From Epithemia pelagica (Eukaryota > Protista > Bacillariophyta): 64,000 bases of DNA. Location of the stretch: assembly GCA_946965045.2 (NCBI GenBank), contig OX337230.1:2790001-2854000 (forward strand), given 5' to 3'. The notes below the pieces were generated by a model. That model was not told the DNA's origin, did no database searches, and saw nothing but the letters and a program-made list of their open reading frames with translations. Position 1 is the stretch's first letter. Each line of letters begins with the position of its first letter. The position numbers and the translations under genes are program-made. Below are positions 1 to 64,000 of the stretch, one piece after another.

Positions 1-597
1 GTCAACTACTGACTGTCTGTTTGAGGAATTAGTCGCGCTTTTCTGCAGCGGTTTGCGCGCCGGCTGAAATGCAATTTGAACAGAAGTAACACAGCACGGT
101 ATTTTAGTGTAATTAGGGGGTATCTGGTTGAATTTATCAGTCGCAACTCGTTGGGGGTTCAGGCAGGCGTGAAAGGCATATATAGATGTGAGAAACCGAA
201 AGATGCGGGCAATAGAGCCACCGTATCGTTAGCGCGGTCCCTTTTAAAATGTAGGAATGATAGTGCGGTCGACGGGCGTGATAGGGCAACGAGAATCTAT
301 ATGTTCATCTTCAAAACCGTACAACAAGTATTCCGACATCATTCAAACCCCCACAAAACGCATTCCCAGCCACATCTTGAAAGTTGCCCACATTACTGGA
401 AAGGATCTCATCAAAGAGCCTTTTCTGGAAGTCAGCAATCGTCTATCGTCTACGAACAAACAAATCTTCCCTCGCACATTTCATTTTGATCTTGTCTTGC
501 AATCAGGCTTCCATAACACCAACAGCAGGGCTAAAGGCTTTCGGATCGACGGATATCTTGCTCGAAATTGAGGGGATCCGTTTCAGATTCGACAACC

Positions 598-3201
598 ATG
601 GCGACGACGACCCTGGGTGTGATAAACGATACGAAGAGACCTTCGTCAATCCATGCTGGTGGTGGGAAAGACATGATTGCACCAGATTATCCGTCACATC
701 GGCCGAAAAGTACAACATCTTTGGGGAATGGAAGTGTTTCTCGAACTGACGGTTCGACCGAATTCTCTGTAGGAGGAGCTTGCTACCGATACACCAGTAC
801 CGACAACTCTGAAAACGTCAACAATAAGCATATAACCTCGATCCCTGGAATGTCATCCTCATCGCGACATAACGTGATGGAGTCGAGAGATCCTTTGTCG
901 ACAGTGGTTGGGACGTGTCTTGCAGGGAGCTCGAATAGTTTTGCACCACCGAAACCTGGGAGTGACCGAAAACCGTCATCATCATCGACCGCTAGCCAGT
1001 CCAACCCTAAGGCAGATGGATCTGAGTCCATACTTATTGAAGAACGCCGGCGGAAGTCTGGAGGTGAAGGATATACCACTCACCAATATATGAGAGGGAG
1101 ATTGCTTGGAAAAGGTGGCTTTGCAAAAGTGTACCTGTGTACCGCCATGGAAACAGGAAAACATTATGCAATGAAGATTGTTCCTAAAGCTAATCTTGTT
1201 AAGGAGCGAGCACGACAAAAGGTAAGATGAGGATCTCGTTCAGATTATGCAAATGCTACATGCTTACATGGATAATTGTTTGTAGCTTCAAACCGAAATC
1301 AAGATTCACCGAACGCTCAAGCATAAGAATGTGTGTGAGTACAAGCATTTCTTTGAAGATCGCGAAAACTGCTACATTCTGCTTGAGCTTTGCCACAACC
1401 AGAGTATGAACGAGATGATTAAGAGGAGAAAACGGCTTTCCGAACCAGAGGCCGCCTTTTTTATGGACCAGATGGTTGCTGGTGTCAAGTACATCCATTC
1501 CAACAGTGTCATTCACAGAGACTTGAAACTTGGTAATCTTTTTCTCGACAAAGATTTAAACATTAAGGTGGGAGACCTTGGATTGGCCACAAGGCTGGAA
1601 GATCCGGATGAGAAACGAAAGACCATTTGTGGAACTCCAAACTACATTGCACCGGAAGTGATTCAAAACGACAAGAGCAAACGTGGTCACTCGTTCGAGG
1701 TGGATATCTGGTCAATGGGTGTGGTGCTTTACACGATTCTTGTCGGAAAGCCCCCTTACGAAGCCAAGGACGTCAAGGCGACGTATCAACGTATTTTGGC
1801 CAACGAATACAGATTTCCGGATCACGTAACTCTATCCGAAACTGCGATGGACCTTATTGAATCAATGCTACAAAGCAACCCGTATGAACGGTGAGTACGC
1901 TGATGATAATTTATTGACTCATCTTATAAGATTGTGCCTCACTTCAACTCTTGTGATACTCGTTCAGACCCTCTCTTGAGTACATATCGTGTCACCCCTT
2001 TCTATCAAGCCGTAAAATCCCTGCATGTATTCCTTCGAGTGCTCTGCACTTTCCTCCTTCATGGGTTCATACCGAAGAAGGGGTATTCCCTGTCGATGCG
2101 GATGATGGCCTATCTGTTCGATCCTCGAAATCATTGAAGAGTCTGCATAGCCAAAGTAGTAAGGCTACGACAAGACGGCCATTCGCTCGACAGGATCCAA
2201 ATTCCCAACGACCTCCACTCACGAATTCAAAGAAACCCATCACCGACGGACGTCGCAATGATGTTCAAAGGATGGTCAAGAGCGCATTCGGGTTATCGAA
2301 CAAGTCAAAGCAGCAAGGGCCGTCATTCAAAATCTACGAAGAAGCCGAAGTGCAGCATCAACCCGAGCCTCCTGTTCCAACGCAAACCGCCAAACCAAAA
2401 GGCCTTATTCAAAACACGAAGGCTGAAGCCGATGACAAGTCGGTTGCAAGTGGTTTCTCGATGCGCTACCCAACAAATGACATGGAAGTATTGAAGCGTA
2501 TGGTCAAACGCTTGGATACAGTCTTGGAAGTCGCAGGAGCTCGGAGGGCTTTGTATCGTCCCCAGACTCCTCGTCCCACAATCGGACTGACTGCACCTGA
2601 AAAGTGGGTGGCAAGGTATGTGGATTACACGAGCAAGTACGGACTTGGTTTTCTGCTGAATGACGGTACGTCGGGGGTGTGCTTCAATGATTCGACAAAA
2701 ACTTCCCTTGAGAGGGACGGGGATAAGTTCCAATATATTGAGCGTAAGCGCTCAGAAGACGGCGAAGTGGCGAAAAGTGAATATGTCGCTTCAAACTACT
2801 CCTTGTCGGAATATCCAAGCAGTCTGAACAAGAAAGTAACACTTCTCAAACATTTTCGCAACTATCTTCTCGATCAGCAAAAGAAAGCGAAGGAAGAGAT
2901 TAGTTTCGAAGCTCTATTTGCGGAAGGAAGTCCCTCCCAGTTCGTCTACATCAAAAAGTGGATTCGGACGAAACACGCAATCTTGTTTCGTTTGAGTGAT
3001 CACACAGTCCAGATTGTCTTCTACGACCAAACAGAAATTTTGCTCACACCTGATGACCAGGCTATCACGTACGTTGATAAAAACCATTCTCGCAAGACTT
3101 ACTTCTTGACCGACGAGCTCGTCGGTACATTCCTTGAGCTCGAAAAGCGCATCAAATATTCGAGAGATATTCTGCAGCAGTTGCTTTCTGCAACTCGCTA
3201 G
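598..3201 (+). CDS. PLK1: Polo-like kinase, 3 exons (598-1221, 1286-1890, 1968-3201), ~820 aa
   Basis: Kinase motifs GKGGFAKV, HRDLKLGN, GDLGLA, CGTPNYIAPE. C-terminal polo boxes (WVARYVDYTSKYGLGF; KWIRTKHAILFRLS). GT-AG introns join the ORFs in frame (2463 nt). Confidence 0.95.
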
Positions 3202-3289
3202 TTTGTAGACCATTCTCCAAACGTCTTTTCTTGCAGATTCTAAATGTGTACTAGACCAAACCAAATACTTTTCCTCACTACCTATGGCT

Positions 3290-5553
3290 TTAAAGCTGAC
3301 CTCGCTCAGGAAACTGTGGCACCTCATCAAAGTTATCAAAAAATACGTCGCGATGAGCATCACGAGCCAAACCAAACTGGACTTTCATTTCTTCTAACAC
3401 TGTCTCTGCCTTTCCTTCAGCAATAAGATGGACAATCATGTGTTCCAAGGCCAAATGTTCTGCTCGGAATTTCGATCTGATTAACGGAACATTTGTCGTA
3501 ACTTCATCACAAAAAGTCAGACCTCTTTTGTATTCTTTCCCAAGCCATCGCTCCTTGAAACCCTCTTCGAAACCACACTGTAATACTGAGTTGCGAGCTA
3601 TCTCCATAATATCTGTCATGGAAAGGTCAAACGAGGTTCTAACGACAGAGTATTCTTCAAGAAGCGCGTCATCTGACATATGGAACAGAAGGGGGTCGTC
3701 CGTTGATATGGTAACATTCAGTCCGCGGCGAAAGAACTTGGGAAACGGGTTCTCTGCAATTTTCCTGAAGAGGAAATTGTTTGATAGCGGGCTAATTGCC
3801 AGTCCGACTTGGTCAAGGTAGTACAAGTACTGAAGCGAAACCTGCATGTCTAACAGGATGCCATGATTGATGGACTTACACAGCATGTAAGTAGCGGCGA
3901 GGTGCATTGGGTCACCAGTCTCTCCCGCATGAGGTCGAAATGCAAATGTGTTGAGACCACGTTCAGACCGCAATGCATTGAGAACTTCCAGATTTGCCCA
4001 TATGAAGTAAAGCTGCCACCAGTACGCTGGGTTCTTATCCGATGTCCATTCGTGGGGTCTCTGGTATCCACACGAGTCCTCTGGCGCTCCTTCGTCGTCA
4101 ACTGAGTCAAAGGCTACAATATGTTTCATTGCTTCTGCTATTTCGGGATTTTCATCAGGTTTCAAAGTTGCCTCAAAAAGCGGGACAAACAGATTCTCAA
4201 TCATTTCAGTAAAAGATCGTTTCTTTCCTCCAGGCGAAATAGGCTTTTTGCTGTAAATCCGCCACAGTCGAGGAATCTGAACATGCCAACGATTGTGCGT
4301 GGAAATCATTGGCCCCGGAAAATCTGCGTTTTCCCAGTCCTTTAGCATCCATTTGGCAAGGTCGTACCATTCATGGCGTTCCATACCGTATATACTCAAG
4401 CGCATTTCGCAAGCAGAATTATGCCCTTTCGACTTTTCGTGTCGATCAATCACAATTTTTAACAACTCAGCAAAGTACCGCCCATCCATAAAGTTGTTTG
4501 TCTTGAGAAAAATCCGACGCATGTCAGCTAGGCGAAAAGGAGAATACTTACTAGAAAGAGAACACAGAGTAAGACCAAATTAGAGGCAAAGAGGCGAGAC
4601 ATTGTCAGCGATTCAGTGTCCTACCTGTTGAAGTTGTCGAAACGCTGATATACGGAGTAATCGGCCAAAACGTTGAAAGCATCAATTGTAAGGTGGTCTT
4701 TGTCAATCCCAGCCTCCATGAATATTTGTTGAAGCGTTTTCCCTTCATTGTTGACAACAACGTCAGGCTCTGTCTCGAGCTTCTGACGGACAAACTCAAC
4801 GAACTGTTTGGCGCTTGGAGCAGCTGCTGCGTGGATATGATTGTCTATCTTCAAGGTTCGATAGAAATCATTCCCAAGAAGACCATTCTGCTCCTGCTGT
4901 TCTATCGACCCGTTGATAGTTGTGTGCATCTTAAACGACGTGCTCAACATTTGAAGCCTTTGGAAGCAGAATGATCGAACGGCTCCTTCACTGACAGTGT
5001 CAACCAGGTGATGATAATCTGTATAGAATTCTTCCACTGATGGAACTTCAATCAATATTTTCTGTGGTTTCGATGGATGAGATATCTCAGCGACACCTTC
5101 TTTCCCAATGATACAAATCAGCCCATCGGCTTTGATTAGCTCGTTGTCATCAAAACGAGTTCCTTTTCCACCATGATACTTCTGTCTGAGATTTCTACAC
5201 TTTTGGAGAACTCGGCATGCATGTTCACTTTCTTGAGTAAAGGATCCTGCTCCATAGAAAAGAAGCGAACGGGTAAAGGAGAGGCATTCTCGATAAGGCC
5301 ATGTCGCACCATCGGTGGGGCGTTCTCTTGCCGGTGGTTCCTGGGGAACTGTGCGTCGGGATTCTGGCTGTGCTCCAAATTGCAGTGGCCTGTCCCTGTC
5401 GTCCAGAATCTCATCGTCATCCGAATCTAGTCGTCTCCGCTCATCCAAAGTAATCGAAGTCCCACGATCTCGCTTTGGGAAGCGAAGGTAGTTGATGGGG
5501 TCAGGAACTCCAATACTTTCATGAAACAAATTGGACGAATTGCGCTGGTCCAT
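3290..5553 (-). CDS. AMPD: AMP deaminase, 2 exons (5553-4625, 4550-3290), ~729 aa
   Basis: Motifs KIDNHIH, FRPHAGETG, SPLSNN, STDDPLLFH. Intron 4551-4624 restores FDNFNSKYSPF in frame. Confidence 0.93.
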
Positions 5554-5820
5554 TGTCGGAGTCAACGTGATGGGGGAACAAAGAAAAATGCACAAGAAGA
5601 AAGAGAGACTGGCGCGGGACCGCGATAAGCAGACGTGTGATCTTTGCGGTCAGTGGAATGTGGAAACCCTGTCTCTAGCAAAAGAGAGTAGGTAAGGTAG
5701 CTAGCGTAGACGGCTTATCTTGATTCATCAGCAGAGTACCTATGTATGGAAGACGCATGAACAAAGCAGTAGAAGGCTCCTCGTAGCGTTAAAATGCATT
5801 CTAAACGACGGAAATTTGGT

Positions 5821-7509
5821 TTATGCACTCATTAACTCTGCAAGCTCTTTATCGGCTTCTCGCATCATCGCATCCAAATCAGCAGCGACATCTTCCAACG
5901 ACTTTTCATCCGCTGAAGATGAAGGTTCCGTATCAGTGCCATCCAGAGAAAAGTTGGCAACATCCGTCTGTGCTTCTTTCAATAAATTATCGATGTTCTC
6001 CTCGAAAGCTTTGTCTCTCTCTTGCTCATTAACCTTGTCTGCGTTTCCATCGCCATCATCATCCTCCAGTTGTGCGGCATGCCTTTCAATAACTTCGCCC
6101 TCTGGCACGCCATCATTTGACTTTGTCGCTTTAACCAAGCCAATTGAATCCGGCTTTTTGTAACTGCCATCAAGAATACTCGTAGTAAGAGGAAGTGCCA
6201 AGAACTTCCGCATATGAGTGACAACTTCTTCGTGCCGGATGTCTCCAGCAACTTCAAAACGTTCTGCGGCCTGTCTGTAAAGATCCATGATTTCATTCAC
6301 ACGCTCCACCGTTGGGTCATGTTTTAACGCAAGTTCTTTGGTTTGAATTTCCTGTACAAGGTGAAGGGCTTCGTTGATCGCACGATGAGCTGCAGCATTC
6401 GTGTGTTTACCCTTGACACCATGCCTCTTCAAGACAGCTTGTACCTGGTGAACCGCATCACCTGAGTCAGGACACATGTAGATCAACGGATCGTCCGGAG
6501 CGGGTTTGAAGAAAAGAGATACAGATTCCTGGCGACGGAACTTAAGCTTGGCCATCATGTCAATAGGAATTGCGAAGCAAACCCGTCCAGTCGACATATT
6601 CAGTTTACTGGCCTTGACTTCGATTATATGTGTATCTGTGATCATCAAGAATGATTCTTCCAAAACACGTTGTGCTGACTGAGTGAACGTGCGAAACATG
6701 GAAGTTGGCGATTTAAAGGCATCTTGTTCCGCTTTCTCTTCTGCTGCTTGCATTGCTTGCTGAACAAACGCCGGCCGTCGGATAGCTTTACATGAATACA
6801 CCCCATGTGCGTTCACCCAAGGTTCCTCCAGAAGATTAATTTCATCACCTATTCCTACTTCTCCAGGTGTGGAAGTCTTCTTTACTTTCTTCACATTTGC
6901 TCTTCGATTTTGCCTGTTACGCTGTTGCTGTCCTCCCCCAAAAGCCTTCCCGATACTGGCAATGCCGCTTGCAACTCGGGACATCGACCCTGTTCCCTGC
7001 AATGGAGGAGCCGGGTGAAAGGGCTCTTGCTGAGTGACACTTTCTTTAACCTTTAGACCAATGTTCATGATAGCGTCCGTGAGATGCAAGCTCGGAGTCC
7101 AATCTATGTCCATACCAATTCGATCGCCTTTCTTAATTGTAGAACCATTTGGAAATACATCATCTCCTTCTTGGAGAAGAACAACCGGTTCTGCAAAAGG
7201 ATACGCTGGCTTCGTACGATCCACCTTTCCATCATTCGCTTTCCCCATAGATGCGTCCACAGAAACAATTACAGGTCTCTCTTCTTGTTTCCCGTCTTCC
7301 AATTTGACGGGAACTCGTATCTCAAAAAACACAATACAGTTTCCTTGTTCAATGCTAAGTTGGTGATCTGTCACTTTGCAAAAAGATGGCAACATAGACC
7401 GAACCTCATCCGTTGTTTCAGCATCTGCATTGTCAGTTGTCAATGCCAATAATTCCTTCTGCACTCGAGTGGACCATATATCGGTGTTTCTTTCTTGTTG
7501 TTCCGCCAT
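5821..7509 (-). CDS. Hypothetical 562-aa protein: N-terminal UBC/UEV-like region without catalytic Cys, central PH-like region, helical/acidic C-terminus
   Basis: Long ORF. RVQKELLAL...YPFAEPVV...DWTPSLHLTDAI resembles the E2 fold. The other domain calls are tentative. Confidence 0.6.
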   Translation of the reverse strand: MAEQQERNTDIWSTRVQKELLALTTDNADAETTDEVRSMLPSFCKVTDHQLSIEQGNCIVFFEIRVPVKLEDGKQEERPVIVSVDASMGKANDGKVDRTKPAYPFAEPVVLLQEGDDVFPNGSTIKKGDRIGMDIDWTPSLHLTDAIMNIGLKVKESVTQQEPFHPAPPLQGTGSMSRVASGIASIGKAFGGGQQQRNRQNRRANVKKVKKTSTPGEVGIGDEINLLEEPWVNAHGVYSCKAIRRPAFVQQAMQAAEEKAEQDAFKSPTSMFRTFTQSAQRVLEESFLMITDTHIIEVKASKLNMSTGRVCFAIPIDMMAKLKFRRQESVSLFFKPAPDDPLIYMCPDSGDAVHQVQAVLKRHGVKGKHTNAAAHRAINEALHLVQEIQTKELALKHDPTVERVNEIMDLYRQAAERFEVAGDIRHEEVVTHMRKFLALPLTTSILDGSYKKPDSIGLVKATKSNDGVPEGEVIERHAAQLEDDDGDGNADKVNEQERDKAFEENIDNLLKEAQTDVANFSLDGTDTEPSSSADEKSLEDVAADLDAMMREADKELAELMSA

Positions 7510-8129
7510 CTTCCCAATTCTTCATTAAAAAGCAACAAGGTCAGGAAAATAGGCGAATACATTACGTCAATTTCCCTGCCAAAACTGCTAAAATTTTGCC
7601 GGCAGCCGCTCAACATAGCCGGATCTTTGTTTTCGCGTCGAAACCCAAAGAAACGATCTCACAGAGACGCTTAACTTACAATACTGCTAGAATCACTTTA
7701 GTCTCCTGATTCGATCGATTATGATGTTGGGCACCACAAGAAGGACGTCGATCTACTGGATCTGCTCGCTGCGAAGTACGCTTTGCTCTGTGCTGTGGGG
7801 AAAACAATGATCGCGTGCCTGGTGCCTGGATCTGGAATTTGGACTTTTTGCGCGAAAGAAAGTGTCGGTTTTCAGTTTTCGGTTTTCGGGTATCTGTTTG
7901 CCGAACTCGAGTCGTGCTACTGCTACGCTCTACGCTCAGACTCAGAACAAATAATGTACAGGCAACTTTACTTTACCTCAGAAAGTACGGTATGCCTGCC
8001 GTGGAGGTCGATTTGGGAGGGCACCACATACTTGTAGCCCCAAGCAGGGATGAATAGTCGGATCGCACATGTGTCGTGAATTCTAGGTGCATAGTCTTAT
8101 TCAGTTTGCAGACAAGAATCGAATCACTA

Positions 8130-8163
8130 CAAGCTGAGTTCAGACAGAATGTTCCTGACGTAG
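8130..8163 (+). repeat. Left TIR CAAGCTGAGTTCAGACAGAATGTTCCTGACGTAG
   Basis: Matches the reverse complement of 26226-26259 at 31 of 34 positions; preceded by TA. Confidence 0.9.
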
Positions 8164-8734
8164 CGCTCCAGTAGGAAATCTACGTAATCCGCGCGAGCCA
8201 TCCCCTTAATATAGCCCTTCTATTTATGCCTCTACCGTTCTACCAAAAATTGACCATGGTGAACGGTCCTTTTGACCGATCTCTTGCCAAATAGGAGACG
8301 GCTCCATGATCCCATGCTCTGAACCTCTTCTCCATTCATGGGTTGAGCATGGAGAACGATGTCGGCGCTGCATTCGTTTTGCAGGTGTGTTGAAGGTGGT
8401 CGCCGCGCGATTTACTACGGCGACTCACGGCAAAACTTGGTGCAACCAATGCACCTCTATTGTAGAATCGAATGATAGAAGATAGAACAAAGACTATGAA
8501 CACTTGTAGCGTTGTTCACGTCAAAAATTGATATTCTTCTCGTTAGATATATGGAAGTTGCGTCGTTCACAACAAAGATTGATGTTCTTTTCTTTGTTGT
8601 GACTCACACAGCCGTACCTGAACGCAATGTATTGTACGGTAAACGTAACACAACTATAGAATTAGATCGTATTCATAGAGAATGAAGATCCTACTCAAAT
8701 GATAATCATAAAACGCTACTACATTGTTCACTAT

Positions 8735-9307
8735 CTAGGCTTGTTGATGATTAAAGAAGAGATTTTGAAGCGGGTGCTTGAGCATCATCGCACCAAGCGA
8801 AATGTTGAAGCGATCCATATCCTTGCTGCCCATGTAGATTGTAACGACCTGGGGTTCCATGCAGGCTTTAGGGTTGATGGAGCAGCGTGTGTAGAGGCGG
8901 ATGCGTCCCATGGGAGGTCCGTTCTTGCTCGTCTTTCCAGAGACCTGGTCCAGGTGCGACAGAGCAATGAACCCAACTGGAACAACCAACGCTGGTTCCT
9001 CATGCTCGCTTGTTGTATCCCGGTCAAAGACTGCAATCCGTAGGTAGTCGGTTGCAAGCTCCCGCTGCACAAGCAGATGGCCACGGTCGACGATGTTGTG
9101 GCCAGTGTCCTTGTTTCTCGACATGGGCCCGATGAGCGCGCAAACATCGCTGGCATAAAAGCACGACTTGAACGGGAGACCAGCACCACCCTCACGGCCA
9201 TCCTCTTCGTTGAACTCGAACTTCGTCCTCATGTTGGTCATCTTGTTTCTTCTTCCTTGCCTCTTCCTGTCGTCTCTGTTTGATTGTTCCATTGCACGGC
9301 GGGTCAT
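8735..9307 (-). CDS. Hypothetical transposon cargo ORF (up to 190 aa)
   Basis: Open frame inside the TIRs, divergent from the 9479 gene. No recognisable motif. Confidence 0.4.
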   Translation of the reverse strand: MTRRAMEQSNRDDRKRQGRRNKMTNMRTKFEFNEEDGREGGAGLPFKSCFYASDVCALIGPMSRNKDTGHNIVDRGHLLVQRELATDYLRIAVFDRDTTSEHEEPALVVPVGFIALSHLDQVSGKTSKNGPPMGRIRLYTRCSINPKACMEPQVVTIYMGSKDMDRFNISLGAMMLKHPLQNLFFNHQQA

Positions 9308-9478
9308 TCGGAAGTTGCTTCATGCTGCAAGTTGATTTTGTGGCGCGCGCCGATATTGTTCACGAATGAGCGCGGGGGGATTCCCTAGATGACACAAGAA
9401 CGGAGAGCGGGCAACAATCAAACAAACAAACACAACAATCAAACGAACGAATCCCTATTGTGTTCTCACTTTCCAACG

Positions 9479-10385
9479 ATGCGCCAGACGTGTAGTGCTA
9501 CCAAACGAGCTGAGTCTGCGAAGAAGGAGCAGGAGGACTCCGCCGCAGCTCCCTCCACAACCGCATTTCCCTCCGACAAGGGAAACAAGGGAAACAAGGC
9601 AAACAAGAAAATGAAGACAAAGACGGCCGTGGACAACAAAACGTCAAAGAAGAAGAAGACGACGACGACGAAGTCTCCCGCTTCGACAAAGAAGCATGTG
9701 ACCTTCAACCTTGAGGGTCCTTCGTCGTGGCACGAGCGCGCAAAACAGTGGCAACTCACCATTGGGGATGAAGATGGTATCCCAGTGTTCTTCGTCAGCA
9801 ACAAGGACGTCGAATGCGCTAACCTGTCGGATATTGCGGCAGAGCTCCTTGCGATCGAGGCTGTCGGCAAAGAAGGTAAGTTTGATTGTTCATTGTTGGT
9901 TTTGAGTCTCCCTTTCTCACGACGCGCCCTCTGCTGCCACAGACACCAAACCCAACAGCAAGCCCGACAACAAGCCCGACAGCAAGCCCGAGAAGGAGAT
10001 CAAGAAGGAGGACGACGTCGAGAACAAGACTCCAGAGTCTTATGTGACCCCGAAGAAAGTAACTTCTTCCCCGAAGGTGGCGTCTCGAGCTTTCGCACTG
10101 ACCCCCTCCCAGAAGCATGCTTTCCAGCGTCGGATTGCTGAGGAACAGGTGAAGGAAAGTGGAGCGACAGACCCTCGCCAGACTTTGAATGAGTCGCTGG
10201 CATTGGGAGAAAACATCCCGTCGTCTCCTCCTTTGTTCTTTAGCAATCCTTCCCGTGCATACCGGACATCCATTGATTCGTATGCCGATGATGGATTTCT
10301 CGAGACCCAAGAAGACTTCATCGGTACGCAGCAAAACGGGCTTTTTGGTCCCGATTACTTGGATCATGAGGACGAGGCGTACTAG
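9479..10385 (+). CDS. Hypothetical spliced cargo gene (9479-9875, 9943-10385), ~279 aa, Lys-rich N-terminus
   Basis: Donor GTAAGT at 9876 and acceptor CAG at 9942 join ORF 9389 to ORF 10044 in frame (840 nt). KKKKTTTTK is NLS-like. Confidence 0.6.
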
Positions 10386-10893
10386 ATATCTACTGATGGA
10401 CGTTTTAGGTATCCTTAATCACTAAATATGAATCGATTTGTCATCATGGTAGTGCTTCTACAGTCATTCTTGTTGTGATTATCATCATTGTCGTCGTCCA
10501 AGTCCTCGTCATTGTCGTGGCTATCATTGTCGTCGTTGTATTGTAGTCGTCCTTGTTGTAGCTATCATCGCTCATCCTGTTTGTCCTCTTCATCATCATC
10601 GTCATCGTCGTTATCCAGCTTGCCAGTGTCGGTAGTTGGGTCCCGGTTTGCGGGCACGCCTCGTATGGATGTACGAGGGAGTTTGTGATTGGTCCCAGAC
10701 GAGCTATGATTCTTATCTCATATTTTGCGTTTTCGACACAACACGACAATGTACTAAAGTATAATATGAAGGAATAAATTAGTAAATCTTAATGTCATAC
10801 TGCAACTCAACGTACCATGGTATTCTTTTTCAACAATAACACACTTTCACCACAAGGAAAGATCTAAGTTTGATCGGCTTCTTTGTTCGCGAT

Positions 10894-13809
10894 CTAAATA
10901 CCAGGTTTTTTCGTAGCCAGAAGCACTCTACGATAATCACCCTGGACGGCAACGCGATGGCCATCGAGCGTAAGGTTAACCCGAATGATCCCACTTGGGC
11001 GATCACCAGGAATGTCAGGAATGTCCTTTTGATGGAAGTAGCACTCTGAAAGCCTTTGTCCAGAAGGTAGATTGTTGCTGTTCTTTGGCATGGGATCGTG
11101 GATGGTCCCATCTTTTCCTTGGTACACGTAAAAATGTGCACGTGGATTTCCCAGCTCTCCAGTCTTAAAGCCACCAGCATGGACAGTATCTCCTCGAACG
11201 AGGAGAAACTTGCCGTACGGGATTTGTACCACGTTACCCAACTCATGCGTATAGTTCTCGTGCTTCTCAGCACGGTAGCTCCACAATTCAATGGACATAC
11301 CCTCCTCCGTCAGGGGCATAAAAACAATGAAGGGGATGCGTTCCCGGAGTGGCAGATCTGAGAACGATCGCCGAGTCATCCTTTTGCTTTTTTGTTGCTT
11401 CCCGGATGGCGTTTTTGGACTCTCGGACATGTTTCCTGTTACGGCCGGGAACAAGAAGTCGATGTGAGGTTCTTGCACTTCTTCCCGAGTGGTCTTCATA
11501 AGCGAAAGGTGAATGCTCATTTGGTCCGCAAATGATTCATCTTTTGCGTAGTTCATTCCATGGAGAGCTGAGGCAAGAAACTGCTTGAAATCTGTCGTGA
11601 CTTTTTGGACATGTTCTGGGTCGCAGTCGTTGAAGTACCGAGTGTTGGCCACTATGCCCTCATGTTCCATCATCGCCATCAACAAATTTGGGGTGTAGTC
11701 TTGAACAGATTTGAAAAAGGTGCCCTTTCCTTTACTGTTCAGGTGTTTGCCTTTCCACACTTGCTCCAACAACTGGAGGAGGTCTGGCGGCGTTGTAAAA
11801 AAACAGCCTCGATAGATTTTGTTTTCACTATCGTATAGCGATTTGAAATACTTCTTGCGCAATTCTCTATTTTGCAACATCTGTTGCTTTTGCCATTCAC
11901 CCTCCTGCATTAACTCGTCGATCGCATTCATCTCCGGAGCAAAAGAATTGTCATCCGACATCTCCTGATCAAAAGAATTGTCATCCGTGGTGTCACTTTC
12001 TGAAAATTCTGGCAAGGCAATTACTCGTACTAACATTCCAGAAAGGGAGCGATCGGGTCGAGTGGCGGGTTGAGCTTGTGCTGCAGGTGGGACAGGATTG
12101 CTCGGACGCTCCGGTGAACCTACGACCGGCTGGGTCGTGCGTTGTTGTTGCTGCGATAAAGGCAGAGCCCCCTGGTAACCTCCTCCATAATGGGGTTGAT
12201 TATAGGACGGGGGATGCCCATGGTAATGCGGCTGAGGATGATGCGGCGGCGGAGGATGATGCGGCGGAGGATGATACGAAGGAGGATGATGATGATACGA
12301 AGGAGGATGATGATGATGATGCGGCGGAGGATGATACAAAGGAGGATGATGACGATGCGGTGGATCATAATATGGCGGAGGATGATGACGATGCGGTGGA
12401 TCATAATATGGCGGAGGATGAGGATGATGCGGTGGATCATAATCCGGCGGAGGATGAGGATGATACGGCGGAGGATGATGTGGTGGCAGCTGAGGGGGCG
12501 AATTGTAGTGCCCAGAAACGTCTTGCGGAGGAGGCGGAGAAGGAAGAGCAGGAGGACGAGCAACAGCAGCAACTGGGCGGAAAACAGTAGTAGAAGAGGT
12601 AGCGAAAGCCTTCTTTGTTTTTTTCCCGTCGTCTTCATTTTCATCACTGGGTCGACCGTGTTTCTTTCCCTCGTCTTCGTCGTCGTCACCTTTCGTCGAC
12701 GGTCGGATAACCTGTTCGGAGGACGTCGGCGATTCGTCCGAAAGGTTATAAAACAAAGACAGCTCGTCGCCCTTTTCGATCGGCTTGATTGCCTTGACTA
12801 GAAGATTCGGCATGATTCTCACGTTGTATTGATCATCCGATTCATCCGGTGGATTGTCTGTACCGTACCGATGGTGTAGGTGGTCGTTGATTAAGTGCAG
12901 CCCCATGCCGAAGTGATCGTCGTTGTCTGCTTGAAGCCTTCGATTGTCACGTCCGAACTGAATCGCGTACTCGTTGGGTACAACTGTCCGAGACGTGACG
13001 TCGTTTCCCGTGTACGCGCCAATCACTTCACCATCTTTGATTGTCCGAACTGCAAAAACGCCAAACCCGGCGCCTGGGAGTTTTGACTCCTTCACCTCAA
13101 ACAGAAGCACTTTTCCAAGGTAGATCTTGACTACCGGATTGTTCGCAAATGTGTAACCGACATGCTTGCCGATCGGGAAGGTATGTTTTCTGTTCTTCTT
13201 GACAGGGAGACCCATTCCACTTGAAAGTGGCACAATCTTCCCCTTTTGCAAGCCAGAACCGGGCTTCCGAATTGGAGCTTCTTGGACCGAAAAAGTGGCC
13301 GAAATCTTCCGTGAGACATACTCTCCCATAGCACAGGCAAGTACAGCACTGTCTTTGATCTTGGAGAGCGTCTTGAGGCCTTCGGTGAAAGTCCTGATTG
13401 GATCCCGTCCAGAACGAGAAGGGAGTTTCTCCACTTCCTCGACGCCTTTCTTGTAGTCCGCTGTGCGCGTATCGGTGAGGAGCTGCCGCATTTGAGTTTC
13501 CGAATACTGTTTGCTGTGGTCCTTCTCTGGATGGCCACGCCGAACATCTGCAAGCTTTTTATCCTTCACTTCGGCAAAGTCTTGATCCGAAAGAAACCGA
13601 TGGTGCTTTGTTGTTGTCGCTTCGTCTGTTGCTGCTGCTTCGGGTGCTGCGGCTGCTGCTGCTTCGGGCGCCGCTGCTGCTTTGGCTGACTGCTCTTCCG
13701 CTGCATCTATTGCAAGTATAAGAGCGTCAAGATTTCCTTTGTCACTCATGCTGTCTCGTTTTTGAGCGCCTGCTTTTGAATACTGTTTCTTAGGGCTTGG
13801 TTTCCCCAT
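10894..13809 (-). CDS. SET domain + Pro/His-rich linker + 2OG-Fe(II) dioxygenase-like fusion protein (~971 aa), transposon cargo
   Basis: SET motifs ESKLPGAGFGVFA, YTG, HLINDH, IEKGDELSLFYN (~12745-13110). Dioxygenase motifs QEPHIDF (HxD), GDTVHAGG (distal His), GNPRAHFY (Arg) (~11100-11560). Uninterrupted ORF. Confidence 0.8.
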   Translation of the reverse strand: MGKPSPKKQYSKAGAQKRDSMSDKGNLDALILAIDAAEEQSAKAAAAPEAAAAAAPEAAATDEATTTKHHRFLSDQDFAEVKDKKLADVRRGHPEKDHSKQYSETQMRQLLTDTRTADYKKGVEEVEKLPSRSGRDPIRTFTEGLKTLSKIKDSAVLACAMGEYVSRKISATFSVQEAPIRKPGSGLQKGKIVPLSSGMGLPVKKNRKHTFPIGKHVGYTFANNPVVKIYLGKVLLFEVKESKLPGAGFGVFAVRTIKDGEVIGAYTGNDVTSRTVVPNEYAIQFGRDNRRLQADNDDHFGMGLHLINDHLHHRYGTDNPPDESDDQYNVRIMPNLLVKAIKPIEKGDELSLFYNLSDESPTSSEQVIRPSTKGDDDEDEGKKHGRPSDENEDDGKKTKKAFATSSTTVFRPVAAVARPPALPSPPPPQDVSGHYNSPPQLPPHHPPPYHPHPPPDYDPPHHPHPPPYYDPPHRHHPPPYYDPPHRHHPPLYHPPPHHHHHPPSYHHHPPSYHPPPHHPPPPHHPQPHYHGHPPSYNQPHYGGGYQGALPLSQQQQRTTQPVVGSPERPSNPVPPAAQAQPATRPDRSLSGMLVRVIALPEFSESDTTDDNSFDQEMSDDNSFAPEMNAIDELMQEGEWQKQQMLQNRELRKKYFKSLYDSENKIYRGCFFTTPPDLLQLLEQVWKGKHLNSKGKGTFFKSVQDYTPNLLMAMMEHEGIVANTRYFNDCDPEHVQKVTTDFKQFLASALHGMNYAKDESFADQMSIHLSLMKTTREEVQEPHIDFLFPAVTGNMSESPKTPSGKQQKSKRMTRRSFSDLPLRERIPFIVFMPLTEEGMSIELWSYRAEKHENYTHELGNVVQIPYGKFLLVRGDTVHAGGFKTGELGNPRAHFYVYQGKDGTIHDPMPKNSNNLPSGQRLSECYFHQKDIPDIPGDRPSGIIRVNLTLDGHRVAVQGDYRRVLLATKKPGI
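12200..12560 (-). repeat. Coding tandem repeats (36-bp unit = PPPYYDPPHRHH, about 3 copies plus degenerate ones) in the Pro/His-rich linker
   Basis: Unit ggaggatgatgacgatgcggtggatcataatatggc recurs on the + strand from ~12341. Confidence 0.8.
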
Positions 13810-14219
13810 GGTCGAAACGCAAAAACTCGAAACACGAAACACAAGAAACACGAAACGCAGCATTCTCCTCAGCCCTCAGCTCACATTCCAAAAAAAATCT
13901 TGAGCTCACATACTAAAAAACGGTGAAGTTTTGGTATGTGGGCTGAGTTACTTAAGGATTTGCGTGCCAGTTTTGCGATGCGTGTTTGTTTTCGGAGAGG
14001 GAGGCGTGTTTCGCGCGAGGTCTGCTCCGAAAATCGTCCATTTTCTCGCTCTCTCACATTTTCGAGGTACTTACAAACTGATAATCCAACACGCAACACG
14101 AGCACGCAACACGGAAGTGATCATTGATACCAATAACTGACAAGAAATACATTCAATAAAATGGATTGCTGTTATAAATAGTTAAGTTACATGCATTTTG
14201 ATGATAAATGGAGATTAGA

Positions 14220-15692
14220 TCAGGTTTCTACTGCACCAGATCCTTGCGTTTCTCTCCAGAGACGTGAGATGAAGCCATGATCTTGGTCGAAGGCGGATCG
14301 GTGACACTTGATTGCTTTTGACATCTTTTCAATTTCGGCATACGAGAGGCCCGCAGCTGCATAGTCTCTGTTGTTGGAATTTTGATCGTATAACAAGTAC
14401 GCGAGCATATAGCGACGTGCCTTTGCTGACATTTTCCGCATGATTTCGGGTGTTGTTTTCTTCAGGCTCGCTGTCAAACATCGTAAAAAGGCAGCTTTGT
14501 CTTTCTTCTCATTCAGTGAGAAAGCACGAAAGACTTTTTTTGAGTAACCCCAGCCATACTCGATCCCCTCACCGGCCATTTCACAGTGATACTTGGTCGA
14601 TACGAGAATCTCGATCCTGCAACGATGTCGTTCAGACAAGTCTTCCGCCAGCTTCTCCATTGCAGATTTTTCGTTCTTGAAATCAGAGCATTCGCTCATC
14701 AGATGAACCATAGAGTACTTTTTGTAGTCCGCCTGATAGGCTTCTTTCACAGTCTTCTTATCCGCTTCCAGCCATGCATCTCTGGTTGTCTTGACGTACT
14801 TGATCATGTTGTTAGGGTCTATCCACCCCCGCTCCCATAACACTTGAAAGAGCCCTTTTGCAGCATTCATCCAGCCTTCCTCGATCACATCATCTTCAAT
14901 CACCGTTGCAATGTTGGAGCGTTTACAAAGGTCCTGTAGTTCACCAGCATTTTTCGATTGAAATGAACGTTGCATTCCAGGTCCCATGACCCGGACAAGT
15001 TTTGCCATGAGCTCCTTCTTTGTGAGGTTGCGCTTTTTCTTTCTACCAGTTCGGTGTGTATTCTTCGATGCGACACGCTGCGCGTCATTGAGACGATGGC
15101 CTTTTTTAGCAACTGGACCACGATCGTTCTCCTGATAGACGAGGTGTTGTACGTCACCAACTCGTAGTTTGTCGTCATGGTTGTACGGGCCAAGGCAAGC
15201 TTGATCAATAATTTGTGTGTCCCGCATGCTGGGAACAGCTCCTCCCCAGTCGTTATTCATGTTCAGAGCATTTAACCCATCGGATTGTTGTTTTCCATGA
15301 CCACTGCTTTGGTTGAACAAAAAGACAAAGTCATGGGCGGGGAACATGACCACAAGGCAATCGACAATATCCTCCAACTGCAAGGCCATGTATTCATAAT
15401 TCCAATATCCCTCTTTATCTGCTCCGTATTCAAAAAAGCGAGTGAACGGTTGGGCATTGGTAATTGGAGTCTTGGCAGTGTGACCATTGAGGTTCACTGC
15501 AGCCTCGGTAGAGACGTATTTGTTGTGTGTCGTATGTAGACGGAGTTCATTAATCCGAAATAGACTCGCAGCAAGCAACGGGTTTCCGTTCATAAGGAAG
15601 CCCCATGATCGGCTTACAAAAGCGCTGATCATCATCCCATGTCCATCATCCTTTGGCAGCATTTTAGTTGCGCCATCTTTAGTGTACCATGC
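14220..15692 (-). pseudogene. C-terminal half of the IS630/Tc1-like DDE transposase, cut off by the copia insertion
   Basis: PKDDGHGMMISAF, EGYWN, FLFNQSSGH (second catalytic position, here N), KGLFQVLWERGWID, KYHCEMAGEGIEYGWG (catalytic E). Joins the N-half in frame across the CATGC TSD. Confidence 0.85.
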
Positions 15693-16475
15693 TGTTAGAA
15701 TTCTCACCATCTATGGTGGTTAGATTCTACATCTCATCGATTCCCCATGTCACATAGCCTCGTGCTATCGCATCATGCCCTCTAGCTTCGAGCTATGTTT
15801 CCTAGCTTCGCGCTATATCGACCTATATTTCTTCGCAAATCATGAAAAGTGAGAATAGATTGACGAACTCACTCTCAAGACTAAATTGGGTCGTGCGGTA
15901 TTACAACGGACGTAAATTTGGCCGTTGCTCGGACACTGTACTAACGCCCTAAGCGTACGCGCCCGAAATCATCGAGCGTGCCCAAGCGACATCCGAGCGC
16001 TATCGGCATCTATCCGATCCAACGGTCTAAGTATCCCAAGCACGACACACGATCACGCGAGACCATATTTCCATTCCCACAATCTCCAAATTGTCAACAA
16101 GCTGCGCGCCATGAAAACAACTATGCCAACCCAAAGCAAGAGCTGTTGACCCTGTATATGTTATCCGCCCACATATACATGTCATATACATCACATGAAT
16201 CAACTCCAACTATTCCAAACCTGTTGCCGCCAAGAACCTATGATACATGACCCTTGGCAGGACCGAACATTTCACGTAGACCTATCGTAGTAATCAACAC
16301 ACAATCTAACAATATCACCATTTATCACATCCTCTTTTGTGTCCCGACTATCCTTCTGATAGACTTCGACTTGCTTGCTTCTCTGACCCTGAGAAGCTTG
16401 TATCGGTTGGTGACCTACCTGATTGTCTGCTCTACCGAGCATCAATGTCCCTACGATTCAGAAAGAATTGTAACA
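15693..16475 (+). repeat. 5' LTR (783 bp)
   Basis: TGTTAGAATT...AATTGTAACA; no difference from the 3' LTR seen by eye. Confidence 0.97.
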
Positions 16476-16486
16476 GATTAACAGTC
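16476..16486 (+). promoter_or_regulatory. Putative primer-binding site GATTAACAGTC, complementary to a tRNA-Asn(GUU) anticodon arm
   Basis: Abuts the 5' LTR. No TGGTATCA-type PBS is present. The reverse complement GACTGTTAATC matches the tRNA-Asn anticodon stem-loop as I recall it. Confidence 0.5.
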
Positions 16487-16511
16487 TCAAAGCTTATTTC
16501 CTTGTGGTTTC

Positions 16512-17291
16512 ATGGATACTAACGAGATTATCACTCCTGTACGACAGATCTATCGAGCCAACCTGCATCCCGGGCAGCCCGATACCCTGGTGCAGCAGGA
16601 ACTGGTGCCGACGCCGAAGGCAGCCAACACATCGGTCAACATCTCCGTCGACAGTTCCAACAGCAACCCATTCGAGACTCCAACCCAGCCTCACGCTCCG
16701 ATCCCTGCGCCGTTGCTTCGGCCCCCGAGTCCGCCTCGTCGGCTCGTCCCTTCTCGATCCCGTCGTACCACCCGGTTGATTGCTGATCATATCAAGTACT
16801 TCCGCCAACCAACTTGTTCGACCTTCGATCCCGAGATCATCCGTGGGGAGACCCAGATCGAACGCCAGTTCCAATCGGTGACCCACATCGTCGACCAAGA
16901 AGACATTGACCGTCTGAACGACCAACTTCACCGCTCTCCGAGGCGTCGCCTCATCTTTGCCGCCCTCTCGGGCAACCCCATCCGTACTGTCCACCTCCGC
17001 TTCCTAACCTTCGAGCGCCCAACTGGATACTACAATACCATCTACGTCGTGAACGCGACGACTTGCCCTCTGCCTCCTAACGTTGTACGCCTAGATAACT
17101 ACGTTGCCTACATCCACGAGGTCCATACCATCGAGGACCATCGTGCAACTATCTACCCTTTGCGTACCGAGGTCGAGAACCACCTGGCTGAAGGTGATAC
17201 CCCTTCTTCTGTTGCTTGTGCTGCCCCATCTGAGCCTGGAAGCGACTCTGATCATTCGGAAGAGGGTGAGGATTCAGAGACCGAAGCTTAA
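16512..17291 (+). CDS. Extra ORF (259 aa) of the copia element, upstream of gag-pol
   Basis: ATG-initiated sense ORF between the PBS and gag; Pro-rich N-part, acidic tail; no recognised domain. Confidence 0.65.
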   Translation: MDTNEIITPVRQIYRANLHPGQPDTLVQQELVPTPKAANTSVNISVDSSNSNPFETPTQPHAPIPAPLLRPPSPPRRLVPSRSRRTTRLIADHIKYFRQPTCSTFDPEIIRGETQIERQFQSVTHIVDQEDIDRLNDQLHRSPRRRLIFAALSGNPIRTVHLRFLTFERPTGYYNTIYVVNATTCPLPPNVVRLDNYVAYIHEVHTIEDHRATIYPLRTEVENHLAEGDTPSSVACAAPSEPGSDSDHSEEGEDSETEA

Positions 17292-17611
17292 TTACTCATA
17301 GTTAACTCCCGTCCTCTCAAAACCTTTCCAAGACTTAAACTCAACGCACATCCGGGTACCCTTGGTCGCACAACACGCCACACATTCCCGTCAAATCGCG
17401 AAAATTCGGCGAAAATTTGTTGAAACTCGGCGAAAATTTGTCGAAATCAACGGAAATTTCCAGGAGTCGCACATCACAACACACATCCGGGTATTACATA
17501 CGTGGTACATACGTGGCACACGTGGTACATCCGGGTTCACATCACATCACACATTAAATAAACCACATCACACCGCACATTAAATAAACATCGAACCAAC
17601 CAAATAACACC

Positions 17612-20600
17612 ATGGATCCTCAATCACCCAAGACACCTACGACTCCTAAGGGAGAAGATAACCAAGACAATGTCTCGGACACAGACCTATTCGACCACAT
17701 CATATTTACTGTCTGCCAATTTTTTACCAAAGAAAGGGCTGACTACTTAATGAAGTGGATGAAATACCATGGTTTTGAGAACATTACCCATGTTATCTCG
17801 TATATGCAAACTAATACCGAGGAATCCATGAAGGAACTGACACAATACAAGGTCAACAAACAGACACATGATCTACAAGGCCCCACAAGACAGCAGATCA
17901 AGCTCTTGGCTTATTGGGCCACATACAAGACCAATGAAATTCAAGACGAGCTATCCAATAGCGACTGGATGAACCTAACGAGGAAAGAGTTCAACACTTG
18001 GAGGATCAACACAGATTTCTCTAAGGGACCACCTAGCCAAGTCCCAATCTCGCCAATGAAGTCACCGTCATCTGTGAAATCTGTCAGCACAGTTACTGCC
18101 GCATCCCAATCTCAACAAGACCTTACAGCATTCAGAAAGGGAACTAAGCGCGACGCAACTGCATATGAGGTATTCAAGGATGAACGATACTACGATTCAT
18201 TCTGGCGTGTATTCAAGACTACAGCTAAGGCTCAAGGCCTATCCAACGTTCTGAATTTCGAATACACACCACCCCATGATGATGAGTATGCCGAAGAACT
18301 TTTTCAAGAGCAACAAGTATTTCTTTACTCCGTTCTTGTCCGTATCATTCAGACTGACCAAGGTCGAGCCTATGTACGTGAACATGAACATGATGAAGAT
18401 GCGCGTGCCGTATTGCAGAAGTTACACTCTTTGCATACTGAATCCGACCTAGCAAAGCGAGAAGTCCTCCGCTTAACCAACTACATTTCCAATTTACGTC
18501 TTGACGACACATGGCGCGGAACAACACGTCAATTTCTTCTACACTTTCAAGAGCAGCTACGTTTGCTAGACAATTTAGTGACATTGTCTGATCGCATCCC
18601 TGATCATACCAGGATGACCTTCCTCATGCAAGCTGTAGAAAAGGTACCTGATCTCCGCCGAGTCAAGATCTTGGATAATGTGGTGAACACCAAATCCGGT
18701 GCAAAATCCCTTTGCTATCAATCATACTTCCGTCTCCTTCTAGACGCAGCTTATGACCATGATCAAGCAACCCAGTCATCTGTTCATAGTCGCCGTCGAC
18801 ATGTCAAACAACATGAATCACTATATGGCCAAGATACAGATGCTGACATAACCTCACAAGATGATATGGAGTATCATGTCCACAACACCAAAGCGACATC
18901 TGAATCTCCATCCTCTTCGTCCAAGGTTAGTCTACCGCGTGACCTATGGTTCAAACTTTCTGAAGAAGATCGCAAGTTGATCATTGAATATAACAAGATG
19001 ATTCAAGCACCTTCATCAACAACACCGAGGACAGTACAAACACATGCCCTCGACATTGATCCGGAACCTGATCCTGATCCCAACCAAGTTGTATCTGATG
19101 ACGACTCACCTGGCGTAGTCACTGAGCATTCAGATGATTCAGATCCGGTTACACAATTTATCAACCAAGCCATGACGACTGATATCAATCACCCGGCAAC
19201 TGACCTGACTAGTGTTCTTTCTAACGCCAAGTCCAAGACGAGCAAGAAGGTTACTTTCAAAGCCAACATGCATAAACAAGCAGGACATGTTCCACGCTAT
19301 CTGTTTTCCAGGAAATCTACTTTACCAGGGAATCAATTGATTGACCGTGGTGCTAATGGAGGACTTGCTGGTTCTGACATGCGCATCCTTTCTAAGACTG
19401 GCCGCCATATCACTATTGTGGGTATTGATAACCATGAACTTACTGGACTTCCTGTCGTCACATGTGCCGCAAAGTTTGAGACCAATGATGGACCTATTGT
19501 CGGCATCTTCAATGAATATGCTTATTATGGGAAGGGCTTATCTATCCATGCTCCTGGTCAATTCGAGCATTTCGGACTTGCTGTTGATGAACGATCTGTT
19601 AAAGTTGATGGTAAACAACGCATCACTACACTTGATGGTCGTGCCATACCCCTTCACATCAAGGATGGGTTAGCCTACATCCACTCCTTGGGTATCCCCA
19701 GCGACGATGACATGGATACCTTACCTCAGATCATCTTCACGTCACCCGACACATGGGATCCTGGTGTTCTGGACCATTCGTATTCTCCCACACCCTCTGA
19801 CAATGATCCTGATTGGAAACACGTCAAGACTGATGGTAGTATGTCGAACCATCCATATGACAACTATGGGGAGTACACTGATCGTGTTGTTTGTAACCTC
19901 AATCTCCTTTTGGATCTCCCATACGATCATGGACCTGACGACGCACCCTTCTTTTCTATCTATGCTGACGCAGAAGGTAATGATCCTACACTTCATGCCT
20001 CTGTCCACCGTCGTTACCAGGAAGCGTATGACTGGAAGAAGTTCCGTCCATTCTTTGGTTGGCAATCTGAAGATGTTATTGCCGATACGTTCAAGCACAC
20101 TACACGTAATGGTAGCATTACTTTTGACCACGACACCCTCAAGAAACATTTCAAGGCTCGCAATCCGGTCCTTAATATACCTCGACGCCATGAACCCGTT
20201 GCTACTGACTCGGTTTTCTCCGACACCCCTGCTGTTGACCATGGTGGTAAAGTCGCACAAATCTTTGTTGGTCGAGATACTCTGGTTACTGATATCTATG
20301 GGATCAAGTCAACCAAACAGTTTGTCAATACTCTTCAGGACAACATCCGGTTTCGTGGTGCCATGGAGACTCTTATCAGTGATGGTGGTTCATCTCTCAT
20401 CTCTCAAAAGGTTAAAGACATTCTTCGCACTTTGCTTATTGGGGAGTATCGATCCGAACCTTATCATCAACACCAGAATAAGGCTGAAAACCGTTACCAG
20501 ACCGTTAAACGTATGACCAACGCTCTCATGAATGCCACTGGTTGCCCTGCCAACACCTGGCTTCTTTGCCTTGAGTATGTCTGTGACTTATTGAACCATA

Positions 20601-23299
20601 CGTCATCACCCACCCACTCCGGTCGCACTCCTCTTGAGGCTCTCTCCGGACGCCCACCCGACATTACTCATCTCTTGTTCTTTCCTTTCTGGGATGAGGT
20701 TTACTATCGTGTCGACCCCGCTGAACCCAATTCCGGTTCATATCCATCTTCTTCTGATGAGAAACTTGGCCACTGGGTTGGTTTTGCTCACAACGTTGGT
20801 GATTCTTTTACTTGGAAGATTCTCACCCAGGATAACCAGATCATCTACCGTTCTGCCGTTCGCCGTGTTGAATCCACTACACCTAACCTACGTGTGGATC
20901 GACCTTCAGGGGAGGATTCGTCTGACAAGGATGACAATGATAAGCAAGCTGACACTGTCTTCATTCGCAGTGATAGTGAAGATCCATCCAAACCAATGCC
21001 CACGATCGATTTTGACGACATGATAGGACGCACATTCCTATGCGACACAGAAGAAAATGGGGAGCGACACCGTGCACGTGTCATCAAACGAGTCATTGAT
21101 CTTAATGAAGAAGCAACGAAACAGGAAGAACGTGTCAAGTATATCTACCGAAAGACAAATTCTGATGTTGATGAGATGATATCCTATAATCAACTCATGG
21201 AGTATATCGAACGAGATAACCAAGCTCAAACCTCTGGAGATAATCTTTTCAGGTTCAGGGACGTCATTGCCCATCAAGGCCCACTGAACACAACTGATCC
21301 AGATTACAAGGGGAGCAAATATAATTTGCTTGTTGATTGGGAAACTGGGGAGACTACCTATGAACCTTTATCACTCATCGCCAATGATGATCCGATCACT
21401 GTAGCAATTTATGGAAAGAAACATGATTTACTCAACGAACCTGGATGGAAGCATTTGAAACGTTATGTCAAAACAAGCAAACGTCTCATTCGAGCAGCCA
21501 AACAGTCAAGGATTAAACAAGTTCACCATTCCGTCAAGTATAAGTTTGGATTCCAAGTACCACGCAATTATGAGGAAGCTGTCACTCTTGATAAACAACA
21601 TGGCAACACAAAGTGGCAAGATGCAACAGAATTAGAATTGTCACAGATCCAGTCCTACAAGACATTCAAGGATTTTGGGAAAGCCATCTTCATTAAAGGG
21701 AAAGTATCCAATGCACCTGAAGGATATCATAAGATACGTGTACATCTTGTCTTTGACGTAAAACATGATGGACGACATAAAGCAAGACTTGTCGCAGATG
21801 GACATCTCACAAAAGAACCTGTTGAGACAATCTATTCAGGTGTTGTTTCCATTCGCAACCTCCGCATTGCCTTATTCCTGGGTACTTTGAATGACTTGGA
21901 AATATGGGGAGCAGATATTGGAAACGCATATCTGGAAGCCTTGACAGGGGAGAAACTTTTCATTGTCGCAGGACCTGAATTCAAGGAATTAGAAGGTCAC
22001 ATCCTGATTATATACAAGGCACTTTATGGATTGAAGTCATCAGGCGCACGCTGGCATGATGTCTTATTCGATGTTTTGACAGACATGGGATTTTCACCAA
22101 GCAAAGCAGATCCGGATATCTGGATGAGGAAGGCACCTGGAGAAGACTGTTACGAATACGTTGCCGTATACGTTGATGACTTAGCCATTATTTCTACTGA
22201 TCCTGGGAATATCTGCAAGATCCTGAAGGAGAAATACAACTTCAAACTCAAAGGAGATGGACCTATTGATTTCCACTTGGGATGTTGTTACACCAAGGAT
22301 TCTGATGGAACATTAGTAGCAGATCCAAGACGCTACATTGGTAAGATGATGGACACTTTCGAACGAATCTTCAAGGAGAAACCCAAGAAAGCCAAAACAC
22401 CTCTTATTGGTGGAGACCATCCTGAATTGGACGATTCTGAGCTCCTTGATGAAGAAGGTACTAACCATTTCCAAACTCTGATTGGACAACTTCAATGGGT
22501 GATCACTATTGGTCATTTCGACGTCTTCACCGCTACAATGACGCTATCACGCTTTCGTGCTGCTCCGAGGAAAGGACATCTTGATAGAGCCAAGCGTATC
22601 TATGGATACCTTGCACATCTCCCAGAAGGCGCAATCAGATTTAGGATTGGAGAGCCTGATTATTCAAGTCTTCCTACCCAAGAATTTGATTGGACTCGCA
22701 CTGTCTATTCGAATGCAAGTGAACGTATTCCTGAAGACTGCCCAACACCTCTTGGCCGCTATGTTACTACAACTCATTATGTTGATGCCAATCTCATGCA
22801 TGACATAGTCACTGGTAAATCCGTCACTGCTGTTCTACATTTGTTGAACGGAACACCTATTGACTGGTACAGCAAGAGACAGAGCACAGTGGAAACTGCT
22901 ACCTATGGATCCGAGTTCGTGGCTGCAAGGACAGCAATAGATCAGATTACAGAATTACGACATTCTCTCCGCTACCTTGGAGTACCTATCCGAGAGCGAA
23001 GTTACATGTACGGAGATAACAGATCTGTTGTGCTCAATGCAACCGTTCCTCATTCCATACTATCCAAGAGACACCATCTTCTGTCATACCACCGAGTTCG
23101 TGAAGCCATCGCAGCAAAGTATGTTGCATTCTACTGGAAAGATGGAAAGACCAACCCCGCCGATATCCTTAGCAAACATTGGGATTTCGTATCTATCTGG
23201 CCCATGCTCAAGCCATTGTTGTTTTGGAAAGGAGAAGTTCAAGACCTCAACAAATCCAATGATGACAAGGCTGAAACGACGAGTTGTGGGGAGTGTTAG
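17612..23299 (+). CDS. Copia Gag-Pol polyprotein (1895 aa)
   Basis: Protease LIDRGANGG. Integrase core (TDSVFSD..ISDGG..AENRYQ). RT KARLVADGH, ADIGNAYL, ALYGLKSSG, YVDDL. RNase H YVDAN, SEFVAA, YGDNRS, ADILSK. Confidence 0.97.
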   Translation: MDPQSPKTPTTPKGEDNQDNVSDTDLFDHIIFTVCQFFTKERADYLMKWMKYHGFENITHVISYMQTNTEESMKELTQYKVNKQTHDLQGPTRQQIKLLAYWATYKTNEIQDELSNSDWMNLTRKEFNTWRINTDFSKGPPSQVPISPMKSPSSVKSVSTVTAASQSQQDLTAFRKGTKRDATAYEVFKDERYYDSFWRVFKTTAKAQGLSNVLNFEYTPPHDDEYAEELFQEQQVFLYSVLVRIIQTDQGRAYVREHEHDEDARAVLQKLHSLHTESDLAKREVLRLTNYISNLRLDDTWRGTTRQFLLHFQEQLRLLDNLVTLSDRIPDHTRMTFLMQAVEKVPDLRRVKILDNVVNTKSGAKSLCYQSYFRLLLDAAYDHDQATQSSVHSRRRHVKQHESLYGQDTDADITSQDDMEYHVHNTKATSESPSSSSKVSLPRDLWFKLSEEDRKLIIEYNKMIQAPSSTTPRTVQTHALDIDPEPDPDPNQVVSDDDSPGVVTEHSDDSDPVTQFINQAMTTDINHPATDLTSVLSNAKSKTSKKVTFKANMHKQAGHVPRYLFSRKSTLPGNQLIDRGANGGLAGSDMRILSKTGRHITIVGIDNHELTGLPVVTCAAKFETNDGPIVGIFNEYAYYGKGLSIHAPGQFEHFGLAVDERSVKVDGKQRITTLDGRAIPLHIKDGLAYIHSLGIPSDDDMDTLPQIIFTSPDTWDPGVLDHSYSPTPSDNDPDWKHVKTDGSMSNHPYDNYGEYTDRVVCNLNLLLDLPYDHGPDDAPFFSIYADAEGNDPTLHASVHRRYQEAYDWKKFRPFFGWQSEDVIADTFKHTTRNGSITFDHDTLKKHFKARNPVLNIPRRHEPVATDSVFSDTPAVDHGGKVAQIFVGRDTLVTDIYGIKSTKQFVNTLQDNIRFRGAMETLISDGGSSLISQKVKDILRTLLIGEYRSEPYHQHQNKAENRYQTVKRMTNALMNATGCPANTWLLCLEYVCDLLNHTSSPTHSGRTPLEALSGRPPDITHLLFFPFWDEVYYRVDPAEPNSGSYPSSSDEKLGHWVGFAHNVGDSFTWKILTQDNQIIYRSAVRRVESTTPNLRVDRPSGEDSSDKDDNDKQADTVFIRSDSEDPSKPMPTIDFDDMIGRTFLCDTEENGERHRARVIKRVIDLNEEATKQEERVKYIYRKTNSDVDEMISYNQLMEYIERDNQAQTSGDNLFRFRDVIAHQGPLNTTDPDYKGSKYNLLVDWETGETTYEPLSLIANDDPITVAIYGKKHDLLNEPGWKHLKRYVKTSKRLIRAAKQSRIKQVHHSVKYKFGFQVPRNYEEAVTLDKQHGNTKWQDATELELSQIQSYKTFKDFGKAIFIKGKVSNAPEGYHKIRVHLVFDVKHDGRHKARLVADGHLTKEPVETIYSGVVSIRNLRIALFLGTLNDLEIWGADIGNAYLEALTGEKLFIVAGPEFKELEGHILIIYKALYGLKSSGARWHDVLFDVLTDMGFSPSKADPDIWMRKAPGEDCYEYVAVYVDDLAIISTDPGNICKILKEKYNFKLKGDGPIDFHLGCCYTKDSDGTLVADPRRYIGKMMDTFERIFKEKPKKAKTPLIGGDHPELDDSELLDEEGTNHFQTLIGQLQWVITIGHFDVFTATMTLSRFRAAPRKGHLDRAKRIYGYLAHLPEGAIRFRIGEPDYSSLPTQEFDWTRTVYSNASERIPEDCPTPLGRYVTTTHYVDANLMHDIVTGKSVTAVLHLLNGTPIDWYSKRQSTVETATYGSEFVAARTAIDQITELRHSLRYLGVPIRERSYMYGDNRSVVLNATVPHSILSKRHHLLSYHRVREAIAAKYVAFYWKDGKTNPADILSKHWDFVSIWPMLKPLLFWKGEVQDLNKSNDDKAETTSCGEC

Positions 23300-24076
23300 A
23301 ATTCTCACCATCTATGGTGGTTAGATTCTACATCTCATCGATTCCCCATGTCACATAGCCTCGTGCTATCGCATCATGCCCTCTAGCTTCGAGCTATGTT
23401 TCCTAGCTTCGCGCTATATCGACCTATATTTCTTCGCAAATCATGAAAAGTGAGAATAGATTGACGAACTCACTCTCAAGACTAAATTGGGTCGTGCGGT
23501 ATTACAACGGACGTAAATTTGGCCGTTGCTCGGACACTGTACTAACGCCCTAAGCGTACGCGCCCGAAATCATCGAGCGTGCCCAAGCGACATCCGAGCG
23601 CTATCGGCATCTATCCGATCCAACGGTCTAAGTATCCCAAGCACGACACACGATCACGCGAGACCATATTTCCATTCCCACAATCTCCAAATTGTCAACA
23701 AGCTGCGCGCCATGAAAACAACTATGCCAACCCAAAGCAAGAGCTGTTGACCCTGTATATGTTATCCGCCCACATATACATGTCATATACATCACATGAA
23801 TCAACTCCAACTATTCCAAACCTGTTGCCGCCAAGAACCTATGATACATGACCCTTGGCAGGACCGAACATTTCACGTAGACCTATCGTAGTAATCAACA
23901 CACAATCTAACAATATCACCATTTATCACATCCTCTTTTGTGTCCCGACTATCCTTCTGATAGACTTCGACTTGCTTGCTTCTCTGACCCTGAGAAGCTT
24001 GTATCGGTTGGTGACCTACCTGATTGTCTGCTCTACCGAGCATCAATGTCCCTACGATTCAGAAAGAATTGTAACA
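23294..24076 (+). repeat. 3' LTR (783 bp), preceded by a short purine tract (GGGGAG)
   Basis: Duplicate of 15693-16475; followed by the TSD CATGC. Confidence 0.97.
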
Positions 24077-25917
24077 CATGCCTTAGACGAGAAGGAAAAC
24101 TGCTTGTAGATCGATTCGTCCTGGCCGATGAGGATGACAGGTTTGCGGTCGGAGGGAAACCTGTGTGACAAGTTTCCATTGTGAATTGTGTTTTCTGGTT
24201 TGATGTACCGTTCAAATTCGCTTGGGAAGGCATCAACATGGTACTCCCGCATCTGCTTGCCTGTTGTTACATCAGTGTACTCAAATACAAAGCTGTTTGG
24301 CAAGAGCTTCTCCTTGCCCGCATTCCCTTTGTTTTTAAGTTTGATTGCATCCTCGGTAGGGAGCTGCACCCACCGATACGACAGCTCTTCCCACTTAAAG
24401 TACTTCTTGACAAAAGCAGCTCTGTGGGCAACATTCTCAGCATTTTCGTGTCGATCAGTGAAGTATGTTTTCGTGTGTTCCTTGAACACGAACCCTGCAG
24501 CAGCAATACATCGCCACGCTGTGCTTTGCGAAATGGTGGAAAGCTTCATCAATGCCAAGAAGGCCTCGTACGATACTGGCGTTGCATTCGTATCCATGCA
24601 CTCTTGTACGATCATGGTATGCATATCCGGAAGCAATGTTGTCCTCAGGTACATTAGAGCAGACTCTGTTGTAAGAGTGCTCAGGTTTTCCTTTGCCCAG
24701 CATTCAAACTTTACCTTTGCTTCAGGTATGTGAACGAATAAGACGGGCGATGGCTCTTTCCCAATATGAACGTGGTAGTTGGGATGAGGGAAACTGTCGT
24801 TTTCCCGAAAGTACCTGTGAAAACGAGCAATGGTCTTGGGATGTTTTTTTACTTTTTCACCATAAATCTGTTCCATTTTGCTAATGGCTTCGCTTATGCA
24901 GTTCAGCCATGTACGACCGTGTGGCATATCAAGCAACGCTATCTTATAAGAAAGTTGTAAATACGTTGCCTTGAGCAGTACCCTCTGTTGCTGTTCCTGG
25001 TTGAGGGGGAAGATGTCTCCCTTGTTAACCACATTCGGAAGTGCCTCCACGTTGGAAATGGCCCTTTCAAGGGTTTCTATCCATCGCTCAAGATTTCGTT
25101 TTGACGATCCTGGAGAATCGCATTTGCCGGCAAAGAGCCTACGGTTCCTTGGCTCATCAAAATAGGCGCTTTCCATTTGTTGCGATAGACCTTGGATCAT
25201 CTCACTCTCGAAAACTGAAAAACCAATCGGCAAACTCTGTGGATGGTCATGGCCGATTTTGTCTGTGGCCAATTCAGGATGTTGGATTGCTCCAACAAGC
25301 ACCTGATTTGTGTTGTCGTGAGGTGGTGACGTTTGCATTTCGGTAGGGCTGTCTCCAATTTGTGGCGGTTGACCATGTTGCTGCGTTGCAGTGCTCTTGA
25401 TTGCTGGTGGAGTTGAAGTGTTTCTTGCTTGCTTGGATGTATTTAGCGTGCCTTCACGCAACCCTGGTGACTCTTCGTTCCTTCGCTTCGTTGGCTTCGC
25501 TCGTCCCGACCGCCGAATCGTGTTCGTTTCTGCAGCCTCCAGCCATTCTTGGTGATCGTCGAATATCACTGGCCGTGTTGTTGTGTCGGAGCTTACATAA
25601 AAGAATGTGTATCTTTTCTTTTGGATTGTGACTTTGTGGCGGTACCAGCCAAACTTGTTTGGTTCCGACGTCTCAGCTTCGAAACAGAGTTTAAGGACAA
25701 CATCTTTAGACAAAACAAGATGCAGTCTGGTTGTTGACAGTCCTGGCAACCAAGTGCTCATGTATCCTACAATGTTGGTGTCTTAGATCCACTTGTCGCA
25801 GAATCCAAACGAGGTTGGGGAGCATCGCGTCTTGAAGACGTCAAGAACCTCTTTCGTAGATAAACTTCGTTCCATCCGAGACTGTGTTGCGTCGGTTGGG
25901 TCCGATGATCGTGTCAT
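24077..25917 (-). pseudogene. N-terminal half of the IS630/Tc1-like transposase (HTH region and first catalytic Asp); an in-frame TAA at 25783-25785 may interrupt the original N-terminus
   Basis: STAWRCIAAAGFVFKEHTKTYFTDRHE resembles the winged-HTH region of IS630-type enzymes; LIGQDESIYKQ holds the first Asp. The frame stays open upstream to ATG 25917 apart from one TAA. Confidence 0.82.
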
Positions 25918-25928
25918 TGAGGATGATG

Positions 25929-26017
25929 CCAACCGCAAACGATGTTGCCCCGTTGGGGGTGTTTCAAGTAAACCCTAAAGCGTCCGGATGCAGCTCGGCA
26001 ACATCGTTTGCGGTTGG
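25929..26017. repeat. Perfect 21-bp inverted repeat with a 47-nt spacer in the transposase leader
   Basis: ccaaccgcaaacgatgttgcc (25929-25949) and ggcaacatcgtttgcggttgg (25997-26017). Confidence 0.85.
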
Positions 26018-26225
26018 GATGGCCCTTCACCATGGTCGTTAGACAACAACCGTTTTTTCATCATTTTCGACGGAATTCTAGCGTTCGGAAGCTGTCACAC
26101 ATCACGGTACGAATAAAAAATTTATTAATCAGACACTGGGTTGTCACGAGTCGGACACTTTCATTCACTAGTCAGGCCAAACGCTATTGAGGATTATATT
26201 TTATGGTACTAAATCTACGAGGGGT

Positions 26226-26259
26226 CTACGTCAGGAACATACTCCCTGAACTCAGCTTG
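26226..26259 (-). repeat. Right TIR
   Basis: ctacgtcaggaacatactccctgaactcagcttg, followed by TA. Confidence 0.9.
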
Positions 26260-26603
26260 TAATCCTCATGAAGCACCACCGCTGGGGGATACCGCACCAA
26301 AAACCACAACCACAACCGTCCCAAGCCCACCGGACGGCACCAACGATCTACGATAGAGATTCATCGCTAGCTGGAGTCATTGCTTCAAATCCATTTCGGA
26401 GTTGGAGACTTACAGATCACAAATCTTGGGTGCAGAAAAGCGTTTGCGTTAGGTTATAGAGTGGAGTTTTTTCGGTGACTGAGTATAACGGGACATCATG
26501 CAGCAGCAAACTCCGTTGAAATCTTCCAGACCAAATAGTGGACGAATCCCCGTTTCACCAGCGGCAACAGAGGTAAGTTTGAAAAGAGTTATTGTTGTAA
26601 AGG

Positions 26604-27344
26604 ATGGTTGAATGGAAGGCTTGTACCGATTGTTTAAGGCCAACCAGGGAGGTTCTTGATGACTGCACAAATTACGATCTGACTCTTCCAAGCGATGAAA
26701 ATAACCAACGACAGGAGGAACGTGAACAGACATTGCGTGATTATAAAGTTACCATCGAATACAAACACTTGAAAAGCCATTCGCCGGGAGGTGTTTATCT
26801 GGTTCCATCACTGGGTGACCTTCGTCTCTTTTATGGTGTAATTTTTGTTCGGCGAGGACCATTTACCAATGGAATATTTAAATTCGAACTGAAGCTACCG
26901 CCTACGTACAACGACGTCAATCAACATCCAAGAATTATATTTTCGAGTTACGTTTACAATCCACATGTGGATGTGGATTCGGGAGAGCTTGACATTAAAA
27001 CCGCCTACCCGAAATGGGATCCAAGCAAACACTATTTGGTGACTGTGTTGACGTTCTTGAAAAAGATATTTTATGCCAAGGCGTTTGATGATGCGCTAGC
27101 GAACGAAGAGGCCAAGGTGTTGTCTCAAACTGATCCAGTAGAATACAGGAAACGCGTCGACGATTGCGTGGGACAATCTCAGAAGAAGGCCTTTGCGAAT
27201 TATGAGGGATCAACAGCTAAATTCACCGAGGAAATTTTGGGACACCGTGTCTTGCGTGATCTCCTCAAAGCTAACGTTCGGGAACCGTCTCAGGTTTCCA
27301 AACAAGCGGTTCTGTCAATGATTGATAAGGCTAGTAAAGTGTAA
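26604..27344 (+). CDS. AKTIP: AKTIP/Ft1-like catalytically inactive E2 variant (5' end uncertain; possible upstream exon from ~26498)
   Basis: GVYLVPS...GVIFVRRGPFTNGIFKF...YNPHVD...GELD (Asp in place of the catalytic Cys)...LKKIFY. Confidence 0.8.
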   Translation: MVEWKACTDCLRPTREVLDDCTNYDLTLPSDENNQRQEEREQTLRDYKVTIEYKHLKSHSPGGVYLVPSLGDLRLFYGVIFVRRGPFTNGIFKFELKLPPTYNDVNQHPRIIFSSYVYNPHVDVDSGELDIKTAYPKWDPSKHYLVTVLTFLKKIFYAKAFDDALANEEAKVLSQTDPVEYRKRVDDCVGQSQKKAFANYEGSTAKFTEEILGHRVLRDLLKANVREPSQVSKQAVLSMIDKASKV

Positions 27345-27429
27345 AATTTTCATGCATTTTGGAGAACTGTTGAGTTTCGAGAGTACTTCTAGTAGTTTAT
27401 TCCCCCCAATATCCAGTGAGAGATACATG

Positions 27430-27788
27430 CTAGCTATACGATTCTGCCAATGAATCTGGAGGTGGTCCATCACCACCAGGTACAAGTACTGCAATTTGGT
27501 TTCCGTTCAAAAGTATCTCTGTATGAAGTTCAACCTTGATTACTTTGCTCTTGTCATTCGGATCTTGAATGTATTCTGTCGCGTCATCGAGCACCAAATT
27601 CACCTTAAAGCAAACAAGAAGAGTAAGGATTTCTGCCGAGGACACAGGTTTGCAGGAACAATTACACTTACATAATCATCAAACCCCCGCAACACCCCCA
27701 CAACTTCCTTACTCCCTCTCATCAGGACCCATATCTTTGAGCCTATTGCTTTGTCGATCAATTCCAGCGGTAGTGTTCGGGATGCCAT
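27430..27788 (-). CDS. LSM5: Sm-like protein LSm5, 2 exons (intron 27604-27671), 96 aa
   Basis: [18 protein letters not shown]...GFDDYVNLVLDD...[15 protein letters not shown]. Confidence 0.93.
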
Positions 27789-28238
27789 TTCTTAATCTTG
27801 GACGATGCTTTACCCTGTGGATAGGCTATGACTATCGATCCTCAATCGAAAGCTGAAGTGCCGTTTGTCGAAAATTAGAATAGATGTGGTTACGTGGTTG
27901 CAGTGTCGCTGGGTGCAACTGCGAGCGCATTTTCTCCTCGATTGCATACCCCCAAGTGGTGGTATTTGGTCGCATGTGTGTCGTGCTTTTGGTCTGAATC
28001 ATAAAGAATGATCTCCAGTTAATCCTCATGACTCTCCGACGCTGGGGCGTAATGGGGCCTGTCGCGAATTGGAAAATCCAACATCCATCCTCATCATCAA
28101 GGACGGTGGAACTAAGTAGCTGGCTCTAAAGAGTGGTCGTGTCCTTCTGGTGTTTACAATTTTCAAATACAACCTCCAACAAACGGAGGAGCATCACTTG
28201 AAGCTGAACGACGCAGACGTCGTGTAAAGACGTGAATC

Positions 28239-29474
28239 ATGCTATTTTCGTCCGGTCGAGCCGGTATAGAGGTATCGACAGCAAGCGTTGTCGAATTTGG
28301 AGCTCATAGAACTAGTTCCCGGAGTGTGTCTTGGAACCACACAGGTTTTTATCTTGCATACGCATCGTCTGATTGGAAAGCTCGCCTAGTAACACTTGAC
28401 AGCAGTACGGCGACCGCACGTGAGACCCATGTTATTACAGGTCATACAGGACCGGTGACCAAGGTCAGGTTTCATCCAAAAGAAGTCACGTCGGTAAGAG
28501 TTTAATGAGATTGGAAGAATTGATGGAGGTGTAGAGGAAGATGGAAGCAACCTCGATGCTAAGTCAACGTCTGTTTTCCATCCATGAAATTCTGTATTTC
28601 GGTCTGTTACATACATGGTGGACAATGCCAGGTTCTCACTGCATCAGCAGATCAAACAATACGTCTTTGGGATGTGAGACAATCCTCACCAAATGCAGTG
28701 GGTATGGTGGAAGGAAAGCAAGCTGTGTCGGTTGAGTGGGGTCGAGAGGATTCATTGAGTCAGTACATGATTGTCACAGAAAGAAGTGGGATTGTTTCGA
28801 TCTACGACAAAAGACTTCTTCAGTCGAGCCGTTCATCTGGAAGCGCATCGGCAGGTGGTACTGGACGGTCTACAAAAGCAGTTCATACATTCAATCAGCT
28901 TCCCGTTGTTGTTGACTGTGCAATCTTTAGTCCTTCTGGTGGGCAATACGTCGTTGGGGGTGTCACTTATCATGGAGAGGGGATGGCTGACATTGCGGTT
29001 TGGAAATGGACGAAAAGTGAACAGGAAATTGATACGGGAGTAACTACTGCAATCAGTAGTCGATACCCAGCGCACGCTGGGCCAATCTTTGCGATGGATC
29101 TGTCGCCAGATGGAAAACGATTAGCGACGGGTGGATCAGATGCTTTGGTTGGGTTATGGGATACTGACAGTATGATTTGTACCCATACGTTTTCCCATCC
29201 GACAAAACTTGTACGAAGTGTTGCCTTTTCTCATGATGGGCGTATTCTTGCAATGAGCAATGAAGAGAACGACATTTTCCTTGCCGAATCGGCTAATGGA
29301 ATCTCGTTGGGGTCCGTGGCATTGGGCCATCGGCGTGGAGGAGCGGAGGAAGTTGCGTGGCATCCAACTGCACTGGTTCTTGCATGCGCAAGGACGGAGC
29401 AATTTCTGGGAGATCGCCCCCCTCCCCCTCCAATAGCAGTTGCAAAATTAAATATCACTTCTACTAGTCAGTGA
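28239..29474 (+). CDS. THOC3: WD40 protein, THO complex subunit 3-like (intron 28494-28631)
   Basis: WD repeats. LATGGSDALVGLWD...VRSVAFSHDGRILA matches the THOC3/Tex1 pattern. Confidence 0.8.
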
Positions 29475-29728
29475 AAGGAAGGCTTCTAAAGCACAGAAGG
29501 GCGCGATCTTTCAGTTTGAGGCCCGTTTCATGATGAATAACTGTTGAAGGTTTCTTAGTGGTGGACAACTTTTCTGGAATACGAAATATTGTGACAGTCT
29601 ACTTTTATTATGTCTGCAACGTCTCCAAGCCGCCCGTTTTTTCGAACTTTCTCCAAACTCCTACTTGAATAATTGCAAAGGCAGCTTCCAGAGGAATAAG
29701 ATCGTTTAAGGTGAAGAAGATAGCTGAA

Positions 29729-30828
29729 TTAAAACCTGAGGATCTGATCAATCATTCCTTGTGCTTGCCTTAAATACATGCCACCAAACAAAACTTCATG
29801 ATTCAGTATGTGATAAAGATTATAGACTGTCTTTCTTTGCTCATGCCCTGGTGGAAGAGGCCATTCTGCCTCATACCCTTCATAGAAATCACCATTGAAT
29901 CCACCAAACACGTATGTCATGGCGATATCTACCTCCCTATCTCCACTATCAAGTTTCAATCAAATGAATGGTAAGAGGCAAACAGAGCCGATCAAGCTAA
30001 GCATCACCAGAATCGTCCCCAAACTTACTAGTACGTTGCAGGATCAAATATAACAGGCACCACTTTGTCTCCATCTTTGCAAAATCCCTTATTTCCACCC
30101 CATAAGTCTCCGTGGACCAAGCTGGGTTGAGGTTTGTGCGAAAGCAACTCTCTCGTCTTTTTTCGTAGTTCCTCTATTTTCGTCTCTCCAAGTCCAGCAT
30201 TTCCTGTTAGTCGAAGCATATGTCCAAGTCTGTGAGTATCCCAAAAGTCAGCCCAATCTTCCATCCACGAATTGGGCTGAGGCGTTGCGCCACATGTGTT
30301 GTCCACATGAAAACCAAACCCAATGTCGCTGACCGAACGATGCATTTGCGCCAATTTCTGACCCAGTTCGTACTGTGATCCAGAACCCTTAAACTCCAGG
30401 TATTCAAAGATCACAAACGCCTTGTTTTTGAATTCACCAAACGCAATGGGTTGGGGAACACGGATAGTATGTGTTTCAAACATTTCTTTCACTCCCAAAT
30501 ACTCTGCTCGCAACATATCCCTTGCTCCACCGGCAGATTTAACAAAGAACCTCTTCCCCTCCTTGTCTTTGACAGCGGAAGTCGAGGCACCACCTCCACC
30601 CGAATACCCGCCCCCAGATGCGGCCTCAAGTTCAATAGTCTTTCCCAAAGCCTCGGAGGCAGCTTTGGACAGAGCGTCCATATAAGTCTCTGTCGACGAT
30701 GACGACATGTGCAACAGGAACTTTTTCGATGGACTCTCAAAACCTCTGTGTGGTGCGAATGCAGTCGTTCGGCAGACGAGCATAAAAAGAGCAACCAGAA
30801 ACGAATATTGTCGTGTGCTTGAAAGCAT
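29729..30828 (-). CDS. Fructosamine/ketosamine-3-kinase family, probably plastid-targeted (intron 29946-30028)
   Basis: LVHGDLWGGN, FDPATYYGDREVDIAM, YNLYHILNH. N-terminal signal ending in TTAFAP. Confidence 0.88.
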
Positions 30829-31326
30829 GACGGAAGCTTGATCCTGAGACAACGTCAAAAGCTCTCTTCTGACTTCTGACGTGAACGCAGTGAGAATCCC
30901 TGAAATTGGCGACAGAAAAGATCGCGATAATAGATGTGGTGGAGGTGGAGGAGGTCCTTCAAATAATGCGCGACTGACCTTTGTGAGAATGACGCCAGTT
31001 AGATGGATAAGTAGGTAGTAGGTAGAGCAATGATAGATCAATGACAATCGGGAGATGTACGTAGACAAAGTTATGGGATCAGTGATAGTTGATTCTGATG
31101 TATGGAAAGACAGCTATGATTCACTATTCTCCCTTACGCGCGGTGTTAAAATATTCATAGACTGAAGTTTTCCGGGGCAAATCTTGCTGCTCCCATGCGC
31201 TGCATAACAATGACAATACGGGTTCACCTGATTCATAGGTCCACTTTGAGGGTTCGGGGAGATAGGAACCAATTGTACAGCTATAGCAATAATGAAATAT
31301 GAACGAGATGACAACCTTCAAGAAGT

Positions 31327-32760
31327 TCAAACCTCGTCATATTTCTGAAGAAGCTCACGGAAATACGTACATTGGCTTTGTTGTTCCCAGAAATGATGAT
31401 GTAAAACGCTCTCTTCAGGGTACAGGGACACGAACACTAGATCGTCGTCCACTCGTAGCTCCCAACCCTTGACCGTCCGCTTGGCAACTTGATTCAACAA
31501 AACATGAAGTTTGTCGCTAGTTACCGTTTGCGATCCCTCAAAAAGCTTTTGTAACCGTTCTCGCTTTATGAATCCCTTGGTTTGAAGGATAAGCAAGATA
31601 AAGGTTCGAGCATGCTGCAAGGGACGAGGCAAAGCTACGAAACGAGAATGCAAACAAAAATTCCCTCGCACCATGACGGCACACACCGCCAGTGCCTGAA
31701 ACAAGATGTCGTCATTCAGCTCACCATTTTTACTTCCTACGAAGCGATCCTTCAGTACGGTGAAGGGAATGGGCCATCCATTTCTCAACAAGGCGACAAG
31801 GCGGATCAAGACGGATTTGACATTTGTTGTATCAACTATCGCACCCACGTCGTAGGGATCCTGTCGACTCAGAGGTATGTAGTTGAGGGATTCAATGTAT
31901 TGAGGTCTTTTCCCACCCGTTTTTGAAAGATCAGGAGACGCCAAAACAAGTTGATTGGGAGAATCACAGGAAACAATATCCATTGCGCCATGGTGCTCCA
32001 TGGAATCCTCGTCAAATATATTCAACGGCTGCCACTCTTCAGCATCCTCACTGGCCTTTTTGTACGCATAGCTCGATTTTCGGGCATGTGTCGCACGCTC
32101 CGATTCTTTGCGTTTGAACATGAGTGGCTTCTTTTCTCCGTCACCGTCAGGATTGTCGATTTCCACTGGCTTGTCAACTTCCCTACTGTTTTGGTCGGCG
32201 TCAATGTGTTGTAAACTTGGTCTCATTTGAATAATATGCTGCAACGGAATCATATGAAGAGCTGTTCTTTCCGAGCTTTCATCATTAGATGCCCCTTTTT
32301 CCTCCTTGATCTTGGCTAAACACATGTGTGTCTCCACAGGTATCGTATGAGATCGAAACGTGCGCTGGGTCACATAAGCCAGACTTTGTTCACCCATTTC
32401 AAAGTGTCGTTTCGGCAAATGGGGTAGCGGCTGGTCCAGTTCGACCATTCCATGACGAACTTTAATTCTGGCCCCAGTTAATGGCCCAACTTCGGTATGC
32501 TGAAGAGGATATTGGAAAAGATACAGCTGCTGACAGAGCTCCGGCGATAAGAAGACATTAATCTCTCGAACAACTGGATCGTCCGCAGGTGAGCCCTTGT
32601 CATCTTCAAACGTTTTAGCTGGGAAAGATGCACTGTTACTTGGAATTTCTTCAGGTACATCCTCTGTCTTAACTTTTACTGGCATGGTCGTTTGACGATG
32701 GACATAACACTCCACGGTGCATGGATTTGCGGATTGTCGGATTCTAGGAAGACCATCCAA
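31327..32760 (-). CDS. POLR3E: RNA polymerase III subunit RPC5 (Sin-like); start may be the internal MPVKVK
   Basis: DDPVVREINVFLS...LYLFQYP...LHMIPLQHIIQMRPSLQHID. Confidence 0.8.
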   Translation of the reverse strand: MDGLPRIRQSANPCTVECYVHRQTTMPVKVKTEDVPEEIPSNSASFPAKTFEDDKGSPADDPVVREINVFLSPELCQQLYLFQYPLQHTEVGPLTGARIKVRHGMVELDQPLPHLPKRHFEMGEQSLAYVTQRTFRSHTIPVETHMCLAKIKEEKGASNDESSERTALHMIPLQHIIQMRPSLQHIDADQNSREVDKPVEIDNPDGDGEKKPLMFKRKESERATHARKSSYAYKKASEDAEEWQPLNIFDEDSMEHHGAMDIVSCDSPNQLVLASPDLSKTGGKRPQYIESLNYIPLSRQDPYDVGAIVDTTNVKSVLIRLVALLRNGWPIPFTVLKDRFVGSKNGELNDDILFQALAVCAVMVRGNFCLHSRFVALPRPLQHARTFILLILQTKGFIKRERLQKLFEGSQTVTSDKLHVLLNQVAKRTVKGWELRVDDDLVFVSLYPEESVLHHHFWEQQSQCTYFRELLQKYDEV

Positions 32761-33100
32761 AATCCAAATCCAACTGTCTAATTGAACGACGTCAAAACGT
32801 CACCTATATCATCTACTTCAGTACAAGTATAGGATAAAGAGTGCTCATGTCAAACTGACAGATGTCCAATTGACACAAAGGAACAAACTGTCACTACTAG
32901 AGGCTACCTCCTACTCCTATCCCCGCTAGCAAGACTAACTTTCACATTCACCCTCTCTACGAGTAGGTGGCAGGTGCAATCCTCTAAACTCTAAACCCAT
33001 ACATATGCGATCGCATGCATGAGAAGTGCTACAGACGAGGAATAGAAGGAAGCAATCTGTTGGATCTTGGATCTAGAATATGCACGATGAGGTCAAACGA

Positions 33101-33559
33101 TTAGCTCGCCAGAGTTCCACGTCCTTTCTTGCAGGGGACGGGTTTTGTGATACCCTTTGCACGTCGGTTTGCCTGATATACCTTAGTGTATTTTCCCAAC
33201 ATGGCCGCTTTCAAATCACGACGGTAAAACACATCGGTTGTTTGCTTCGTTAAGAGCTTTTCGGTACGACGGAAATCCTTGTTGATGTTGGTAGAAACTT
33301 TGGCACCCTTAGGCTTGTCATGGCACTTCGAAGCAGTTTTCGTAATAAGCGCAGCTCGATTTTCTCCTGTACACACAACATCGATCGTCTTGGAATTGGC
33401 CAATCCACTGTACTTGAGCATATTCAATGACTTGAGGTTCCCCTTCTCCACACTGAATTCGACGGCACCACTGCGCTTCGTGTTGCCATTCTTCTTCCTC
33501 AAGAAAGAATTATTCTTCCGCACACATTCCCATACTAGTTGATCGGGGACGAACACCAT
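33101..33559 (-). CDS. RPL28: 60S ribosomal protein eL28
   Basis: PDQLVWECVRKNNSFLRK...NLKSLNMLKYSGLAN. Confidence 0.92.
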   Translation of the reverse strand: MVFVPDQLVWECVRKNNSFLRKKNGNTKRSGAVEFSVEKGNLKSLNMLKYSGLANSKTIDVVCTGENRAALITKTASKCHDKPKGAKVSTNINKDFRRTEKLLTKQTTDVFYRRDLKAAMLGKYTKVYQANRRAKGITKPVPCKKGRGTLAS

Positions 33560-33772
33560 GTTTAATTGTTGGTCGACGAAGTAAGGAAAGGATGTCAGTA
33601 ATCCACAGATCTAGGACTTGCCACCACTCTTACCCGTGGTACGCTCTGTGCGCAAGTTCTACCATTTACCGCGCGAGCTCCAAAAAAAATAGTTTTGCGG
33701 TAAGAGGTAAACCACAGAAAACCACGCGACAACAAAATCCGACAATCGACACCGTCGAAGAGGACAACAAAG

Positions 33773-34478
33773 ATGGGTTGCTACAAGTATATGGAAGAGC
33801 TTTGGCGTCACAAGCAGAGTGATGCTTTGCGTTTCTTGATGCGCGTGCGAGCTTGGGAGTATCGTCAACGCCCCAACTTGTGCAAAGTCAACCGACCTTC
33901 TCGTACCGACAAGGCTCACCACTTGGGATATAAGGCCAAACAAGGTTACGTGGTTGTGCGTGCTGGAGTCCGTCGTGGCGGCCGTAAGCGCCAGAACCAT
34001 CGTGGTATGGTTTTCGGTAAACCTAAGTAAGTTATGCGAGAATTGCCAAGGATTCGGATTTCACTGTATCGATACCGTAGACTGTTCTAACTTCCCTTGC
34101 GATTACGATTACAGGCATCAAGGTATCAACCAGTTGAAGTTCGAACGCAACTTGAGAAGCTTGGCGGAGGAGAAGGTTGGACGCCGCTTTACGAACCTTC
34201 GTGTGTTGAACTCGTACTGGGTCAATCAGGATGCCACAATGAAATATTATGAAGTAATCTGCGTTGACCCCCAACATACCAAGATCAGAAACGATCCGCA
34301 AATCAACTGGATCGTCAACCCTGTCCACAAACACCGAGAACTACGTGGTCTCACGAGTGCTGGACGCAAGGGACGTGGATTGCGCAAAAAGGGACACCGT
34401 GCCAACAACATCAAGGGAGGAAGTTACCGCGCCGCCTGGCTCAATCGCAACACTATGCGACTCAAACGCTATCGTTAG
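33773..34478 (+). CDS. RPL15: 60S ribosomal protein eL15, 2 exons (intron 34027-34114), 205 aa
   Basis: [17 protein letters not shown]...[12 protein letters not shown]...[12 protein letters not shown]. Confidence 0.97.
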
Positions 34479-35396
34479 TCTATTGTTTGCGAGGTATCAT
34501 ATGGAGGTTATACGGTTCTGGACACTGTGCGTCCGTTTCTTAAATTTATTTCCATCCCAAGTACGAAAAGTATGTCTTTCCTTGTCTTGAGTTGCGACCA
34601 CTTCGTGTATCATCAAACTTCCATTCAACGATGGTCTGTCTGTGCTTGTCCGTAGCATGACGATTGAATGAGAGCATCCAGATGACATCACCGGCCGTAT
34701 CTGAGTGTCTCGCCAACAATACGGATGAGCAAGCGATTCTCATGGTCGCATAGAGCGATGCCCATTCCGGTTTCCGGTACCACCCACCAAGCCGCACCAT
34801 GCACCATCATTCCCGTGGAGAGCAAATCGCTCTTAGATCGCTTATTACGACAGTACACGGAGTGAGACATCGAAACACGACATTTCTGGCCAATTGTGAC
34901 CCATGAAGACATAAATGATTTCTCCATCCGCATGGAGTCGCACGAAACGAGCTACTTCTCAGCGGCTTCGTTTGTAGCTCGTTACTAAAAAGTCAATGGT
35001 TTTTGGCACCGTTGCCGTCAGAAATTTTGTTCTTGCCGACGACACGAACGGCTCACGTAGAAATCTCGCCACCCATGATTCCCCCCCTTCCGACAAACGC
35101 GCCATCGTTCGATTGGTATTTTATGGCTGAATGTGTGTAAGACAAAAAGCTCAAGGGCTCATTGAAATATACCCACGGCAATCCATTGGCTTCGAATAGG
35201 ACGGCCGTAACGTGGGGACTCTTGATTTGAAAGATTGGGATAGTCAATCTTCAGAGAAGTACAAAATCCTTGTGAGGTTCCATCCTCTTCCGTCGAAGTT
35301 TTGTGAAGCTATTCGTCGGTAGTTGTTTCGGAAGACAAAAGCCTTGGCTCTGGTCTGTTTAACGGTTTGACCAATCATTGTCGAGTTACCTCTACG

Positions 35397-37118
35397 ATGC
35401 CAGGGAGAGAAAGCGATGAAGCTTATGCGCAGAGAATTCTTGCGAAGGCCGACAAATACCTCGAGCAAGTCGATGAGGCCTTCATTTTGAAGCAACGCGG
35501 TCACTCTGAGCGGGCCATGCCTACGTTTCGACCTGAAGAGATTTCCTTGGGACCCGTTTTGGGTACTGGAGGATTTGGCGTCGTGAACGAAATTCTGAAA
35601 TTTACCCTGGATGCAAGCTTGCATGGTTTGGAACAAAACGACCAGAAGGTGGATGGAAGCGACGAAGAAGCAGGCGCTGGAGGCCAAGACGATGACGATG
35701 GGGACCTGAAGGAAGCGCCGATAATGGAAATTGTTGTTGGTGGCCAAGAAAACGATGGCCCCACTGTTGGTTTTGGTGATGACACGGATGAAGACCCCTC
35801 CGGAAAGGAGCAAGTGGTATCAAATCTTGCCTCTGTTAGCGAGAGAGGTGCACACGACTTTCATTACGATGTTACTAAGGCAAGACACTTAATGGAAAAG
35901 CGGGCAATTCGAAGTGGAAAAGCCAGATATGCTTTAAAAAGGCTTCATTCTGATTTGACTGCCTTGGAAAGAGCCAGAGGAATGATTGACCTCGCCGTCG
36001 AAGCCAAGTATTTGTCTATTGTGTGGCATCCAAATATCAGTAAGTTTCACGGAGAATATGCTATCGCAGGTTGCTATGGCCATTTCTCATACGATATTTG
36101 TCTTCCAGTTAAAATGAGAGGGGTGGCGAAAGGGCCCATGGTGGACCAGGATTTCTTCATTATTTTAGATCGACTGATAGAAACTCTTGATAAACGGATG
36201 AATACCTGGTTCACGTTGCACCGAAAATACACGACATCCTTTTGCGATTGTGGTAAAAACAAAAAGGGTCTCGCTGAAATGCAGCTGGAAGCAATGACAA
36301 TCGCCTACGATCTTGCGGCTGCTTTCTTCTACTTACACGAGAATCGGTATGTCTTCAATCAGTGAGTCTTTGCTTTGTTGATGTGCCATCTGAACTAATA
36401 GTGTGCCCTATGTGTCAACTCCTAGACTTGTCTATCGTGACATTAAGCCGGAGAATATCGGGTTCGATATGAGAGGAGATGTGAAAGTGTTTGATTTTGG
36501 TTTATGTAAAAACTTGAGCCCTCAGCTCAAGGCCAAAGGTGGATATGGCTATCGTTTGACCGGTAGAGCAGGGAGTCTTCCCTACATGGTACGTGGGAGC
36601 AACGGGTTTCGCAGTTGGTGCAGGTTACTGGACCCGCTCTTATGCTTGTATTCATTTCCCACAGGCACCTGAGGTGGCGAAGATGCAAGCCTACGATACA
36701 AAGTGTGATGTATTCTCCTTTGCAATCTTGCTGTGGGAAATGCTTTCTTGTAAACCTGCGTTTGATGACTATTCGTCATTGGATTATATGAATAAAGTGG
36801 TAACAGATGAGGAACGTTTACCGATTGACAAAGCGTGGCCACCATTGACGAGGCTGATGATACCCGAGGCATGGGATACCGATCCTCGCAAGCGCCCCGA
36901 TATGAAGGTACGTAGTTGGATGGTGTATGCTGAATACGCCTTGATGTTTTACTCACGTTAAATGGAACCTCTAGAGAATGGCGATTTTGATTCGGGGTGA
37001 CTTAAATGATCTCACGACGGATGACCGCATTCTTCATCGAACAAAACATTTGGCTGCGAGATCACAACATTCGATCAATGAGGAGATCGTTCCACTTTCG
37101 AGCAAGAAGTATAGCTAA
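35397..37118 (+). CDS. Protein kinase (TKL-like), about 5 exons, with an acidic insert in the N-lobe; start uncertain
   Basis: GTGGFG, YALK, YRDIKPEN, VFDFGL, YMAPEVA, DVFSFAILLWE; four GT-AG introns. Confidence 0.85.
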
Positions 37119-37196
37119 GAGTAACTCGTTGGCCATCCAATCGGTCTCTGTTAGGAGCATTTGTAACTAACCGGGTTGTGTGCAGTTTCCGTCATC

Positions 37197-37550
37197 CTAG
37201 TTGTTTATACTCCATGTATATTTGCAGTTTGGGCATTCGTAAAACACAGTCTGCCCCTCATCAACAGATCTCAACTGCACCGTATAATAGCCTACTTCTG
37301 GATGGCCACATCGAACACATGGCTCTTCAATGGTTGCTCGCACAGGCTCATTTGATTTTCGTAGAGCCGCCTGTTCTTCGTCACTTTTGGCCCAAATTGG
37401 TGCCGGTCGCTTCATGGAATAAGTGGTGATACTCGGCAATTCCGCGATTTCGGAGAGATTCGACTTGTAGCCACATACATCGCAATCAATTGCTCCTGTT
37501 GAATCAACCTTCAACGTTGCACGGCAGTTTGGACAAAAAGGCCACTCCAT
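37197..37550 (-). CDS. RPA12: RNA polymerase I subunit RPA12
   Basis: Two zinc ribbons; QLRSVDEGQTVFYEC. Confidence 0.92.
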   Translation of the reverse strand: MEWPFCPNCRATLKVDSTGAIDCDVCGYKSNLSEIAELPSITTYSMKRPAPIWAKSDEEQAALRKSNEPVRATIEEPCVRCGHPEVGYYTVQLRSVDEGQTVFYECPNCKYTWSINN

Positions 37551-37978
37551 GGTGAAAAGTAAAAGTCGCGGATTTCTCCGCAGAAAAAAATTGAGTGGAC
37601 GTCAAAAGATGCGACTGGAAATAGGTCGCACTAAAATTTTTAGCCGTCAGACGTTTCAGACGTTAGAACATTGACTTCGTCATAATGACAAGACTAAAAT
37701 TGAATGTCGTGCTCGTGTTTTCGGCACCTACTACTCCTGCGTGATGTGCGGAGATGGCTACTGTCTCTCCTATACAAGTTTCTTCATTGTCGGTGGAGTG
37801 CGCCAGCCGACCCCTCTCATTAGAGTTTGGATTTCACTACGGGACAGCGAGACCAGCAATGTTGAACGACGAAGCGTTTCGTGTTTCTTCTTGTCCTTGG
37901 TACCTTGCGACAACAAGAAGTCCATTCCTACCTAGCAGGTCTCCACCTCACTTTCAAGCAAAGGACAATCGAAGAAAC

Positions 37979-38662
37979 ATGTCGAATCGAACGACAGGAG
38001 GTACAGGGAAGCCACCGCTTTATAAAATCGTGATGCTGGGTGATTCCGGTGTGGGAAAGACATCATTGGTTGCACGGCTAACGAACCCAGACAGACCTTT
38101 GAATCATGATATTTCTGCCACCATGGGAATTGAATTCGACACGCAAATGCTTGACACACCACAAGGAAAAGTAAAGGCGCAAATTTGGGATACGGCCGGA
38201 CAGGAAAGGTTTGCCCGTGTTCTCCTTCCAACCTATTTCCGAAAAGCAAAAGGTGTCATTCTTGTCTATGATATTTCCAATCTGAAGTCCTTCGAAAGCT
38301 TATCGGAACGCTGGATGGCCCAGCTTCAAGATCACGCTTCTGCTGACGATTTGGCCAAGCTTTTGGTTGGGAACAAGAGTGATTTGGAATCCAGTAGAGA
38401 AGTTCCCAAAGAGAAGGCACTTCAGTTTTGTCAGGAATATGGGATGGAAATGCTTGAGACGTCGGCGAAAAGTGGTGAAAATGTTTTGAAAGCGTTTGAA
38501 AAGCTCATTGGTATTGTGCACGACCGTGCTTTGGCAGCGAATAAGAGTAAGGCTGGTATCAAGGGAATGAATGCGCCGAATGGCAACACACAGACAGGAA
38601 CAGTCAAATTGGAAGACAATTCAGCCCAACAACCAGCAGATGCAAGCAGTTGTGGTTGCTAG
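37979..38662 (+). CDS. Rab-family small GTPase (divergent, Rab11-like switch II)
   Basis: GDSGVGKT, KAQIWDTAGQER, NKSD, ETSAK, C-terminal CGC prenylation motif. Confidence 0.9.
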   Translation: MSNRTTGGTGKPPLYKIVMLGDSGVGKTSLVARLTNPDRPLNHDISATMGIEFDTQMLDTPQGKVKAQIWDTAGQERFARVLLPTYFRKAKGVILVYDISNLKSFESLSERWMAQLQDHASADDLAKLLVGNKSDLESSREVPKEKALQFCQEYGMEMLETSAKSGENVLKAFEKLIGIVHDRALAANKSKAGIKGMNAPNGNTQTGTVKLEDNSAQQPADASSCGC

Positions 38663-39126
38663 TCATCTGAATTGCATCGGACTGTGTGTTTCTGCTCTCT
38701 TTCTCATTAATACGTATATATTCCCAAGTTGTTTTATGATTATTTAATTCGTCTTTTCTGGACATGTCTTTTCTGGTTTTCTACTTCCCATGCTGAGAAG
38801 CGTGGCAGTAAAAGGCAAACTCATGCAACAGCCGCAATATGGTCAACCTGAACCAACAACACGCACCTGAAATTCCATACTATACAGTCCAAAATAAAAT
38901 GACGGGCAGTGCGCCGCAGCTCGCAGTCCAAACTAGATAAAAAATATCGTTGGCATCATATAAGGCATGGAAACCAAAATGCATCAACGGATAGGCGACC
39001 TCTTGAGCCGTAGCAGCATTACCATGCCAGTAATCTTTGAAACTCTGTGAGACAAACTGCCCCTGTCCACAAGAAGGGCCAATGTGATACGGCACATTTA
39101 GAAGAAACGGACCTCAGAAGTCACTT

Positions 39127-40596
39127 TCAAAACATATCGTGGAAATCCACATTTGTGACTTTCCAATGGAACTTAATTCCCCCTGGATGTTGTCCTACAT
39201 TCGAGTTTGATTTTCTTGTGTTCTTTTCTTCTTCCAAGGATTTCTCGTCCGCTTTGGATGTTGGATTTGGGATTGACGACACACTGAGATCCACAATGGC
39301 GAAGTTCCCTCTTGTCCGCAGGGAACCAGGAAACAAGACATTAACGTTCCCACGCTTCTGCAGATGTGGAAGATGATGAGCGGCAGATCCACTGGCTATC
39401 TCCAAGCACAAGAGCTGTTGAACGACTTTGGACTTAACAAAGTCATCACGATCGTCACTTGGAGACGGCCACGGTGAATGTCGCTCAATCGCCCAACTGG
39501 GAGAGCCATTTAAGGGTTCATCCTCTGAGAGATGAACGCTGTACCCATTCTCCATATGACAGTGATCATTATTCTCGTCAACTATGTCTTGAAAATCAAC
39601 GTAGTGCGTTACAAGTATGGACTGAGATAGAGATCGAGCAAAGGGCAATGGATTGTTTGGTGCTGGTGCCAGCTTCAATAGACGTAAGAGAGTGGGGAAA
39701 TAGCCTTTCAGACTGTGTTGAGAATCAATGAGTTGCTCCGTCAATAATTCGACTTCATCTTCGGTCCACCGTGCCCCATCGTCGTCGCTTGAGTCCGAGA
39801 ACTTTCTTCGCCGCGACTTGCGATGTGCCTTGTTACCCACTACAACATGAGTGGAATCCAGGTAGACAAGCCCTGCACATCCCAGTGCAGGTGCCAAGGG
39901 AAGCCACTGTTTATGAATGTTTCGAGAATTTGGAGTGAGACGTTGGTGGTTGGTGAGGGAGTTGTGGTGATGGTGAGGCGCTGCAACCATGGACGTGATT
40001 GGGTCTGAGAATCCAGGACAGTAGACCACACGACAGACAATCGATTCAAGCTGCGAAAGTGCTGCAGTCATCAAGCCTTCAAGTCCTGCTGTCTCCTCTT
40101 TGGTCCTTGAAAATGAAGTTTCCAGTTGGCGTGAAGGTCTTCCTGGAACTGATGAAGAAGAGTGGGAATGCGCACCTGTTCCTTTTGTTACCCTACCCGT
40201 ATTTCCAGCTGCTTGGTTTGCCTTTTCATTGCTGTATTGTTGCTGTTGATGCTGCTGATTGAGTTGCAGACGCCGTTGCATGTGTCGACCAGTCACGTAC
40301 GTCCGAGCATCTTGGTCTCTACCAAATGGTCCACAAGCGATGCAGAGGTCAATTCGACTGGAATCCAGCGATCCTCTTGCAGCATCATTCCCTTGTTGTT
40401 GTTGTTGTAAAAAATATTCTGCAAGTGCTGCGGTGGATGACAGATCCACATCGGCAACCACCAAAATTCGAATGGAAGGAAGGTGGAAGGAAGAAGATGA
40501 GTCTTTTCCTCCCCCATCTTTGTCAAGACTCAACTTGGGCGGCATGTGTGGTAGCTGAAGATTGGCCAGAGCCTGTAAGACTTCTTCATCTTCCAT
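39127..40596 (-). CDS. Hypothetical protein with a degenerate calcineurin-like metallophosphoesterase fold
   Basis: ILVVADVD, DLCIACGPF, VVYCPGFSD, LVTH, FPGSL occur in metallophosphoesterase motif order, but the metal ligands have drifted. Confidence 0.5.
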   Translation of the reverse strand: MEDEEVLQALANLQLPHMPPKLSLDKDGGGKDSSSSFHLPSIRILVVADVDLSSTAALAEYFLQQQQQGNDAARGSLDSSRIDLCIACGPFGRDQDARTYVTGRHMQRRLQLNQQHQQQQYSNEKANQAAGNTGRVTKGTGAHSHSSSSVPGRPSRQLETSFSRTKEETAGLEGLMTAALSQLESIVCRVVYCPGFSDPITSMVAAPHHHHNSLTNHQRLTPNSRNIHKQWLPLAPALGCAGLVYLDSTHVVVGNKAHRKSRRRKFSDSSDDDGARWTEDEVELLTEQLIDSQHSLKGYFPTLLRLLKLAPAPNNPLPFARSLSQSILVTHYVDFQDIVDENNDHCHMENGYSVHLSEDEPLNGSPSWAIERHSPWPSPSDDRDDFVKSKVVQQLLCLEIASGSAAHHLPHLQKRGNVNVLFPGSLRTRGNFAIVDLSVSSIPNPTSKADEKSLEEEKNTRKSNSNVGQHPGGIKFHWKVTNVDFHDMF

Positions 40597-40917
40597 TTCC
40601 CGCTCCAGTGGACGTAATCAAGGCAGATGTTTCCTTCTCTCTCTTGCTTTATCCCGTGAGACGATCGGCCATGAGGGTCATGGAAAACACTGAGCGCTTT
40701 TAGCGCAGGAGAGAAGCGTTACGGTAAATTGCCGTAACAATTTTTTATTTGGTCTCCTCAACCGACAACCGACGGTTTAATGTCAATGTCGGTCCATCAT
40801 GTCGATAATCCGAAAGTTGTTCAACCGACAACCGACACCTTCCACGTGTAGCCAATGGTATCTTTTCTTTCCCTTTTTTTGTCCATCCATTTTCAAAGAT
40901 CTTCTTGTATCGAAAAG

Positions 40918-43281
40918 ATGGTCACTACAACGTTACTACGATTTGCATGCAGACATTGGAGCTCTAAAGCATGCAGAGCTTCTCGTCTAGTCACCCCTTC
41001 CGTGTCGTCGAGTCATCATGTTGGTCGGAAAGGTCGAACCTACATTGCAAGCACGGCTTCCACGGTGCGATTCCTGTCCACGGAAACCAAAGCTGACGAC
41101 AACAGCACTAGTGAACATGCAGAAACAACAGTATCGAGTCCAGATTCTACAGGATCTACGGTTGAAGCAACTGTGGATAAGCCTGTTGACAGAGTTGAAT
41201 TCAAGGCCGACACGAAAAAGATTCTCGATATCATGACAAACTCTTTGTATACCGACAAGGAAGTCTTCCTTCGAGAAATTGTCTCAAATGCCAGCGATGC
41301 TTTAGAGAAACTGCGTCATGCTCAGGCTGCTAACAAGACGTCTGTGATTGATCCAGATGTTCCACTGGAGATACGGATTGAAATTAATGAGGTAGAGTCT
41401 AGCATTACCATCATCGACACTGGGATTGGAATGACACGCGATGACATGACGCAAAACTTGGGCACTATTGCTCGTTCGGGTTCAAGCCAATTTATGCAGG
41501 ATCTGAAACGGGTTGAATCAGGGGCCGAACTGGACCCTGGTCGAGGTATCATTGGACGATTTGGCGTTGGGTTTTACTCTGTATTTATGGTATCCGAAAA
41601 AGTCGAAGTCACGTCGCGATCCGCGTTGAAAGAGAATTCGGAGCATGTGCCACAAATGTGGACTTCTGATGGTAACGGCTATGAGCTGAGTGAGGTCGAT
41701 GAGGACGTTCGAGTTGGAAGAGGAACATCAATTAAAATGTTTATTGACAGTGACTACTGGGATTTTGTCTCGGAAAAGAGAATCGAGGATGTTCTCAAGA
41801 AGTACAGCAACTTTGTCGGTTTCCCGATTTATCTAACGGGAAAGAAGGTGAATACTGTCGATGCCATCTGGACGAACGATCCCAAAACGGTGGAGGAAAG
41901 CAGATACACAGACTTTTACAAGTATATTGCCAATGCTGTCGATTCTCCACTCGATGTGATTCATTTTCGTGCCGACGCCCCTCTGGATGTCAAGGCTCTG
42001 TTCTTCATTCCCAGTTTCCATCAAGAAAAGTATGGGATGGGCCGGATGGAACCAGCTGTTTCCCTGTATTGTCGCAAGGTTCTCATTGAAGCAAAGTCAA
42101 AGGACATTTTACCAGATTGGTTGAGATTTGTCAAAGGTGTGGTGGATTCCGAAGATTTGCCATTATCCATCTCGCGAGAGAAACCACAAGACTCTGCTCT
42201 GATTGGTAAATTACGACGGGCGTTGACGCGTAAATTCATTTCTCATCTGGCCAAAATGCAAAAGGAGGATAGACATATGTTTGTCTATGAGTTTTTTAAA
42301 GAATACAGCTTCTTTTTGAAAGAAGGGATCTGCCATGATCGCGAATTCCAACAATCACTCGCAAAGCTCATGTATTTTGAAACCTCCAAAACTACTCAGA
42401 CAGATGTCGTATCGCTGGATGAGTACATTGCACGAATGAGGCCGGAACAAAAGGATATATACTATTTGTGTGCACCGACTCGTGAGTCGGCGGTCAATAG
42501 TCCGTACATGGAAATGTTTGAGAAGGCTGATGTCGAAGTTCTTTTTGTATTCAAAGCCATTGATGACTTCGCGATGTCAAGTTTGGGAAAGTATGAGGAC
42601 CGCAAACTGGTGTCCATCGAGGTAAGCGACATTGATCTTAGTGACTTGATGGACAAGGATAAAGAGGATGACGATGATGCCGAGAGTGATCTGCATAGTT
42701 CTGATCGAGCTTTGACTCCAGAAGAAAGTGTTGAATTTTGTAATTGGTATCGAAATGAATACAAAGATAAAGTGGCGTCATGTTCCGTTACGAAGCGTCT
42801 TTCAAGTGCTCCTGCGATTATTACTGGCCACGAATCAGGATCTATGCGGCGAATGATGAGCATGCTGGATACAAGCGCAGGCGAACGGGATGATATCGAT
42901 CTCCAGAAACAACATGTCGAAGTCAATCCAAAACATCCAGTCATTGTCGGTATCTTTGATTTGCGAAAGAAAGAACCAACCCTGGCGCGCATTCTGGGAG
43001 CACAAGTGTTTGACAACTGCTTGACAGCTGCTGGTTTGCTGGATGACAACAGATCAATGCTTCCACGGCTAAATGATCTGCTTGTTTGCGTTGTGAAGGC
43101 TGCCAATGGAGAGTCTCTCTCCTCCACAACCAACAAGACAACAGCAGAAAGCATTGCTAGTAGCAACGATCTTGAATCAGAGAAAGATGGCAACGCTATA
43201 GACGACGAAAAAGGATCCGGGGAATCCACCACAGAAGTTCAAGACGACAATTCGAAGAAAGAGACTGCAGAAAAACTGTAA
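40918..43281 (+). CDS. TRAP1: Mitochondrial HSP90 (TRAP1/HSP75)
   Basis: FKADTKKILDI..NSLYTDKEVFLREIVSNASDALEKLR, IGRFGVGFYS, DSEDLPLSISRE; Arg/Ser-rich presequence. Confidence 0.93.
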   Translation: MVTTTLLRFACRHWSSKACRASRLVTPSVSSSHHVGRKGRTYIASTASTVRFLSTETKADDNSTSEHAETTVSSPDSTGSTVEATVDKPVDRVEFKADTKKILDIMTNSLYTDKEVFLREIVSNASDALEKLRHAQAANKTSVIDPDVPLEIRIEINEVESSITIIDTGIGMTRDDMTQNLGTIARSGSSQFMQDLKRVESGAELDPGRGIIGRFGVGFYSVFMVSEKVEVTSRSALKENSEHVPQMWTSDGNGYELSEVDEDVRVGRGTSIKMFIDSDYWDFVSEKRIEDVLKKYSNFVGFPIYLTGKKVNTVDAIWTNDPKTVEESRYTDFYKYIANAVDSPLDVIHFRADAPLDVKALFFIPSFHQEKYGMGRMEPAVSLYCRKVLIEAKSKDILPDWLRFVKGVVDSEDLPLSISREKPQDSALIGKLRRALTRKFISHLAKMQKEDRHMFVYEFFKEYSFFLKEGICHDREFQQSLAKLMYFETSKTTQTDVVSLDEYIARMRPEQKDIYYLCAPTRESAVNSPYMEMFEKADVEVLFVFKAIDDFAMSSLGKYEDRKLVSIEVSDIDLSDLMDKDKEDDDDAESDLHSSDRALTPEESVEFCNWYRNEYKDKVASCSVTKRLSSAPAIITGHESGSMRRMMSMLDTSAGERDDIDLQKQHVEVNPKHPVIVGIFDLRKKEPTLARILGAQVFDNCLTAAGLLDDNRSMLPRLNDLLVCVVKAANGESLSSTTNKTTAESIASSNDLESEKDGNAIDDEKGSGESTTEVQDDNSKKETAEKL

Positions 43282-43355
43282 ACATTAAATAGTAGTTGCG
43301 AGGAAGGAAGGAACAAGGACTTCGTAATCGTTCTTGTACTGCCCGTGTTTCGAAA

Positions 43356-43841
43356 TCACGTATTCCAAAATGATTTAGCTGAGGATCCACGTCGGTCAAG
43401 AACAGATCTGGGAGATGGAAAGAAGCTCCTTTGCGAAGACGGATAACGTGGAGCTTGAGGAACTTCGATGCGTTCTTTTCCATATGTATCTTCCTCCTCA
43501 CTTGTGTCAATGGAACCGGGGCGATGGCGTCGGAAATCTTTCTTTCCAGAAGCGCTGTTTACATGATTGGTATTGATGTCCTGTCTTATCGTTGTCATTG
43601 TGATATCCAATGGAAGATGATGAAAGCGCCGCCGCTTGTTGGACGAATCCGATGAAGTTGTGGAAACAATCATACCTTGGTCTGAATCAAGCGCACCTGC
43701 GAAACACGGAATCATATCGGAGCCGAAAGACTCACTTGGAACATGTACAGAAATCTCTTGAGCGACTACACTGTGGTCTTGAATGGTCTCTTGTCCCATC
43801 ATAACCTCGTGAACCGCCATTGTATCGTTCCACCACGACAT
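43356..43841 (-). CDS. Hypothetical protein (161 aa)
   Basis: ATG-initiated ORF only. Confidence 0.4.
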   Translation of the reverse strand: MSWWNDTMAVHEVMMGQETIQDHSVVAQEISVHVPSESFGSDMIPCFAGALDSDQGMIVSTTSSDSSNKRRRFHHLPLDITMTTIRQDINTNHVNSASGKKDFRRHRPGSIDTSEEEDTYGKERIEVPQAPRYPSSQRSFFPSPRSVLDRRGSSAKSFWNT

Positions 43842-44896
43842 GGAACTACGGAATCAAGACCCAACAGAAAATATGCAAACTGCAAAGCAACTTGTCAGGT
43901 TCCGTATCAGTGTTATTTAGTGGATATTCAAGAGATTTTTAAGTATGGTACACTGCCCTCGGTCGCTGAAACAATAGCCCTTATATCCTCCGTCTGCAAC
44001 GATTAGCGATGATGCGATAATCCACATGAAAGAACACCTCAGAAATGAAAAATGGTACTCCCTAATTAATCTTTACGAACTCCTAAGTTACTTGATCGGT
44101 CACACGCGTCAGAAACATGTGACAGTTAATCCCAAATTAAACATATAAGCCATGACGTAAAGAAATAAACGGAATTAAGAGCGATAGGTTTGTTTTTCTT
44201 TATGAGCAATAATCTAGTATATGATCAAGCTTAAATCAAGAGCTCTAAAGTGAGCACGTGCGAAGAGTCCATCTCAGCGAAATATTTAAGTTTCCGTCTT
44301 CCATCCGCCGACCGACGGTCCTCTCGTCACATTTTTGTGATTTCTATGAAACGAAGACAAGTGCAAAGACAAGGACTATTTCTGAGGAGTATGCAGTGTA
44401 CTCTTCGCTATGCTTTGTTTCCTTCAGAATCTGGGGAAGGCTGATTAATTTTTATTTCTTTTGGCACATTGATCTTTTTGCCTTACACCGCCTAAGGGTT
44501 TATCAATAGATGAATATGGCTCATCTTTTCTCTACGAGTGAGTGAGTCGGATGGAGATAAATGTCGACGGAACTAGCCACAACAGCATCGTATGGTTTCC
44601 TTTTATTCGAGTTCCGTCTAATCTGGACAACCCTGTTGTGCCATTTGTCTTCCTCTTCCATGAACTTGGGAATTGGGAAGAGGGGTGGAAGTGGAAGTGG
44701 AAGGTCTCCGATCACGAGACGTCGTTACATGGGACTGAAAAGGGGGTCCCTTCGTCTACAATATGTACCTACCCCCGTTTCTCCCACACCATTTGCCAGA
44801 GAAGACCCTCAACAAAGGGAATCCACTTGCCTGCATTCTATTCATTGGAAGTTTCGGTCGTAACGAAGTAGATCTTGGTCTTTAAGTTGCTTGAAA

Positions 44897-46618
44897 ATGG
44901 GCGGGGCTACGTCAAAGCTTCAGGATACAGATTGGGAAAAAGCCGATGGCAAGTTGAGCAGTACTGAAGATACTTTGGACGGAGCACCACCAACTTCCAA
45001 GTATGGTATCTATCACCTGACGAAAAGAGGAGTGAATCAAAGAGAGTTTGATGTAACCGACTCGGAAAGTAATCTGTTGTACACAACTCGACAGGTCCCA
45101 GGGACAATTGCATGCTTCGATGTAAGTTCCATCGTGTCACCGCTACTTCCCAACGTGTTTTGTCTAAACTAGTTGCAAAAGGTTCTGGGAAAAGGAATCG
45201 ATTCTTATCTTCTTCGTGTTACGGTTGATTTGGCTCGGAGATACTGGACAGTGTATAGGTTTGAGGAAGCAGCATTCGAGGGTCAAAAACCTGATAAAGA
45301 AGCTACGGAAAAGCTGGTTGCGGAACGTTTGCAAAAGGTTGATAAAGACCCGATGATTGAAAACTTCAATACACCATTTCTTTTCCGGAAAGCCATTGTC
45401 GTGGTCAGCTGGAGTAGATATATGGCAGTCTCAACCTTGTATGGAGCTCCATCGGACGAAATGGTGAAACAATGGGAAACTGAACAATTTGCAAAAATGC
45501 AACAACAGGAGCAAGGAGATTCGGAAGCGCCGATAAAGCAGGGTTTGATTTATCAACCATCGGACTCTGCAGATTCAAACGATGCATCCAAAGGGGCGGA
45601 TCGACCAAAAGATTTCAAGTGCAATGTTGCTCCAGGGAGTCCATTGAGAAAACAGGTTAGTGGTGATAGCAGTTTAGAAGAAGAAAGTTTTGGTGGTTCA
45701 GAACCGACTTCTGCCGATTTTCAAGATGTCGATGTTGAAGATGATGAAAACGTAGCTGCCGACACCGGGCCGTCAACCACTAGACTCGTACTTGAGGGGG
45801 AAGGTCCAGTTGATCTCAATTCTCAAAGCGTGGAATCGCAACAATTACCAACCAGTTCGTCATCCACCACAACACCACAAGGAGCACGAACCGCTTCTGC
45901 TTCCTCCACCACCAGTGGTCGCACAAGCTTCAGGACCTGGGCGAAGCAAAAATCCCGCCACTTTCGGGAAAAGTCGAGATCTGCTCTAGAAAAGTCTGGC
46001 ATTATCAGCAAGACAACGAGAAGAGATCCGTTGGAAGGAGTTATTCACCTCAGCAAGCCACTGCTGCTTTGTCAAGAAATTTACACTCGTATTATAGGCA
46101 ACCATCAAACATCAGTCATTTCGAAGACAAAAGCCATCGAACTTCTTAAGGAAGACATTGCTCAGCATGAAAGGGAGGATCCTGAGGCCGCGAGAAAGAA
46201 TGAAGATGACGATCCTTTCATGACAGGACAAGAGGTGATTCTTCGATCTCGATCAGAGGATTCTGGTGGTGGTGAACCGGAACACAAGAGCGTGGACCCA
46301 GAGGATCTTGCAAATTTGGGGACGAATGGTTCTGGCATAAGCGACTCTTCAATATCAGATGGAAGACAACATTCTGATGGCCATTGGCTTTCACGATCAG
46401 GCGATGAAGAAGAAAATCATAGTCGACGAGCTCATGGGGATTCCGGTACAGAGGAAGAGCAAGAACTCGTTGGTTACTGGCTTTGGGAAAATACTCTTCG
46501 TACTCACAAAATGAAAATGCACGTGGCGCAAGGGACGGATCTTGCTCTTCACGTGGTCCTGGCAATCATCGTGAACCAAGTGCGGTACGAACGCAATGCT
46601 CTTGCTATGACAATTTAG
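44897..46618 (+). CDS. Hypothetical protein, possibly N-myristoylated, with a split Tubby-C/LURP-like domain (intron ~45122-45181)
   Basis: MGGATS start; REFDVTDSESNLLY...; C-terminal KMHVAQGTDLALHVVLAIIVN. Confidence 0.6.
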
Positions 46619-46813
46619 GCCCAGATAGCATGAGAGCTCCAACGCACATGCTACACAATCGAATCTACAATCGTGGTTGCAAGTATCTTTCAATAGATTA
46701 TATCATGTAAAATCTCCACCATACAAAAGCTACTCGAATCAATTGTAGAAAACCTCATAGATTCAAGCGCCACAATATCAATGTATCGTACTGACAGAAA
46801 AATGTGCCCCCGT

Positions 46814-48037
46814 TTATCCGTCATATTCACTCATTTCGCGCTTGTAACGCTAGAAACGAAATGAAAGGATTTTGTAAGTAACCAATATCGATAACAATCA
46901 CCACCAGGGCTCTGTTCATCCTTACCTCTTTGTCCGCGGCTGCTTTATCCTGCCAAATCTTCTTTTCCTTTGCCGACAGGTTCTTGAAGCGGTCTGAGAT
47001 AATCCGAGCAATATCCCCGAAACTAGCTTCAGGATTCTCTTCTTTCACCGTAGGACGGATGTGAACGGAGTACAGGAAGTAAGCCGACATATTACCTGAG
47101 GAACAAAGAATGGGTAAGACACGAGATCCTGATGCTTCCCAGAAAAAAAATTGAGGCCTTACGTTTTGGGGCGTTTGGGTCTTTCTTCTGCTTTTTCCTC
47201 GAGCCCCCAGTAGGATCATCTGCAGGAACGTAATGCTTCATCTCTTCCTTGTACCTGAGCTTCTCCTGTTCTGCTTTCTTGTCCCATTTACGTCTATCTT
47301 TCTCACCTAAAGACTTGAAGTCTTGGGCTAAGATGCGAGCCTGAAAAGAAAAACAGTAGAGTCGGATGATGGTCAGACATAAAGTTTCAGTCACGGAAAA
47401 GAACGACTGAAAGGGAAAAATTCATCACGTAGAATTTGTACCGCGATGTACACAAACGGATGCAAGTGAAGCTTTATCGCGTCGAATGCTTCGATTACGG
47501 GCTCTTCGCGGTGTGTGTTGACCGTGGTGGCCTCACGGTGGCTACAGAGACACCATCATGTGCACACAATCATGCAGTGGCAACAAGTGGGAACTCATAC
47601 ACACGTGAACCGGTTGTGGTGCGATGTGCCACAATCACGGCCGTAGACTAAAACAACTCTCAATGAAACTAAAACAAAGCAAACAATCAAACAAGAAGGA
47701 AAAGTCATTCAAACGCAACAATGGACTCACCACATCCCCGAATGAGGCATCTGGGTTTTCCTGCTTGACACGAGGACGATTGGCTTGCGAATACAGAAAG
47801 AAGGCACTCATAGCACGTTTAGGCTTGTTCGGATCCTAAGAGATTAATGGCAATGAAGTGGTGAGCTTCGATATCTGCATTTCAAGTCAAGCGGCGAACG
47901 GAGCGTATCCGGAACACACATACCTTAAACTTCTTGCTTCGTTTCTTTGGGGCTTCTTCCTCAACTTCTTCCTCTTCCTCCTCTTCTTCCTCTTCCTCCT
48001 CGTCTTCGAGGTCATCGTCGTAGTCGTTTGGCGCCAT
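46814..48037 (-). CDS. Two-HMG-box chromatin protein (HMGB/Nhp6-like), multi-exon
   Basis: Two boxes, [16 protein letters not shown] and [16 protein letters not shown], each followed by ENP.ASFGD; acidic N-terminus; GT-AG introns. Confidence 0.88.
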
Positions 48038-48381
48038 GGTTTTCTTTTTTTCTCGTCGGAATGCTTCGATTATGAGCGTTGCTGTTGACAACAAACATTC
48101 GCAAAGGAGGCATCCTTCGCCTGGTAGAACGTTAACGCGACGCTCTACGGTAGAATCACGGGGCGCTCCTGGCGCTCACCTTGTTTGAATCTCCATTAGC
48201 ACGGGTATGGTCGGCACTGCATACGCTCCATATTTGACCGCTAGAGATTTAACGCGTGTCAGGCAACATCTGCGGTCACACCGCGCAGTGCGACACACAG
48301 AACAGAAGCAACAGGCGACAGACCCACACAAACAACACGCAAGATCTCTTGATTCTTGGATCTGTGTCGCCATTTCAACAG

Positions 48382-48984
48382 ATGAAGAAGGTTACGAGCT
48401 TTCTCATTTGGACCATATTCCCTTTAGCAGCGTATCGGTTGCTTGATGTTCAGGGCTTTCTTTCTCAATCTTCACCCGTTGCAAACACAAGATTCAGTCG
48501 AGTTGAGCAGTGGTCAGCACCACGTCAAAGGAAAGCGGTACTTCTAGCGCACAACATATCATCGAGAGGAAGGTATGGGTTCAATCATGGTGGGGGAAGA
48601 GCTCGGAATCGGAAGATTCAGAAATCAGCGAAAAAAGGTGACCAATGGAGTGGTGTAAAAAGGTTGCTGCCGTACCTGTTCGTTGCATGGCTACTTTCGA
48701 ATCTTGTCCTCGGAGGAATTTCTCAAGACGATTCGTTCATATACTTTTACCAAAGCTCCTATTTTGAGACACAAGTGTACGGATCGGACGGCAAGGTTGA
48801 TACAACAAGAAAAGAGAATGTTCGGACAAACATGCCGTCCCTACTCGAAAAGAAAGAATCATCTTCCGGTACGTCCTCTTATGATTTGAATCTTCGATCT
48901 GACGAAGAGTTTGAGCGCGAGTTGAGGAAAGAAATGGACAGCATGACACGGTTCGAGCGCACCATGTTTGATGACTTTTTCTAG
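48382..48984 (+). CDS. Hypothetical protein with a signal/plastid-type presequence and one TM segment
   Basis: MKKVTSFLIWTIFPLAA...VQGFLS; internal hydrophobic stretch LLPYLFVAWLLSNLVLGG. Confidence 0.55.
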   Translation: MKKVTSFLIWTIFPLAAYRLLDVQGFLSQSSPVANTRFSRVEQWSAPRQRKAVLLAHNISSRGRYGFNHGGGRARNRKIQKSAKKGDQWSGVKRLLPYLFVAWLLSNLVLGGISQDDSFIYFYQSSYFETQVYGSDGKVDTTRKENVRTNMPSLLEKKESSSGTSSYDLNLRSDEEFERELRKEMDSMTRFERTMFDDFF

Positions 48985-49174
48985 ATCTGTGGCGGTGGGC
49001 ACTGCCTATCCAGGAGACAGATCCGACACCCAATGTTTTTGATACAGAAATGCTGCCACGACGACGAAGCCCCGGCAACCACAAAGCCATGCTCTGAAGC
49101 TCAGAAAGGAGTAGGAGTACTTCGGCCTAGGAGGAGAACTATTTAAAGTAGGAATAGGAATAGGCAGCTCCTAC

Positions 49175-49814
49175 TAGTGCGTTCAAGTTTCATTTCCTAA
49201 ACTTCATCCCCTAAATTTAGGCACCTAAGTTTTGCCTATCTTTCACGACGCCGAAAGTGCCCACCAAAGTTTAGGTAGGTCCTCTCCAAGAAACTATGGA
49301 TGCTACCATACTATGTGACGCCGGGTTGAACAGTGAACGCAGCTTGATTGTTGCAATGGTGAGTCAGTACAGGTGGACACACAGGGCGGATGATCTTCCT
49401 CAGCATTGAGCCACTATCGCAACTGTACAACCTTGTGATCGAACCTCTACTGTCGATCAGTCGACTGGTGGGATCTCAGTTGAGCGTATTGCAAACCCAT
49501 GAAAAATAATGTGTGGAGTTACCTCCGTAACATATGCATGGGCAAGACAAGGCTGATGTTTGCTTGAGGCTTGAGAGTTGGCCTTAATCTCAGATACTTG
49601 ATGAAGGTAAGATATACTTACCACAAACAAACAAATGAACAGGCCCGGAGGAAGATGACAAGGATTTGTACGGTGTCATTACGATGTGAACTAAGTCACC
49701 ATAGATGGCGGAACTGGTAGCCACCTAAACTACCTAAATTTCATTACCTAAGTTTACCTAAACTTAGGGAAGAAACTACACTCCAATTTCTGTTACCTAA
49801 GTTTGAACGCACTA
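49175..49814. mobile_element. Non-autonomous hAT-type MITE (640 bp)
   Basis: 12-bp TIR TAGTGCGTTCAA, 8-bp TSD GCTCCTAC (49167-49174, 49815-49822), clustered subterminal CCTAA(A/G)(C/T)TT motifs at both ends. Confidence 0.88.
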
Positions 49815-50063
49815 GCTCCTACTAGGACTACTCCTCTAGGAGTAGCTACGAGAGGTTTTGGAAAGCAGAAACTACCCATGCTATCAGAAATCCGAACACA
49901 TGAGTTCGCAGGCTACGTCACCATCCTGCAGCGACTACATTGAGTTGAATTTCCAACCGGTCGCATTATCCAGTGAGTGAGTCACTCATCACAACGATCA
50001 CTTTTTATTTCTCGTCAATGAAGCGAGCTTCAAGGGAGAGGAGCGCATCAATTCAATAAAAAG

Positions 50064-51275
50064 ATGATGTTTGCTTTGGTTATTCTCAGTTTCAACTTAC
50101 TCCTAACTTCTGTTGGAGCTTGGTCTGGCAGCTTGGTTGCCCCTCGTTTTCGTCTCGGTACGAACAGGGCACTCACGCGCCGCTTCAATATACCTCCTCC
50201 TTCGGAAGCCAATGTTGCTGAATTCAAGGAGTTTGCGTCAAAGCAACCTCCACCGGCATCCTTTTTCGAGCTTCAGCAGGATTGTGTCCGATCGGCGCGA
50301 TTGGCAAGGAAGGATGGGCACAAACTGTTGGAGGTTGAATTTCCCCCGCTTCCAGCTGCTGTTCTGGAAATGGATGATGTGTCTACATACGAAGTTGCAG
50401 CTGCAAATTTGAACTTGGCAATTGATTTTTGCAAAGGGATGCTGGCGGCTGACCAAGACGATAACGCACCAAAGAAGATCGCGATTCTTTTCCCGGATGA
50501 GCCGGAGCTCCAGTTTGCCATTGAAAAGGTTGGGTCTGAAAATCCCTTTCCGAACATTGCGCTCGGTTCGATTCGGACAGTAGACCCCAACGATGATCGC
50601 ATCGTCAAACCGGAAAATTTTTTGCTGAATCTGTTTGGAAAAGGAAGTGGTGGCATTATTAAAGCCTTACCGGATGTTGACATGTACGTGTGCTTGACTG
50701 CATCGGCACAGGAATTACCGGATATCGAGGAGCTACATGAACTTGATCCGGATAAAACCATCGTAATGTACAACTTGAAGTTGGACGTTCTGAGAGGAGG
50801 TACGTCGATGACAAGAGATTGCTCATAAGAACATTGAATGCACCTTGAATTCGTATTTTACATTGCTCTTGGCATTGTTTCTACAGACCTGGGTGCACCC
50901 GCGTTTCCAAGCAAGGACTTTCAAGATCGGTTTTTGAGTAAAGTGAAACCAATCTACTATTTGCGCACACGACAATACAGTCGGTCAACTCCTCAACCAC
51001 CTTTCATTGTCAACTACCAAGGGTGCTTGTTCCGCGCCTATCCAGGACAATTTCAAACGCTTTTGGACACTGGGAATGGCAAGTACCGTCGTCTGTTAGG
51101 AAGTGACTTTCGACCAGCTTTGGGCCTTTTCAAAGAACAGCTCACAGATTCGTTGAAAGAGCAAGGTATTATTGAAGACGAAGGTTCGGCTCTCAATTTT
51201 CTGCGAACAGGGTACAAGACTACGACCTGGTGGGAGGAAGAACGAGAGAATGCATCGGATGCGTGGAGAACGTAG
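50064..51275 (+). CDS. DUF1995 / LPA3-like plastid protein (intron 50800-50886)
   Basis: FELQQDCVRSA..A..DG.KLLEVEFPPLP, LFRAYPGQFQ, GYKTTTWWEE; N-terminal signal peptide. Confidence 0.8.
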
Positions 51276-51400
51276 GCTTGTATTGTAGTCACTGTCATCT
51301 ACCATTTCTGTTCTTGTACGCAAAATCAGCCGTGTCTTTTCCAATACCACTACCAACAAACGTCCCCACCTGTTACAGAATCGGACAAAATATGGATGAT

Positions 51401-52066
51401 TTAGATGGACGACAAAACGTGGAACGAAAAGCGCAGTTGACTTACGATTGGTCGGAACCAGTTTCTAGACTGTTGAGAGTAGTCCAGAATCACTCCTCGA
51501 ATAAGTTTTGGTTGTTTGCCAAAGGGATTCAAAAGTAACTGTCCATGAAACAAGAGTTCCGAGCCATTCTGATCGGGTGTGGTCAGCGACCACGCAACAC
51601 CTCGAGTCGAACAGGCCCATTTTCCAATGGAACCAGATTGTCTTGTTACGGTTCTCCCTCTCCAATTTTTCTCCTGAGAAATGGGAATTTGACGAACATA
51701 GCCATTGTCGGCAAACTCTAGTTGCATGCATGTCGTACTGTTTTGGGTGAGAGTGTCCTTGTTGTACAACACGGTTCGAAATGATCGGTTCGTCCATTTC
51801 AACTTGAGTTCCCATTGGTCAGTTCGGAGTACATGAGGTTCGACATGTTTTGTCTGCTGTCTCCGGACCTGGTGATTCCCAATTTCAAGAAACTTCCGTC
51901 GTCGTTTCACGTTTCTTCCAGATTTGGTTGTTTTGGACGAGCGTGGCTTGGTCGGCACTTTGGGAATTTCCTCCGACCAAACCACAATCACTTTCTTCTC
52001 TTTGGCTGCCTTTACACTCAGAACCATGCACCATGACACGACAAGAAGTAAAACGGTGGCCCTCAT
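51401..52066 (-). CDS. Hypothetical protein with an N-terminal signal peptide
   Basis: MRATVLLLVVSWCMVLSVKA; 221-aa ORF, 3' end may be spliced. Confidence 0.5.
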   Translation of the reverse strand: MRATVLLLVVSWCMVLSVKAAKEKKVIVVWSEEIPKVPTKPRSSKTTKSGRNVKRRRKFLEIGNHQVRRQQTKHVEPHVLRTDQWELKLKWTNRSFRTVLYNKDTLTQNSTTCMQLEFADNGYVRQIPISQEKNWRGRTVTRQSGSIGKWACSTRGVAWSLTTPDQNGSELLFHGQLLLNPFGKQPKLIRGVILDYSQQSRNWFRPIVSQLRFSFHVLSSI

Positions 52067-52347
52067 GGTGCCTCAAGTCTTCCGACTTCCGAGGCCACAC
52101 AAAAGATACCGACACGAGAAAGGAGCGAAAGGATACCCTTCTCTACTACATTAGAGATAAGGATTATTATCTTTGCTACTCTACCTACCTGGTCCTTGAT
52201 GAAAGAAAGGTCCCCCGGTAGTGATGGAAAGACTTTGATACTTGTTGAAACAAAAACAGATTACCGGTCTTACTTCTATAATTCAACCCACCTATGTAGT
52301 TTCTAGAAGGAGTTTCTAGTCATCACGTTCCAGGCTCTCCTCTCTCC

Positions 52348-53334
52348 TTAGAGCATTCGATTGACATTGGCCCAAGGATCGTACGAGTCATCCTCGCCGT
52401 TCTTGTCGGTATCATCATTGTCATTGGATGACAAGGATTGTGCTGCTTCCAGGTCGGCCGTTCGATCCAGCCGACTGAGAGAGGACACAATGGACAGGGT
52501 CCGACGTCGCGCTTCTCCCTGCATGGTGAGTACTCGTTGGGCATAGGCTTGTAAACAATCATCGTACGATGAGACGTGAGTGGCCATGTCCCGTGAGAGG
52601 GATTGGACCGGAACAAAGCCCCTGGCTTCCAACAAGATACCCGAAACGAGGGTTCCCTTGGTCCGAATGGCCCCGTGAAACCGAGGAGGAGGAGGCGTGG
52701 GTGATGATGATGATGATGATGATTCGCCCGTTTCACCAGTGTCATGTTCCAAGTAATGCGCCAATAAGGAATCCATGGCGGCGGACAATGCTTCCGTATG
52801 CTCACTGCCTCCATCACATTGATCATTGGTTTCTTCCTTTTTGAGGACACACTGGAGATGATCCAACACCAGACACCCCGGAAAATCAAGAGACGGTCGT
52901 AAACAGGCAATGGCCACCGGTTTTTGTTGCGCCAAACTCAAGGGTGTTTCAATCAAATTGGTACTCTCATTGTCATTATTGCTGCTCGTCGCCAGGGTGT
53001 TGTCATCGGGGGTCTGGGCCAGATCAATGGCCAATTGCATGGATTGCAGCAAGTCATCGCGCAACAAGACCGAAGGCTGATTGTTGTTGGAGCGATAGAC
53101 GGCAGCCCAAATCCAATCGTCGTCGTCCTTGGATTCTGCTCGAATGTTTCGGGTGGGATTATAGTTTTGGGCACACGAGGCATCGGCGGGACAAACGACG
53201 CGAAATCGTTCAAACAGTACGGGCGACGGGGACGACAGGCCTTGAATGCCCCTCCATCGGGGAAGGACTCCCACCACCAAGCAGATCCATCGGAACAACC
53301 AGGACTTGTGCACACTTCGGCTCCTCCTTTCCAT
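52348..53334 (-). CDS. Hypothetical organelle-targeted protein, possibly a degenerate GNAT fold
   Basis: 328-aa ORF with hydrophobic leader; PVAIACLRP..LVLDHLQC and LLEARGF loosely echo GNAT elements. Confidence 0.5.
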   Translation of the reverse strand: MERRSRSVHKSWLFRWICLVVGVLPRWRGIQGLSSPSPVLFERFRVVCPADASCAQNYNPTRNIRAESKDDDDWIWAAVYRSNNNQPSVLLRDDLLQSMQLAIDLAQTPDDNTLATSSNNDNESTNLIETPLSLAQQKPVAIACLRPSLDFPGCLVLDHLQCVLKKEETNDQCDGGSEHTEALSAAMDSLLAHYLEHDTGETGESSSSSSSPTPPPPRFHGAIRTKGTLVSGILLEARGFVPVQSLSRDMATHVSSYDDCLQAYAQRVLTMQGEARRRTLSIVSSLSRLDRTADLEAAQSLSSNDNDDTDKNGEDDSYDPWANVNRML

Positions 53335-53692
53335 GTTTTAGTAGCTACCTAGGTGGCTGTGTTGGAAAGAGAATATACACTGGATGGGAGGCAGAGCGCT
53401 GCTCAAGACGTTGATTCTCGTTTTGTTGTGTTAATTGGAATGTCGCACGTATCGGCATCATTCTTGACACGCAATGAGTGGTGTCTGTCCTCCGCTTCGA
53501 AATTTTGATGTGTACGCTGAGGATTGATGACTGAAGATAGTCTCTATCTGTCACCTAAAATCTAATAGTTATATAACATTATCTGTTAATCCTCGCTAAT
53601 CGCCACAGAAACTCTGGGGTGGTAGACCACAGCAATCCCCCGTAACCTCTCAAAGATCCGACCACACAAAATCTTTTTTTGGCATCTCGACC

Positions 53693-56600
53693 ATGACGGC
53701 GACACAAAGAGTTTCGCCACAACAAGTCTCTCCTCCTGCAACCAGTCTTCCCGAGCATCCACAATCGTTGTTTGCTACGAGTTATGGGTCTCAACGGCGG
53801 CGAATGGGAACCAATGGCGTCATGAGGAGCAACCATCCTGAGAAAAAACCAGCCAGTCGTTGGCAGCGGTCCATCCGAGGCTTGCGGTGGATCATGATTG
53901 GGTGCTTCGTTTGGTGTAGTAGTATTTGCGGCCCCCAACTCCCTGTATCCGACGCGTTTGGGACCGGATTCCGACGATCCTTTGGCGCCCCGTGTCTACG
54001 ACAACTTTCTGGAAGAACGCCATTGGTGTTGCTGTCCTCGGTCGACGACGATCCTGAAATGATTGATGATAATGGCGACAATGACATGGTGTACGCTCCC
54101 ACATCCGAACGAGAGTCGTATATTTCCGAAGCCGAACAGGCGGTTCAGGCCAATCAATTGGCAGCGGCCCAAGCTTCGACGACCAGGACGACAAGGAGAC
54201 CGTCGGCCATTGAATTGCCGGAGGAGATTTCCAATTCCTTTTTGCAATATGCCTTATCGATTATCATGGGCCGCGCGATTCCCGATGCCCGCGATGGCTT
54301 AAAGCCGGTCCATCGTCGGATCTTGTATGCCATGGATCGCTTGTCCTTGTATCCCACGACCAGTCATCGCAAGTGTGCCCGTGTCGTGGGAGAAGTCTTG
54401 GGCAAATTCCATCCACACGGGGACATGGCCGTGTACGATGCCCTGGTCCGGTTGGCCCAAGACTTTTCGACCCATTATCGATTGATTGATGGCCATGGCA
54501 ATTTTGGGAGTGTGGATGCCGATCCGGCCGCCGCCATGCGGTACACGGAATGTCGGCTCACCTCCTTATCCCATCAGGCCTTGTTGCAGGATTTGAATGA
54601 CGATACGGTCGATTACACACCCAACTTTGATGGGAGTGAACTAGAACCTTCCGTGTTACCGGCTCGGTTGCCGATTCTCTTGTTGAATGGGGCCAGTGGC
54701 ATTGCCGTAGGCATGGCGACCAATGTTCCTCCCCACAATTTGCAAGAAATCATGAGGGCGTGTACGGCCTTTGTCAAAGCCCGAAAGTTGCCACCAACCA
54801 CAAACACGGAAAACGCGCCACTCGTGTCGGATGAACAGCTCTTTTCCATGGTCCCGGCACCAGACTTTCCGACGGGTGCAACCATTTTGGGAACCGAGGG
54901 AGCCCACAAACTGTATCGCACCAGCAATGGAGGGGTCATTCTGCGAGCCACGACACGAGTGGAAAAGGTGGTGGCATCGTCCTCGTATTCTTCGGCGTCC
55001 GCATCGTCGGCCAAGAGCAAAACCAACAACAAAAAGTCGGGTTCCAAGTCGAATGGAATGATGATGCGCAATGCCATTATTGTCACAGAGCTACCCTATC
55101 AAGTCAACAAGGCGGCATTGTTGGAAAAAATTGCGCAATTGGTCAATGAAAAGAAATTGGAGGGCATATCTGATTTGCGCGATGAGTCGGACCGGGAAGG
55201 TATTCGTGTCGTGATTGAATTGAAACGTGATGCGGAAGCTTCGGTGGTGCTGAACAATTTGTACAAGAAAACACCATTGCAAACCACCTTTTCGGGAAAC
55301 TTTTTGGCCCTCATGACGACATCCTCCAAAAGCAGCAACAACAACAACCACAACAAGGACCATGACGATGCGACCACGAGTAGTAACAACCGGATTGTCC
55401 CCCAACGATTTACCTTGCGGCAAGCCATTGACTGTTTTTTGGATTTCCGATTCGAGACCATGCGACGCAAGGCACGATATCAACGGACCAAAGTAGAAGC
55501 GCGACGACATGTTGTACAAGGGTTAATCATGGCCTTGACCAAAGTGGATGAAGTTATTGAAATCATTCGGTCAGCTGTGGATCCCAAGGCGGCCCGAGAA
55601 ACACTCATGGAACGTTTGGGAACATCGGTGGAACAAACCGATGCCATTATGAATTTGCAATTGGGGCAACTTTCGCGTCTCAGTCAAACCAAACTTTCCA
55701 CAGAACAGCAAGATCTAGAAGCCAAGCTTGCCCGGCTCACGACTCTTATTGAAGTTGACAATGCTGTGTACGACGAAATGATTGAAGAGTTCCAGCACAT
55801 GGTCAAAACATATGGCACTGAACGAAAGACGCAAATTTTGTCCGACCAAGATGGTGAATTGACGGAAATTAATTTGGTCAAGAATGCTCGATCAGTCATT
55901 GTCGTAACACGAGGGGGGTATATTAAACGCATGCCCGCAAAAACCTTTGAAAGTCAGGGACGGGGCACACGAGGGAAACGAGGAACAACGCCCGATGGCA
56001 AAGACAATGTGGACAACGAAATTGCGCAGTGCTTTACCTGTAACGACCATGATATGCTTTTGATGGTCACACAACGGGGCATTGCCTATGGTATTCATGC
56101 CTATCAAGTCCCAACGGGTAGTCGTACAGCTAAGGGACAACCCATTCCCTCGGTCTTGCCCATTAAGGCATCCGACACGATTACAACAGTCCTTCCGGTG
56201 TCCAATTTTGACGATGATGCCTTTATTGTGCTGGCGACAGAGCAGGGGAGGATTAAAAAGACGCCCTTGCAGGCGTTTGAAAAGCTGTCGGTCCGGGGAT
56301 TGGTCATTGCCTCCTTGGAAAACAATGATCGGTTGAATTGGTGTCTCCCGTGTCGTGACTGTGACGATATTTTGCTGGGTACGACGAAGGGAATGGCTAT
56401 TCGCTTACAGGCTGGCGACCTGACACCCACTGGGCGCAACAGTCGAGGTCTCAAGGCCATGACACTACGAGACGGCGACAGTATTGCGGACATGAATGTC
56501 TTGACAAACAGCGGTAACGATTCCAATCGCGAAGAGGAGCTTGTGCTCATGATCACGTCCAGTGGATATGGGAAGCGTGTACCGACATCGGAATTTCTAA

Positions 56601-56872
56601 CCAAACGCCGAGGCAATCTTGGCGTGGTGGCCATCAAATTTAAGAAAGGGCGTGACGATGATCGATTATGCTGTCTACGATCGGTTCGACAAGACGATGA
56701 AATCCTAGTCACAACAGAAAAAGGAATCATGGTGCGACAAAAGGTATCGGAAATAGCTTCCCAGGGTCGCACCGCCACTGGAGTTTTGATTCAGAAATTG
56801 GATGACGGCGATTGTATTTCCAGTGTGGGTGTATTGCCCGAACCCATAGAGGAAACCAGCAACGCTCGTTAA
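53693..56872 (+). CDS. gyrA: Organellar DNA gyrase subunit A
   Basis: RAIPDARDGLKPVHRR, KFHPHGD, AAAMRYTE (catalytic Tyr), GyrA-box-like QGRGTRGK, beta-pinwheel repeats; SDAF presequence motif. Confidence 0.96.
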   Translation: MTATQRVSPQQVSPPATSLPEHPQSLFATSYGSQRRRMGTNGVMRSNHPEKKPASRWQRSIRGLRWIMIGCFVWCSSICGPQLPVSDAFGTGFRRSFGAPCLRQLSGRTPLVLLSSVDDDPEMIDDNGDNDMVYAPTSERESYISEAEQAVQANQLAAAQASTTRTTRRPSAIELPEEISNSFLQYALSIIMGRAIPDARDGLKPVHRRILYAMDRLSLYPTTSHRKCARVVGEVLGKFHPHGDMAVYDALVRLAQDFSTHYRLIDGHGNFGSVDADPAAAMRYTECRLTSLSHQALLQDLNDDTVDYTPNFDGSELEPSVLPARLPILLLNGASGIAVGMATNVPPHNLQEIMRACTAFVKARKLPPTTNTENAPLVSDEQLFSMVPAPDFPTGATILGTEGAHKLYRTSNGGVILRATTRVEKVVASSSYSSASASSAKSKTNNKKSGSKSNGMMMRNAIIVTELPYQVNKAALLEKIAQLVNEKKLEGISDLRDESDREGIRVVIELKRDAEASVVLNNLYKKTPLQTTFSGNFLALMTTSSKSSNNNNHNKDHDDATTSSNNRIVPQRFTLRQAIDCFLDFRFETMRRKARYQRTKVEARRHVVQGLIMALTKVDEVIEIIRSAVDPKAARETLMERLGTSVEQTDAIMNLQLGQLSRLSQTKLSTEQQDLEAKLARLTTLIEVDNAVYDEMIEEFQHMVKTYGTERKTQILSDQDGELTEINLVKNARSVIVVTRGGYIKRMPAKTFESQGRGTRGKRGTTPDGKDNVDNEIAQCFTCNDHDMLLMVTQRGIAYGIHAYQVPTGSRTAKGQPIPSVLPIKASDTITTVLPVSNFDDDAFIVLATEQGRIKKTPLQAFEKLSVRGLVIASLENNDRLNWCLPCRDCDDILLGTTKGMAIRLQAGDLTPTGRNSRGLKAMTLRDGDSIADMNVLTNSGNDSNREEELVLMITSSGYGKRVPTSEFLTKRRGNLGVVAIKFKKGRDDDRLCCLRSVRQDDEILVTTEKGIMVRQKVSEIASQGRTATGVLIQKLDDGDCISSVGVLPEPIEETSNAR

Positions 56873-57106
56873 CTCTCTGTCTGTGGGCTCTTGTTTTGTT
56901 GTTACAGCTTCATTCCGTGACGTGACGACCAATTCGAGACTCACGAAGGAACCAGGACCTAAACCGAACCCTGTTCTGTTAACGCACCTTGGAAATATAA
57001 CCCAATCAAAAGAACGAGAATGGGCTCCCTGTCCATTGTCCATGTCAACAGTGAACCGTAAAATAAAAGTAGACACAGAAACCACAAAAAATAGAGGGAA
57101 GTACTA

Positions 57107-58588
57107 ATGAAGAACAGAAAACATGGTCTTGCTGAAAGACATCCCGGAACTACAACGCTTTTTCTATACTTAGACTCCGAAAAAGATGAGGACAAGGAGG
57201 AGGAAAAGCTTCATAACTATCACGAGCAACATCGGTACGGATGCCACCCCGATTCTTGCCAAAGCTCTCGGCGCACTTACCGATACCATGGCCACAACCA
57301 GTGCGTCAGAATGGTTTCGCTTGTAGTTTGGTTGGCGGTGGCTAGTGCTATTGTGTCTGTCTATACAAGGCACCAATGGCTTATTCAGGAGGTGGTGATA
57401 CTCAATCATGGGAATCACGAAGCCTGTTCGCTCCCCCAGCTGCAGCGCTCCTTCCCTCGTCAAGTCGACCAGACTATCCACGACAACAAAGACAGGATTC
57501 TAAAGGATGTTTGTTCGCCCGCTGCAGCACAAGACAAACTACTTCACCTTCCGGTACATGCCATTGTAAATCGGAATCATATGCCGCTCCTCGGCGCTGG
57601 CTACAAGGGAAATGTCCACAAAGCGTTGGTGAAACTGCGCAACGGGGGCGACAAACAAACTAAGGTTTCCTATTGCTGGGTTGCAGTCAAGACAGATCAC
57701 TGTCATGCACTTTTATGGGGAAATATAAATCTGTTCTTCGATCGGACACGGCAGAGTTGCCTCCAAGACTATGCCTTTTTGTGGAACGATGCAAGTTACC
57801 TCGCGGGTGAATACACTGGTGCCATGCTTTCCGTAGCAGCGGAATTGGAAACCGCATCGTCATTGGGTTCACAAGGCAGAACTACGACAGGCCATGATTC
57901 ATCGTCCTTGAGCTCTGGTTTGTTTCCCACATGGGGTATGGTCGTTCTTGATAAGAGCAAGGACCAACCCTTGTGGAGTCGCGTGGCGCGAAGATACTTG
58001 CAGGGAACGCCCCTTCCTGACCCCTACATGGTCGGTGCAATCATGCCTTACCAACCTTCTTTTGTTAGCCTCAAGGAGTATGGGAAGCGCTTAGAACCCC
58101 AGCACTTTGTGTCTTCCGCCAAAGCACTATTGTTTGTTTCTCGCATGGGCCTGGCCTTTCAAGATATTCTCAAAACTAACATTGGTGTTGGTGGTCATGT
58201 TCAACAACCCGTCGATATGGGAGATCAGGACAATAGCACCAGAAGCACACTCCATTCTTCTGGTAGCGACGGTACATTCACCTTTTTGTACGACAACACA
58301 TACCTGTCGGTACAACCCAACACTCCTTGTAGGGCCAGTCAAGCCGCCTGTACGACATTTTTCTGTCATCCCCATGATCCGGCCGTGGTGGTCGGGCACA
58401 CTTATCGGGACCATCAGCGTCCCAACAAGACGGCCATAGAAAGTGACTTTTGGGCTTATCGTGACATTCTAGCCACCTATTTTGCGGGGCGAAGACCGAT
58501 CACCAACGGTTTGACCGGAAGACGCATTCGATCGTGTACCAACGTGGAACAGCTCATTCAATTGTTGGAAGAATCTTCGTCCGCATGA
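57107..58588 (+). CDS. Type II membrane protein with a divergent kinase-like domain
   Basis: TM segment VSLVVWLAVASAIVSV, then LGAGYKGNV, WVAVKT, FQDILKTNI, LYDNTY. Confidence 0.6.
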   Translation: MKNRKHGLAERHPGTTTLFLYLDSEKDEDKEEEKLHNYHEQHRYGCHPDSCQSSRRTYRYHGHNQCVRMVSLVVWLAVASAIVSVYTRHQWLIQEVVILNHGNHEACSLPQLQRSFPRQVDQTIHDNKDRILKDVCSPAAAQDKLLHLPVHAIVNRNHMPLLGAGYKGNVHKALVKLRNGGDKQTKVSYCWVAVKTDHCHALLWGNINLFFDRTRQSCLQDYAFLWNDASYLAGEYTGAMLSVAAELETASSLGSQGRTTTGHDSSSLSSGLFPTWGMVVLDKSKDQPLWSRVARRYLQGTPLPDPYMVGAIMPYQPSFVSLKEYGKRLEPQHFVSSAKALLFVSRMGLAFQDILKTNIGVGGHVQQPVDMGDQDNSTRSTLHSSGSDGTFTFLYDNTYLSVQPNTPCRASQAACTTFFCHPHDPAVVVGHTYRDHQRPNKTAIESDFWAYRDILATYFAGRRPITNGLTGRRIRSCTNVEQLIQLLEESSSA

Positions 58589-59241
58589 AAGATGAAAAAT
58601 GGGAGTCTTTTGGTGTCTTCTGTTCTTGACTGGTGGCTAAGTGACAACGTCTCGGCTGGGACAGTAACGGAACAACGACGGGGTTCATTCTCTGGAAAAC
58701 CCCTGCTTGTCTTTGAACTATTCCTTCCTGACCCAGAATCATTGATCTAACGGCTAATCGATAGGACGACCTTCCATTACAGTACATGGTTTGGATACTA
58801 TTCATCAGCCAAACTCGTCGGCGTTAATCGGCATGTTGACACACATAGAGTATTCGCAGAGAGGAAAAAAGGGTAACCTTCGTGTTTGCGTCCTTGCCTA
58901 CATCGGAGATGGTTGATCGCTCCAAAGATATATTATCACGTTGATTATTCAGTCAAGTCGTGGGAAACCGGCTCGTGTTGGAAAAAGAGGTGTAACTAAA
59001 TTGTATATAACATGCAAAGTTGCTGTTAGACTGTTGCTGTTTTCTATACCAACACAGTACGGAAGTGGACTGCCGCTGGCTCAAACAAACGCAAATTTGT
59101 TTCTTTTGCAAGGTTTTAGATTAGGAGGCACTCGGTTGTGGATCGCAGCTGAGTGCCGCTGCATCTTGCTCTCCAACTCACGATCGATCGCACAACCACT
59201 CGACTTACTCTCTGTTTCCGGTTTGCAAAATTATGAGCAAA

Positions 59242-62084
59242 TCACGTCCCATAAATCTTTCGTTCCAACGCATCCGGAAGCGTCGCCACAATGTCCAACC
59301 ATGGCTGTTCCACCACCACCATTTCGCCATCTGCAATAAACCCCATGTACAACATGCTATTGTAGCGCAGACATTGGACCACGTCCGAGGCGTCTGGATC
59401 TATGTCTTCAATTTCCGACATGCTTCGTTTTCGCCTCCTCCTTCTTCGCACGTGCTTTTCTGGAACTGTCCGACAACGACTGGGGCGGGGCTTGATCAGA
59501 TCAACCAAGAGAAAGACGCCATGTGCACCCTTTCTCATGAAACACAAGGAAATATTCATAAACAAACATTGTGAGTATGGGACACAACGGCTGAAATAAA
59601 CGATGATTGATACTCTTGTACTATACCGCCAATGTGACAAGGCAAAAGACACGGCGGGCGAAAAAAGAGCTTGCGTGCTTTTGCAAGGATGACAATCCGA
59701 CCAAACGAGATGAAAAGACGTGCGTCGGAAATAACTTTCTTGCGTCTTCTTTCTGCACCGTCTCTACAAAGCACAGGACATCATCCACGTACCATAAGAA
59801 CCTTGTCGGGACAACTGGAATGGGTACATATTCGTAAGGGATAGTCCGTGCGACTCGAAAGCTCCGTTGGCATCGGGTCTGCCGCCGATTTTCCGTCAGT
59901 GGGACGACTCCATTTATCCAGTTCTCCTTTGGACACGTCAAATATATAAAGTTCAAACTGGACACACCCCACCGCCAACCTCGGAGCGTCCTCATTACCC
60001 AGAAATGAAACTGCAGTGATGGATGAGTTCAACGATGGCAATGTCCACCAATGACGATACAAATCCCGTCCTTTATCTTCATTTCGAGCATAAATGTCCA
60101 CGGCCCCGTTTCCATGCGTATTGAACAGGACAGCGAGCCATTTTCCTGAACTTGTTGATGCCATCGCCCGAGGTGGTAAGAGTCTCGTCCGATCCGGAGA
60201 ATCTACTTGGGGAGAAATAGTTTGCACCTTTTTCACTGCGTCGGGTAACGCAGAGTCATTTTCTGCGATTTGCACGTCCAAAAAGACCATTTTCGCGTTG
60301 CTCAAAGCAAACACAAGTCTCGTATTCGACAGAAATGCCACATATGACACAGCCGATGCAGGTGGAGTTTCGTATGAGATCCGAACCGGAACGATCGAGC
60401 CCTTTTCAAAACTCAATTTGAAAATGAAAGTGTTGTAGGAGTCACAAAGCACCATGATGGTCCCATCGTCACTAAAGGCGCCACATCGAAGATTGGACTG
60501 GGAATGAATTTCAATGGTTCCCAACAGAAACTGGTCCGTTTCTTCCGCCACTGGAATGGGTTCTACAACCTGGCCGGAATGGGTTCCCATTTGGTACACC
60601 TCAACCGAAGTGTCCTTCAAAATGGCCAACTTTTGAGCGTCTTTGGCGACCAGAATTGGGGAATGAGCTGGCCACGGGTAGATGGTCCTTGGTCGCATCG
60701 TTTGAAAGGATGCAACGTTGTAGGTACACAATTTCATATCGACGCCACCCGTGCACAATACCTCCATGCGATTGCCACTGTGCTCGGGTTTTTCCTGAAC
60801 ACACACGGACAGACTTTTTACATCGTGACTGTGTGGACGTTGGGCATGGGTCAAAATCCAGGATCGAGCATTGGTGTTGCTCGGATCGGCAAGGAGTGAC
60901 TCTTGTTCTTGGAGCGATGCCCGTTCAAAGCAAACAACGCGTGAATCGACTCCACTGGCAAAGACTTTGCATTCATTACTCGCAACAACAAGATCCAAGA
61001 CATCGCATCGTTGATCGGTTTGGGTAAAGGAATGTTCCAGTGACCCAGTACGGCCGTCCCAAAATTGTACATTGCCTAAGGAATCAGCCGATACCACCGT
61101 CCAATCTTGCAACAGCTTGAGCGACCACACCCTTGTGGGTATCCTTCGACCCATACTTTCCACCGTCATGCGATGACCCGTCTTCCAGCTTCCAGTGGAG
61201 TCACCCTGCAAGGATCTACCACTCTTCTTAGTTCCTGTTTGGTAGCTGTACATGCGAATCGTCCCATCGGCCACTCCGGCAAACAAAACGGTGCCAGCCA
61301 ATGAACTATTTCCCCCAGTGTTGTTGTTGTGAGCTGTTTCTGCTGCGTTCATTCTTCGCCAGGCAAGGGACACAACCGCTGCTCCGGTGGTGGGGACTTT
61401 GGACAGAAGCGTGAGGGTCAAGGTGTCGTCGGACGACAATTGAAAGATTCGAACCGACCCATCTTCACAACCAGCTGCTACCAAGGAAGACGAAGATCCA
61501 TCCGACGAGTGTTCGTATAAGGATTCCAAAGCAAAGATACCTCCACCTCCACTGGGAGTTACACTGTCCAATCGCAAGGTTTGAAAATTGACTACAAAGA
61601 TGGATCCATCTTGAGATGCTCCAATCAATGTTGGAATGCCAGTGTCCGAAGTGGCTTTGTCAAAAGAAGAGGTCATTGTTTCGGAATCCCCTGAATTAAA
61701 GGAAGAGACTGAAGACTTCGTCATGACCCAGGCCATGGCATTGATGATCCGTTCCTTTTGTCCAGCAATGGTACAGACGATACGAAATTTTTGGTTGACC
61801 GAACGGAGTTCTACACTACCATTCTCTCGTGCAGCTGCCAAATAGCTGTACGAGCAATGTGGTGGAGTGGATTGAAGAGTCACAATCGAATATGGGACAT
61901 GATTCATGTTGCGTATACGGTGGACGACCAAATCCAATACAGGTGGGTGCTTACTCACGGGAGGAGGAACAACCACCTCCTCGTCCTCGTCATGCTGCTC
62001 TTGTTGGTCCGGCGCTTCTGCCTCTTCGTCTTCGCCATGTCCAGACATGTCCTCTGGATTGTCAGTTTTAGACTTTTTGGCCAT
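59242..62084 (-). CDS. UTP4: U3 snoRNP WD40 protein UTP4/Cirhin (intron 59530-59792), ~859 aa
   Basis: VHRIR.., LAAARENGSVE, VVSADSLGNVQFWD, VFASGVD, HSHDVKSL; C-terminal MVVVEQPWLDIVATLP...KIYG. Confidence 0.85.
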
Positions 62085-62663
62085 TTTCTTTATCCTGACA
62101 AGGTTTCCACTTCCACCTCATAAATCTTCGGAGATATCTTATTGTTTTGATCTGTCTGGAACTTGGAACATCGATTGGTTGTGAAAGAAAGTTCGGTCAG
62201 TCGCGGATAATAAGACTGACAGTCTTCCAATGGCGCCAGGGCAGTCGGTCGACCGTACCCTGGGTAGGCGCGGCAGCTGGAAGAATAGACTATTCCCATA
62301 ATAGCCTCAAATACATGAGTTTATGTCTACGTCCTCCTCTTCTCGAGTAGGTATGACAAATGACAACCTTCTACCTTAGTCCCATCTTCTACTCCTACCT
62401 TTTGGTTGAGGAAATTCACATCTATCAACATGTGTTGCGTCGTCCTTAGAGGGCCAAGTGATCAATTAATAGGGCAAAGATGCCACCTCACTCTCAAGTC
62501 TACAGCGTGATATTCCGAATTGCAATCTCCAGGGAAACATGTTGACTCATTTATTGGATGGGATATCCGACCTGCGAAGGAACAGTGGAGGTACTTGTCT
62601 CTGGCTAGAACGGGAGGTTTACACACTCGTCCAGGCATCTTTCTCTGTGCAAACACCAGGTCT

Positions 62664-64000
62664 TCACAGTTGATTGTGTCGCATACAGGAAAACCGTCCA
62701 TGTAACAAGCAGCACCGTCCACAACAGGAATTGGCGCAGTCTCGTGCGGCACGATTGCGACACCGACGCATCGAGCATATGGGTGGTGGTGGTGGTGCGT
62801 TGTAACCGGAGAGCATAGTCGTGGAATCTGAAGGCACATACGCATCAGTATCCACCTCAGAACTGGTCGAGTGATCCGAAGCTCCCATTGTGGTGGTATC
62901 TTCTCCTCCTTCCTCGGTTCCTTCAGCTGCATCTTCTTCTGTCGTACTGTGAACTGTGGTGGTATCTTCGGGAGGAAATACCGTGGTGGTCGTGTCATCC
63001 GGTGCATTTTCTGCGAGTGCGGCTACTTCGGCTTCGGGAGGAAGCATGGATGTCGTCGTATCATCCTCGACGGGCTCCTCCACCTCATCATCATGCACAG
63101 TGGTAGTGGTGAAAGACGTATCATTGTCCGCCTCTGGTTCTGCCTGAATCTCGGTGTCTTCTTCTACCACCGTGGAAGTTGAGGGTGGCAAAAGCCCTTC
63201 TACGTCATCGTCATCGTCCTCCTCATCCGCCGGATCGGGAGAGGCCACTGTCGTCGAGGTCGTCCATGTTTCGGGTGGAAAACCGAGATCATCGTCACTG
63301 TAGTACCGATGCTCGACTTGAGTGGATTCAAACTCTTGTTCTTGAGAAGGATTATTGTTGCGGGCTGCTGGTCGTTGCAATCGTGGTGGTAGGGCTGGAA
63401 AGGGTTCGCGACAATTGGGACAAGTGGCATTGGTAGAGATCCATTGTGCCACGCAATTCAAATGGACGGCCTTCCCACAACACAAGGTGGCAATATTGGG
63501 ATGATCTTCAAAGCAAATCAAACAGGTACCGGCTCGTTCTCGATCACGAATCTTCTTGGCTGCCTTTGCTTCCGCTTGCTCGGTCACTAATCGTGACTTT
63601 TCCTCGACAACCTTTTCGAATTCGACAATGGCTTTTCCCATGCGATCCAAAATCAAGGTCACCAAAGGTCCCATAGCACCCGCAAGTTCCAAACATAGTA
63701 TCATTGCTTCTTGGTTTGTTGTTGCTTGGTTCGGAGTGTCTATTACGGTGGAGGACTGGGTTCGAGTCGTGGTGGAACAAGTGACAGCCTCCAAGGACAA
63801 GTTGCGGCGCGTATGTCCAATGGCTTGTGTGTATTCGTTTCGTTGTGCCGGTGTGGCAAACAAGTGAATGACAAAGGGGAATCCTGCCCGTTGCAAGGCC
63901 CAATTCAAGGCAATACGAGCCAATCGACCATTGCCATCGACAAAGCCATGAATGTCCACCACACCAAAAAAGACCAATGCCGCATACGTGGCGACCGACA
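62664..64000 (-). CDS. Fic domain + RING finger + C-terminal Cys/His zinc finger protein (5' end outside the window)
   Basis: Fic motif HGFVDGNGRLAR; RING CLIC..CCGKAVHLNC..CPNC; terminal CSMRRCRNRAARDCANSCCGRCC...CMRH. The frame is open to the window edge. Confidence 0.8.
   Translation of the reverse strand, partial: SVATYAALVFFGVVDIHGFVDGNGRLARIALNWALQRAGFPFVIHLFATPAQRNEYTQAIGHTRRNLSLEAVTCSTTTRTQSSTVIDTPNQATTNQEAMILCLELAGAMGPLVTLILDRMGKAIVEFEKVVEEKSRLVTEQAEAKAAKKIRDRERAGTCLICFEDHPNIATLCCGKAVHLNCVAQWISTNATCPNCREPFPALPPRLQRPAARNNNPSQEQEFESTQVEHRYYSDDDLGFPPETWTTSTTVASPDPADEEDDDDDVEGLLPPSTSTVVEEDTEIQAEPEADNDTSFTTTTVHDDEVEEPVEDDTTTSMLPPEAEVAALAENAPDDTTTTVFPPEDTTTVHSTTEEDAAEGTEEGGEDTTTMGASDHSTSSEVDTDAYVPSDSTTMLSGYNAPPPPPICSMRRCRNRAARDCANSCCGRCCLLHGRFSCMRHNQL

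Follow-up and report, generated by a model that had tools for sequence, protein, structure and literature searches.

A recently active 9.7-kb DNA transposon family predicted to encode a mariner-like transposase and a SET-oxygenase fusion protein

The window (the entire 64,000-nucleotide stretch of DNA that was analysed) holds, at positions 8130-26259, a single copy of a 9.74-kb element bounded by terminal inverted repeats (TIRs) and split by a young copia (Table 1). Taking the copia out leaves 9741 bp, in agreement with the ~9.74 kb of an earlier, sequence-only reading of the same DNA. The inverted-repeat arms lie at 8128-8174 and 26215-26261 and have 3 mismatches in the 34 bp that adjoin the TA, which bears out the 31/34 identity and the TA on both outer sides claimed in that reading. 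Between the arms lie the two parts of a transposase gene, a SET-oxygenase fusion gene and two smaller genes, orf190 and orf250; the ORFs of 989, 190 and 250 aa are present where a SET gene and two orphan genes had been called. The extra conserved genes carried beside the transposase are three in number.

Table 1. Coordinates of the transposon copy and of the retrotransposon nested in it
Feature	Position	Strand	Remarks
Left TA target-site duplication copy	8128..8129		TA-flanked termini and single-TA paralogous empty sites
Left TIR	8130..8174	+	34-bp core, begins CAAGCTGAGTTCAG; arm similarity extends to 8174
orf190, conserved accessory protein	8735..9307	-	190 aa; intact in 9/9 full copies
orf250, basic Lys-rich protein with small conserved domain	9389..10141	+	250 aa; only gene on opposite strand
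182-aa ORF antisense to orf250	9819..10367	-	overlaps orf250; low-complexity
SET-oxygenase fusion	10894..13863	-	989 aa from first ATG here; 986 aa in L045
Oxygenase domain	~10897-11950	-	C-terminal in fusion
Oxygenase motifs	PHIDF 11455-11469; TVHAGG 11170-11187; RAHFY 11128-11142	-	
Pro/His-rich linker	~12000-12600	-	in fusion gene
SET motifs	12745-13074	-	in fusion gene
Transposase 3' part	14220..15692	-	residues ~624-1114; second catalytic motif and Glu motif
Glu motif of transposase	14550-14588		HCEMAGEGIEYGW in window copy
Second catalytic motif of transposase	15297-15323		FLFNQSSGH in window copy
5-bp duplication of copia	15688-15692 and 24077-24081		CATGC; flanks nested element
Nested copia-type LTR retrotransposon	15693..24076	+	not part of transposon; LTRs, RVT_2 match
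Copia LTRs	15693-16475 and 23294-24076	+	783 bp, 100% identical, TG...CA
Copia ORFs	16512-17291 and 17612-23299	+	within nested element
Transposase 5' part	24082..25953	-	first catalytic Asp motif GQDES at 24112-24126
Right TIR	26215..26259	-	inverted pair; no differences among 21 sister ends
Right TA target-site duplication copy	26260..26261		TA-flanked termini and single-TA paralogous empty sites

The copia matches Pfam RVT_2 (8.8e-25) and, weakly, rve. Without it, the transposase pieces at 14220-15710 and 24052-25761 (minus strand) fuse into a single frame of 1050 aa; the protein has 1114 aa in intact sister copies, and the ~1050-1100 aa first proposed fits both. The full frame is interrupted by a stop at codon 57, and for that reason the window ORF now begins at 25761. 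The second catalytic motif of the window copy has N in place of D751, a position that is D in all eight of the sister copies examined. The copia insertion, the D751N replacement and the early stop make the window copy a dead one.

Its relatives are numerous. At least 25 full-length copies of ~9.7 kb each are present in the genome, 94-99.8% identical (more than 99% outside two mosaic segments), with TIRs and gene order fixed across copies. The ~34-bp TIRs are invariant over more than 40 ends of sister copies (no differences in the left TIR among 20 of them), and TA lies next to 57/57 distinct termini, the remaining flank sequence being unrelated between copies. Further copies of this kind, TIR-bounded, with the same gene order and TA flanks, were what the sequence-only reading had us look for, as was an empty site. 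Three paralogous empty sites were found elsewhere in the genome, each with a single TA (a control pattern gave 0 matches); homology of ~58 bp across the single TA of the empty site extends past the search pattern on both sides. Since these three sites have a single TA, the TA at the element's ends is a target duplication. An empty allele was not seen in the available runs, which consisted of assembled contigs. At least 14 copies have open transposase frames of 1119-1129 aa, five of them with identical scores, and contig depth is ~20x flank depth. There are also 539-bp deletion derivatives, TA-flanked in 6/6 cases, which points to their mobilisation. The recurrence of the unit at no fewer than 25 loci with TA flanks is not chance: the family is a real and recently active cut-and-paste DNA transposon.

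The transposase family counts 3762 cluster representatives, in which the D, D and E motifs do not vary. The catalytic residues D612 (GQDE), D751 (FLFDxSxGH) and E995 or E1002 (HxExAGEGIEYxWG) are invariant or nearly so; the spacing from D751 to the Glu is ~243 residues, and between these two the predicted structure has a folded insertion of ~230 aa (model residues ~195-425). The core model (pLDDT 87.6) is of RNase H type. Among solved structures it comes closest to Metnase (Z 12.8), followed by Mos1 (Z 12.5) and Sleeping Beauty (Z 11.5), with retroviral integrases ranking lower (Z 10 or less). ESM Atlas neighbours comprise one Bacillariophyta cluster and DDE_3/IS630 clusters; every named one is DDE_3/IS630, and a Basidiomycota cluster among them aligns over 343 residues. 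The IS630/Tc1-like class first assigned to the element is consistent with both the core model and these neighbours. In Pfam there was no match (DDE_3, DDE_1, Transposase_1, HTH_Tnp_Tc3 and others, searched with the whole protein, 25 relatives and pieces, at E up to 10), residues 260-560, conserved among relatives, included, nor did a profile search of PDB sequences give one, and placement with IS630-Tc1-mariner therefore rests on fold, motifs and TA duplication. Features of that group found here are TA insertion with duplication, bounding TIRs and, as modelled, a DDE/D triad on a Tc1/mariner-like RNase H fold; its short D-to-E spacer (~30-82 residues) is absent, the spacing being that already given. 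By these three lines, the family belongs to a deep, unnamed IS630-Tc1-mariner branch. Its distant transposase relatives are 3.8-kb, TA-flanked, transposase-only elements.

Among the accessory genes, orf190 has counterparts in three divergent families, to which it is 40-49% identical; 55 alignment columns are invariant, and its dN/dS is 0.22-0.31 (that of the transposase is 0.23-0.59 and that of the oxygenase domain, between subfamilies, 0.55). Pfam gave no match to it and a C2-like lead is only weak. Counterparts of orf250 in L060, L053 and L059 have a like position and orientation and share an invariant motif of R, A, Q, W, L, D and G; this protein, too, has no Pfam match. The ORF antisense to orf250 is probably not a gene, having a dN/dS of ~1 and no counterpart in other families. 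The SET domain of the fusion matches Pfam PF00856 at 29.5-29.7 bits (cutoff 22.4); PF00856 is also matched in L052 and L053. Among solved sequences the closest are PRDM-type PR/SET domains, with EZH2 a weak further match. Across six lineages the SET motifs GxG, Asn, and Glu with Tyr five residues on are all invariant; ND stands in place of the canonical NH, and methyltransferase activity is consequently only putative.

The divergent families L053, L059 and L060, whose transposases are 38-42% identical to that of the 9.7-kb family, encode a SET-only protein that lacks the oxygenase; their SET, orf250-like and orf190-like genes stand in unchanged order between TA-flanked CAAGCTGG termini, and CAAGCTG is the terminus common to them and to the 9.7-kb family. 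The layout of transposase, SET protein, orf250-like and orf190-like gene is fixed in the lineage, and the SET protein of the 9.7-kb family bears, in addition, a predicted C-terminal Fe(II)/2-oxoglutarate oxygenase domain. The proposal of a gene-carrying transposon family is well served by the presence of this cargo beside transposases so far diverged. SET-oxygenase paralogs also occur in this genome on a piggyBac-type family (L051/L052), inside long-TIR repeats and beside PF13843, matched at 34.8 and 33.8 bits in two paralogs (cutoff 22.4). In three copies of this second carrier the 4-bp duplication reads CTAG, ATAG and CTAT instead of the TTAA expected of piggyBac.

We favour, at a probability of roughly 0.8, the reading that the copy in the window is a dead member of an autonomous cut-and-paste family of the IS630-Tc1-mariner branch whose accessory genes help the element. 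The three genes would have been retained because they benefit it. Most likely, the SET-oxygenase protein would alter marks, methyl-lysine or others, that chromatin or nuclear proteins bear on the element or in its vicinity, and such changes may oppose silencing or favour transposition, with orf190 and orf250 as candidate partners or targeting factors. A chromatin or anti-silencing role of the cargo is inference, and only the types of its domains underlie the 'chromatin-modifying machinery' of which the sequence-only reading spoke. A bolder version, tentative and on the whole rather unlikely, would have an undescribed deep IS630-Tc1-mariner clade with an obligate four-gene programme, in which the SET(-oxygenase) protein, with orf190 and orf250, would rewrite the host's chromatin marks on the element and let it evade silencing, the SET-oxygenase module having been exchanged between mariner-like and piggyBac-like transposons; if true, diatoms would have their own counterpart to the TET/JBP story of fungi, played out on protein methylation instead.

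The accessory proteins might instead be transposition machinery, serving to choose targets, tether to chromatin or assemble the transpososome rather than to counter silencing. SET, orf190 and orf250 would then be required for movement. Harbinger offers the parallel, since its movement requires its Myb-like second protein. The orf190-like, orf250-like and SET genes stand in fixed order in all the cargo-bearing families seen, even where transposase identity falls to 38%, constraint is stronger on orf190 than on the fusion gene, and orf250 has the basic, Lys-rich composition common among proteins that bind DNA or chromatin. Against this, the 3.8-kb transposase-only relatives imply that this class of enzyme can do without partners, and the 539-bp derivatives tell only that factors can act in trans. 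We consider this role unlikely, if a serious contender.

What the oxygenase acts on bears on a further alternative. Its predicted iron and 2-oxoglutarate (2OG) residues H201, D203 (PHIDF), H296 (TVHAGG) and R309, numbered by alignment position, are invariant in seven sequences down to 27% identity, which fits the HxD/E...H triad and basic residue of Fe(II)/2OG enzymes. ESM Atlas features place the domain at 0.93 to 2OG/PhyH clusters, the Atlas model of its homolog P0175 lies with 2OG-FeII_Oxy_5/3 clusters (TM 0.66-0.73), and of the top 50 solved matches to its own poor model (pLDDT 47) almost all are 2OG oxygenases (Z 5.3-7.5); neither Pfam nor PDB sequences gave a match to the domain. It is conceivable that the enzyme's substrate is nucleic acid, as for TET/JBP or AlkB; it might, for instance, oxidise 5-methylcytosine within the element. 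It would then be the diatom equivalent of the TET/JBP genes carried by fungal DNA transposons of many superfamilies (PMC12730594). NgTET1 is indeed the single best solved match to that poor model (Z 7.5), and AlkB-family enzymes and TET2 are also listed. However, prolyl hydroxylases, AlkB-type enzymes and small-molecule oxygenases tie with NgTET1 within 1 Z (Z 6-7.5), the Atlas matches are of 2OG-FeII_Oxy_5/3, PhyH and P4H types, and there is no Tet_JBP Pfam match even at E 10. Given the tie on so poor a model and the missing Tet_JBP match, assignment to TET/JBP is not supportable, and action on nucleic acid seems to us quite improbable.

That the element picked up these genes from its host, and that they hitch-hike without benefit to it, is more doubtful still. 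Standalone oxygenase-domain homologs do exist (P0175, P0181 and P0179, all of the diatom Epithemia), and the dN/dS of the fusion within the 9.7-kb family is moderate (0.55-0.67 in the diverged part, the near-identical part being uninformative). Mere passengers would not, however, be expected to persist as a set across families at 38-42% transposase identity, with open frames in most copies, a dN/dS of 0.31-0.32 for both halves of the fusion in the two old, piggyBac-borne paralogs, and the fusion found independently in a second transposon superfamily. A separate transposase superfamily, converged on TA targets and a mariner-like core, is equally doubtful: it could appeal to the missing DDE_3, DDE_1 and Transposase_1 profile matches, the size of ~1100 aa and the very long core insertion, but Mariner/Tc1 structures outrank all other RNase H-type enzymes, the named Atlas neighbours (the 343-residue Basidiomycota alignment included) are all DDE_3/IS630, and the motifs come in an order (DE, then D followed five residues on by H, then E followed by IE..W..K) that in our reading parallels Tc1/mariner.

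With the IS630-Tc1-mariner group (Tc1/mariner, pogo, Zator, Sailor DD82E; Pfam DDE_3) the 9.7-kb element shares TA duplication, short TIRs and DDE on an RNase H core. It differs from the group in a transposase of ~1114 aa (against ~340), in a D-to-E distance of ~243 residues (against 34-82), and in its 9.7 kb, its four genes and the absence of a match to the group's Pfam families. Ciliates have multi-gene elements of Tc1/mariner type (TBE1, Tec, Sardine/Thon) that insert at TA and carry several ORFs beside the transposase, encoding a tyrosine recombinase, zinc-finger or kinase-like proteins. These are TA-inserting and multi-ORF like the 9.7-kb element, but the kinds of extra ORF differ, and they are not known to carry a SET or oxygenase gene. 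SETMAR/Metnase (PMC9062482) likewise joins a SET domain to a mariner-type transposase, and no solved structure matches our core better than its transposase domain, but it is a single two-domain protein of a domesticated host gene, whereas the mobile element described here encodes the two in separate genes.

Nearest in cargo are the HarbingerS and MuDR elements of the oomycete Phytophthora, which carry a gene for a SET histone methyltransferase (Kojima and Jurka, Repbase Reports 2014, cited in PMC12730594) and are, as described in the latter, stramenopile DNA transposons with a SET gene beside the transposase. Going by description, their transposases are unlike ours, being PIF/Harbinger and Mutator, and the citing paper mentions neither an oxygenase fusion nor orf190 and orf250 partners. 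Because that paper already reports SET cargo for the Harbinger and MuDR elements of oomycetes, the sequence-only reading went too far in calling the element a candidate new system. In fungi, KDZ, Plavaka, hAT, Harbinger, EnSpm, Helitron and other transposons carry TET/JBP genes, read as an anti-silencing tool (PMC12730594). Common to both cases is a 2OG oxygenase gene on unrelated superfamilies, here mariner-like and piggyBac-like; unlike the fungal genes, the oxygenase here is fused to SET and is not assignable to TET/JBP, and the host is a probable diatom. Set beside the published SET cargo of stramenopile transposons and oxygenase cargo of fungal ones, the 9.7-kb element adds a variation on known kinds of cargo rather than a new kind.

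Movement of the element (8130-26259 of the window) by cut and paste is strongly supported, with a DDE transposase that acts on its 34-bp terminal inverted repeats (TIRs) and a TA target that becomes duplicated. The ends claimed for it by the sequence-only reading are real: inside the flanking TA, the outermost 34 bp of the two arms show three mismatches (31/34 identical), and excision in silico of the nested copia-type retrotransposon leaves 9741 bp, in agreement with the ~9.74 kb that had been proposed. TA followed by unrelated sequence is found outside 20 of 20 left and 21 of 21 right ends, and TA adjoins all 57 of the 57 distinct termini of the family, with a mild bias to C at the position before it. 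Paralogous empty sites exist as well: a pattern of left flank, single TA and right flank occurs three times in the genome, with three mismatches each, the reversed pattern that served as control occurring 0 times. Homology at these sites extends past the query pattern, to ~26 bp on the left and ~31 bp on the right of one TA, which shows the TA to be a genuine duplication of a 2-bp target. The insertion site in the window (8103-8129 and 26260-26291) is a short sequence of ~58 bp that is ~90% identical at C1:2527429, C2:6098797 and C8:770361 (the empty-site loci L061, L062 and L063). TA also flanks six of six 539-bp derivatives, each of which combines 104 bp from the left end of the element with ~400 bp from its right end; these derivatives point to mobilisation of gene-less elements with the same ends.

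Coordinates of the element's features and of related loci (window positions unless a locus is named; G000 is the window's own genome)
Feature	Position	Strand	Remarks
Inverted-repeat arms, flanking TA included	8128-8174 and 26215-26261		
orf190	8735-9307	minus	compact protein, 55 invariant columns across families
orf250	9389-10141	plus	basic, small conserved domain
SET-oxygenase fusion gene	10894-13863	minus	
Nested copia-type LTR retrotransposon	15693-24076		783-bp LTRs, TG...CA, 5-bp CATGC duplication, Pfam RVT_2 and rve
Transposase, intact sister copy	L045:6205-9549	minus	1114 aa
piggyBac-type carriers	L051 (G000:C1:2260000-2269999), L052 (G000:C2:1491500-1501499), L070-L076		

The copy in the window is dead. 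It is interrupted by the copia insertion, it has a stop at codon 57 of the full transposase frame, and Asn replaces the otherwise invariant D751 (numbered as in L045, an intact sister copy), which is Asp in 8 of 8 sister copies examined. With the copia element taken out, the minus-strand transposase segments at 14220-15710 and 24052-25761 join up in frame. That element is a very young insertion, since its LTRs are 100% identical to each other; a separate 259-aa ORF (16512-17291) precedes its 1895-aa gag-pol ORF, and a near-identical LTR (98%) adjoins another transposon copy, in the right flank of the family locus L031. To the left of the element (7989-8103), contigs from two public runs of this organism depart from the assembly, with the substitution G7989A and 10 bp inserted after 8000. 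One run contig, of 10.6 kb, diverges from the assembly at 8103; its 19 letters there are absent from the window and have no bearing on an empty allele. Another haplotype or a local assembly difference could account for these discrepancies. None of these assembled contigs, all from one organism, bridges the insertion as an empty allele.

The transposase has no match in Pfam, whether it is searched whole, through 25 relatives or in pieces, and none in a PDB search with its sequence and a profile of the 25 relatives. An exhaustive search of public data gave 3762 related cluster representatives at E <= 0.001, for which cluster look-ups returned neither names nor taxa. Three acidic motifs are invariant or nearly so: GQDE (D612), FLFDxSxGH (D751) and HxExAGEGIEYxWG (E995, E1002). 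The second Asp and the Glu are ~243 residues apart, in a protein three times the length usual in the IS630-Tc1-mariner group. With a predicted model of residues 560-1114 (pLDDT 87.6), Foldseek retrieved Mos1 alone from the PDB, and weakly (E 0.13). Exhaustive structural comparison of the model ranked Metnase (Z 12.8), Mos1 (Z 12.5) and Sleeping Beauty (Z 11.5) first, followed by retroviral integrases (Z 10 or less), Tn5 (Z 8.6), the P element (Z 6.2), Hermes (Z 5.7) and piggyBac (Z 5.0). An unnamed Bacillariophyta cluster is the closest in the ESM Atlas, and every named neighbour carries DDE_3 or is an IS630 transposase, with one Basidiomycota cluster aligned over 343 residues. The structural ranking, the Atlas neighbours and the TA duplication thus assign the family to the IS630-Tc1-mariner group, as a probable deep branch.

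The TIR-bounded sister copies that the sequence-only reading predicted are numerous: in the window's own genome, of 60.5 Mb in 23 contigs, searches with each end yield more than 25 left/right end pairs ~9.7 kb apart, along with short derivatives and copies that have diverged to 73-84% identity. The common cargo order, also anticipated, holds as a single gene order in eight fetched full sister copies of 9691-9760 bp. Overall identity of full copies is 94-99.8%, and exceeds 99% outside two mosaic segments, one covering the linker and oxygenase region within the cargo gene, the other the element's last kilobase. A transposase frame of 1119-1129 aa is open in at least 14 copies, five of them with identical scores, and the cargo gene is likewise open in at least 14; in public-run contigs of this organism, the element is covered ~20x as deeply as the unique flank. 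High copy identity, open frames and this depth together point to very recent activity of the family. Comparison of L046, L048 and L050 (other fetched family loci) with L045, over alignment columns ~2000-5000 and the last kilobase, shows the subfamilies to be mosaics. When the 9.7-kb family's two subfamilies are compared, the cargo gene is nearly identical in its SET half but 82% identical in the half with the linker and oxygenase. Among subfamilies the transposase gene's 5' end, together with the adjacent terminus, comes in three versions (82%, 92%, 98%). These patterns indicate recombination of modules between lineages. At a further locus, L032 (G000:C16:650651-654213), the right ends of two family copies face each other with ~440 bp between them. 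Four right-end matches regularly spaced at ~5.69 kb (G000:C9:1914232-1931797) suggest a tandem array derived from part of an element.

The cargo gene joins two domains. The first is a SET domain, above the Pfam cutoff, in which GxG, an Asn, and a Glu with a Tyr five residues on are retained in six lineages, the usual NH reading ND; its closest solved sequences are PRDM-type PR/SET domains. The linker (window 12190-12500) is an imperfect 15-21-bp repeat encoding a Pro/His-rich tract, and since the length of this repeat varies among copies, so does that of the protein (962-989 aa). The domain C-terminal to the linker, with invariant HxD, H and R, is consistent, at moderate strength, with a predicted Fe(II)/2OG oxygenase. 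Profile searches of the PDB and Pfam with it found no match, word-indexed searches of proteins yielded just 2-8 relatives, and there was no indication of JmjC. By language-model features it scores 0.93 against clusters of the 2OG and PhyH types; the Atlas model of P0175 (a standalone homolog from Epithemia) compares with 2OG-FeII_Oxy_5/3 clusters at TM 0.66-0.73; and for a poor model of the domain itself (7 sequences, pLDDT 47), 2OG oxygenases, scoring Z 5.3-7.5, make up nearly all of the 50 best solved matches.

The protein encoded by orf190, with dN/dS of 0.22-0.31, has no Pfam match, and fold searches gave no assignment; a C2-like fold, a weak lead from the language model only, is not adopted. 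The domain of orf250 is common to ORFs of the same position and orientation in other families, and a 182-aa ORF antisense to it is probably spurious. Three related families were examined, two in the window's genome (L059, L060) and one (L053) in another assembly, which, judging by a common repeat that is 95% identical, probably comes from a close relative. Their transposases are just 38-42% identical to that of the 9.7-kb family and their SET proteins (316-408 aa) are without the oxygenase; beside these lie, with order and orientation unchanged, an orf250-like gene and one resembling orf190 (43-48% identical). L053 and L060, each ~7 kb in length, have TA flanks and termini CAAGCTGG. The four-gene set is old. 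More distant transposase relatives (~29% identical) form TA-flanked 3.8-kb elements with a transposase only, so that the cargo marks a sub-lineage, within which the oxygenase fusion is a later addition, given the SET proteins of L053, L059 and L060. Metagenome (Logan) contigs L055-L057, and loci L054 and L058, contain distant transposase relatives, 29-33% identical; one is a TA-flanked, transposase-only element of 3.8 kb with termini starting CAGCATAC, and others have neighbouring genes of 338-408 aa without a Pfam match.

SET-oxygenase paralogs (40-46% identical) also reside in other repeated units, beside ORFs that score above the piggyBac profile cutoff (PF13843) and not, as had been considered, beside divergent copies of the 9.7-kb transposase. 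These carriers total ~11-13.6 kb, with inverted ends of ~2.1 kb (one such family is ~13.5 kb), and the matching 4 bp outside both ends of three copies are CTAG, ATAG and CTAT, not TTAA. An inverted repeat in L052 starting CAAGCTTT was dropped as a TIR, having no TA flanks and matching at 72% only.

The accessory genes are presumably retained because they are useful to the element. The SET-oxygenase protein would alter chromatin marks, or marks on nuclear proteins, at the element and so counter its silencing; within the overall picture this is the most likely reading, with a probability of about 0.4. That the accessory proteins work instead in transposition itself we consider unlikely; the cohesion of the set across families speaks for it, and the distant TA-flanked relatives with a transposase alone speak against it. 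Action of the oxygenase on DNA, in the manner of TET, is quite improbable: NgTET1 comes first among the solved matches, but it is tied with prolyl hydroxylases and AlkB-type enzymes, and no TET/JBP assignment is therefore made. Passive hitch-hiking of the extra genes is very improbable; dN/dS between two piggyBac-borne paralogs is 0.31-0.32 for both halves of the fusion.

Diatom genomes hold many transposons, and, to our knowledge, their DNA transposons are poorly described. A transposase lineage without a Pfam model, with clear ends and target site and looking freshly active, is a candidate for use in insertional mutagenesis of diatoms. The fixed accessory gene set, and the fusion on two superfamilies, offer a testable case of transposons with enzymes that may modify the chromatin of the host or its nuclear proteins. 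Ciliates have multi-gene elements of the Tc1/mariner type. Our search of the literature, with Repbase and Dfam outside it, found no account of this lineage of transposases, of its four-gene layout or of the fusion gene. Of the candidate new system put forward by the sequence-only reading, the element stands as real and well defined, but it is not of a new kind, since SET and oxygenase cargo have precedents. In the oomycete Phytophthora, HarbingerS and MuDR transposons carry SET genes (Repbase Reports 2014, as cited in PMC12730594), and SET and mariner sequences were joined in primates as SETMAR (PMC9062482). In fungi, TET/JBP oxygenase cargo is common to unrelated transposon superfamilies (Kojima, PMC12730594); likewise, one cargo gene is found here in the 9.7-kb family and in piggyBac-type elements, and the cargo pattern known from oomycete SET and fungal TET/JBP elements is thereby extended.

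Follow-up and report, generated by a model that had tools for sequence, protein, structure and literature searches.

A SET domain joined to a predicted 2OG-Fe(II) oxygenase as cargo of DNA transposons in the diatom Epithemia pelagica

Introduction

A single gene of the diatom Epithemia pelagica raises the question of why a DNA transposon would carry, in one protein, a SET domain and a 2OG-Fe(II) oxygenase. The gene lies in the window, by which we mean the whole 64,000-nucleotide stretch that was analysed (contig OX337230.1, positions 2,790,001 to 2,854,000), and all coordinates below refer to that stretch. A preliminary description, made from the letters of the DNA, proposed a methyl writer and an oxidative eraser in one transposon protein, which might remodel histone or DNA marks on the element and so evade silencing. 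Here we consider what carries the gene, what its two domains are, and what the protein might do for its carrier.

Results

The fusion gene sits within a 9.7-kb transposon (8130-26259), and its earlier placement on a mobile element is borne out by terminal inverted repeats, a TA duplication, and a DDE transposase. The 34-bp left inverted repeat, CAAGCTGAGTTCAG... (8130-8163, forward strand), pairs with the right end (26226-26259, reverse strand); the left end and the reverse-complemented right end match at 31 of 34 bases, and a matching end was found in at least six copies with unrelated flanks. Immediately outside lie the two copies of a TA target-site duplication (8128-8129 and 26260-26261), recognized by comparison with empty sites: two uninterrupted copies of the target repeat have a single TA, whereas the filled site has TA on both sides. 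The insertion target is a MITE-like repeat of about 120 bp; a tRNA was considered as the target and set aside, as ARAGORN found none. The left junction, CACTACAAG, could be read as that of a CACTA/EnSpm element, but the bases preceding TACAAG vary among copies, and the TA duplication at the empty site also contradicts this assignment.

Intact copies of the element encode the transposase in a single 1109-aa ORF (L035:1324-4650) with invariant D607, D746, and E990. There is no direct Pfam match for this protein. Its family profile aligns to a PF13358 (DDE_3)-carrying family at 39 to 42 bits, and hhalign pairs the two with a probability of 100% and an E value of 8.6e-53, with the D, D, and E motifs aligned. 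In the window, homology to the intact copies places the C-terminal part of the gene at 14220-15692 and the N-terminal part at 24077-25761, both on the reverse strand, and jumps over 15693-24076. The intervening sequence is a nested Copia-type LTR retrotransposon on the forward strand, which is not part of the element; it has TG...CA ends, a 5-bp duplication (CATGC at 15688-15692 and 24077-24081), and an ORF with an RVT_2 match. The Copia insertion has thus broken the transposase and left the fusion gene, directly downstream on the same strand, intact. We conclude that the carrier is a recently active cut-and-paste transposon, that its ends and homologies identify it as a TA-inserting TIR transposon with a giant DDE transposase of the IS630/Tc1-mariner superfamily, and that the fusion ORF is an accessory (cargo) gene of this element.

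The gene occupies 10894-13863 on the reverse strand, an intact ORF of 989 aa plus the stop codon. The preliminary description was right that this is one intact ORF, which is slightly longer than given there; it had placed the start at 13809, a position that corresponds to Met19. Both candidate start methionines are kept in an aligned paralog that is 40% identical, and either may be the true start. All motifs quoted for the two domains were found in the translation. As read from the frame, SET and oxygenase belong to one polypeptide. The 989 residues divide into four parts: a conserved N-terminal region is followed by a minimal SET domain, then by a disordered linker, and finally by a 2OG-Fe(II) oxygenase domain. 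Many columns of the N-terminal region (residues 130-265; 13069-13476, reverse strand) are invariant among paralogs that are about 40 to 47% identical. A Pfam scan of this region returned no match, and an AF2 model that covers it together with the SET domain (residues 1-428), built on a 9-sequence alignment, has a pLDDT of 31.9.

The fusion is present in the genome in at least 12 copies that are 96 to 99% identical, and in further subfamilies at 67 to 93% and 40 to 48% identity. Many copies, in all subfamilies, have open frames of 895 to 993 aa that span both halves, and more than 20 copies, from subfamilies with linkers of differing length, preserve the frame; several copies contain stop codons. 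At ten loci, a fusion gene 40 to 47% identical to that of the window adjoins a piggyBac-like transposase, lying 2.06 to 2.36 kb from a PF13843 match and oriented divergently to it. One of these matches was confirmed on its 160-aa ORF (E value, 2.5e-9). A 448-aa ORF beside the piggyBac match returned nothing meaningful from PDB or Pfam, and the piggyBac call is based on the PF13843 match of the neighboring 160-aa ORF together with the ten repeated adjacencies. From this we conclude that piggyBac-like elements of the same genome, as classified by that match, also carry the whole fusion. Both halves appear to be under purifying selection, with dN/dS values of 0.13 to 0.43 for the SET domain and 0.21 to 0.65 for the oxygenase, although the values of 0.5 to 0.65 among the closest oxygenase variants indicate only mild constraint.

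The SET domain (residues 266-373; 12745-13068, reverse strand) is genuine by profile search. PF00856 matches the window protein over its full length (profile positions 1-105) with an E value of 1.1e-6 and 29.5 bits, above the curated cut-off of 22.4 bits, and six of six diverse paralogs match independently; overall, the scores span 29.5 to 32.4 bits. The motifs GAGFGVFA (264-271), AYTGN (283-287), LINDH (324-328), and GDELSLFY (365-372) supply the expected GxG, YxG, and ELxLFY signatures. Among paralogs, G266, G268, Y284, G286, E367, and L370 are invariant, and F371-Y372, which includes the catalytic tyrosine, is present in all subfamilies but one. When PDB was searched with the paralog profile, the top matches were only SET/PR chains (EZH2, MECOM, PRDM, and MLL1); there are also weak profile matches to PRDM2_PR, MECOM, and PRDM. 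The language-model neighbors of the region are small SET proteins (score, 0.96), the closest clusters being SET/PR proteins of 143 to 170 aa from giant viruses and haptophytes. As described earlier, the domain is minimal: no cysteine cluster precedes or follows it in the ORF translation. In this it resembles chlorovirus vSET and the PR domains of PRDM proteins, which likewise have a small SET core without Cys-rich pre-SET and post-SET regions. In contrast to these proteins, compared here by sequence alone, it forms one part of a multidomain protein of 989 aa and has ND in place of NH.

This NH-to-ND change, already seen in the preliminary description, occurs in every copy. The canonical (R)FINHSCxPN motif is not matched; Asn326 is retained and Asp327 takes the place of the His throughout, N326 and D327 being invariant in paralogs whose variants read LINDH, INDP, or INDY. 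Because ND is invariant, methyltransferase activity may be weak, altered, or absent. At the same time, the invariance of GxG and YxG, the conserved tyrosine, and the low dN/dS form a pattern that fits a retained SAM site, and we regard the region as methyltransferase-like on the strength of these sequence features. The alternative of a catalytically dead SET domain, which would bind a lysine-bearing tail or recruit partners and leave the oxygenase as the sole enzyme, draws on the Asp that replaces the His of NH(S)C in every subfamily and on the missing pre-SET and post-SET clusters; SUV39H1 is inactivated by mutation of the NH-motif His. However, PR-type SET enzymes without NH can be active, and neither the invariant GxG/YxG nor a tyrosine kept in all but one subfamily at dN/dS values of 0.13 to 0.43 is easily squared with a dead domain. 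We consider this alternative unlikely.

Between the two domains lies a linker (residues 374-661; 11881-12744, reverse strand) that consists of an acidic stretch, a basic patch, and a P/H/Y-rich low-complexity tract, in agreement with its description as disordered. The tract contains 60 P, 32 H, and 14 Y in 170 residues; it differs in length and sequence between subfamilies, yet stays in frame. The basic patch (12610-12669, reverse strand) resembles a bipartite nuclear localization signal, and we suggest that it may act as one; its GKKRGR...KKxKK consensus is kept across subfamilies. Two antisense ORFs over the linker (12078-12590 and 12190-12801, forward strand), and an ORF at 12120-12689 on the reverse strand that was grouped with them, were rejected as by-products of the low-complexity repeat.

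The C-terminal domain (residues ~662-935; 11059-11880, reverse strand) is predicted by AF2, Foldseek, and VIA to be a 2OG-Fe(II) oxygenase double-stranded beta-helix. The AF2 model has a pLDDT of 85.6 and a pTM of 0.84. Foldseek returned 238 matches with E values of 0.001 or below, with FtmOx1, AndA, AsqJ, and KanJ at a probability of 1.0, and all 50 matches listed are 2OG oxygenases, which confirms the proposed fold on the model. The HxD...H...R set reported earlier is present. EPHIDF (11455-11472, reverse strand) holds the proposed iron ligands H800 and D802, and DTVHAGG...GNPRAHFY (11128-11190, reverse strand) holds H895 as the distal His and R908 as the Arg proposed to bind 2OG. All four residues are invariant in an alignment of 11 paralogs; across 63 family members, H895 is invariant and H800, D802, and R908 are each found in at least 90%. 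In a profile comparison, the TVHAGG...GNPR stretch aligns with VVHAGG...GKPR of FtmOx1 (E value, 0.011). On this modeling and conservation, the domain is assigned to the 2OG-Fe(II) double-stranded beta-helix enzymes, with a complete HxD...H...R set.

The class of oxygenase does not support the eraser that had been proposed. By VIA, 80 of 48,161 chains reach a Z score of at least 8; AsqJ is the top match at 12.3, prolyl 4-hydroxylase (P4H) stands at 11.5, and the top neighbors among the best 50 are PhyH-like and prolyl-hydroxylase chains (Z scores of 11 to 12.3). No JmjC chain and no TET/JBP chain occurs among the best 50 of 48,161, and TET/JBP is likewise missing from the 50 Foldseek matches listed. 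Nor did Pfam return a match to JmjC (at E values up to 1 or up to 10), TET/JBP, AlkB, or any 2OG-FeII_Oxy model, and PF05721 (PhyH) found none even at E values up to 10. The atlas neighbors of the domain are PhyH and 2OG-FeII_Oxy clusters. Since its structural and language-model neighbors are PhyH-like and PF05721 does not match, we suggest that it works like PhyH-type enzymes without being a member of that family by sequence. FtmOx1, AsqJ, AndA, KanJ, and the prolyl 4-hydroxylases share with it the double-stranded beta-helix and HxD...H...R in equivalent places; sequence identity to the PhyH-like oxygenases and prolyl 4-hydroxylases is merely 8 to 15%, and their context is metabolic, whereas that of the fusion is nuclear looking and transposon borne. 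A classical demethylase role is thus not what the modeled fold suggests.

Two other kinds of substrate have to be weighed against a chromatin protein. The oxygenase might have nucleic-acid bases as its substrate (5mC, 6mA, or thymine, in DNA or RNA), removing or rewriting the methylation of the element while the SET domain sets a histone mark. AlkB, OsALKBH1, and Neurospora T7H are indeed structural matches, at Z scores of 9.2 to 9.9 (9.2 to 9.8 for AlkB-type chains), a basic disordered loop (residues 815-833) lies within the domain, and fungal transposons carry TET/JBP enzymes to that end (PMC12730594). However, these chains score below the PhyH-like and prolyl-hydroxylase ones, TET/JBP and JmjC are missing from the best 50, no Pfam nucleic-acid oxygenase model matches, and the cellular members of the family are ordinary single-domain genes. 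We find a nucleic-acid substrate rather improbable. Equally doubtful, in our judgment, is a target outside chromatin, either the element's own transposase or a translation or stress factor of the host, modification of which would tune transposition and not silencing. Prolyl hydroxylases modify EF-Tu or ribosomal proteins, and the best structural matches include PHD2, Tpa1, and the P4H of P. putida, whose structure was solved with EF-Tu (Z scores of 10.7 to 11.5 for the three); the position of the fusion gene, directly downstream of the transposase on the same strand, points the same way. Against such a target stands the conserved NLS-like patch, and the use of the fusion by two unrelated transposases, one Tc1-like and one piggyBac-like, argues against a transposase-specific substrate.

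The oxygenase belongs to an undescribed family that, outside the transposons, is represented by single-domain cellular proteins of diatoms and of other microbial eukaryotes. All transposon-borne oxygenase domains fall in one clade (support, 100/99), apart from these cellular relatives, and the single-copy oxygenase gene of the host is placed beside an Epithemia protein in a clade other than that of the transposon versions. One cellular relative has a conserved host-gene neighborhood on three metagenome contigs; others are MMETSP transcripts. In 63+9 family members scanned with Pfam, neither SET nor any other informative domain was found. The preliminary description had named, as counting against its reading, homologs that are ordinary genes unlinked to transposons. 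This holds in part: the relatives of the oxygenase alone are ordinary cellular genes, whereas all occurrences of the fusion that we found are in transposons. Of two word-indexed searches, one used the oxygenase region and the other the N-terminal plus SET region; both returned only P0001, a protein of 967 aa whose 1.24-Mb ENA contig shows a matching element layout and which probably comes from the same or a sister organism; these searches hint that the fusion may be restricted to this lineage. The only public runs found to hold the sequence are three genomic assemblies from one study, with contigs of up to 509 kb. Longer oxygenase relatives (P0022, P0035, and P0040), examined for a resemblance to the red-algal transposon protein PAG3 (a ParB-like domain plus an oxygenase), lie on short and uninformative contigs, and their N-terminal parts match nothing relevant in PDB.

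Discussion

We think it reasonably probable that this cargo protein is an enzyme, most likely nuclear, that modifies chromatin proteins for the benefit of the element. A small SET gene would have been fused, once, to an oxygenase captured from the cell, and the fusion would then have moved between transposon superfamilies, kept for the advantage that it gives its carriers. The nuclear enzyme may modify chromatin proteins at or near element copies, with the SET part methylating, or binding, a lysine-bearing substrate and the oxygenase part hydroxylating or otherwise oxidizing a protein residue, so that host silencing or transposition would be tilted in favor of the element. The chromatin target is an assumption, as the nearest solved oxygenases are mostly small-molecule enzymes. 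Selection for cargo of this kind in transposons has precedents (PMC12730594; bioRxiv 10.1101/2025.02.11.637652), and by analogy with published transposon cargo an anti-silencing role is plausible. A bolder version seems quite unlikely to us; it would make the fusion a self-contained, silencing-protective chromatin module that is traded between Tc1/mariner-like and piggyBac-like elements, related to the red-algal genes discussed below and part of an ancient pan-algal toolkit, with a PhyH-like oxygenase, acting on protein or nucleic acid, of a type new to epigenetics.

Host genes do get picked up by cut-and-paste elements, the window copy resides in a dead element, and several copies have stop codons, but a captured host fragment that hitchhikes without benefit to the element is very unlikely, given a fusion that is intact in at least three Tc1-like subfamilies and in piggyBac-like elements at 40 to 47% identity, with invariant catalytic residues and dN/dS below 1. 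That two unrelated transposase types share the cargo in one diatom genome is the pattern expected if it is selected for the benefit of mobile elements. If active, the protein would be the first found to combine a lysine-methyltransferase-type domain and a 2OG oxygenase in one transposon-encoded polypeptide. It would also offer a tractable entry into how diatom transposons handle host silencing, and would attach a function to an oxygenase family so far undescribed, whose ordinary cellular members are found in diatoms and other protists.

Each of the two kinds of cargo, SET and oxygenase, has already been published, and red-algal Plavaka elements carry both, on separate genes. In Bostrychia moritziana, the Plavaka accessory genes PAG2 and PAG3 encode, respectively, an N6-adenine methylase with a SET domain and a ParB-like domain with an oxygenase; this oxygenase has no InterPro match, HHpred ranks the PhyH-type entry 2OPW first for it, and the cassette has moved among transposon superfamilies, with Plavaka, Zisupton, and Mutator as carriers (bioRxiv 10.1101/2025.02.11.637652). 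In both systems, which we compare by description only, DNA transposons carry a SET protein and a 2OG-dependent oxygenase. However, there are two proteins in the red alga, whereas in Epithemia SET is joined directly to the oxygenase in one polypeptide, in which neither a methylase nor a ParB domain was detected, with Tc1/mariner-like and piggyBac-like elements as carriers. In the literature searched, we found no description of a transposon-encoded polypeptide that unites a SET domain with a 2OG oxygenase.

Fungal DNA transposons of many unrelated lineages carry a TET/JBP 2OG-Fe(II) dioxygenase that has passed between transposon lineages, and a counter-silencing role has been proposed for it (Kojima 2025, PMC12730594); earlier Kyakuja-Dileera-Zisupton work on transposon-encoded TET/JBP is cited there. 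The Epithemia protein is likewise a case of a 2OG-Fe(II) dioxygenase as DNA-transposon cargo. In contrast, the fungal enzymes act on 5mC, and the Epithemia oxygenase is not TET/JBP by profile or fold ranking, has a SET domain attached, and comes from a diatom. For stramenopiles, HarbingerS and MuDR of Phytophthora encode a SET histone methyltransferase (Repbase Reports 2014, as cited in PMC12730594). SET cargo in stramenopile DNA transposons would be common to both, although, as far as that citation describes them, the Phytophthora elements are of other superfamilies and carry SET alone, without an oxygenase.

SET domains and mariner-type transposases have also become linked by another route. 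SETMAR, the primate SET-mariner fusion, belongs to the host and acquired its transposase domain by capture; the evolutionary link between SET and a mariner-type transposase is common to both cases, whereas in Epithemia it is the mobile element that carries SET, as a separate cargo gene.

Structure of the fusion gene

The gene joining a SET domain to a 2OG-Fe(II) oxygenase domain is a single open reading frame of 989 uninterrupted codons at 10894..13863 on the minus strand. The preliminary description rightly saw one intact frame; its extent must be revised, as the frame runs to 13863 and the start proposed at 13809 corresponds to residue 19, the second Met of the frame. The first Met and Met19 are both kept in a 40%-identical paralog, and translation may begin at either, on the 13863 or the 13809 side. 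Every motif quoted previously was found: GAGFGVFA (residues 264-271), AYTGN (283-287), LINDH (324-328), and GDELSLFY (365-372) in the SET half, and PHID (H800 and D802), TVHAGG (H895), and GNPR (R908) in the oxygenase half. The linker between the halves comprises an acidic segment, a bipartite basic patch (residues 399-418), and a tract rich in P, H, and Y, of whose 170 residues 60 are P, 32 are H, and 14 are Y. In all subfamilies, both halves lie within one open frame (895-993 aa) despite variation in the length and sequence of the linker, which at present offers the strongest evidence for a single polypeptide product.

The SET domain

We conclude that the frame carries a SET domain of Pfam family PF00856 and encodes a putative methyltransferase. 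The profile search bears this assignment out: the match covers the whole profile (E 1.1e-6; 29.5 bits versus a curated cut-off of 22.4), and individual matches were also obtained for five paralogs, whose SET regions share 45-57% identity with the window copy, and for P0001, a near-identical fusion protein from an ENA contig (best E 7.2e-8). When a six-sequence profile was compared with the PDB, the strongest matches included only SET or PR domains, led by fungal EZH2 (E 1e-4) and followed by MECOM, PRDM16, MLL1, PRDM5/12, a Plasmodium SET protein, and Legionella LegAS4. The language-model neighbours of the domain are small SET/PR proteins (143-170 aa) encoded by haptophytes and by giant viruses, at a score of 0.96, so the term "minimal SET" used previously is apt; the reported lack of flanking Cys-rich regions also holds, as Cys clusters are missing on either side of the SET core in the 989-aa ORF. 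With AF2, the SET half reached a pLDDT of only 32, and assignment to the SET family therefore rests on sequence profiles.

The GxG, YxG, and ELxLFY motifs are conserved, and the canonical Asn-His reads Asn-Asp in every subfamily. This substitution had been noted as one that could reduce activity; its presence in all subfamilies marks it as a fixed, selected feature and not as decay.

The oxygenase domain

Residues 642-989 match no Pfam model, even at E 10. An exhaustive phmmer search recovered 224 representative relatives of the region (59 at E<=1e-10), and none of the 72 relatives scanned has an informative Pfam domain. The AF2 model built from a 63-sequence alignment (pLDDT 85.6; pTM 0.84) recovered the previously proposed fold: Foldseek returned 238 PDB matches at E<=0.001, and the 50 that were listed belong without exception to the Fe(II)/2OG oxygenases, with FtmOx1, AndA, AsqJ, and KanJ at the top (probability 1.0). 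H800, D802, H895, and R908, the HxD...H...R set recognized at the outset, do not vary among 11 paralogs that are as little as 40% identical; across the 63 family members, H895 never changes and each of the other three is present in at least 90% of sequences. In the alignment of the family profile to FtmOx1 (E 0.011), H895 and R908 fall on VVHAGG...GKPR, whose His is the iron ligand H205. Together, the fold matches and the conserved catalytic residues indicate that this is a bona fide 2OG-Fe(II) oxygenase, belonging to an undescribed, PhyH/P4H-like family as judged from the model and the alignments, with the iron site assigned from conserved residues.

The preliminary description regarded the domain as a possible oxidative eraser and left its placement among TET/JBP, JmjC, and PhyH enzymes to structural comparison. 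In a VIA search of 48,161 chains, the highest ranks went to AsqJ (Z 12.3), Pseudomonas putida prolyl hydroxylase (11.5), TlxIJ (11.4), AndA (11.3), PHD2 (10.8), and Tpa1 (10.7), with T7H (9.9), ALKBH1 (9.8), AlkB (9.2), and AspH (9.0-9.2) lower; no JmjC or TET/JBP chain is among the best 50. The ESM Atlas neighbours, by shape and by features, fall in PhyH and 2OG-FeII_Oxy clusters. Thus, the closest neighbours are PhyH-like and P4H-like, and no feature of the sequence or the model marks the domain as a demethylase of the JmjC, TET/JBP, or AlkB type.

The carrier element

Homology to other copies extends from 8128 or slightly earlier, depending on the flank, to about 26262, and is broken between about 15699 and 24077. 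The element proper (8130-26259) is bounded by inverted repeats of 34 bp that agree at 31 positions. Its left flank is part of a dispersed repeat of about 120 bp, copies of which served as the empty-site control: two uninterrupted copies read ...GAATCAC-TA-ATCYTCATGA... with a single TA, and at the filled site a TA flanks the element at both ends, which identifies TA as the target-site duplication. In intact copies, the fusion gene is preceded on its own strand by a transposase ORF of 1109 aa. D607, D746, and E990 are invariant in this transposase family, which has named relatives in Fragilaria crotonensis and Ectocarpus; its profile matches that of a family hitting Pfam DDE_3 (39-42 bits) with a probability of 100% (E 8.6e-53). 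The TA duplication, the terminal inverted repeats, and the DDE_3 kinship bear out the suggestion that the gene is transposon borne and place the element, on sequence criteria, in a very large, divergent lineage of the IS630/Tc1-mariner superfamily.

The transposase gene is split in the window copy by a complete-looking Copia-type LTR retrotransposon (15693-24076) with TG...CA ends, a 5-bp CATGC target duplication (15688-15692 and 24077-24081), and a 1895-aa ORF (17612-23299) that matches RVT_2 and, weakly, rve. The window copy has therefore lost its autonomy but keeps an intact cargo gene; subtracting the nested insertion leaves an element of 9,741 bp. It is flanked by ordinary host genes: a POLO-box ORF (2134-3201), an AMP deaminase gene on the minus strand (3290-5595; two ORFs of 324 and 410 aa, presumably split by an intron), a UBC ORF (26604-27344), and a WD40 ORF (28584-29474).

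The insertion target (window ~8034-8127 and 26262-26290) is a MITE-like repeat of ~120 bp (GTACCCCCAAGCAGGG...CCCGCTGGGGG) with >20 genome copies; its identification as a tRNA was rejected by ARAGORN.

Copies, selection, and module exchange

In the 60.5-Mb genome, the cargo gene occurs in at least 12 copies that are 96-99% identical, about half of them without stops. A second subfamily is 93-95% identical in the N-terminal half and only 67% in the oxygenase half, and additional subfamilies are at 40-48% identity. Pairwise dN/dS ratios of 0.13-0.43 (SET) and 0.21-0.65 (oxygenase) indicate purifying selection on both halves. Nucleotide identity to a copy of subfamily 2 (G000:C9:2520000-2536577), followed along the element in sliding steps, is mostly 96-100%, somewhat lower at the outer termini, and drops to 75-85% in a block at about 10526-12400 that corresponds exactly to the oxygenase and linker. 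The oxygenase module, and only this module, has thus been swapped by recombination between element lineages. The three oxygenase variants, ~70-73% identical in protein, have dN/dS ratios of 0.5-0.65.

A second carrier and the probable origin of the fusion

Ten fusion-gene copies (40-47% identical) each lie 2.06-2.36 kb from a match to PF13843 (piggyBac transposase) on the opposite strand, confirmed on an ORF at one locus (E 2.5e-9; 37.3 bits versus a cut-off of 22.4). Oxygenase domains from Tc1-like and piggyBac-like elements share an origin: a maximum-likelihood tree unites them in one clade (100/99), within which each set is itself a clade. A single-copy, SET-less oxygenase gene of 385 aa in this genome (L053:1354-2511; G000:C1:6216079-6217236) groups outside this clade with Epithemia clementina KAL7564762.1 and is likely the cellular counterpart of the cargo domain. 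Another relative, P0006, lies amid housekeeping genes in conserved order in three metagenome contigs; other relatives are MMETSP transcripts. The possibility, raised previously, that homologs are ordinary genes unlinked to transposons thus applies to the oxygenase-only relatives, which are cellular, and not to the fusion, which sits in Tc1-like and piggyBac-like elements. Beyond this genome, the fusion was found once only, on the ENA contig, probably from the same or a sister organism. The simplest history would be a single capture of a cellular oxygenase (a direction inferred from an unrooted tree), a single event joining it to a small SET gene, and subsequent movement of the fused gene from one transposon superfamily to another.

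Relation to known cargo and proposed function

SET proteins and 2OG oxygenases are already known as transposon cargo. Kojima 2025 (PMC12730594) describes TET/JBP dioxygenases carried by, and exchanged among, many fungal DNA-transposon lineages, and refers to SET genes carried by HarbingerS and MuDR elements of Phytophthora. According to a Bostrychia preprint (10.1101/2025.02.11.637652), Plavaka elements of red algae have accessory genes that move between superfamilies, including PAG2 (N6-methylase and SET) and PAG3 (ParB-like and 2OG oxygenase; best HHpred match of the oxygenase 2OPW), and Helitrons also captured 2OG oxygenases and SET proteins. Our gene has the same two enzyme classes, but here they are fused, on other carriers, and in a new host group; our literature search found no report of a fused SET-oxygenase transposon gene or of such cargo in diatoms. 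The entry 2OPW is the PhyH-type protein PHYHD1.

The protein is best read as an accessory enzyme directed at chromatin. A nuclear role is suggested by the conserved bipartite basic patch, and a benefit to the element by retention across two superfamilies together with the published parallels. The SET part would methylate or bind a lysine-bearing protein and the oxygenase part would hydroxylate or otherwise oxidize a protein residue; together, they would tip silencing or transposition to the advantage of the element. Less probably, the oxygenase oxidizes a nucleic-acid base instead of a protein residue. The pairing of a methyl writer with an eraser of such marks, as first proposed, is a less likely activity, and not the one to which the fold evidence points.

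Other genes and variants

At L021:4873-8208 (G000:C9:1355872-1359207), three nearly abutting minus-strand ORFs of 492, 160, and 448 aa adjoin a diverged fusion gene. The piggyBac transposase profile matches the middle one only, and the three probably belong to a single gene interrupted by short introns or frameshifts. Shortened piggyBac-associated variants occur at G000:C1:662313-664550 and C1:705288-707489 (L042 and L043); a 758-aa variant retains the SET domain and linker and stops about 100 residues into the oxygenase domain, and its sister copy is shortened further, to 500 aa. Two more ORFs lie inside the window element, at 8735-9307 (minus strand; 190 aa) and 9389-10141 (plus strand; 250 aa). 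Both are intact in most copies examined, and their copies are too alike for a selection test. The 250-aa ORF has no Pfam match, and a gene of the same length, 250 aa, is called at the matching relative position on the ENA contig (L049).
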